This document shows, piece by piece, positions 1 to 64,000 of a stretch of DNA of 64,000 nt. The translations under genes and the position numbers were made by a program. The notes beneath the pieces are model-generated. The model was not told the DNA's origin and ran no database searches. It was given only the letters and a program-made list of their open reading frames with translations. Where the stretch lies: the NCBI GenBank assembly GCA_016748015.1, contig JAAOMT010000040.1, forward strand, positions 620,001 to 684,000. Reading direction: 5' to 3'. Numbering within the stretch: position 1 is the stretch's first letter; each line of letters starts with the position of its first letter. This DNA comes from Geosiphon pyriformis uo1 (lineage: Eukaryota; Fungi; Glomeromycota).

Positions 1-320
1 CTTTAATTCTGACATAATACAAAATTTTATTTTTAATTTATACCAAGATTTTTTTATTTTTTTTTTGAAAAACAATCGAATTTTTTTAACGTATAATTAA
101 TTAAAGTTATATACATATATATAGATAGATAGACATATAAATGTTTTATAATTAATAAAAAATTATAAATGTACTTATTATTTTTTGATTCTGAACCAAT
201 TAATTCTTAAATAAGGTTATTTATATTTGTACACTACAGAAATCATTGGAATTAAAAATTAATATAAATACAATAAAAAAAATTTTTTTTTTATTAAAGC
301 TAATTTGTAAAAACCCAAAA

Positions 321-346
321 ATAAATAATAATAATAAATAATAATA

Positions 347-387
<41 letters not shown>
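321..387. repeat. (TAA)n microsatellite
   Basis: Direct imperfect TAA/AATA repeats. Confidence 0.9.
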
Positions 388-388
<1 letters not shown>

Positions 389-3300
389 CCAAGATAAATT
401 TAGCTATCAATCAATTTTTTTGGATCAAAGAAAATTTATATCCAAATCTGTTATTCTGTTTGTGACTTAATATGTTGTTCAAGTATTTGTTTTTGTTATA
501 AATACATTTGTGCGCTTTAAATCAAATCAATAATTGTTTTTAGAAATATTATTTTTTATTAATTGCTCATCATAATCTAGACGAAGCGATAATTCAGGAA
601 GCACAAAATTTCATATTATTCCGCACCATTAATTTGAAATTTTATGTCACATATAAAGGATACTATAATATGTGGTCGGATTTGACAAGCCAAATTGTGA
701 AATCAAAAAACATCTATTCGACTTAAGTGTATACTCAATACTTTCTATTAAACGTATTTAAAATTATGATTTGTTTTTACTAATAGTAAATATAAATAAA
801 TAAATAATATCTACATTCCTAAAATATTAATAGTTTCGACTACTGAATTGAAGAGAAGCTAATTGAAAAATTTGAAGTATTTAAATCCAATAGAATTTTA
901 TAATAAAAAATCTAAGAAATATTAAAGTTTTTTTTTTCCAAATAAACACCGAAATTACAGCTCTAATTTGAATTATTGTGACCAAGTAAAAAATTGATCA
1001 ATTTTTTATTTTTTATTGTTTTTTACCTTTGAAAGACCAAAAATGGCAACTTTCTTTTATTTTAAATTCATCTTTAATTTTATAGGTGCGAATTTAAGAA
1101 TAAATATTTGATTAATAAATGTCATAAGGTTTCAAACCCAATTTGGTTATCGTATGATTTCAAAATCATGCGTTAAACAAAGTTTTGGTATTATGCTAGC
1201 CTTTTTAATTAATTGATTTGGTAATTCTGATCAAAGTTTCTCCCATTTTTATAAATCAATAGATCAGTAAAACAAAGTAATAAATAATTGTTTAGTACAT
1301 CTCCCATTAAAAAAGAACATCTTTTCTAAATGAATAAAAAACATTATGAGTAAATTTTTTAGGAATTTAGAATAAGAAGTTTTATTTAATTAATTAAAAA
1401 AATCGAATGACCTCGTTAACTTTAAAATTTAATAATTTTTATAGACACAATAAATATATTGATATAATTAAGTATAAATTTTTAATTGTATATATAAATT
1501 TTCATTTTTTTTTAAAAATATCTAATTGAATATTTTCAGTCTGTACATATCTCTTTATTTTGCCAAAAGAATAGATAGCTGATATGGTAAACATGATACT
1601 AAAATCACCAAATTGTAAAGTCAGAATTTTTGTTCCTTATTGCGTCATTGATAATTTGAAAATATTGACTGTTACTTCCAATCTAATCACATTTAATATT
1701 TAATCATTTAAAGCCATTAAAAATTTTATATTCACTAGTGTTTATTTATACTTTGTAATAAAAAATGATTTTATTCCATCAAGCTCCCAGTAGCAAAATT
1801 TTCGTCTTTAAATAGTTTCAAGCTCTAATAAACAAAGCTTTTTAAAGAAAAAAAAATTCGTTATTTTAAAAAATTAAAAATTAAGTGGTAAATGTTAAAA
1901 GTTTTATTGATATTTCTGACTACTAATGTGTGTCTATGTGAACCAAAATATTATTATTTAAGCTGAATTACTTTAGTTAAATCTTTTGAACAGGCAAGTG
2001 AATATGGCAATTCTTCATTCAAGAAATTTCTAATTTCCTATTTTATTATAGAGTACTAAAATTCATGCTAAAAATGATATAAGATCAATAGAATAAACTT
2101 GCTTTTTTGAAAGAAGATTATTTGTACACTTGAATTTATCTAAAGCAATCATCTTTGATAAAGTAATTTTTACAAGTTTATTATTATTATTATTATTAAG
2201 TGATTACCTAAAAGCACTATGCTTAAATTCTGTGAACAATTTTTTTAGTCAACACATGAGAGTTTCTGTTTTAAATTAGCTTTTATCTAAAAGCTTTGCT
2301 CGATATAAATTCTAATGAATAAATTAAATATTCCTCTTTGATTGGGCCCACACTTTTACATAATCAAGTTCGAATAGATTTTATTCTTGGACAAATAACT
2401 ATTTCGCATTAAGAAATAAGTGTTTTTCAATTCTAAACAAAAATATTGAAATATCGAAATATTGAACGTTTGACTTCATAAATAAATTGCAAATTTTTTT
2501 TTAATACATTAAAAAAAATAACAAACCTTTTAAGATATGTAAAATGAAAATACTAATAGTTATTTTTGAATTTTTTTTTACAAATTTGAAAAAAATTATT
2601 TTATATATAACTATTCAAAAAAATTAATAAATTAAAAAGCATTTTTTAAGTAATATTAATTTTAATTCAAAAAGTTTTAAGTACAAATAACTGTCGTGAT
2701 AATTACAAAAATTAAAGACAAAGTAAAAATAAGTATTTTGAGTTTGAAGTCAAAATAAAAACTGAAAAACTATGATATTATCAAGTATTTTAATAAAATT
2801 GAGTATGTTAATTCTGAATAATTTAGTTTAGAAATTGTTTAAGTAAAAATATTGATGAGCTTTAAATACAGCTTATAATTTTTATTGCTTTTGCAAAAGA
2901 TTTACGAAATTTTAATATTGCTTTAATAATTCAGTTGAAAAGTAAACTTTAAATTCTTACATCCCATTTAAGATTTCGAAATATTTTTTGAGTAAAAATC
3001 TTGCTTAAAGAAAATTATTTTTATATTCTTGAAATGAAGTCTAGTGAAAGAAATTCAAGTTTGGGATTAATATAAAAAGACTATTAAAATGTTATTTCTC
3101 AAAAAACGAAAATTTTACAGACCGATTAATCGCTTTTTGCCGAAAACATAAAAATTAAACTTGAAAAAGCTAATAAAGCCAGAAAATGTAATGAAAAAAG
3201 CCATAAAGAGAGCGTTCTGTCATCCAAAAGCAATCATGATACTTTGTACCTGGAATATCGTGGCATTTCATAAGGGGCGCGTTTTTTAAAAAAGATTGGT

Positions 3301-3615
3301 TATGTGTAAAACATTTTTGTATTCCCAAAAATGTGGCATTAATCAGAGATAAAAAGGCATATTTTAATCAAGTTTTTGAAAAAATGAAATGATGATAGGC
3401 TTTCTTTGATTTTAAAAGCATCATTTGATAAAATAAAAGTTATATTTTAAATCTTTTCAAAAATATGCATTATAGAAATATGCCATAAAAATATATATAT
3501 ATAAACTACTATTTATTCAACCTACATCTATCGAAAATTTTACCTCACTCTTTTAAAATCACTCACTAAAGAATTGAAATCGCATAATTTTCTTGTCTAT
3601 TTTCTCGTGCCAATA

Positions 3616-4761
3616 ATGGCTTCGAAATTTTTTAATCCTCAATTTTTAGCCACCTTAATTTGGAATTTAGTTTATATCATTACATTGTTTACCGAAATAA
3701 ATGCAGCACCAGCAAACGATAAGCTTGATGAACGTGCAGTCCCAGTTATGTCATTCATTGGAGGCTCAGAAATGTTATGCCCTGCGGCATATATGCAACA
3801 ATTTGGTAATTGTATTGGATGGAAACCTCCTTGTCCTACATGTGGTATGCAACCATTTGCTTTTGGAGTTATGCCACAACCTCTTCAACAACCCAAAGAA
3901 CCTGAGCCCAAAGAGCCTGAACTCAAAGAGCCTGAACCCAAAGAACCTGAGCCCAAAGAGCCTGAACCCAAAGAGCCTGAACCCAAAGAACCTGAACCCA
4001 AAGAACCTGAACCCAAAGAGCCTGAACCCAAAGAACCTGAACCCAAAGAGCCTGAACCCAAAGAACCTGAATCCAAAGAACCTGAACCCAAAGAACCTGA
4101 ACCCAAAGAGCCTGAACCCAAAGAGCTTGAGCCTGAAGAGCCATCTCGAACCCAAATTCCTGGAATACTTCCATTCCATATGCAACCGATATCACCTATT
4201 GGTACTTGCCCAGGATGTCATTCCGCTTGTCCACACTGTGGATTAAGACCAATTATGGTGATTCCATCACCGTCTCCCGAACCATCACCATCACCTGAGC
4301 CGGAACCATCACCCGAAGCGTCTCCGTCTCCTGAATCATCTCTATCTCCTGAACCGTCTCCATCTCCTGAAACATCTCCATCTCCCGAACCGTGTCCATC
4401 TTCCGAACTATCTCCATCTTCCGAACCGTTTCCATCTCCTGAACCATCTCCATCTCCCGAACTGTCTCCATCTCCCGAACCATGTCCGTCTCCTGAACCA
4501 TCGCCAATTCCTGAACAATCTCCATATTCCGAACCGTTTCCATCTCCCGAACCAACTCCATCTCCCGAACCTTCTCCATCTCCCGAACCGTCTCCGTGTG
4601 TCCCTCCCTGCCCCCAAACTCCCTGTCCCGACGGTATTATTGGACTAAATAATAAAGTTGTGGTGGTTGTGTCACAAGCTGAAGAAAAACAAGAGGTTCC
4701 ACAAAAAATTGGAGAAGAATATGAGCACGTTACAGGGAACGAAAGAGTAAATATTGTATAA
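3616..4761 (+). CDS. Secreted Pro/Glu/Ser-rich tandem-repeat protein with CxxC motifs (cell-wall/surface protein candidate)
   Basis: Single-exon ORF; first ATG at 3616 (track start is TTG). Hydrophobic N-terminus ending INA-AP; about 16 PKEPE units; many PSPEPS units; CPTCG and CPGCHSACPHCG motifs. GC content is well above the flanks. Confidence 0.85.
   Translation: MASKFFNPQFLATLIWNLVYIITLFTEINAAPANDKLDERAVPVMSFIGGSEMLCPAAYMQQFGNCIGWKPPCPTCGMQPFAFGVMPQPLQQPKEPEPKEPELKEPEPKEPEPKEPEPKEPEPKEPEPKEPEPKEPEPKEPEPKEPEPKEPESKEPEPKEPEPKEPEPKELEPEEPSRTQIPGILPFHMQPISPIGTCPGCHSACPHCGLRPIMVIPSPSPEPSPSPEPEPSPEASPSPESSLSPEPSPSPETSPSPEPCPSSELSPSSEPFPSPEPSPSPELSPSPEPCPSPEPSPIPEQSPYSEPFPSPEPTPSPEPSPSPEPSPCVPPCPQTPCPDGIIGLNNKVVVVVSQAEEKQEVPQKIGEEYEHVTGNERVNIV
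3892..4137 (+). repeat. 15-bp coding tandem repeat (CCCAAAGARCCTGAR; PKEPE)
   Basis: About 16 near-perfect units visible. Confidence 0.95.
4264..4596 (+). repeat. 18-bp coding tandem repeat (PSPEPS-like)
   Basis: Repeated CCATCTCCYGAACCRTCT-like units, more diverged than the 15-bp array. Confidence 0.9.
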
Positions 4762-5917
4762 AGGTTTCGGTAACACTAGGAGGTAACAATAAGAATTTAA
4801 CCAACGCGATATGATTGCTACAAATAATTGAGCTATGATTTAAGCTAATAAAAGTAATACAATATTAGTATTTAATTTTCTTATCATTTTAATGATATTT
4901 TTAGGTAAATATAATTTACTTTTTGTACAACCTAAGTATACCCTTTTAAATAAATGTTATTTACATCCAAATATTGGTGATAATCATATAGAACTTTTTC
5001 CAAAAATTTAGGCGATATATTTTTAAAAAATCTCTTGAATTTCCAATAAATTTAGCTTGAAATTGGTTTCAATACTATACTTATCAATTTAATGTAATTA
5101 GCTTTTAAACAAATTTGAAATTTTTGCCAATAATTAATGAAAACAATAAATGCAAAGTTTAATAAATAAAATAAATATTTTAAAGAAATTTGTGAAATTG
5201 TCATTAACTAATTGATGTGATCCTATTTGTTAGATTTACAATTTCACTTTCGAATTGAGATAATTTCAATTAAATTAAAATGGTCTTGAAATCTAATATT
5301 TTTATTAATAAATATTTGAGTTTATTTTGTTATTCAAATTATTGCAAAAAAAATAAATAGTGAAATAAACTAATAATGTGTGCTCAGCATTTTTACAATA
5401 CAAAAAAAAATTTCTTGATTTTCATAACTGAAACAAAAGCAAAGAGATAAAAAAACAATCCACTTTTTTATAATAATTAAGAAAGCTACAACCCAAAACA
5501 CTTTTTAATAACAAGTACAGCTAAATAAAATGGTTTGAAAGAAATAGTAGTGTTATCGGTCGGGTTTATTACAGATCTTCAGTGCATTTCTTGGATTTGC
5601 TCGATCGAGTTATTTATCACTCATTATCAAACTTTTTTTTTGCCCATTTGTTTTTCTGTGGGCTCATTGTTTGTATGTTTGCAAGAAATTAAAAAAAACC
5701 TTCCGGGTTTCATGTATATATGATGTTGATCTTTTCTTATTATTAGTTTACCGCGGAAACATACATGCCCAAACAAAATATTGCCATTGTCAAATATGAA
5801 CTAGAAACTAATTTTTTATTTGTTGAAAGGTCTTCTCCTTTTCACAGCTACCTGTTGCCTGTTGTCTTTTGAAGTTGCTTGCCGAGTCCCAATTTATGTA
5901 TATTTTCCACACCTTTT

Positions 5918-7162
5918 CTGGCGTTTCCTGTATATAAAATTTTCGTGTTTTCTTTCTTTATTATCACGAGTTCTTATGGATTATACACACCTGGGGCGCG
6001 TTTTGCACACACAGCGAATTTAATTGACTAGAAAATATATTTTCAAGGGGGGACTTTTTCAGGCAAAGAATTCTATGGGGATTTCTTTTCCGCTGATCTC
6101 GCTGGAATTTCACGTCTTCATCTGATTCATTCACGTCTATTGATAAGAATGGCACAGAAAACCCTGGAATGTCTCGGGGAAGATCTGTCACCACAAAGGA
6201 TGAGGAGATTTCAGTTTTTGGTGGTGTCAGGGTAGATCTAAGCTATAATTTTTTTTCAATTCAAGTTGAAATTGGTTATGATGTGGGCTTAACTTTTTCT
6301 AACCTTTCAAACGTTCACTACAGAAAGATGACTCGGGTAACATAACACTAGCAAAAGGCTTATTCAACATTGACCTCCCCAGCAATCGTTCTTGGAATGT
6401 CATAGATGTTTCCGGGAATACAGCTCCAGATAGCCGCCGTAACTTTCAAGCAGTGATAAATTCTGTTGACGAAATTTTTGAATTTGGTGGTTCCTCCCAA
6501 AAATCAACTCTGGCCACGCGGGGAATCTTGAGTATCACATGTATAAATATAACACAAGAAAGGATTTTTGGGTAAAGATTCGATGGGATAATCCGAAAAA
6601 TATTGACACTTCCACTTTGCCTGGGTTTGATTTTACGGCAACCTTTTTGGAGGATGATACGACAATTATATTTATTTGGGGAAGAAAGCCTAACGGAAAA
6701 TTAATGGAAATGAATCAGGTTTGCATTTGACAACAATCTTTTCTTTCCATAATAATTTATTCTTAACCTTATGTATTTGCTTAATCGATGTTTTTAGCTT
6801 TGGCTATATAACACCCGGAGAGATGAATGGTCTTCACAGGTCGGCGTGATTTTGTTTTTCGATCCAAGACTTTAAAGTTTTAAATAAATTCCTTCTATTT
6901 TATAGAATGTATCTGGTGACACTATAAAACCTCGTGCAGCTCATTCTGCAGTATTAGGTAAGCTTAAACGTTTGGAAAGAAATTAATTTATCTCAAAAAT
7001 TATCTTCAACTGAATCATTGTGTATGGTGGTATTGGTGACTCCCCATTGGATACCCAAGACAGCCTCGCGGTTTTGGATATTAGCAGTTGGACATGGTCA
7101 AATCCATCATTCAATAATAGCAATCTTCCCGTCCCATTATTCATACTGAGAGCCAGGATTTA
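5918..7162 (+). pseudogene. Kelch/galactose-oxidase-type beta-propeller pseudogene
   Basis: Reads YTPGARFAHTANLID*KIYFQGG (TAG at 6029-6031), frameshifts near 6105 and 6520, then FEFGG, TATFLEDD..IIFIWG, PRAAHSAVL, IIVYGG..LAVLDISSWTWS across GT-AG introns. Truncated and no ATG found. Homologous to the minus-strand kelch gene. Confidence 0.85.
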
Positions 7163-7419
7163 AGATTGATCGAGTGCCAGCAGATCACTTTTTTGCTTCC
7201 ACAGAACAATCAAATAGTCTCCATTAAACTTGCATAAATTTGGTTAAAAATTTAAAAAATGACAATTTATTCAAATATTCTGATAATTGAAAACAAAGAT
7301 AACGGCGCAGGAATATTTTGTGCTTGCAGGTTTCAAACCAGCAATTTAATTCAACGAGTGCTTTATTTGGGGATGAAATGGTGTAGGCTATACAAAATGA
7401 TCTAACAGCTTTAACTAAT

Positions 7420-9158
7420 TTATATAAACCTCTCCTTAGCCTCTCTATTTATCACTTGCGTAGAATGTCCGTGGCCATTAATCAAATCGGTTCGCAAATT
7501 CACGTGACGTCTGCGTCTGCGCCTAAGCATAATAAAGGCCACGACAATGCCAATAGCAACACCAATCACCACTAAGCCAATTACAATATATTTAGTTGAT
7601 AAGAGCTTTGAAGTTTGTTGAGTAGGTTGTGTCTGTACTGGGGCTGTGTCTGTGTCTGTTGGTGTTGAGTTTGAAATGGTTGGTGTCGGAAGAATTATAG
7701 CTGGTTACCCAGGTAAATGGGTCTTTGCTGATATCAAGAATCCACAAACTATTGCTACCTTTCTGATCTTTATTGTATTCACCTATTGAACATCAATATT
7801 CAATAATTTAGATTTCCCAGAATGGAAATAATATCAAGTAAGTCAGATTTATGAATCAACATACCAAAAGCTACAATCATTAAATTCTTAAATAAGGTTG
7901 CCGAAGGATATCCCGGAGTCAAAATTGGTGGATTTATAGCAGTTGGTTGTGACCATGTAAATGTCCTAGTATCGAGAATTATGAGGGCCTTTGCGGGATT
8001 AAGTGGAACTAAGGAATTGCCTCCATATATAATTATGCGATATTCATCTGGTGCTTTAGTGGATAAAAAGAATCGAGTTGAAAAGTGTAAAACTTAAGGA
8101 TCTATTATCTATTTATTATAAGAAAATAAAATTTTACCAAGAATGGCACTATGAGCTGCTCGATTTTGTATATCTGGTAGTCCTTTTGCGGTCTGTAAAT
8201 AAATTGAATTATTAGAAAATAGAGAATGAGGTTCCACTTTTTGAAAAAATTTACTTACAATGGTACGCCAAGGTGATGAGCTTTGACCATCATTTATGTC
8301 ATATATTAGAATCTGTCAAAAAAACATTTTTTCTTTCAAGATTTAATTCCCGAAAGTGAAATAAATTTCAAAATCTTTCATTACTCAACTGAATTGATAT
8401 CAGCATATGTCGCATTCTTATCCCATCCTCCAATTATTACAATTTTTGAATCTTGCAACAATGTAGCTGAATAACCATATCTAGTTTCCGGTACATCTAT
8501 TGGATTATTCTGTGACCACGCATTGGTACTCGAGTCGAAAATATACATTTTTTTATCAAGGTAACCAGTTTGATTAACCTTTCCTCCCCAAATATACATT
8601 CTTCCTTTATTATCAACAATACTAGGAATGTGTGTCCGATTTATTGGACCATTTTCTTCATTTATAGACTTAACTAAAGAAAAATCTGTAGACCCCTTTG
8701 TAATGTTTATTGTGAAAAGTAGGGGATTGTCTTGCCAAAGTTTCAAGTTATAATACTACAAAATTAGTTATTTGAAGATGTTTTTGATTAATATTGAGAT
8801 TTTTTCAAAATTAAAACGAAAAAACAGTGCTTACTCTACCACCGAATAAAAGTAACTTTGCACTTCCGTTTCCACTGTTTTCTATCACGACTGATGAAAA
8901 ATATCGAAGCGGTGGAAAATTGTCTAAGCTGTCAATATTTACAAATGGTGGATTAGATGTGGTAAAGTTGACTGAGAGATCAAGATAAAAGTATTGGTTC
9001 GTTGTATTATATCCTCCTCCGAAATAGTAGATTCTATTATCTATTAAATTCGAAGTATGACCATATCTTTCTGATGGAATTATGTATGAATTGACAGATT
9101 GAGTGAAATGGGAAGCGGCTAGGACTATAAAGAGAACGTATTTTTGAAATTTTTTCAT
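7420..9158 (-). CDS. Signal-peptide kelch-repeat (GG-motif beta-propeller) protein with S/T/P stalk + TM segment; a frameshift near 7695 uncouples the TM tail
   Basis: Exons give PSERYGHTSNLIDNRIYYFGG, MYIWGG, RYGYSATLL..IVIIGG, IIIYGG, MIVAFG..LWILDISKDPFTWVTSY. The kelch frame stops at 7592-7594; the adjacent frame encodes PTPTISNSTPT..YIVIGLVVIGVAIGIVVAFIML-RRRRRR, ending at 7420. Confidence 0.85.
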
Positions 9159-9574
9159 CTTGATTATTGGAAATTTTTCTTTATGGATATTCTTCTTTTC
9201 TCAAGATAGCTTTAAAATATGAAAATAGGGACAAAGCTTTAGCAAATACAAAGGTGAGAATTTTTGCCATTCTATTTTGTGTTAAATGCACAAGATTTAT
9301 TTCAAGAAAAATTTAGCGTACAAGGCTTGCGAAGGAAACACGAAAGTTACATTATAGATGTATTTCCTTCATTGTGTATGTAATGGGTAGGACACAGATC
9401 CCTGCATTAGGAATTGTGACATTTTTAATTACATGTATTTGAAATTGGCAATATCTCAAGACTCAAAAAGAACATTCTATAGTGGAATGCTTAAAAATTC
9501 GAATTTCTAAAATCATTCCATATTATTTTGCTTCTATCACACATAACTAATCCTTTTTTGGCATCCTCATTTTA

Positions 9575-10267
9575 CAGCTGGTACTTGTTTCTTTCGTCAG
9601 GCCGGAGTACTCGTCGCCAGTCATCAACCATGAAATTTCGATATTTTTTTGCCTAAGCGACTCGGCGTTTTTTGTACGTAGGTGAACACCGTAGTTTTTT
9701 GCGTTTAATAATTCATGCTGCCGGAGTATAAGCCACTAATAAATGTTGTTGGACTTCAACGGTGGCGAATCATTTTCGGAATGTTATCAGTCGGCCAGCG
9801 CTGTATTCATAATGATCGTGGGCAATCAGGTTTTGGTGTGCCATTGAGGCTCCTGGTTTCTTTTTTATTTTTACAGATGCTTAAGATCGAAGCAACGGCT
9901 ACCTGCTCTATTGCAGCGATTTCGCAGATTGAATATGTTTCTTCTTGTAGTCTATATATTCGCTTGCGTTTTTCTTGTGGAAATCGAGGCATTGAAATAG
10001 AAAGTGTTGATTAACAATGTTGCGTGAGATGAAAAATAATATTTTGTTTATAATCAATGAAGTATTAAAGCATCTATATTTATCTTTAGATCCTTTCGTT
10101 TGCTATAATCAACTGAACGCGGTAAAAATTTTGAATAGCAAAATCGTTAATTTTAGTCTAACTGTTTAGAGAAAAAGAAATAAAAACTACGTTGAATGTC
10201 ATTTATTTATTTTAGCGTGTAATTTTTCGCCATTTTTTTTGTCTTCAGTTTCTTTTGTGAGAAGCTG
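9575..10267 (-). mobile_element. Tc1/mariner (Tc1-type) transposon relic, 3'-truncated
   Basis: N-terminal HTH-like ORF 9807-9992 (..EIAAIEQVAVASI..KETRSL..PKPDCPRSL). Downstream frame reads KRKKLRCSPTYKKRRVA*AKKYRNFMVDDWRRVLRPDE, matching Tc1 'RKKP.L...HK..RL.WA......DW..VLWSDE'. Possible TA|CAG left end at 10265-10269 (unconfirmed). Confidence 0.8.
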
Positions 10268-12819
10268 TATATCAATGAGTCCTTTATGGACATTTTCGAT
10301 TTAAAAATATTGTACAAAAATTGTGCCCATGACTACCAAGCTGCAAATTTCTTCGCCAAATAACTGAGAAAGCAATGAGTATGATAGCTAAGGACTTGAG
10401 ATTTTGTAAAAGCCACACAATAAAAAAGCAATAAAAGGTTTAAAAGTTTGAAGCCTAATTATTCAGTTTTTATTAAAATATATCAATATCCCATGTAACA
10501 AAAGATAAGTCACAGAAACCGTGAACGGACTTATGGACCATATTTCATTTTATAGTTGTTGAAACTTTTTTATGACTATTTTACATATTTTCTTCGATTA
10601 AATTAACATTAAAATTTTGATTCACATACTATGAAATCCTATTTTTGGAGTTTCACTCTTTAAATTGCTAATCTTTTACAGGAGCGAGATTTTTGAAAAT
10701 ATTTTTATCATATTTACCTTTGGTTTTTTTAATTGTTATTTAGGTGAAATTTCCCAATTCGAATTTTATTAACCCTTTAAAAAATTTTCAAAATCCAATG
10801 GTTTGAATTTTTCACTTAAATTTTTTAAAAAAAATTTCAGACCTTTTTAATTGCAATAAAAAAAAAGTTTTAAGATTTTTATGTGTGTTTATAAGCTTTT
10901 TATGACCACTTAAAATTTTAAAGCTAAAATAGTATAAAGAAAAAAATAAAAAAATGATTTGAAAATAGTTTTGCAATATGTAAAAAAAAATTTCAAATAT
11001 TTTATTAAGTCACTCAAATCTTCACATATTAACAAAGTTTTTAGCTTTTGACAAAATAAAGCAGATCAATTATTATTGCTGACAAAAATTTAGTTGAAAA
11101 TATATTTTTTTATAACTTTCCTAATTCTATGTTTTAATATGGCTCTAATCTTTTGTGTCTAACACTCCCAACACTATGAAAACCAAAAAAAAAACAGTTA
11201 ATAAACTTAAGAAAATTTTGAATATCTTTTTTAATACATTTATGTTTTATATATTTTTACTTCGCATATGTGTATGGTTTAGAATGAATAAATAAATTAA
11301 TTTAGGTACAATTATAATGTTTTAAATATCAGCTTATTTAATATAATTCAGCAGTAAATATAGAAAAAGAATTAGTTAAAGTTTTATGAAAACAATTAAT
11401 AAATATGACAAAGACAAATTTTAATTTACAATAGTAATATTATTAATTTTTTAATTATTAGTAATTAATTGTTTGATTAAATAACTTAATTTTTTTCAAA
11501 AGACTTAGCTATTATTGATTCTTGCTTTCAATTTATTGCAATAATAACTTAAAATTCTATGAAATTTATTACATAAAGTCAACAACAACTAGTTTTATTA
11601 TAAGAATACATACCAAATATATACAAATTTTAAAGTCTGTATTTTTATATATTTTTGCTTTTTATTGCTTTTTAAAGCAAAAAATTATATATAACAATTA
11701 TAAGATCAATTTTATCATTCTATTTTTTGAACTATAAACTATAATCAAAATATTAGCTAATTAATAATTTGCTAGCTAGTTTTTTATATAAATTTGCAAT
11801 TATTATTAATACAAAACTCCGTATTTTTTTTCTAGAAACAATATTTTCATACTTTTAGTTATTATATTGATAAAATTATTTGAAAAAAATCTTTTAATAT
11901 CGATATTCTAATTAATTCAAGTTATAAATACTACTTACTATTTTAAACAAATGCTTAATAATAAATAATAATATAAAAAAAAGATTAAATAAAAACTTTT
12001 TATATTTGAATTAGTTATTATATTATATTTATTTTGGGATATCTTTAAAATTAAAGTACACAAATTATTATAAATTCATATTTAAGTTACCTTAATTATA
12101 CATTCTACAATGTTTGTGACAATGTTGTTTAGTTTTTTTTGAGTGCTTAAATATATTAAATATTAATCACTATTTTACAAAAATAAATTCAAAACATAAA
12201 GTAATCTTTTTTTATGTTTATTTTTTAAAAAACTACTTTTTTATTAAAGTCTGTTTTTATTCCAGTCTATTTCTTAACAATAAACAAATTCATAACTTTT
12301 GACTTTTCTTTAAACAAATTGAAAATTCCAAAATATGTTAGTTTAATAAATAAAAATTAAAATATTAGCAATTAAATACTTTAACATTGTAAATAACTGT
12401 TATATTTCAAAATTTATACATAAATTGTTCAATTTCTGCTGCATTAAAATATTTATCATAATTTTTTAAAAGTTTTTTCAATTTATTGATGGCTCGAATC
12501 AATAAATAGTCAAAGTTGTTTAAATGTAAACTGACCAAGAAAATAGGGATTTTATCGATCCATATACATATTGATAAAAAAGACATGTATGATATCCTAT
12601 TAGATAACAAACATGTAAACTGACAAATTTGGATCAATTAATATAGATAAAAAAAACCCTATTAATAAAAATTGAAATTGAAATCTATTTACAATCTGCT
12701 AAGCTGTTTAAAGTATATTTTTATTAAAAATCAAAGTTTTTTTAAAATTTTTTTAATGAATACCGCCTGTAAATTTCTTAATTAAATTTTTAAGTATCAT
12801 TTATTTTACAATGATGATG

Positions 12820-13278
12820 TTAAATAATTTGAACTCTGATATCCCTAGTATTGCAAATGTTCACTTTGTCTGGTTTTGTTGCAGCATGCCCCATGTTTTT
12901 ATCCAAAACATTTTTCTGTACTATGACTTTTTTTTTGAAATTTTCCCGTTTGTGTCCATATAGCCTAAACACCACAATCCGTTGTAACTGAACATAACGA
13001 ATTAAATCATTCGATTTTACATCGAATTGATTAGCATCCCATTTACAAACGCCATATACTTCACATTCAGTGAGAAAAGAACAAGCATAAGGCAAAACAA
13101 TTTCTTTATTTTGATTTTTGAGGATAACCTTTTGAAGGCGAAATAGCGATTGTAAGACTGGTTGCAAAGGATGAACGGTGCTTTTGAGGCTGCTATTCTT
13201 TTTCAGCTGCAGTTTGAAATCAACTTGAGGTTTTTCATCGAGTTTGGAATCTCTGTTATTAACAGTGTTTGAATTCAT
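12820..13278 (-). CDS. Hypothetical protein (152 aa, no recognised family)
   Basis: ATG-initiated 459-bp ORF in a locally GC-richer island between AT-rich tracts; no motif recognised. Confidence 0.4.
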   Translation of the reverse strand: MNSNTVNNRDSKLDEKPQVDFKLQLKKNSSLKSTVHPLQPVLQSLFRLQKVILKNQNKEIVLPYACSFLTECEVYGVCKWDANQFDVKSNDLIRYVQLQRIVVFRLYGHKRENFKKKVIVQKNVLDKNMGHAATKPDKVNICNTRDIRVQII

Positions 13279-15859
13279 CGATTTTATTTTTACTGAATCA
13301 AAAAAAGGTGTAGAAAAATTTTATTTTTTGCAAATTTCAGTGAGAAGTTGTATGCGGTAAATATTCTTTTGAAAGAAGCTTATTTATTACTTTTCATCCG
13401 TTTTTCTTGTGTTATTGATTTAGGAGCTCTAATAACCGATCTATTTTTGTGACCATTGGTCCCATTTTCAATCGGCGACACTGTGGCTTCTTCAATGTCC
13501 ACATTGGATGATCGGTCTCTATTATCCTTGCTAATAAACAAATAAAATTAATTTATTTCTGCTTGATCTACTGGGCACTTGAATTAGACTAACTCTTTAT
13601 GATGGTGCAAGAAATCGGTTATTATATTAATTATACATGAAGAATTTTTTCTTCATCTTCATTTTTGCTTAGCAACTTATCCGCAATGAAATAAAAACAT
13701 GAGCTACGCCCAAAGTTGTTTTGAACTGCGAATCAAACAAAATGTGTGAAACTACCATGAAACATATTGAGATCCTATTAAGGCAATTAATTGATTTTGA
13801 AAGTAGCACTTGATTAAACTTTTAATTTCGTTTTGGATATTTTTAGTAACATTGAAAAACTTTAAATTTTATCAAAGATTCATTCTTGTTTTATAATAAT
13901 ATCGAAAAGTGTTTATCTGCTATAATTTTCCAAAAACTATTGAGTAAAATATTTACAAAATTTAGAAACCAAATAAATTTTATCAATTCACAAACTCTGA
14001 TTATAAATATTAATCACATTTAAGCCTTTATATGTAATTTATTTGATATTTGCAAAATATTTAGTAAATATATAATTTCTAAATATTTTAGTGATATTAA
14101 TTAGGTTGAAATTTTTAGTTTACAAGTGGTTTATAAATAAAGTACAAAATGTAAAGTTTCACAAAATTGGGGGTTTTGAATTTTCTAAGAAAAGGGTTAA
14201 AATGAAAATTGAGAACCTTGAGGTGACATATTTTTATATTAGAAGTTCAATAAGTTTTTTAAAAAAAAATTATTTGATAACTCCAAAACTCAGTTTTTAT
14301 ATTCAAAAACTTCCAAATAACTATATGTAACAAGAAAATTCCAATAGTTAATAAATAAAATAAATGGTTAAAATTTAAACAAATCGAAAAATTTTATTGG
14401 GCCTTTTATTTTATGAATTAAATTCTCAACAAAATTTTTACATTTCAAAAATGAAAGATTTTATTAGAAACGAAATTGGCTCATAAAATTTTAAACTATT
14501 AAAAAAATAGGTCATTCAAACACAGCGAATTAATATGTATGATAGATTTTAACACCAATTCTTCTTATATAATCTCATTAAATACAGTAAAATATATAAA
14601 AAATAATTAAAGTTCAATTTTGAGTTATAGAATCTAAGTATTAAAAGAGAAAATAAAAGTAAACACTTTAACAATTCAAGAATTTCAATTTTTTATGTAA
14701 TAAAAATAGCCAAGTTAATTATTTAAATTGAAAAAAATAAAGTATATATAATTCTTGATAATATCTCATGTAAATGAAGAATGTATAATTTCTAATGGTT
14801 GTCAATTACTTGAAAAAGAATGGAAATTTAATTGAAATCATTTTTTTAACAATGTGCAAAAAAGATTAATTTTTACAATTAAAATATATGGCTCAAATTG
14901 CCATTGAAAAAAAATTCTATTTTTTAACTTAATCAGTTTTTATAAATTTATGATATATATAAAAGTATTTTAAGTCTTGATTTTCTTGGTAATAATATGT
15001 TAAATATAATATATGTAATATTTGAATAAACTAAAACCTTTTAAATTATATTGATATTAAAATTCATAATTTTTTCTATTATTAAATAAAACTACAAAAA
15101 AACATTATTTTTATATTCAAAATTTTTCTTATGGTTTTATTAAAGTTTTATTGGTTAAAATAATATTTTTATGATTTTATTAAAGTTTCATTCGTTGATT
15201 TTAATTAATAGTGTTTTTTTACAAATAAATTTTGGTTTAAAAATGATTATTTAACTCCTAAACTCAAAAAAAGAGCAAAACCTTAAAATACTTCAAATCT
15301 ATTATTCATTTAATTATTTTGTATATTCAAGATATAACTCTTTAATATCTATTAAAAGCGTTTTAATTTAAATATTGAATATTTTTTACTTCCCTTATTT
15401 TAAATGTGATTAAGCAGAATCTGTAGAATTTTTTAATATATTCTCTGAATAATTGTTAATAGATAATGTTATTTTGATTTTTATATCTTTTTTATTAAAC
15501 AGATTTAGACAAAGTTTTATTATCGAGCCTATCGAGAACTGGATTATTAAAAGACTTGAAATTTGCCACTGTCCAGATCTAAACGTACTCATAAAATCTT
15601 TGATGATTAGCCTGGTTAGTAGAATGAAATTTAGTAATAATATTATACAGTTTCCTAAAAAATATATCTCATTTGAAATTAATATATTCTATCTTTTGGT
15701 TGTTTAAAACGCTTTAAAAGAAAATTAGCTATTGCTTGATTTTTTAATTTAATTTGAAGATTTTCTCGATTAATAGATTAAAAGTCATTTTGTTTTGTGT
15801 TTTATAAATCCTAATTTTTTTTATTAATTTGAAATAAACATTTTAAATATTAGTAATAT

Positions 15860-15960
15860 TTTCTAAATTTTATATTTTTGACAATCAAAATGATGAAGTC
15901 AGATATCACTAAGGTTTAATGAAATAGAGCATAAAAAACCAAATGTTGGATCATGTAACT
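15860..15960 (+). repeat. Dispersed non-coding repeat, copy 1 (homologous to 54900-55050)
   Basis: Shared TAAATTTTATATTTTTGACAATC ... AAGTCAGATATCAYTAA ... CATAAAAAA ... GATCATG. Confidence 0.7.
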
Positions 15961-16322
15961 GGTGGTTTTTAATTATAACATCTTTTTGATTATTTTTATT
16001 GAATTATTTGAAAAAAACTTTGGCTATTGTTGCATCGAAATATTTAAGCCAAACTATGGATAGAACTATTACAGGGATTGCAGCCAATGAATTTAATGAA
16101 ATGCCTACAAAATTAAGTGTATTTGTTAGCAAACTCAATTTATAACTGAATTTATTAGTTTTTAAAATCATCTTACACATAATTTCATAATTATGTCTTC
16201 TTCAAAGTTATATCCATAAAAGAATGCACATGTTAAAAGAACCCAACCACAAGGGCCTTATAATTGCAATCAAAAAAATCTAAGTTAAAAAACTTAACTG
16301 AAAAAATTTCAAGAAAGTTTAC

Positions 16323-16900
16323 TTGGAAAAATTGGTCTTGGAGCATATAATCAAAATCAATTGGAAACAACTGAAGATCAGGAAAAGTGGGAAACTGAGT
16401 CCACAAACAAGTATTGGAACATATTATCGAAATAGATGGGAAATAGTAAAAAATCTAGAGGAAACATTTCAATTCTATTTAAAAAGAGCAGAAAAGGGAA
16501 ATGAAAATGCACAATGTAACCTTGGATGGTGTTATCAAAATGGATGAGGAACCAAAAAAAACCTTAAAAGCAGCAGGAGCAAATAACTTGTGTTATCAAA
16601 GTGATTTTCCTGATTTTAGTGACCATAATCTTACTTTTAAAAGATCAAGATAATCTGGAATATATTATTTTGCAATTGCAAAATTAAGGCTTTAAATACT
16701 TAGATAATTTGAAAAGAGAATTTTTCGATTTTGAAGCTTTCTTTGACCAGCTCTCAGATAAATTCAAGTGTATTAAATGTGCAACTTGTATATAATCATT
16801 AATGGATCTTCTATATGTGTATTTTGTGATACAGATAAAAGGGAGGATATCTTCAAAGCCGGATTGCTGAAATGTCTAGAATGCTGGGATTATAGTCTTC
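16323..16900 (+). pseudogene. Degenerate Sel1-like-repeat/kinase-family gene fragment (paralog of 36775-38560)
   Basis: AEKGNENAQCNLGWCYQNG* is a Sel1-like repeat; 16670-16885 aligns by eye with 37180-37380 (GAAGCTTTCTTT.ACCAGCT.TCAGAT..AAGTGT.TTAAATGTG; TTGC.GAAATGTC.AGAATGCT); multiple stops. Confidence 0.8.
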
Positions 16901-17199
16901 AGACTTGGTAAATAAAAACTTAATATAAAATTGTAATTAAATCTTAAATGGTGAAACAACCAAAACCTTCATCAATTAAGACAAGACTTTTTATTATTCG
17001 AACTCAAGAAAACTTTATAAATTCAGATTAGCATCTAAAGGTTGCGATGTTAAAAATCGGATGATCCCATCAAGTCTTTTCAAATAAAATTAATTTTCCA
17101 TTTTTGAAGATTCCTATTGTTTCCAAATGTTGTAGAGCTCATGAGATTTAATAATATTTCAACTCGGCCACAAGACACTTGTGGTTACAAAGAAATTTT

Positions 17200-20100
17200 A
17201 TTTTAATAAATAACTTTATTGCATAACTTTTAATTTGAGGAAAATGATAGTGTGTGGTTTATTTAAAATTTATTGATATTAATTATTTTTCATTGGCATT
17301 TGAACTATATTTAATATTTAGAATTACCATTTTAATTGATATATATATTATTAAACATTCAAAAATTATGAACTAAAATATATGTTAAGTAATATTTAAT
17401 AATAATTTTTATAAATATTTAAAATTTCTTTTTATGCGTTAATTTTTTTTAATAATCTATTTTCATTATTATAATTAATTTTTTAAAAATAAAATATTTG
17501 TATTACAAAAACTGTTTTCAAAATTAGTATAAATTTTATTAGAATTAATAATTAATTAACTTTAAATTTTTTTAACAAATATTAATAATTTCACAGATTT
17601 TTTTAAATAATTAACTAAATTAGTTATAATTAAAATTATATTTTGTTTTTGTTTTTCCAAAAAAAATTTTATGTATATATTAAATTTAAATAAAATTATT
17701 GCAGACTAAATAGTAACTTAAACATAAAAACAAAACTAATAAAACAGTTTATAACAATTTTTTAAACATAAATAATTAATAATAGTTTTATTTAAACCAG
17801 AAAAAAACAGTTTTATAAATTAATTCAAATTACATTATATTAAAAAAATTATAATTTTATTATTAATATATATATTTTTTTAATTTAATACAATACAACA
17901 ACCAAGTATTTTAAATTAAATATAACTTATGTCTTTTTTATTTACAACCAACCATATTTATTTATATTTATATATTTATTGTTTTTATTATTAAAACGTT
18001 TTATTAAAACAATAACTTTAACAAAATATAATCTTTTTATTATCTATTTTAATTTAAAAAAGTATTATAATTATAAATATAAATTACATAATTTTAATAT
18101 ATATTAATCATTTAAACTTATATTAAAAATTATATTATATTAATTAAATAATAAAAAACCAAATTAAAGTAATTATTTTATATATTATATAACTTATATT
18201 TTTATTATATGTAATTAACTTATATTTTTATTTAATGAATAAAGCCCAATTACTATTTAATATACAGAAAAAACTAAGTATTCACAACTAAATACAATTC
18301 ATATATTTACTATATATAATTAACTATTTGGACCAATTAAGACAATATTATATAATTATATATAATATTTTTATTCAAACTTGAAAAAAAAACAAAATTT
18401 TCATAAACCAAATTTTACTATAAAAATTTCAACAATACCAAGCATATAAACCACATTTTTTAATAATTTAACAGACAAACCATTTTATAAGTATAATATA
18501 ATACTTAGAAATCTAATAAATCAAACCGAATTGAACTTTGAATACTATTCAAGTTTAATTTGAATTATAAACTAAACTTGAACTTTTTTGGCAAGTTTAG
18601 GTTTGGTTTAAAGTCTATAAACTTGTTTGAGTTTGATAAAATTAAAAAATATATATTTTTTGTATTATTTGTTTATCAATTATTACTTTGTTTAATTACT
18701 ATGATCAGTTAAAAAAATATATAAAACTATACATATATAACAATTCTACTCTTTAATTTACTAAAATGAATCTATTGTCTAATGTTACTGAAGATTCAAA
18801 ATCCGAAATAATGGAATTTGATAATTCAAATAGTCCAAATATTAATATTTCTGGTAAACATAATTTTTAGAGAAAGGTATGAAATTATTTTAATAAGTTT
18901 GAATGAACAAAAAAAAACAGCTAAATATATAGTCTCAAAATATGTGCATAAACTATTTTTTTATAATATTTTGGCTAATTTGACTAGAAAACTGCATTTA
19001 AATTATTATTTTTATTAAAAATTCGATATTTTGACACATTAAACACAATTTTCTCATCTTGCATATATGGCTCATAATTACTTGGCAATTTAAGGAATAT
19101 CTGTTGTTTTTGAATGTGTTTTTTCTGTAGATAAAAATATTATTGCAGATATAAAGTCTTGTTTAGTGCCTAAACTATAAGAGCAGCATAGTGTTTTTGA
19201 TCATAGATGTAAAGACAATTAAAAGAAAAATCAGTTAATAATATAACATATTTTTAATAGTCGAACCTAAATATGTTCACAAACTTTGAATCAAACTTGA
19301 ATCAAATTTGTTGTTTGGATTCGAGTTTGGTTTAGGTTCAGTAATTTTAAGTTCCGTTTAAGTTCAAATTTAAAATTTAACCAAAATTTCTATTCGAGTT
19401 TATTTCAATTGAATTTGAACCAAACCAAACTGAATATTAAAACTCTAACAATACTATTATTACTTACCAATCTATTTTTTTTACTATTGTTCTAAACTTA
19501 GATTTGTGCAATTAAATTTTTTCTTTTTGATCTATTATCAGCTGTTACATAAAAGTTATAAGTTTAATAGCCACTTTTTTTGTATCTCCAAAAACCAAAC
19601 CAGTCTTATTATACCAATTTTTCAAAATTATAATCTTATAAAAAATGATATACAGGTTAATATTAAACACATTAAATATTAATATTTACAAGACTAATAA
19701 TAACAATATATAAACATCAGCCAAAACTTTCTAATGATTTATGTGTTTTAATATAATTTTTTTATGAATATTTATATTTTTTTAATATGTAAAAACATGA
19801 TTTAAGAATTTTATTTCTGTGCAATACAAATATTAAACACTTTGATAAGGTTTATTTTAAGTTTTTTTTGACCCTTATTAGTAATTACATATAGACAGCT
19901 TTCATCATATAGTATATACAAACTAATAAAAGTTCTACTAATAAAGTTAAAAAGCATATGCAAATTAAAATGTTATACTATTGTTATGTGATTTTAATTT
20001 ATGTTTTAAATAAGTGAGTTTATTATTATTTTTAATTTAAGTCCAGATTTCTAATAAGCATATTATATAGTTTTGTACATATTTTTAACAAAATAATAGA

Positions 20101-21320
20101 TATTCTAAAAACACAAATATTATATATCAAAATATACTATTTATTAATAAAAATATTAAATTCAAAAACAATAAAACTGCTTTATCTGCAAGCATATCTG
20201 TTTATTTATTCGCAAAGTGTTCTTTAATTTTAGACTAAATTACTAATATATTTTTTTTATTTGTCAAGTTGACTATATATTATTGCTTAATTCAGCAATA
20301 ATTACAAAAATCAGATAAAACCAAATAATACTTAACATAATATATATTTAGAACTGTTTAACTGTTCAAAAAAATTAATTATTATTATACTAAAAGTTAA
20401 CATATATTCTAAAGTCAATACTATAACTTACAACTCAATTAGCATTGAAAAAACCAGATTATGAATTTTGACATTAATTTTTAAGTTTAAATTGATAAAA
20501 TAAATCATTATATCACAAATTATCTTAGATGAACTCAAATTTTTTAATGAATTATCTGTGAAAATATTAATAACTTCAAAGCTTGTATTTTGTAAAAAAA
20601 TTTTTGTATTGTTTCAAAACTATTTAAAAAACAAACATTTTGCTAATAAGAGTCAAAAACTGTATCAAACTTTAAAATAACAGAACTAGTTGTGTACATA
20701 AAGTCAACAACCAATTTAAACTACCAAAATATAAGACTTTATAGATTTAATCTTTTCTACTTACAAAAAGTTTTCCAATATTTTTGTTTTTTATGCTTAA
20801 AAAAATGCTATTTAATTTTTTTTACTTTTAATAAAATCTTTTAAATAATAAAACTGTTTAAAAAAATAAAAATTGCTTATTTTATATTCTTTGTTTTAAT
20901 TGTAATTATAAAAACATTTAAATTATTTTTTTAATAATATATATACAGATTTTTCAAAAACCAAATAAAAACAAATTTCTATTTTTTACCAATTAATTAG
21001 TTTAATGAAATTTTTTTATATAAATAATTTAATAAATATGTTAATAAAACCAAAAAACAGTATTATAAGCAAAAACCAAGTAATTTAAAAATTTGTATTT
21101 GTAATAATATTAACAATTAAGAGTTTTTTTTAATTTTTTTTTAAGATATAAGTTTATAAAAGTTATAATTAAAATTAAGCAATTAAAAAAAATAAAAAGA
21201 AGTTTAATTATAAATTTAAATAATTATGTTATTAATTTTATAAACAATATAGCCAAAAAAAATTTAAATAATTTGGTTTTAAAAACGTTAAAAAAAAAGA
21301 ATTAAATTTAAGGCTAGAAT
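17200..21320. other. Extremely AT-rich, GC-eroded tract (probable decayed TE DNA) hosting the hAT insertion
   Basis: Almost no CpG; residual C/G mostly in AC/ACCA/GC/TGGT contexts; no credible ORFs. Confidence 0.6.
18506..19447 (+). mobile_element. Internally deleted hAT DNA transposon with TIRs and 8-bp TSD
   Basis: Termini TAGAAATCTAATA / (rc) TAGAGTTTTAATA. TSD ATAATACT (18498-18505) vs ACAATACT (19448-19455). Subterminal (AAC/TCGAA/GGTTT)-like repeats. 19043-19210 encodes a decayed hAT C-terminal dimerisation domain: QFSHLAYMAHNYLAI*GISVVFECVFSVDKNII..CLVPK/TIRAA*C. Confidence 0.9.
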
Positions 21321-21340
21321 TCTATTTATATGGAATTCAA

Positions 21341-24300
21341 TTAATTCATCTCCTGAGGTTTATCCGTTTGTTTTTGAACATGGAACCAAATAAAAACGCG
21401 ATAAATTAGTGAAATTAAATTCATGCTCAAAATTATTGAGCTCATAGTAAGACTTATTAGAGGAATAATATTATATGCAAAGGTATTTTGACGATAAAAA
21501 ACCTATTTGAAAATAATTATATAAGATATTTAATCTAATTAAGCATTGAAAATTTCATTTAACTAAAACGTACCTGAATTATAAATTGTGGAATATCTTC
21601 AATGAAGATATTAATACCACTACCCCAGAAGATTAAATATTCAACTCTTTTGGATATTGGGGCATTGAAAAGTTCAAAGTTAGCGTATTTCGAATAGAAG
21701 AGATTTAGGACATCAATATCGGCAGCAGAGAGCAGAGTAAATAACGCAGCGGGTTTTGCATGTTTCTGTAACCACAAAACATATTCATCATTTATGGTAA
21801 TCTCTGTAATTACGATGTACGCTGCTAGTCCACTATTAAAAAGAAAAGATATAACTAGGAAAAGAATGCTAATTGATAAAAGTATTAATAAGATTTTTGC
21901 AGATTTTAAGGAATTTACTAAAGATTTGAAAAATTTGAGGATTACCTTGGTAAATATAAATCTCTCACATCTTTTCCATTATTTACAACAAATATGATGT
22001 CGACTACAACATCGACTAGAATCAATGTAATAGAAACAAAGATAAAATTTTTACCCTAATATTGTAAAAGTTATTAAATATTTGTGTGTAATTTTAAATT
22101 TCAAACCAGCAATAATTCTAATATAACTATAAAAAAGTTAAATACCTCGGAATTTTTCTTTCTTCCTATAAAATATAGAGCCATTAATATTATTGCAATA
22201 ACAGCAATTGCAATTAAACTTAATTTATATTCTTCCCAAATATTAGCTAAAGAAATAGAACAATGTATTAGATGATATGTAATTTAATAGAAATCAAGTG
22301 TTGAAGATTATATTATGATCACTCACGTTTAACTTGGAACCCATAATCCTCATCTAAAAAACCTGTATGTGAATAATTGCTAATAGGACTGAGCCATTTA
22401 TTTTTAACCATTGTATCGAGATTATTTGCAATTTCCATAGGATTTCTTTCCAATTTATCGTTTATTGAAGATATTTTGAGTTGTAATATTTCGTAACCTG
22501 CTGATCCTGATTTATCAGTCTTATGATTAATGATTTCGATACGATCCCTTTCGACTGGAATTGTTAAAGCCAATTGATCTTCAAGTGTCTCGAAAAATCC
22601 ACTGCTGTTTCTACTTTCGGTGAAATTCGAAGTTCCATTTGTATTCAGACGCAAAAGTCCAGTCAGGGTAGCTTAAATTAATAAATATTATGTATTTTAG
22701 TTAGACAGCGACTTCCATAATTTTCAAATAGAAAATAAGCAATAAACCTTCTTACCTGCATGAATGCTTTCTCCTGCTTCTAAACAAACGAACGAACGAA
22801 CGAATGAATGAATGAATGAATGAATGAATGAATGAATGAATGAATGAATGAATGAACGAACGAATGAATGAATGAATGAATGAATAATTAATTATTAAAT
22901 TTTAAAATGAATTTCCTAGAAAGCAAAAAAAATAAAAAATGGATATTTACTTGTTTTAAATTGCCAAATATTTCTACGGATTCCCTTAATGGCTTCATTA
23001 TAATTTGCATCTTTTACAAAATTATTATCGACGACTATAAAATAAACTTGATCTGGTTGATTAAATGTGCTTTCTAATAGTTTCACTATGATTGTTTTCT
23101 TATCCGAACCCACACGACAATTTATTCCAGAGATACTTTGTCGTATAATTGGTATAGTATCATTTCGATAAATAGAAATATTGTTGTTATTGTTGTTTGA
23201 TAATGAGATTTCATTAGAATAAGTGATATTTATTTCGCCCAACCCCAATGGAATTATCGTATTACGAGGAGGGTAAGTAATTTCGATCAAAGGATTTTCA
23301 TATCCAGTGTCTATTAAAATAAAAAATTAATAAAAATTATGAAACTCTATAAAAATATCACCATTCAATCTTACCGTTTTTTAAAAAATATGGTAAATTT
23401 TTGGAATATATTGTAATATTGTTATCCCCTATTGTAGCAGTTAAGAAAATATTGTTTGGTAAGATAATCCAAGAAGGTGGCCAACTTTGGAAATTTTTTA
23501 AAATGCTCGAAATGTTCCATGAATCCCTCTGTTTTCCAAATTGGTCACTTAAAGTAAATTGGTAACTTGAAGTATATGTATAGGTTTCAGTAATTTTTCC
23601 CCCATAAGGCAGTGGATATTCCCATAGTACCCGATCTGATTGCCCAGATTCATAAATCGTGTCATATTTTAACACTGCTCCACTTTGAAGAAATGATATT
23701 GTAAAGCCAGATACTTTTTCAATTCCAGATTCCGTTGTATTTTGATATATGGAACAATAATAACCCAAACCATCAATTTGAGCACCACATAGTTTGATCC
23801 ATAAACCCTTTGCGTCATATTGATCGAGTAGAAAATGAGGACCAAAATCAGTTCTTTTTGGCTCCCAAAATGTGACATATACCGAATATTTTGTTATGTT
23901 TATACTAGGAGAATCAATAATGGGAGAATTATTAACAATATATACATATCCAAAGCCTCCTTCAGTTGTGGCAAATAAGGAATTGGAGTCTGGATACGAT
24001 GTTAAATTTCCTTTTAATTCAAGCTGTTTAGGACCAAAAATTGGGTTGATATTTTGATTGAATTCAGTCCTAGATATAAATTGAATGTTGAAGATTATTG
24101 GGATTTATATATTAAATATTTTCAAATCTTATATTTATTAACTTACGGAATATTATAAATAGTCCATTCGATTTTTGTATTATTATTTTTTTTCGAAATA
24201 AGAAATTTATCATTTTGGATATTACTTTTTATCAACCCTGATTCTATACCACTAGATAAATCATTATTCATTATCAATATTAATTTTTATTTTTAAAATT

Positions 24301-24717
24301 AAGCAAATTTTATTTTAAAGAGTTATTTAATAAAAACCTCTGAACTAATGTTCCATTCCATAAGAATATTTTTCCTTGATTTCCATATTCTACAAAAAGA
24401 TAATTAGAGTTAAGAGGATAAATATAAGTTATATTACTCTTGTCTCCATAATTTTTTTCTTCGGCTCGAGATAATTGACCATCAGGCGTGAGCTTAAAGT
24501 ATGTGGAAACCCTGTTATAATTATCAGTACACCCAAACATATTTCCATTTTGCCAAAAAGAAATTATTTTTTTAATGTAATTACATCCCTTTGAATCAAT
24601 TGGGTATACTGTTTCATTAATTAATGAACTCTTAATGACTAAAGTAAAAAAAGATAAAAAAATTGAAATAATTAAAAGGTAATTTTTAAAATAAACGACG
24701 GAGAAAAATTGCTTCAT
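21341..24717 (-). CDS. Large multi-exon membrane protein: signal peptide, beta-rich ectodomain, Ig-like (Big_5/SbsA-like) module, SEA-like juxtamembrane module, multi-TM XK/Xkr-like region (EDIPQ motif); paralog 1
   Basis: Ten exons join in frame via GT-AG from ATG 24717 to TAA 21341-21343 with no internal stops. Motifs TTEGGFGY, YPPRN..INITYSNEISLS..STFNQP..VDNNFVK..IWQFKT, GLLRLN, LVDVVVDIIFV, FIEDIPQFIIQV. Collinear with 56114-59426. Domain names are inferred by eye. Confidence 0.9.
22786..22886. repeat. Intronic (GAAC)/(GAAT)n tetranucleotide microsatellite
   Basis: Long AACG/AATG array next to a 24-bp microexon (KAGESIHA). Confidence 0.95.
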
Positions 24718-25132
24718 TGTTTGAAAGAAGTTATTTTTCTTTACAGAATGATTTTTTTTGAATGGGTTGGTTTTTTTGTTTTACCCCAAATTTTATTCTT
24801 TAAATATTTTATCATCGGATATTTTAAAATCAAATATAGTTAAGATTACCATTATATTATGCAAGATATTTCATAAATATTTATTATTATAGTTTATGAA
24901 AAAATAATTTTGTGGAAACTCAATATTATATCTGAAAATATTATTTTAACTTTCAAGTTAACCAACTAGGATTAGAGTTTATAAAAATTTAAATAAATTT
25001 ATTCAATCAAAAAATAACTGTCAACTTCAATTTTACAGAAGGAATAAAATTTTATCGTTTTTACCTTTGTTATAAAATAAAACCACAATATTTAAATATC
25101 AAGTTTTGAATAAAGATAACTTAGTAATTTCT

Positions 25133-25255
<123 letters not shown>

Positions 25256-28200
25256 CTAACTGATAGCAAAAATTTAAAATATGATTATTTTATTTATTCT
25301 TTAAAGAACAAATTTCTAATTATTGTGTGTTGATTATCAGGATGGGATTATCTATAATATTCAATTAAATGTCGATTATAAGATAAGATTTTAATAGGTT
25401 ATCTCTTTTATAGATAAACTTTATCTTGAATCTATATCCAATTCTTTCAGATACACAATAATTATATGAATGATGCATTCTTGGTAAAAAAAAAATTGAT
25501 ATTTAGATATATTTAATAAATAAAACACAATATTTTTATTTCAAACTAATAATTAATAAGATAAGCTAATCGTGTAGAGTATAATATTAAAACAAAAGAT
25601 ATTTAAATTCAAACAAAATTTTAAAGATTTGTAAATTTAGTTTTTCAAATTATTATATTAGTAATGAAATCATATTTTCGAAATTTAGAATCTTTTGCTT
25701 AAGAGCACTATTTATGAATATTTCGAAACACAATATCTCAATTAGTACAAAAATTCTTATCACTCCTACTGCGACTGATAGATAGATTTATAACTAAAGT
25801 TATGTTTGTTACTGTTAATGATGAAAGAAGAATACCTTTTTACATTATGAGATGTGGTGTTTGATGTGCAAAATAATGATATTTAGTACATTTATCTATT
25901 AAAGTAACACTTAAGTTAGATCTTATACCGGATATTTGTCCTTTCATTGAGTGAAAAGACCATATCATTACTGAAGCTAACGTGTTTAGAATGTAAAAAT
26001 CATTATAATAGTAACATCTGGATTTAACCAGTGTGATAAAGTATTATTGAAATAACTCTTAAAAATAAATCTGCTTAATTTGATCTATTTAATACTTTAT
26101 AAAGTGATATGAAATTGGTTAGAGGAAAGAAACTTATAATAGAAAAATATACAAGAAGACAATAATAAAAACCCCCAAATAGGGTATATTCAATAACCTT
26201 ACATATTTAAAATTTATTTCAATAAAAAAATATTAAACTAACATATAGTTCTATAAAATTTGAATTTGCCGCGTCTTTAATTACAGTTCTCATCTTTTAG
26301 ATTATCATATATTACACTAAAAATGCAAATTTAAATATAAAAATAAAAATAATAATCAATAATATTTACATAATTTTTACATAAATTTTCTAAGAAATGT
26401 ATGATTTTCTTTTTTTTAAAATCAAATTTTCGCAAGATTGAACAATTTAACGTGATTAAACTTTATTTTAAACCTTAAAGTTCCCATTCTGCTACGTTAA
26501 TTGGTAGCCATTATTTTTACGATTAAAAAACCGTGATAGGACCTTGGATATAACACAACAATTCGATGTTTTCTTAAGATCGTGGAAAAAAGTTGAGTCT
26601 TCAAATACTGAAGGTGAAATAGGAATTAGTTCAATACCTCAAAATTCTTTATTTTATTTGAAATAATATTCCTATTCTACGAAAAGATAGTTAGAACTTT
26701 TTTATTTTTTCTATCCTTTGAATAATCAATTGGGTGGGCGGTGTATACCATTGATTGATGCTAGAAATTTCTTGATAATTAAAAAACTTATTTTAAGTTA
26801 AATCAGAATCAGAAATGGAATTTTTTTATTATTCGCTTTTTTAGGTCGGGCTAAATTTTAAATCACCCAATTATTTAAAAAAAAAAGTATAATCTTTTTC
26901 GAAATCGGTAAATAATATAAGAATGATTTAAAATTCATATAGAAAAGCAGCTTTATTTTGTATTAAAAAATAGCAACAAGACAATGAAGGACTTTTAATC
27001 ATAAAGGATATAATTAATTTAAGTTAAATTGCATATTAAAACAAATAGTAAATTACTTAATTATAATTATATATTGTATTGTTGTATTTTTATCTTAATT
27101 AATAATTATAATTGAATTTAATAATTATCATTAATATTATTATTTTAAAAACATTATATTTATTTGAATGTATTAATTATAGCCTAAAAATATGCCAAAA
27201 AAATATTATATATTAAATAATACTTTATTTAAATCCTTAAAAATCAACTAATTTACTTTGTAATCAAATACCTTAACTATATTATCAAAACTATTCTTCA
27301 ATATAGCTGTTTTATTTAATACTTATTTATTATTAGTTTTAATTACACTTATCTTTTTTGTATTAGTCTTAATCTTCTTACAAGTTTTATAATTTTTAGC
27401 TTTACTAATTTGCAATTTTTTTAAAATTTTAAGATCTTAACATACCACTTTTTAAACAAAAAACTCTTAACCTATATTTTATAAAAACTATTATTATTAT
27501 TATCTTTTATATTTTCATCTTTGTATTTAAGTATTAAATTTTTTAATTGTCATATTTAATCGATTTAAAAAAATTTAACAAAATACTTGAGATACTAATA
27601 ATGCAACAAAATAAAATAATCATACTTCAATATTATAGAAATGACTATGTCTTATTCTTTAAGTTTATACCAAACAGTTTTTCTAAATGAAAATAAAAAT
27701 TAAGTAAAATATATATAAAATTTATCATATTTATTAAAAAAATTAATAAACTATAAATATTTTAAAAGCTTTATACTTAATTAAATATAATAATAACATT
27801 TTTTAATAAAAATTAAATTTTAATATTGGGAAAAAATTTTGGTTTTACTTTATTAGAGATTTTAATATAATAATATGATCTTGTATATTAAATTTCTAAT
27901 ATAATAACATGTACTACTTATATTAGATCATAAAAATATTGTATTAATTTAAAATAACTTTTTGTAATAACTTACTGGACTTACTGAGAATTCTTATACA
28001 AAAACTTGTTTCTGAATTATCGTTATAACCAATTAGTTATTTTGTTTTTAAATGTTTTTTGCCATTAATGCGATAGTTTTTGAAAATATTTTCAACACTA
28101 GGATTATGCTAATTTAATATTACTATAGAAATTACTATTCATGCCATTTAATTTTGAGATGATATTGTCATATGGATGTGCTATAACAAAACCAGACAAA

Positions 28201-28261
28201 GTGAACATGTGACATCATTAGTAGTGGCTTGATAAAAATTTTTGAGTCTCGAAGTGCAAAA

Positions 28262-29210
28262 ATGAATGATATTGGTAAAGTCTATTGTTGTTTAGAGGTG
28301 CTCAACATTTTCTTTACAAAGTACTTGTACTTGTTTATTTTTTTATAGATATGTGTGGCTTTTTTACAGCAAATGTGAATGATCTTGAAAATTGGACTCA
28401 TCGCAACATTGTCGATGCATACATGAACAAATATGATTCAAATCCACAAATATTTTTTGGCAAGATTTTATAGGGATTTACAAACAATTCAAAAAAACGC
28501 ATCCACGATGGAATCGGTGAAGCGGAAGGCAGAGGAACTCACGATGGATTTGCAGGAAAGTACATGCTGCAGATATTACTCATGTTTTTAGGGTTTCAAG
28601 TAATGGATAAAGGTGAAGCTTACGAGTGGACACCTGAAAGAGGATATATGTCAGTGAAGACAAGCCACATCGCTTGCGAGGGGTGTGGTGATGAGTTGCG
28701 ACTCGCGTTGCCCCTTGAACCAAACTGTTGTACCTTTTTTTTGGACCTACAGATCATTGTGTAATAATATTGCTATATTTCTACATAGGTTTGGACTCGA
28801 AATTATAAAACACATTATAAGGGTGAGGCCCAAGTCGAACTGATATATGGAGGTGGGAAACCGGAGATTTCATCTATGTAATTTTCTATACATCTTAGGC
28901 CCAGACAAATGCGGAGGGTGCTCTTAAAGCTGGCCAGCTGCTCAAGAACCATATGGAGGCGGTTATATTAAAAAGCACGCAGACTTTGAAACGGACGCGT
29001 GAGAATGATAAGACAGAGAACGCAGACCCTGAAGAGCAAGAAAAATCTCGTCTGCTCAGAGACCAACTTCTTGAGAATCAGCAACTTGTGACAGAACCTC
29101 CATCTGCAAAGCTGGGTTTGGTATTCATATTCTTCCTAGAGCAATCTGAAATATTGTTCTTAACGCTGTCAGCCAGAAAATGTTTATCAGTTGTAAAAAA
29201 CTTTTTCTGA
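28262..29210 (+). pseudogene. Frameshifted intron-containing gene relic of unknown family
   Basis: ATG..GT-AG intron..DMCGFFTANVNDLENWTHRNIVDAYMNKY, frameshift, then FYRDLQTIQKNASTMESVKRKAEEL; further fragments (GEAYEWTPERG, LKRTRENDK). Normal-GC island inside eroded DNA. Confidence 0.5.
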
Positions 29211-31390
29211 AAAATTGCAAATACTAAAAAATTTTTTGCATTAATAATTAGTTTAGAGATATTTTTATCTTTTTAAAAATCAAAAATTATTTAATGTTTG
29301 TGAATTTTTAACACAAATTACATAATTGTTTTGGCATTTTTTGGTTTGAATAACTTGCTAAATAATAAATTTAGTTTGTACATAAAAAAATCAACAAAAA
29401 TTATTGAAAATTTAGACTAAACAAAACTAAAACAAATTTTTAAAATAAGTTTAAAAAATTAATTTTGGCTAAATATTTGAATATTGTTAAGATTATAAAT
29501 GTAATAAAAATTTAAATAAAATGTAAAATTTGTTAAAAAATATTTTATTAAATAATAAATTTTTTTTGAAAACCAAATTTAAAAAATTTAATTACAATAT
29601 TAATAAACTATTTTTAAAATTTTACAATTAAAATCTTTTTGTATTCAAGCTTTTGCGATTAATTAAATCTAAAAACTTATTAAAAATAAATATTCTATTA
29701 AAAATTTAAGAAACCAAAAATTTGGTTATAAAAAGTAATTTCTATGTATTATTTAATTTATGTTTAAAAAGCTTTATTAATTTGTAAAAAAGTTTTAAAT
29801 TCTTGAAAACTCTTAGTTTTTTTAAGTTATATAGATAAAAAAAAATGCTTATAAATACAAAACCAATAGTATTAATTAACCTAACAAAAAAATTTTGTTA
29901 AAAATTTTATTAAATTAAATCTTGTAATTTGTAAATCAATAATATTTTCCAAAAAATAACTTTTTTATTTTAAAAAGTACATTAATTCAAATTTTTATTT
30001 TTGTTGTTAGTTTTATAATTAAAAATTCTTTGTAAAAAATTATAATTTAATGAAATTAGCTGGAAAGAAGTTATAAAAAATTTATTAAGTTTTTTAGTCA
30101 TATTTATAATATTAAAGTTAAAAAAATTATAATTTATTTTAGTTTAATAGAAAAATAAAGAAAACCAACAAGTTTTTTGGTTATTAAATTGATTTTAAGC
30201 TTATTATTTTAACTCGTAAAGTTAAATTTAAGATAAATATTATATTTTTTTGTTAATACTTTTATAAATAATATTATTTAGATTGGCAAAAATTAAACCA
30301 CTATACAAATAATTTAAACATTATAAGCAATTTTTTTTGAATTAATAATATAGTTATATACAATAATAAAACAATAAATATTTTTATTAATTACAAGATT
30401 AAAAATGTTTTTTTTAAAAAATTAGTAAATTGTTTATTTTTGTTACTAAGTTTAAAAAAGCACACTAGTAACTTGTTAATAAAAAGTTTGTGTATTTTTA
30501 GTTTAAATAAAAACTCAGGCTAATATAATTTTTTTTTAATAAAGTATTTAAGAAAACAATATTAAATAACCAATTTTGCTATTTGTTTTTAGTTGTTTTA
30601 CATTTTATTATTAGTTATTATACTTAATTAAATTTTATATTTAAAAATATTTGCAATAAATAAAACAGATTAATTTATAAGATTGTGACAATTCTGGAAT
30701 TTTTAAATGTTAAAAGCATACTAAAAAGACTTTTTGAATATAAATTTCTAAATTTTCAAATTTATAAATAGAGATTCTATTATTTATTGTGTTATTTTAT
30801 CAAATTTTTAAGTAATTTTATTAATTAAAGTGGTAAAAATTTTTGAATATACAATTTTTTATTTGTTAATGTTTTTATATATGTTTTTTACTTTTATATT
30901 AAAATATTAGTATTTAATATAATTGGAAAAATAATCTATTTTAAGGCTATTTAGTTTTTAAAAAGGTTTAAAATAACTTTTACTTGCCAATTACGAATAA
31001 AAAAAAGTGTTTTATTAAGAAAAAACATTATTGTATGACAATAAAAATAATCAAAGCATAATTTAACTTAATAAGTGAATTGAATTAATAAAGATTTAAT
31101 GTGTAAGATGAGTTTCATAAATATCTCAGTTGCTATTTTTTTCAAAAGGTAACAAAAGAATCTGAAATTAAAGAAATAGTCAGTATTATTAATAAAAAAT
31201 AATACACTAGTATAATTTTATTTTTCATATATTAATATTTTTAGAATTCAATATCAAATATCAATTGGATTTTTCAATAAATGTTTATTTAATATACTTT
31301 AAAAAAACAAAAAATTATAAAAATCAAGAAAAGAAAAGAGAAAAAAAGAAAATAAAGATTTAATATTATTGTATTAATTTTTGTTTTAAA
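29210..31390. other. GC-eroded AT-rich tract (probable decayed TE)
   Basis: Composition like 17200-21320; no ORFs in the track. Confidence 0.55.
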
Positions 31391-32987
31391 TGAATTTGAT
31401 ACGAGTGTGAATTCTTGTCTGAACCAAATTTTCTACAGTTTTTGAAGAGTCTCACTATATACTTTTAAAAAAGGATCAATGATCAAGTTAGTGATCACAT
31501 CAATGACTAATTCTAATATAATGACATCTAATACATGTGACTAACTATAGCTAAATAATAAATAAATTAAAAATTAAAAGTTTTAACCCTAACAATATGA
31601 TAAATCTTTTCTCTAAAGAAATAAATTTATACAGTCCTAGTAGAAATTAATAGCTAAAACCTTTTTAAACACAAACCCAAGGAATATTATATTTGAAATA
31701 CGTTAATATAAATGGTATAATATACATAAAACTAATAAATAGTATAATCTCCTGCTTGAATATGGGCAAGCATCCTACGAAAATTTGTAAATACCTCCTT
31801 CTTCTCCTCTGGAAGTTTGCTCATTCTTTTACTAGCCCAATAAAATCCTCTTGAAACTTAATCAATTTTGCAAAGTATAGCAAAATAACGCTGATGGGAG
31901 CAAAGTGGAACACCAGCTAGTTTTTTAATTTCGGTTGTATTGTAGTGACGATTGCATCAAAAGTACTTTACAGCTTTACCGTTTTTAATTTTACAGGGTT
32001 GAGATGCATTAGGTAAGTGAAAATAGATAAAAAAGATAACGGCATGAATAAATGGGAGATTTTGTGATATCAGGGTTGACCAAAAAATAACATTTACACA
32101 TTGGCCTTTTTTAGAAGGAGGTTAATAATGCGACAAATTTTTCTAATGGTGTTGCCATCATTATTTTCTGCCAAAATTGCAATACTAACATTTAATACTA
32201 ATAAATTGTGTTATTTTACTCGAGTTAATTTTTTTTAAAACATTAAATGCTTGTAAATATTTACACTCTAAGATGAAAATTAATTTTTTTTCTCAAATTT
32301 TTAACCCATTTAAAATTTTCAATTCGAAAATGAAAGCAATTTTTTGTTCAGATAAATGTAGTTCTAGGCTCACAAACATTGCTGTGAATTTTGGAAAATG
32401 AGGGGATATCTTCAATATCCTTTATAAAAAGTAAAAAAAAAAACTTTAGGCCATTTATCTAATAGCACCACCCAAATAATCGGATTAGGTTTAATTTCTA
32501 GAAAATATTTTACTTTTTTACTTAACAAAAAATGATAATAAAGTATCCTTACTTTAGGAATATGTGAAAAAATGTGAAAAGGTTGTAAAGTTATCGAGGC
32601 AACTCTCCAATCTAATCTTGTTCATCGTACGAGTTGCCAACTTGATTGAATTTCACTAATTTTAAGAATTTAGCAAAAAAAAAAATTTTCGGGCTTTTCT
32701 AAAATATTATTAGAACTAATATATTTCTCTCTATAAAAATACTAATTTTTTTTTTAAGAAATCTCTTGTCAATTGGGTCAATGATTCATATCGAAGTATA
32801 TCATAAATCTAAAATAGAAATTAAAATTATTTGTCTAATAAAACCGTCGCAGGTTTGTTTTATTTTGAATCTAAAAATAATAAAAACATTTGATCAAAAT
32901 ACAGGGTATAAAGATTTTCTTTGGTTTAAAATCATATAAAATATTATCGCTTCTTCACAGTTTCTAAAAATTTTGAAAATTTTAAAT

Positions 32988-34519
32988 TTAAATTCTACCA
33001 ATAGGATAATAATTTTCGCAATTTCCAAATGTCACTCCAAAATAAGGACCGAAATGAGCTCTTGTTCCTTTACCATCAGTGTCTAAATTGCATCCCTACA
33101 AAAGGAAGATAAATAAATAAAACTATTTTTATATTTACTTAATAGCAATCTTAAATAATAAATTAAATTAGTTTTCTATATAAAAGCCTTTTTATAATAA
33201 AGACCAAACTTACAGGATTTTCGACATATTTTTTTTTATCATTTAGGTAAAATCCTTGACATTCATAGATAATTTCATAACCTTCACGAAGAAGTCTGGA
33301 AGAATCAGGATCATCGCAATTACAATTCCTATCTTGAATCCAATACTCAGTCCCAGGGTGCATATATGATTTACCATCGATTGATTTTTTTGGAAAATGG
33401 GGAAAATAGTCATTAGTATGTGTTATCCTGTATGCTTTAAGATTAACCATTCGCTGGAATTGGCCTGCAAACTGAGAATCTCCCGAACGTGGAGAGCCAA
33501 AAGTGATAATAGTAATATCAAGATTTTCATGAAATCTCAGCTCACTTGACATTAACAAGCCGTATACTTGGGCATAAACTAATATTATAATTAAAATATA
33601 TAATTAAGACCCCAGCTTTAAAAATTTTGTTTTAAAATAAATGAATTAAAATATTTATAATTCCTTACATCCACCAATACCATGTCCAGTTAAAACAATA
33701 TGAATTGGATTATTCGCTTCTGTTCCATTTTTTAATATGTTTACAGCGGCTCGTATTCTTCCGTCAAATGATTGGAAACAATCCTCTGGCCATGATTTCC
33801 ACCAATGTGAATCAACTTTGAATTTATCCAAATTAGGGTGCAATATTCCTAGTTTATACTTGGTTTTTTCCATTTGGTTTCTAATCATTTCTGGCCCTAT
33901 TCATTAAGAAAATATGAGAATTTTTTTAAAATTAGAGACTTTTCAAGTGTAAAAATAAAAACTTTTGAATATATTTAGTTAAAAATGCCTGCAATTATTT
34001 TAGAGACTTTCCTCTAAAAATTCCAATAATTCTTCCCAAATTAATTTCAGTATAGACTCTGCCTAATCGAATCATTTTATATGTGAAAGGAATAAGCGAT
34101 TTGACTCTAGTATGAAAAAAAGTTTCAAAAAAACAAATTTTTTACTTAAAAGTTATCTTACCTATAAAACCTCTACCAATTATATATTCATGTTCTCTAT
34201 TACAATAGAGTTCATTTGTCACATATGCCATGCTTTTAAAAAGTTGAAGAATCCCGTAATCTTTTACCAGCGTTTTAGGTAATGCGACTTTTCTTTCGAA
34301 TCCACCACTACTTATTAAGAGTAGTTCTTCTTGATTATTATGTTGAAAGATTTTTTCTCGGCGCTTAAAGTTTGATTTTAGTGGGAAAAAGCTTTCATAA
34401 AATTTGGTTGCGTTCATTTTTTTTGATAGTGGAGCAAATTTTTCTGTGTGATCTTTGAGAAATGAAGAGCAAATGATTAGAAGAGAAAAGAAAAAAAATT
34501 TCAATATATTTTGTAGCAT
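32988..34519 (-). CDS. Secreted class-3 lipase-fold protein lacking the catalytic Ser (GHGIGG); intron 2 donor is GA
   Basis: Signal-like N-terminus (MLQNILKFFFFSLLIICSS); AY..LYC; IIGIFRG; VLTGHGIGG (33670-33687); ITFGSPRSGD; YRITHTNDYFPHFP; YMHPGTEYWI; final exon AHFGPYFGVTFGNC; stop at 32988. Confidence 0.85.
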
Positions 34520-35719
34520 GATTTTTTTCAAAAAGACCAAGTCTTTGTTTAAGAGGAATTTAAAAAACTTCAAAGTAGTACTTTCTATAATGAGGATTTA
34601 ATGAAACTAGTACGGAAAATCATTTTTCGATAACCAAAAACTGAAAATAATTACATAGTATTGACTATTTATAAAATATGAGAATAACCCAAACACTAAT
34701 TGTTTATCTTCAAAATAAATAGCTATTAACATTTGTAAAAAAAAATTTATTGTAAAGCAAAAAGTTAATAATTATAAATAAATATTAGTTTAAAAAATTT
34801 ATTTATTTTTTTATTTATTTTAATATTTAATGTTATTTAAACCACTATTATAATTTGATATATTATCAATTAGTAAAAAAATTAAGAAAATATTTTGGTT
34901 CTTTAAAATTTCTTTAAACATTATTATATATTATAATTTTAACAAAGTTTTCAATTTCAATTTTTATTTATTCATTTATTAAAATTAAAAAAAAGTACAT
35001 AAATTTAATAAAAAAAAACTAAAAAAACTAAAAATATTGTAATTTAAAATGAAAAAATCTTCTGTTAATGGCTTTAAAACTGTTTAACTTATTAAAAAAG
35101 ATAAATTTATACTGTTTTTTAGTTAAAAAATTCTTATTTTTTATATTATTTATCATCAAAAAATTTATTAATAATAATATAAATATTAAAAATTTATTTT
35201 AAAGAACTGCTATATTATATTATAAATTTTATTGTTTAACTTTAAATTAAATTAAATTAAATTATTACAAAAAATTATTAGAGTTTTATAAGATTTATAA
35301 AGTAATTAGGTTTAATTAAAACAATATTAATTTGATAAATTTGTAGTTTAATTTTTTTTTATATTTAAATTATAAAAATATATCTGATTATTTAAGTATT
35401 AAAAATTTAATTTTATTATATTACTATTAATAAAAATATATTAAATAACAATTATTTAATTATAGCATTTGTGTTATTTTTTCTTAACAATTATAAACTA
35501 AATTCTCAACTTTCAAAAAATTATTAACTGTTATTTCATGAAATTGATTACATTAATTGAATTACTTACTTATTCAATTTATTTTTTGTTTAAATTTTAC
35601 TTAATTATTTCTATTGTCATATATTTATTATTCTTATTGCTATTTATTAATATGTTACTTTAATCTGTAACAATATTATTTAATTTAAACCAAAACAAAA
35701 TAAACTTTGATATCTTGCA

Positions 35720-36135
35720 TTATTTATTTATTTTTTATTTGTGATAGTGGTTCAATTACTACCTAACACAATACATACATCAGACATACTCATGCTTTTG
35801 CTATACGTAACCAGCCACCCAAGCTACCCTTTTTAACTAAAATAACTTGGCTCACGCTATCAGGTAAACACAGATCAACGAGCAAGGAACCAAAAACCAG
35901 GTAATTGACATCACACAGACCAAAATAGATTAACAGCTCTTTGGCAAACCATTCCTACGTACATCGATCAGCCCAATTTCTCATACGCCGACTTTAACTT
36001 TGCATTAGGAACCCAAATCATGGACAAGTCCCACAATGTTGGCAGAAGCCAACTTGGAAGGCGCGAAGATTCCCATAGATTCGTTATACTAGGTTTTAAA
36101 CACTATATCCTTGGCAACCGTTGTATTATAAGTAA
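35720..36135 (-). mobile_element. Probable 5'-truncated non-LTR (LINE) retrotransposon 3' end with decayed poly(A) tail
   Basis: GC-richer island. Minus strand reads LYNTTVAKDIVFKT*YNESMGIF..ANIVGLVHDL / IWVPNAKLKSAYEKLG, resembling from memory C-termini of Glomeromycotina LINE ORF2. A-rich tail follows on the minus strand (35720-35740). Confidence 0.5.
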
Positions 36136-36774
36136 ACAACAATTTAAATAAAAAACAACCAAATCTCGAATGTCTCAATGATGCAATGTAATAATAAATT
36201 TTTACTTTAAACAAACAAATTATTGTTTTTTGTAATAAAATTGTTCAATATTACATATCAAAAATATAATTTGTGTTTTTTACTATATTGCAAAATTATA
36301 AAACCAAAATAAACAAGATAGATAAAAAAATTTATTAATTTATTAAGTTATTAAATACTAAAATAGCTTGTTAAATAAGCTATGACATTATAATAATTTT
36401 ATTAATAAAATAAATATTAACTGATTTGTAATCTGAAACAAGAGCTTTTCATAGTTATAATTTTTTAATAATAAAATATAGTTTTGTTAATATTAAAGAT
36501 TTATGATACAAAATTATATTCATTTTGGTTGATTCAAATATATTTTATAAGTAATTTTTATGGAACTTAGTACCTTATTGTGATCGAATTTTGGTTTAAT
36601 ATTTATATAATATTATTATTATAAATTTATTTATTGTGGATAATAAAGCAAAAATTTACAAAATTCATAAACTAAATTGCTTGCAAAATTACTTTTTTTG
36701 GTCAGACAAAAATTTTATTTAACTTTATTAAATAGTTGTTGTTTTTTAATTTAATATTAATTTCTTAAATCACT

Positions 36775-37757
36775 AAGAGGCGGGCAAATACAAATCCACA
36801 ATTCAATCGTGCACTTTGTTATCAAAATGGATGGGGAACGACAAACGATGTGGAAAAAGCATTTGAACTCTATTTAAAAGCAGCAGAGGCCGGAGATATA
36901 ATTGCACAAAAAAATCTTGTATGGTGTTATCTAAATGGAAGGGAAACGACAAAAAATGAGGAGAAAGCATTTGAACTTTATTCAAAAGCAGGAGATGCGG
37001 GAAATAAAAATTCACAATATAACCTTGGATGGTGCTATCAAAATGGATGGGGAACGATAAAAAACGTCATGAAAGCATTGGAGCTCTATTTAAAAGCAGA
37101 GGCAAACAACTTAAGTTATAATAGTAATACTTTTGTTTAACTTCACTTGGGACGGGTCATTTAGCAATTCCAAAAGCGAGGTTTAAAATTTCCGGATAAT
37201 TCAAAGGAAGAATTTTTAGATTCTGAAGCTTTCTTTAACCAGCTTTCAGATGAATGCAAGTGTCTTAAATGTGGAAACTTGGGTATAATCATTAGTGGAT
37301 CTCCTATATGTCTATTTGGGATTTTGACCAAAGTAATGAAAGTATATTTAACCCCGGCTTGCCGAAATGTCCAGAATGCTATCACACATTAAAAGATCCA
37401 CTTTGGTGTACAGATTGTGAATCATCACGACTTTTAAAGATTTGGCGAAGATGGAATAGTGGAAATGAGAATATTGATCAGTATATAGGATATACACAAC
37501 AAATTTCTGAAAGTTGTAGGGGATGCCTGGAATGGATTTCTCCCGATGAGATCTTATCTCTAGATCAGGTAGGAATTGGAGGATTTAGCGTTGTTAAAGA
37601 AGGCATATGGGAGAGGGGCAAAATTTTATTTTTGGATGAGAAAAATCAAAATTATGAGCGAATTGAGGTTACGAGAGTCGTTTTTAAACATCTTAAAAAT
37701 AGCCAAAAGATGGAAAAGATCCATACAAATGAGGTATTTTCTTTTAAGAAATCTATG

Positions 37758-37793
<36 letters not shown>

Positions 37794-38560
37794 CTTTTTC
37801 TTTTCTAACACTAGAAAACGCGTTGAAATAGTTCATTGCGTTAAATGTGCCTCTTAAAGATATATTCTTGAATGCTATGGAATGATAAAAGATCTTACAA
37901 CCGATGAAGTTGTTATGATTTTACCATTTGCAGAACACGGGGATCTCAGAGCTTTTCTCAAGAACAACAAAAACATTTTTACTTGGAATAATTTTTCTTC
38001 GTATTCTTTTTCAAATCGCCAGTGGCCTAAGGTTTATACATGAATCAGGACTGCATGGGGACTTAAATCTTGGAAATATACTTGTTTTAAAATCAAACCC
38101 CTTAAAAGTTGTCATTTCTGATCTTGGATTCTGTCATCCTACCAATTACTCTCCAGAGTTCGAGAAAATTTTTGGTATTGTTCAATACCTAGCGCCCAAA
38201 ATTTGTAGCTTATCACCTCATACGAGATATAGCGATGTTTACAGTTTTGCTATAATTACCTGGGAAATTATTTCAGGAGAAAGACCTTGGAAAGATGTTA
38301 AAAAGCAATCTGACGTGATTGGTGGAAGACGCCCCATAATCGAAAAGCATACATCTCAGTGTATTCAGAAAATGATTAAAAAAAATGGGATTTTAATCTA
38401 GCTTGGCGTGATAGTGCAAAAAAACTTCAAGAGAAAGTTATTGCTGCTCGCGAGAATTGTAACTTAGAGGGGCTTGTCCGTGAAAAAAGATCTAATTGCG
38501 AAGAGGCACATGGTTATAAACATGATATAACAAGATACACCTTTTTCAGATCTGGAATCT
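36775..38560 (+). pseudogene. Sel1-like repeats + Cys-rich linker + tyrosine-kinase-like (TKL) kinase, frameshifted
   Basis: Three SLRs (KAFELYLKAAEAG, SQYNLGWCYQNGWG); CKCLKC/CPEC..WCTDC; WNSGNENID..LEWIS; GIGGFSVV; ECYGM..ILPFAEHGDLR; HGDLNLGNILV; SDLG; SDVYSFAIITWE. Frameshifts near 37320 and 37995, stops near 37830; 5' end lost into eroded DNA. Confidence 0.9.
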
Positions 38561-39920
38561 TCCATTATCTCAAGTTTCTAGTTCACAGATTCAGTAAACA
38601 CTTTAAATTTGGTTTAATAATGATTTTAATTGTTTTTATTGACATTTAACCATAAAATGGTTTGAAGCAGATGAAAATTTGAATGAAGAGACGGTTCTTT
38701 GTAATCATTTCTTTGGTTATAGTGATTTAAAAAATGGATACTTTATAAATGTTATTTCGGACCATCACTGAAGTTATTTTTTAACTTTTATTCCTCCAAG
38801 AGAATTCAACTACAATTCCTTTCATAAGTGCTAGTGTGCCTAAAGATTTAAGGTAGCCTTTACTTACTGTTTTAAGCATTAGATGTTGACGCTTCAATAT
38901 TAAATAATCGTCATTGTTCATAACATTATTATCATTATTTTATAAAAAGCGAAATTTTTATATTTTTAAACAGTAGAATCATAAGCAATAGATTCGTTTG
39001 CGTTTTTATATATAGATAACGGGTGGTTTTAATATATCAAATTTAAAAAACTTTCTAAGGTCCTTGGAAATCTTTATAAACTCTCTAAAGTATCAATTTA
39101 TTTTTTATACTTTTGATAAATATAGTAAATATTAAAAGAATCAGTAGAAAGAAATCAATTGAGAGAGAATATATAATGTAGTTTTTCACTAAATGTAATA
39201 ATATCTAAATTCACAATTGATTATGCAAAGCTGCTTTTAAATTGAAACTTTCCCAATTTATTTAGCTTAATATGGCATTAATAATTAAATAATTGTTTCC
39301 AAGCATATTTGTTTATCTGAATAAAATAAGGTCATCTACATTGTAAACTCGAATAAATCCTTTTTAGGAAGCCTGGATCATTTGAAATTTTTCATTCGTG
39401 TCTATATTTGATACTTTGAAAATGACTTTATATGGTATATAGAGCTATTTCTTCCTGAAATTTTCTTATTTCGAAAGAAAGTTTTTGCTGCTAAATTCCT
39501 TTTATTAAAGGGGGAATTCTTGTATTTGGGGTAATTAAAAAGAGGTTTGAAATATAATATTATTAGCCTCGGTTGTGTGTAAAAAACATGATATTTCTGT
39601 ATATACTGAGTAGAATGGTCGGGTTTAATTAAAATGCTTTCATATGTTAAAAACTTCTTTTTTTAAAAATATAAATTATTTGAAAGGAATCTCTTATGAT
39701 TTTTTGATTTATTAAAATTGTTTTCTAACTAGGGCTAATTTTTTTGTTCTCTGATATAATAAATGGGTTAAATAATATTCTAATAAAAAACTTTTTTTGG
39801 AAACTTTTGTTATTCAATGGAATTAAACCTCGTTTTTTCAAGTTTATAATCAAAAAAGTAAATTTAATGACCATTTATATTCAAGATATTAATTTCAAAA
39901 ACGATTACTTTAATTTTGGA

Positions 39921-40021
39921 ATTTAATTCATTCATTCATTCATTTCCTGTCGTTTAACTAGTGACCAACTGGTTTGAACATGGAACCAAATCACGGTGTA
40001 ATAAAATCGAGTAATTAAATT
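39921..40021 (-). pseudogene. Orphan 3' terminal fragment of a third copy of the EDIPQ membrane-protein family
   Basis: Reverse complement is near-identical to 59337-59436 (NLITRFYYTVIWFHVQTSWSLVKRQEMNE). Confidence 0.85.
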
Positions 40022-40031
40022 ATTATAATAA

Positions 40032-40063
<32 letters not shown>

Positions 40064-41150
40064 GAAAGAGCACTATTATTTATAACAAAATTAGAATTAA
40101 TTGTATTTATTGGTAATAATAAAACAAAATTTGTGTTTTAAAAGACATTAGGAGAATTTTTTTAGAATCTTAAAAAAGTTTGTTGCAATAATTTTAAATA
40201 GGGGCAATATTGTTTTTTGGTTATTTTAGCTTTTTAACTATTTAAAAAACAGTTTTAGAGATAATTAAAAAGAATAATAGCTTTACTTCTAGTTTGTTGT
40301 TAAAGATCATAGAACTTTTTGTAATAATAGTAATTATGCTAAGACTATTCTTAATGTATTATTTTAATAATACTTTTTCTAATTGTTTTTATAACTGAAA
40401 AGACTTTTAAATTGTAGCTGTTTTTGCTATTATAAAAAAATATGAATTGCTTTTTTTATTTTTTGCTTTGGTTATGGTCATAAAAATTATAAAAGAAAAA
40501 AGTTTTTGCTATTAATAATTATTTTTTTTATTTATATAAATTAATTTTGTTAATATTATTTAATTTTTCATTTATTTTAATATATATTTTATAATTTTAT
40601 TAAAAAACTACTATAATTTAAATAAACTTATTTAATGATTTTGCAAAAGAAATTTTTTTTACATTTTATTAATAATAAGCGATTTTACAATAATAATAAT
40701 AATAATAATTTTTATAAATCAGATTATTGTAGATTTGGTTGTAATTGTTTTAAATAAAATGTTCAATAAGATTTTAATTACGACTAAACAAATTTTAAAA
40801 AAGTTTTAATCAATTATTCAAAATAATATAATTAGTGATAATCAAGATTTTTTTTTTTATTTTAAATCAGAATCAGTTTATTTTAATCAAAAAAACTAAC
40901 TCATTTCAAGATTAAAATGAAAATTAAAGATTTGATTTTAACTTATAAGTAATGATCTTTATTGAATAATTTTTTGATTAATTTCAAAAAAAAAATAGCT
41001 TTAAAAATATTCAAATCCTATGCTAGCTTTTCAGACAGAAAATATAATTTATTGTTCATACAAAATGTAAGAATCATTGATTTTTACCCCAGCAAATCTT
41101 TATATATTATCAAATAGCTTATAAATTAGTAAAAGTATATATTATATAAT

Positions 41151-41230
41151 TTAAATTTCCCACGATATCAATATCTTTTAAATTTCCCACGATATCAATA
41201 TCTCTTAATTTCCCACGATATCAATATCTT
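41151..41230 (+). repeat. 3 x ~27-bp tandem repeat (AATTTCCCACGATATCAATATCT) in the MIF promoter
   Basis: Three copies directly upstream of TATAAAAA (41259-41266). Confidence 0.9.
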
Positions 41231-41258
41231 TGTTTATGTCACAAGTTCAGAATTTCCA

Positions 41259-41266
41259 TATAAAAA
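41259..41266 (+). promoter_or_regulatory. Putative TATA box of the MIF gene
   Basis: TATAAAAA about 65 bp upstream of the ATG. Confidence 0.45.
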
Positions 41267-41327
41267 CACAGGATCTCGCACCACGAATTGTGTTCGAATT
41301 AATATTTAATTCTACAATTAGAATACA

Positions 41328-55050: not shown

Positions 55051-56113
55051 CTCAGTTTAAAACTTCCCTTTTTGTAATTTTCTTATTAAAATTTGCTTTA
55101 AGGTTTGTTCAATATAAATTAGTAAAAAAATTATTTTTATTTTGACTTTTTTTTTCAATGTTATAAATAGCTATTTCCACTTCATAATAAGTGAAAGTTT
55201 CTTATGTTACAGTTTGAGTTAAATATGTAAAAAAAACTTTAATTTCTAATAGAAAAACAAAAAAATCTTTTTTTACTCTTAAACACAAAAGAATAAATGA
55301 AAATAATTATTAATTTTAAGATATTATTGAATGATTATACTTTCATATACAGACCAAATTTACATAAGAATAATAAGCATTCATTTTTATAAATAGAATA
55401 ATATTATAAAATTTACTAAAGCACTCTATTATATAAATGGTACATATTTTTTTACTAAACTGTGGAGTAAAACTTTATTTGTAAGAAATATATCTAACTA
55501 AATATGTAACCAATTATATTAGCATTGAAATTTTCTCGAATAAGAACTACCCTTAATAATTCAAAATAAGTTGAAAACTTGAAAGAAAAAATGGTTACCA
55601 AGTAACAAACTTTAAATAATTTTTTCAAACCCCTTATTTATAAAATCCAAATCAATAATTAATTTCTATTGAAAAGCTAAATATTTTCCAAAGATAACGA
55701 ATAATAATAGTTACCCTCCTTTTTCGGTATTTTCTTGTCTCATTTTCACCTCTCTCAAATATGGTTATTTGAATAGAAATGAGCTTTTTAGTAAAGATTT
55801 TCAAGAACAAAATGGTGCATTTCCTAATATATACAGGCTGTGAACGTTTAATTATGGAAATACCATTGTGTATGTTTTCTTTGTTAGCCTAATTAAAAAT
55901 TTTCGTCAGGTGGCCTTGGTTCTATGGTGATTTTTTTCATGAGAACTGTAACTAAAAATAGCTAAATTTAATTTATAGTTGTGTTTGAATTTTTGATTTT
56001 TCTGAAAATAAAAGATTTAAGAGATTTAAAATTATGGAAAACAGAAAAAACCAACCAAATAACCCCATTTAAAAAATCGATTGCAAAGAAAAATAAATAA
56101 AATTTTCTTGAAA

Positions 56114-59100
56114 ATGAGACAATTTTTCTCAGCTACTTATTTTAATAATTACCTCTTGATTATCTTCACATACCTAGGTTATTTTGTTTCAATTAGTAAG
56201 AGTTCTTCATTACCATTAATGAATCAAACGTTATATTTAATCGATTTGGAGGAATTTAATAAGACACTTGATATACCCATGATGCAGCAAGATAAAACAA
56301 TCATACTTCAATACTATGGAGATAATCATGTCTCATTCCTTAATTTTACACGAAACAACACAGTTTCTCTAAATGAAGATAAAAATTATGGAAACGACAG
56401 TGAAATATATAGGATTTATCCTCTTACCTCTAATTATCTTTTAGTTCAATATTTAGGTGAAAAGTTGGGCAAATTATTTTCATGGAATGGAACATTAATT
56501 CAAAGGTTTTTTTTAATAATATAAGATAAATCTGCTTAATTTTTAAAAAAAAAATTATATTGACAATGTATACTCTTTATCCAGTGATATAAATATAGTT
56601 GAAGGGATAATAAACCAATTTCAATGGTCTCTTTTAACAAGAAATATCCAAGAAGATAAAAATTTCCTTTGGATTAATGAATTATATAATACCACGGAAA
56701 TAGAATGGACTATTTTTAATGCACCGTAAGTTATCACACAGTATATATATATGGATTTCAATATAATAATCTCACATATTTAATTTTTCTTTAGAACTTT
56801 ACTCCAAGGAAAATATCGAACCAACACATGGTCCTAAAAAGCTTAAATTGAAAGAGAATTCGATGAGTTCTTCTTCAAGATCCTTTACCACAATTGATGG
56901 GGGCTTTGGATTAGCATATATTTTTGAATTTCATTCCAGTATAAACATGAAAAGTCATTCAATATATGTCACATTTTGGGAGCCAGAAACAGCTGATTTT
57001 GGTCCTCATTTTCTGCTTTATCAAAATGATGGAAATTATGACAGGATGGTGCTTACCGGATGTAGTGCTCAAATGAATGGTGCTGTGGGTTATTATTGTC
57101 AGCTACACGGATATGAAATTGAAAACGATCAACAAATCCAAATATCATTTCTTCGAAGTGGAGCAGTGATAAAATATGACATGATATATAATAAAAGGGT
57201 ATATGATAATAATATTACACTGCCTTATGGTGGATCATTAACTGGAACCCCTATAAAAGAAGACAACGTACTAGTTTTAAAACTATATGATCAAAATGGA
57301 GTCCAGAATGACTCATGGAATATTTCGAATTGGAATTGGGAAAGTGATCTTACGGAAGCTGGTTTTACTGTCTTACCAAACAATACTTTCTGGGCTGCTA
57401 CATTAGGAAAAGACAATGTTACAGTATACACTAAGAATCTACCATATTTCTCAATACAAGGTTAGTAAGATTGAATACAATGGAGAAATTGGTGATGTTT
57501 TTGGCATATTCTCATGGGTTGTTAATATTTTATTTATATAGACACTGGGTATGAAAATTTTTTTATCGAAACTACTTCCCCTTCTCGCGGTAGCCAGATT
57601 CAATTGGGTTTAAAACAAATAAACATTACTTATTTCAACAAGATCTCATTATCAAATAATAATATTTCTATTTATCAAATAAATGATACTGAACCAATTC
57701 TGAGGCAAAGTGTGCCTGCAAAGAATTGTCGTGTGGAACCGGATCATAAAACTATTACAGTGGATGTTTTTGAAAGTACATTTAATCAACCTGATCAAGA
57801 ATATTTTATTGTCATCGATAATAATTTTGTGAAAGATTCACAGTATAATGAAGCCATTATTGGAATACGTGGAAACATTTGGCGTTTTAAAACAAGTATT
57901 TGGTTTTTTTTTTTGGTTTTTTTCTCTGAAAAATTTATTTTAAAAAAGATTAATTATTCATTCCTTCCGTTAAATGCTTTTAGAGGCACAAAAAAGCGTT
58001 CACGCAGGTGAGAAGTTACATTGGTTTTTTTCTATTAAATTTCAAAATATCATTATCTAATTAAAATATATCATGGTTTTCGATGATTTTAAGCTACCCT
58101 AATTGGACTCTTGCGTCTGAATAGAGATGGAACTACAAATTTCACCAAATGTAAAAACGAACATGAATTTTTCAGAATGCTTCAAGATCAATTATCTTTT
58201 ACAATTCCAGTTGAAAGGAATCATATCAGAATTATTGACCATAAGACTGATAAATCAAAATCGGAATCAACAAACCAGGAAATATTACGACTTCAGATCT
58301 CTTCAACAAGTGATCGTAGAAATCCAACAGAAATCGCAAATGATCTCGATATAATGATCAAGAGTAAATGGTTTAATCCCATTAGCATTCATTCACATAC
58401 GTGTTTTTTAGATGAAACTTTTGGTTTCCAAGTTAAACGTGAATAAGCATAATTTAATTTTCAACATTGAATTTCTATCAACTTACACATCATCTAATAC
58501 TTTTTTCTTTAGATGATCCTTGGGAAGAAAACAAATTTAACTTAATTGGAATTGCTATTATCGTAATAATAATAATTGCTCTATATTTAATAGGAAAAAA
58601 GAAAAATCCAAAGGTATCGTATTTTTTTGCGACTCCATTTTAGCAATTTAGTTTTAAATTTTAATAATTGATAAATTTTATTCATTTAGGGTAATAGTTT
58701 TGCAATTGTTTCCGTTATATTGATTTTGGTCGATATTATATTAGATATCACATTCATTATGAAATATGGAAAAGATGTGGAATTTTTATATTTACCAAGG
58801 TAGTTAATTTTTAACTTTTTAATTTGTTGAGGAAAAAAAAAAGCAATTATAATTAATTATCATATTTTTTTTGATCAGTATTGCTTTTCTAGCTATACCT
58901 TTTCTTTTTAATAGTGGACTAGCAGCATATATCATAATCATAGAAATTATCACCAATGATGAATATGTTTTATGGTTTCGGCAATATTCAAAACTTGCTT
59001 CTTTATTTACTTTACTCTCTGCTGCTGATATCGACGCTCTAAATCTCTTATACTCAAAGTATGGCAACTTTGGTCTTTTTCATGCTCCAATTTCTAAAAG

Positions 59101-59426
59101 AGTAGAAGATGTAATCTTCTGGGGTAGTACCATCAATTTCTTTATTGAGGATATTCCACAATTTATAATTCAGGTTTGTTTACAAAGATGTGGACTTTTT
59201 AAAAAGTTTTATGTTTGATTGAATCAAATATCTTATTATTATTATTATCAATTAGGTGATTTACCATCAAAACACCTTCCCCTATGACATTATTCCTTTA
59301 ATGAGTCTTATTATGAGCTCAATAATCTTGACAATTAATTTAATTACTCGATTTTATTACATCTTGATTTGGTTCAATGTTCAAACCAGTTGTTCATCAG
59401 TTAAACGCCAGGAAACGAATGAATAA
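56114..59426 (+). CDS. Large multi-exon membrane protein with ectodomain + Ig-like + SEA-like modules and XK/Xkr-like EDIPQ membrane region; paralog 2
   Basis: Same exon structure as 21341-24717; TIDGGFG, STFNQPDQEYFIVIDNNFVKD, GLLRLN, LVDIILDITF, FIEDIPQFIIQVIY, IIPLMSLIMSS; TAA at 59424-59426. Confidence 0.9.
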
Positions 59427-60559
59427 ATGAATTAAATATAAAATGTCATGTGATTGTAAAATTAATATTATTTGGTTCTGTGAAATTATTATTAATAATA
59501 TTTAAATAAATAAGGTAATAATTTTTTAATATTTATAAAATATTATTCAAATTAATATTAAGATTAAAATGTGAAATATATAATATATTTTAAATCATTT
59601 TCATTCAAATATATAAAGATTTTAAAAATATGTAGAAAAATTCAATTTTTAAAATTTTTATTAAATTAGAAAATAATAATTTTTTTCTCAAGGTTAAGAT
59701 GAAAACTTTTTTTTTAATTATTTAATTACTGTCTTGTAACTTGATGAGTTTATGAAATTGTAAATCTCTTAATTATAGTGATAATATCATAGTTTCGATG
59801 TTGTTTTCAGAATTAATTATTCTTTTTTTTATTCTATAATGTTCTTTATTATCATGAATTGGTACAAGAATTTTTTATTTTAAGCTTTTTTTTTATGAAT
59901 TAGAAAGTTAATAAGTCCAATCTGAATTTTTAAATTGTGGGCTCCTATAATTTTTCGAGTGAAATATTTCTTAACTCTATTCTTATATTAAAAAGCTCAA
60001 TTTGACTTTATTTACCTTATTTAATGTTTTTAATTGAAAAATATTTTAATACAAATCCTATTTCCGTTTACTGAAAGACAAGAAATTTACAATTGATTTA
60101 AAATTCATAAAAAAAATTTAAATTATCAGATGTATTATGACTCTTAACGGTGTAAATCTTTTAAAACTCTTAATCTAACTTGTCAACCAAGACTTTACGC
60201 GAATTTTTCTCTTATTTATCTACCTTTTTACTTTTATAAACTAAATTTTCAAAAGCAAGAGACGATCAAGAAAAAGAAACAAGATGTTACTGGAAACTTT
60301 TTGATGAGATTGAATGAAGGCTTAATTAATGAAAAAATTTGACTAATCTATCTGAAATTTTTTCAATCGCGGGAACGATACGCTATGAATAGCATTTAAC
60401 ATGAGTCTAATTGCTTGTATAAGTAATATTGAGTTCTAAACATGATTTTTTGTAAAAAATAACAATGTATGAGACCATATCAAACTAACTCATTGCAGAA
60501 AGTTTTTTCGTATAAAGAATTAAATAGAATAATTAGAAATGAACGTTTGCAAACCATTC

Positions 60560-61290
60560 CGACTATACTTTCTCAATTTGATTTATGAATGTCAAACGAT
60601 CCTAACCCTATTTTACGCCGAATCCTTCGGATTTGTTTTCGATACTTTCCTCCTCATACAATATTATACATTACAAAAATAGCACTAAAACTAATTAAAA
60701 CTCCAATGACTACCAGGCTCATGGGAAAATTTTTTAATTTGTACAATTATTGATGAGATTACGTTTTGGGAGCCATTTGGGTTGGAATTTCAGAATTCAT
60801 TTTGGCTGCTATTATTGAAATTGCTATTTCCATTATTTATTTTTGATAAGTTGGAATTTCTAATAATTAACACTTTCCCCAAGAATTTTACTATTAATAT
60901 CGCTGTTATTATACCCGTTATTTTTAGATTTTTTGACGATTTGAAAACTTGGAATGATTATCACGAGAACGTAATTATTTCAAAAGTCTACTTCCAGTAT
61001 TTATATCTTTTTTTCCTAACTATTTTAATAAAATTTATATTTTTGCTATTAAACTTCTCTTCTTTCATGATTTTGCTTAATTTTTTCTCTTTTGATTTCC
61101 CATTTTTTGATGGTATCAAACCTTTCCACATTTTCCTATTTTAGCTAGTTAGATGTTGATGATAATCTTCTTAACACTATTCACATTTACAACCAAAATT
61201 TTGTTCTTTGGAAGAGGAGCATCAACAATTTAATACGTCAAAAAGAATTTAATAATCCAAACATTTTGATTTAAAGTCGTGGAAATAGGA
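60560..61290 (-). pseudogene. Possible decayed single-pass membrane protein gene (Asn/Lys-rich region + TM + basic tail)
   Basis: Minus-strand fragments NSNLSKINNGNSNFNNSSQNE and MSLVVIGVLISFSAIFVMYNIV*GGKYRKQIRRIRRKIG, with stops and frameshifts. Confidence 0.35.
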
Positions 61291-63151
61291 GTTGAATAAT
61301 TAGCACACTTTTTTTATATTTTCATCATCAGAAACATTGGTTAACAACTTTACTCAATAAATATATTGAATTGATTCAAAACATTTAAAATTTCATAAAA
61401 ATTTCATATATTCTTTATACAATTTTACCAAAATTTTTTTAGCTTTTGCTTGTAATGTATTTAATAAAAATATTACCTGATAATTAATAGATTTTTAAAA
61501 CCATCATATTATTTTGTTTATCTTGTTTAAATTGATTTTCTTATGTTTCAAATACTAAAAAACAAAATTTTCAAAGTTTACAATTGTTTTTTAAGCACAT
61601 CACTTGAATTAAAATGATGTGCTTAAAAATTATAATATAATTATACAATTTTTTTTAAATATATGAACTTTGGAAATTTTATTATTTCTTGCTATGATAA
61701 AATTTTCAAAAATAATTCTAATCATATAAAAATTTTAGTACTTTTATAATTTAACTTTGAAAAGAAAATATTTATTTTTATCAAATATTATTGTCCTTGT
61801 TAGTAATACTTTTATTATTCATTTTGAAAGAAATAATGCTAGTAAAAAATTCCCAAAGCAAATTAAATTGTCCTCGATTTTCACACTATAAATTTTGAAT
61901 ATGCTTTTCCATGATATTATGTTGATATATAGTGGTAAATGACTTTTTTCTGCTGAATGTATTCAAATATTTCTTAAAATCATTTTCACATTCAAATATA
62001 TGTTAATCTTTTTATAAGAAAATTTCAGTCAATAATTTTCATGTGAAATTGAATCCAGAACCCAGAAGCCTGAAATATTAAAATTTAACAAATGTCTCGT
62101 TTGCAGAGCTGATGAGGATTTCAGTAAATTATCATGTACTGTTTCTTGAAACGTTCCATTCAAATTCTTTCTAACAGTTTTTAATATTTTAATGTTATTC
62201 ATTTTCATTAAAGGTAAGAATTTTTTGAAAAAATTCCAGAATCTTTTTGATCTCTCGTTATTATTAAGATCTGTGTGTGTAAATTTAAAATTTAGAATTA
62301 AGGAATTTTTCAAAAACAGGTTTGTTACAAATACATTTAAAAAAATTCTTTTTCACTCCCTATATAGCTGTGTTGACACTTTAACTAAGAGAAATGGGAT
62401 CATTAATGTCAAAATGAGCTTTTTAATTGGGTAAAGATCTGCTAATGTAATGGAATTTTCTGCAATTATCAATGCACTATCTTTAAACCTCTTGATTAAA
62501 TTTAAAATCATTTGGAAGGCATCTATAGGAAAAATCTTTATGGAATCGGTTTATTTCGTTCAAAGAGCATATATCGGGTTTTTTCTTTCTCGCTTATCAT
62601 TTGACAAACAAGAAATGTAAGCGCGGTATATAGTATCTAATTCATCAGGAGAATTTAATTTAAAAGTACAAGCCAGAAACGTAATTTCAATCGTCAAGAT
62701 GCAAGAACATTTAGCTTAAAAATAAAAAACTGGTCTCTGAGCTAATCCATTCTTGATCTTCATAATAAACAAAAAGAACAATCTAAATGACAGACTTCGA
62801 TAGAGGGTGAGATTCATATTATTTATTTGGACCATTAATGAGCGGATAAGATTTTTTTAGTTAAAGCTTTGTACGATGATTCCAGGAAACGCTTCCATAT
62901 CCTTTTCCTATCAATTAATTTTTCAACTCAATATGAGCGATATGAAATGTCAAAGTATTAGTCTTTGAAAAGCAGGTATGAGTCTTTGGCTAAAATCTAA
63001 CCTCTCAGGGTTGATACAGAAATAAGAGTACTGTATATATATATATGTATATATATATATATAAAGGACGAATTGCACGAAATGATCTTTAATCAAAGAA
63101 TTCATCCTTTAATTCACTTGTTTTTGCTAAGCTGTTTGGCAAAATAACAGG

Positions 63152-63643
63152 ATGCTTAGAAAACCAAATTGCTTCTTTTTGATCGTCTTTACCGTAATCT
63201 TAACTTTCAATTACCTTGTCTTCTCCACTCCAGTTTCAACCTCTCGCTCGCTCTTTAAACGTGTGGGTACTGGTAATGGTAATGGTAACGGAAATATAGG
63301 CGACAATTATGGGGTCAATATGCAGGGAAATAATCTGGATAACTACAACAACAATCCATCTGGATTGCTTGCTGCACAAGCAAAGGGGTATTATATCCCA
63401 GCATCAAGCCCAACTACGGAGTATTATGTCCCAGCATCAAGCCCAGCTACGGAGTATTATGTCCAAGAATCAACTCCAACTACGATCGAAAGCTCAACTC
63501 CTTATCCAACTGTCACTATACTTCCGAATAAGCCAAAAAGCAAGGGTAAAAAGAAATCAACAAAGAAGGGCAAAAAGAAGCCAAAGAAGCCAAAGAAAAA
63601 AGTTAAAAGTACAAAGAAAACAGTGCAATATATATATTATTAA
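63152..63643 (+). CDS. Secreted protein with Kex2-like site, GN-rich segment, 3 x YY(V/I)PASSPTTE-like repeats and a Lys-rich basic tail (effector/cell-wall candidate)
   Basis: ATG ORF of 163 aa; signal peptide; LFKR; 33-bp repeats 63389-63484; KKPKKPKKK tail; (TA)n/TATAAA upstream. Confidence 0.85.
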   Translation: MLRKPNCFFLIVFTVILTFNYLVFSTPVSTSRSLFKRVGTGNGNGNGNIGDNYGVNMQGNNLDNYNNNPSGLLAAQAKGYYIPASSPTTEYYVPASSPATEYYVQESTPTTIESSTPYPTVTILPNKPKSKGKKKSTKKGKKKPKKPKKKVKSTKKTVQYIYY

Positions 63644-64000
63644 CTTTCTCATTTGATGTATTATTCATATATATATATATATATATGTAACATTTTTTAT
63701 AATTATAGAAATTTGAATTTTTTTTATCGACATTCCCTTGATTGAAAGGGCTGAAGTTGGGTTTACATTTCAATCTATTTAGAAAAAAAACCAGTCTCTT
63801 CTAGCTTAATTCAAATCTTTGTAAAGAATAAATTTCGAAAATAAAATTTTGACTTTGGTTTTAAAATTATTTTATAAAAGAATAAAACAAGTGCATATTT
63901 TTTGTTTATTACTTGTTTGTAATCCAAACAAGTTTGACAACTTTTTAGCGAATTAGGCTAAAGCACTCGATCTTTGTATAATCATACAACACTGCTCAAC

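What the first reader, a model, noticed from the sequence alone, without database searches (positions are those of the whole stretch)
21341..59426. Receptor-like family fusing a large ectodomain to a single XK/Xkr-like membrane module ('half-scramblase receptor')
Seen: two intact paralogs (21341-24717 minus, 56114-59426 plus) with signal peptide, beta-rich N-terminal region, Ig-like module, a SEA-like module, one extra TM, then LVD(I/V)xxDIxF, a hydrophobic helix (FLAIPFLFN in paralog 2), FIEDIPQFIIQV and IIPLxSLxMSS, in that order. Established: XK-related scramblases (Xkr8/Xkr4/CED-8) have DxxxD in the first helix, FLESAPQLxLQ, then a Ser-rich helix, and are built from two internal repeats. 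Inference: these proteins carry one such repeat coupled to a ligand-binding ectodomain, and may dimerise into a ligand-gated scramblase or sensor. The ectodomains diverge strongly between paralogs while the membrane part is conserved, as expected of a diversifying receptor family. This is relevant for a lineage that depends on host lipids.
Basis: partly seen in the sequence, partly recalled or inferred. Interest (0 to 1): 0.8.

Follow-up and report, generated by a model that had tools for sequence, protein, structure and literature searches.

The report
Fungal receptors carrying half a scramblase
A large, fast-changing family of predicted cell-surface proteins in mycorrhizal-type fungi joins a receptor-like outer part to one half of the animal Xkr lipid-scrambling protein, the half that carries the working acidic pocket, which suggests an untested way to link an outside signal to membrane lipid scrambling.

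Summary
The XK resemblance is real. Paralog 1 (21341-24717, minus) is an intact 10-exon, 858-aa gene. Paralog 2 is not intact as assembled: one extra base in exon 3 gives a stop at codon 192. The genome appears to be Geosiphon pyriformis, with about 40 family loci; relatives occur across Glomeromycota. Order of parts: signal, beta-propeller, Big_5-type Ig, SEA, one extra TM, then a four-TM module. An AlphaFold model of a homolog's module (pLDDT 92) ranks XKR9, XKR4 and XKR8 at 1, 2 and 4 of 48,161 PDB chains (Z 9.8-12). It covers the N-terminal repeat of XKR8/9, and weak PF09815 hits cover only the first half of the profile. The Xkr acidic triad pattern (DxxxD plus ExxP) is kept in 35 of 48 homologs. 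In Xkr4 that repeat holds the membrane-thinning vestibule and monomers are active, so dimerisation may not be needed. Unidentified eukaryotes use the same module with EGF, lectin or LRR ectodomains. dN/dS is 0.68 in the propeller and 0.30 in the module. Scrambling, ligand and dimer are untested; a host-lipid role is unsupported. Two unchecked notes of this scan saw the resemblance elsewhere in this genome; I found no paper on it.

The parts
21341..24717 (-). Paralog 1: intact 10-exon gene, 858 aa. Exons 24717-24338, 24251-24147, 24069-23375, 23310-22951, 22779-22756, 22671-22327, 22246-22146, 22055-21946, 21868-21574, 21502-21341
   Evidence: all introns GT-AG, single terminal stop
24619..24717 (-). 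Signal peptide or signal anchor (aa 1-33)
   Evidence: hydropathy peak aa 15-33; no dedicated predictor run; 18 N-glycosylation sequons before the first TM and none after it
23379..24618 (-). N-terminal beta-propeller-like domain (aa about 34-392), the most variable part
   Evidence: Atlas model of homolog P0033 matches a 7-bladed propeller cluster at TM 0.64; no significant Pfam or PDB sequence hit; pooled dN/dS 0.68
22951..23310 (-). Big_5 / SbsA-type Ig-like domain (aa about 394-514)
   Evidence: PF13205 in 11 of 51 homologs, best E 2.8e-6; YcnJ CopC-like chain E 0.011
22327..22671 (-). SEA-fold domain (aa about 522-636), without a conserved GSVVV cleavage motif
   Evidence: model pLDDT 91, ferredoxin-like strand/helix order; top PDB matches SorCS2, TROP2, CELSR1, TMPRSS6, MUC16 SEA, IA-2, Z 6.4-8.6; consensus
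22164..22223 (-). Extra transmembrane helix (TM0) followed by a basic inside stretch; puts the XK module in native orientation
   Evidence: hydropathy 2.96; helix 3-31 of the model lies outside the region aligned to Xkr structures
21380..22055 (-). XK/Xkr N-terminal-repeat (ND) module, aa about 671-846: TM1 (D685 at 22013-22011, D689 at 22001-21999), TM2, re-entrant helices, TM3 (E797 at 21600-21598, P800), TM4
   Evidence: structure; PF09815 first half; motifs; dN/dS 0.30
56114..59426 (+). Paralog 2: same 10-exon layout (56114-56505, 56585-56725, 56795-57460, 57542-57895, 57984-58007, 58094-58438, 58513-58613, 58690-58799, 58879-59173, 59256-59426), frameshifted as assembled
   Evidence: read in two parts with X at the break it gives 865 aa with all modules
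56797..56837 (+). Frameshift in paralog 2: one extra base near 56797-56810, stop codon at 56835-56837
27553..27675 (+). Isolated fragment of the family's first exon
   Evidence: tblastn E 5e-9, 59% to paralog 2 aa 41-81
39935..40009 (-). Isolated fragment of the family's last exon
   Evidence: tblastn E 3.5e-6, 76% to paralog 2 aa 841-865

Best explanation
These are cell-surface, receptor-like proteins whose membrane part is a stand-alone copy of the N-terminal (ND) repeat of XK/Xkr scramblases. Shown: the architecture, the fold match, conservation of the acidic triad pattern, purifying selection on the module and fast change in the propeller. Inferred: the propeller binds an outside ligand (another cell surface, glycan or protein); Ig and SEA form a stalk; TM0 restores Xkr topology, so the acidic vestibule opens outward under the SEA domain. 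In Xkr4 the second repeat restrains TM2 and its release lets the ND vestibule hydrate and thin the bilayer. A lone ND lacks that brake, so TM0 and the stalk (or a homodimer partner) most likely take the restraining role, and ligand binding or clustering would release local membrane thinning and lipid scrambling at a contact site. Homology to the ND: about 0.9. Regulated scrambling as the output: about 0.45.
For: XKR9 Z 12.0 (chain 4-190), XKR4 Z 11.8, XKR8 Z 9.8 (7-195) at ranks 1, 2, 4 of 48,161 chains; XKR8 Z 12.3 on the second look; XKR9 is the top Foldseek row, probability 0.63 against 0.11 or less for the rest. PF09815 is the only recurrent Pfam hit, in 6/49 and 8/30 members, and every range printed lies within profile positions 1-179 of 337. 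D-x3-D and E-x2-P are all acidic in 35/48 homologs; P in 47/49, Q in 46/49. Xkr4 paper (PMC12334663): D125/D129/E313 with P316 lie in the ND vestibule, thinning occurs there, the inter-repeat cavity is not the pathway, the monomer is active. Module dN/dS 0.30 against 0.68 for the propeller. Same TM0 + ND module under other ectodomains in other eukaryotes.
Against: No activity, localisation or expression data. Z near 12 is within the range the tool calls ambiguous for helical bundles; an unrelated four-helix protein scores 10.3; Foldseek E is 2.2; identity is 8-14%; all Pfam scores are below the cut-off; no sequence hit to Xkr chains in the PDB; the Atlas shape search listed no Xkr cluster. The triad-to-triad match rests on motif spacing and position, not on a printed residue alignment. 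13 of 48 homologs have lost one to three acidic residues. Triad mutations reduce Xkr4 scrambling only 1.3-2.5-fold in liposomes, and no isolated ND has been shown to scramble. Several human XK proteins have no shown substrate (PMC9333335).
Confidence: 0.45

Rival explanations
1. Receptor or adhesion protein that uses an XK-derived module as a non-scrambling signalling or scaffold unit, for example a cation-binding vestibule, a conformational switch or a docking site for cytosolic partners.
For: About a quarter of homologs lack part of the acidic triad yet keep the fold and the P-Q kink; the losses are scattered over the tree (7-8 changes per site). Many homologs have long, low-complexity cytosolic tails. 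The Xkr4 ND vestibule binds K+ and Ca2+ (PMC12334663). The ectodomain order (propeller, Ig-like, SEA, TM) parallels SorCS-type sorting receptors (own knowledge; SorCS2 is the top SEA match).
Against: The triad is kept in 73% of diverse homologs and the D, D and E positions are invariant in a nine-sequence set spanning fungi and distant eukaryotes. The two window proteins have tails of only about 13-20 aa, leaving the membrane module as the only evident output.
Confidence: 0.33
2. Obligate homo- or heterodimer: two ND copies rebuild a pseudo-symmetric eight-TM Xkr-like unit on ligand binding.
For: Xkr proteins consist of two internal repeats related by a two-fold axis (PMC12334663); a lone repeat would expose its inter-repeat face; SEA-like membrane-proximal domains often mediate dimer contacts (own knowledge).
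Against: No multimer prediction was available. Xkr4 works as a monomer and the inter-repeat cavity is not its lipid path. TM0 is an alternative cover for the exposed face.
Confidence: 0.15
3. The XK likeness is convergent: an unrelated four-helix membrane bundle with chance acidic motifs.
For: Low identity, sub-threshold Pfam scores, non-significant Foldseek E-value, helical-bundle caveat.
Against: Three different Xkr structures are in the top four of 48,161; independent profile hits fall on the same half of the family in fungal and non-fungal members; motif order and spacing agree; no Pfam TMEM26 hit in any member scanned.
Confidence: 0.07

Closest known systems
XK/Xkr scramblases (XKR4 9BOJ, XKR8 7DCE/8XEJ, XKR9 7P14/7P16, CED-8; PF09815)
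   Same: Fold of the N-terminal repeat (four TM plus re-entrant helices), inferred topology, D-x3-D in TM1 and E-x2-P-Q in TM3.
   Different: Only one repeat; no C-terminal repeat; no caspase-type DxxD site in the short tail of the window proteins; an extra TM and a 640-aa ectodomain in front; Asp instead of Ser after the TM3 Glu; 8-14% identity; fungal, multi-copy.
XKR8-basigin complex
   Same: An XK fold working next to an Ig-containing ectodomain on a single TM helix.
   Different: Basigin is a separate chaperone subunit of a full two-repeat Xkr; here ectodomain, TM and ND are one chain. Analogy only, not tested.
SorCS / KIAA0319 / TROP2 / MUC16-type SEA-containing surface receptors
   Same: Membrane-proximal SEA-fold domain; in SorCS the same order propeller, Ig-like, SEA-like, TM.
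   Different: Propeller here is about 360 aa with no VPS10 hit; Ig is Big_5-type; those receptors are single-pass and have no XK module.
ESM Atlas clusters 'SbsA Ig-like domain-containing protein' and GenBank hypothetical proteins of Glomeromycota
   Same: Same family (TM 0.93-0.94 for the module; clusters of 81-232 members, Mucoromycota).
   Different: Annotated only as hypothetical or Ig-like; the XK module is not recognised.

Membership tests
XK/Xkr family (PF09815) | Score above the Pfam gathering cut-off (24.8 bits) | tested here: not met
   best E 3.1e-5; printed scores 17-22.5 bits; 6/49 and 8/30 members hit weakly
XK/Xkr family (PF09815) | N-terminal repeat fold (4 TM + re-entrant hairpin) | tested here: met
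   predicted model of homolog P0007 against XKR9/4/8, Z 9.8-12.3, rmsd 3.6-4.4 A over 152-173 residues
XK/Xkr family (PF09815) | Two internal repeats, 8 TM helices | tested here: not met
   proteins end 13-20 aa after TM4; profile hits stop near position 175 of 337
XK/Xkr family (PF09815) | Acidic stairway triad (XKR8 D26/D30/E141; XKR4 D125/D129/E313 with P316) | tested here: met
   D685, D689, E797, P800 in paralog 1; 35/48 homologs complete; equivalence by motif spacing and helix position, no residue-level structural alignment printed
XK/Xkr family (PF09815) | Caspase site or other terminal regulatory element (apoptotic Xkrs) | tested here: not met
   no DxxD in the tails of either paralog
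XK/Xkr family (PF09815) | Phospholipid scrambling activity | not testable with these tools
   needs reconstitution or a cell assay
XK/Xkr family (PF09815) | Dimer that rebuilds the two-repeat unit | not testable with these tools
   no multimer prediction available
TMEM26 (PF09772) | Profile match | tested here: not met
   no member of A1 or A6 matched at E 0.1 / 0.05; no TMEM26 structure was compared
SEA domain superfamily | Ferredoxin-like fold next to the membrane in an ectodomain | tested here: met
   eight of the top nine PDB matches are extracellular SEA or SEA-like domains
SEA domain superfamily | Autoproteolytic GSVVV motif (cleaving subgroup) | tested here: not met
   absent from the 59-sequence consensus
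Big_5 / SbsA Ig-like (PF13205) | Profile match | tested here: met
   11 of 51 homologs, best E 2.8e-6; paralog 2's own exon gave no hit
Beta-propeller (N-terminal domain) | Propeller fold | tested here: inconclusive
   TM 0.64 to a 7-bladed propeller cluster using the Atlas model of P0033; not folded here; no specific family

The most novel reading that the evidence does not exclude
A widespread, undescribed class of eukaryotic receptors in which interchangeable ectodomains (propeller-Ig-SEA in Glomeromycota; EGF, lectin, LRR or ephrin-receptor-like repeats in other eukaryotes) directly gate a single-repeat XK scramblase, making lipid scrambling a ligand-triggered receptor output and showing that the ND repeat is the minimal, possibly ancestral, Xkr unit.
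Probability: 0.3. Interest if true: 0.9.

Novelty: new variant of a known kind. Interest (0 to 1): 0.72.

Why it matters
How Xkr scramblases move lipids is disputed (dimer or monomer; ND vestibule or inter-repeat cavity). A natural family that keeps only the ND and its acidic triad under purifying selection makes the claim that the ND alone is enough directly testable. It extends the XK fold, described as nematode-to-human in PMC12334663, to fungi and other eukaryotes. It also points to a large, unannotated, fast-evolving surface-receptor family in symbiotic fungi, whose recognition receptors for partners and for self are poorly known.

Tried and rejected
Pfam on single window exons: nothing meaningful. 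Profile and single-sequence searches of PDB sequences: no Xkr hit. PF09815 against the genome: no match, but the controls also failed, so uninformative. Word searches were length-limited and returned few hits. Joint loss of triad residues looks strong by Fisher test (p 4e-6 to 5e-4) but is not significant once relatedness is handled (3 independent pairs, p 0.5), so I do not claim co-evolution. An in-frame rescue of paralog 2 by another acceptor exists only at 56868, in weak context and at the cost of 24 conserved codons; judged unlikely. Literature searches found no description of the family or of XK modules in these fungi.

Full report
Source and gene models. The window is G000:C708:620001-684000 of a 128-Mb, 792-contig, AT-rich eukaryote genome. 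The closest database proteins are named from Geosiphon pyriformis, so the genome is most likely that fungus. I spliced both genes inside scripts only. Searches used single exons by reference or full-length database homologs; the joined models were never sent to a search tool. Paralog 1 has ten exons with GT-AG introns and one open frame of 858 aa. Paralog 2 has the same exon layout, but the joined frame stops at codon 192. The distance from the intron-2 acceptor to a conserved G-P-K codon block is 34 nt in paralog 1 and L045 and 35 nt in paralog 2, and seven other paralogs align with one extra base in paralog 2 at 56797-56805. Paralog 2 is therefore frameshifted as assembled. Its membrane module still shows dN/dS 0.29 against paralog 1, so any break is recent.

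Family. The membrane exon gives 61 matches in the genome. Profile searches give 42 strong main-exon loci and 46 SEA-exon matches; by my count 41 of about 45 SEA loci have a module match just downstream on the same strand. Of the 17 closest loci fetched, four show no stop or frame change over the exons matched (L037, L041, L042, L045); the others carry stops, frame changes or lack 5' exons within the stretch fetched. This is birth-and-death evolution. The representative search found 291 clusters at 50% identity. Most long hits share the order N-domain, Ig, SEA, membrane module. Named ones come from Geosiphon, Ambispora, Funneliformis, Acaulospora, Entrophospora, Gigaspora, Dentiscutata and Cetraspora.

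Ectodomain. The N-terminal 360 aa have no significant Pfam or PDB sequence match; the Atlas model of homolog P0033 matches propeller-type proteins at TM 0.56-0.69, including a 7-bladed propeller cluster. The next domain matches Big_5 in 11 of 51 homologs. The third domain was folded alone (pLDDT 91); eight of its nine best PDB matches are extracellular SEA or SEA-like domains, led by SorCS2, TROP2 and CELSR1, and the Atlas points to SEA, ALE2_N and KIAA0319. It lacks the GSVVV self-cleavage motif. All 18 N-glycosylation sequons of paralog 1 lie before the first TM helix, which fits an outside ectodomain.

Membrane module. A model of homolog P0007 from 49 sequences has pLDDT 92 and five long helices plus short re-entrant ones. 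In the wide structural search XKR9, XKR4 and XKR8 rank 1, 2 and 4 of 48,161 chains, Z 12.0, 11.8 and 9.8. The aligned ranges are XKR9 4-190, XKR8 7-195 and XKR4 108-365, which include the XKR4 triad D125/D129/E313, and the extra first helix is left out. The second look gives XKR8 Z 12.3 with the next non-Xkr fold at 7.9. Foldseek ranks XKR9 first but at E 2.2. These scores alone would be ambiguous for a helical bundle. The independent support is that PF09815 is the only family hit repeatedly, and every printed range lies in profile positions 1-179 of 337, in fungal and non-fungal members. TMEM26 was not hit. The module is thus one N-terminal (ND) XK repeat; it fails the two-repeat and cut-off tests for Xkr membership.

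What the ND does in Xkr. In PMC12334663 Xkr proteins have two four-TM repeats; the acidic residues D125, D129 and E313 (XKR8 D26, D30, E141) with P316 sit in the ND vestibule; purified monomeric XKR4 scrambles; simulations show thinning at the ND vestibule and not at the inter-repeat cavity; and the C-terminal repeat restrains TM2 in the inactive state. The fungal module has D-x3-D in TM1 and E-x2-P-Q in TM3 (D685, D689, E797, P800 in paralog 1). All three positions are acidic in 35 of 48 diverse homologs. Losses are scattered over the tree, but joint loss is not significant after accounting for kinship. The equivalence to the Xkr triad is inferred from spacing and helix position.

Selection. 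Pairwise NG86 estimates against paralog 1, pooled over the close paralogs (not independent, broken copies included), give dN/dS 0.68 for the propeller, 0.53 for Ig, 0.52 for SEA and 0.30 for the XK module. The propeller is fast-evolving, 0.75-0.84 in the closest pairs, but no domain exceeds 1, so relaxed constraint is not excluded.

Wider range. The same extra TM plus ND module (E 1e-35 to 1e-55 to the fungal profile) occurs on contigs of 46-55% GC from unidentified eukaryotes, behind different ectodomains: EGF repeats, legume lectin plus EGF, LRR-like exons plus EGF, and in one complete 786-aa frame LRR plus ephrin-receptor-like repeats. The architecture is therefore a modular receptor plan and not a fungal oddity. 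None of these contigs looked human.

Mechanism. Most likely a surface receptor whose variable propeller binds a ligand and whose lone ND, restrained by the extra helix and stalk or by a partner copy, produces local thinning and scrambling when released (0.45). A non-scrambling signalling or scaffold use of the module is nearly as likely (0.33); an obligate dimer that rebuilds a full Xkr is possible but not required by current data (0.15); convergence is unlikely (0.07). Biological roles such as self/non-self recognition, hyphal fusion or symbiont engulfment are speculation.

Novelty. The fold is known; the one-repeat form fused to receptor ectodomains, and its expansion in Glomeromycota, were not found in the literature searched. 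Two unchecked first-reader notes on other pieces of this genome report the same resemblance; they are not independent evidence. Verdict: new variant of a known kind, interest 0.72.

Noticed in passing
window 27553-27675 (+) and 39935-40009 (-): Two isolated fragments of the same family (first and last exon) between the paralogs.
   Followed up: partly
window 36769-38646 (+): Sel1-repeat exon followed by protein-kinase exons, typical of expanded Glomeromycota kinase families; may be broken.
   Followed up: partly
window 33166-33603 (-) and 48843-49352 (+): Two class 3 lipase genes on opposite strands; together with the two paralogs and the fragments they hint at an old inverted duplication of the region.
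   Followed up: no
window 41439-41780 (+); 52518-53762 (+): MIF/tautomerase gene; F-box-like gene.
   Followed up: no
window 3505-4758 (+) and 63131-63640 (+): Secreted-looking low-complexity repeat proteins (Pro/Ser/Gly-rich; Gly-Asn-rich) without Pfam match for the first.
   Followed up: no
window 7400-9200 (-): Kelch-like exons followed by a Thr/Pro stalk and a TM helix: another single-pass propeller surface protein.
   Followed up: no
window 22780-22885 (-): TTCA/TTCG tetranucleotide microsatellite in intron 4 of paralog 1, absent from paralog 2.
   Followed up: no
P0009 (Ambispora) aa 908-990; P0075 aa 411-656: One homolog ends in a Kre9/KNH Ig-like domain (possibly a merged gene model); another has a duplicated SEA domain.
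   Followed up: no
L031-L035, L056-L059: Unidentified eukaryotes with the same TM + half-XK module behind EGF, lectin, LRR or ephrin-receptor-like ectodomains; at least three paralogs in run SRR28428054.
   Followed up: partly
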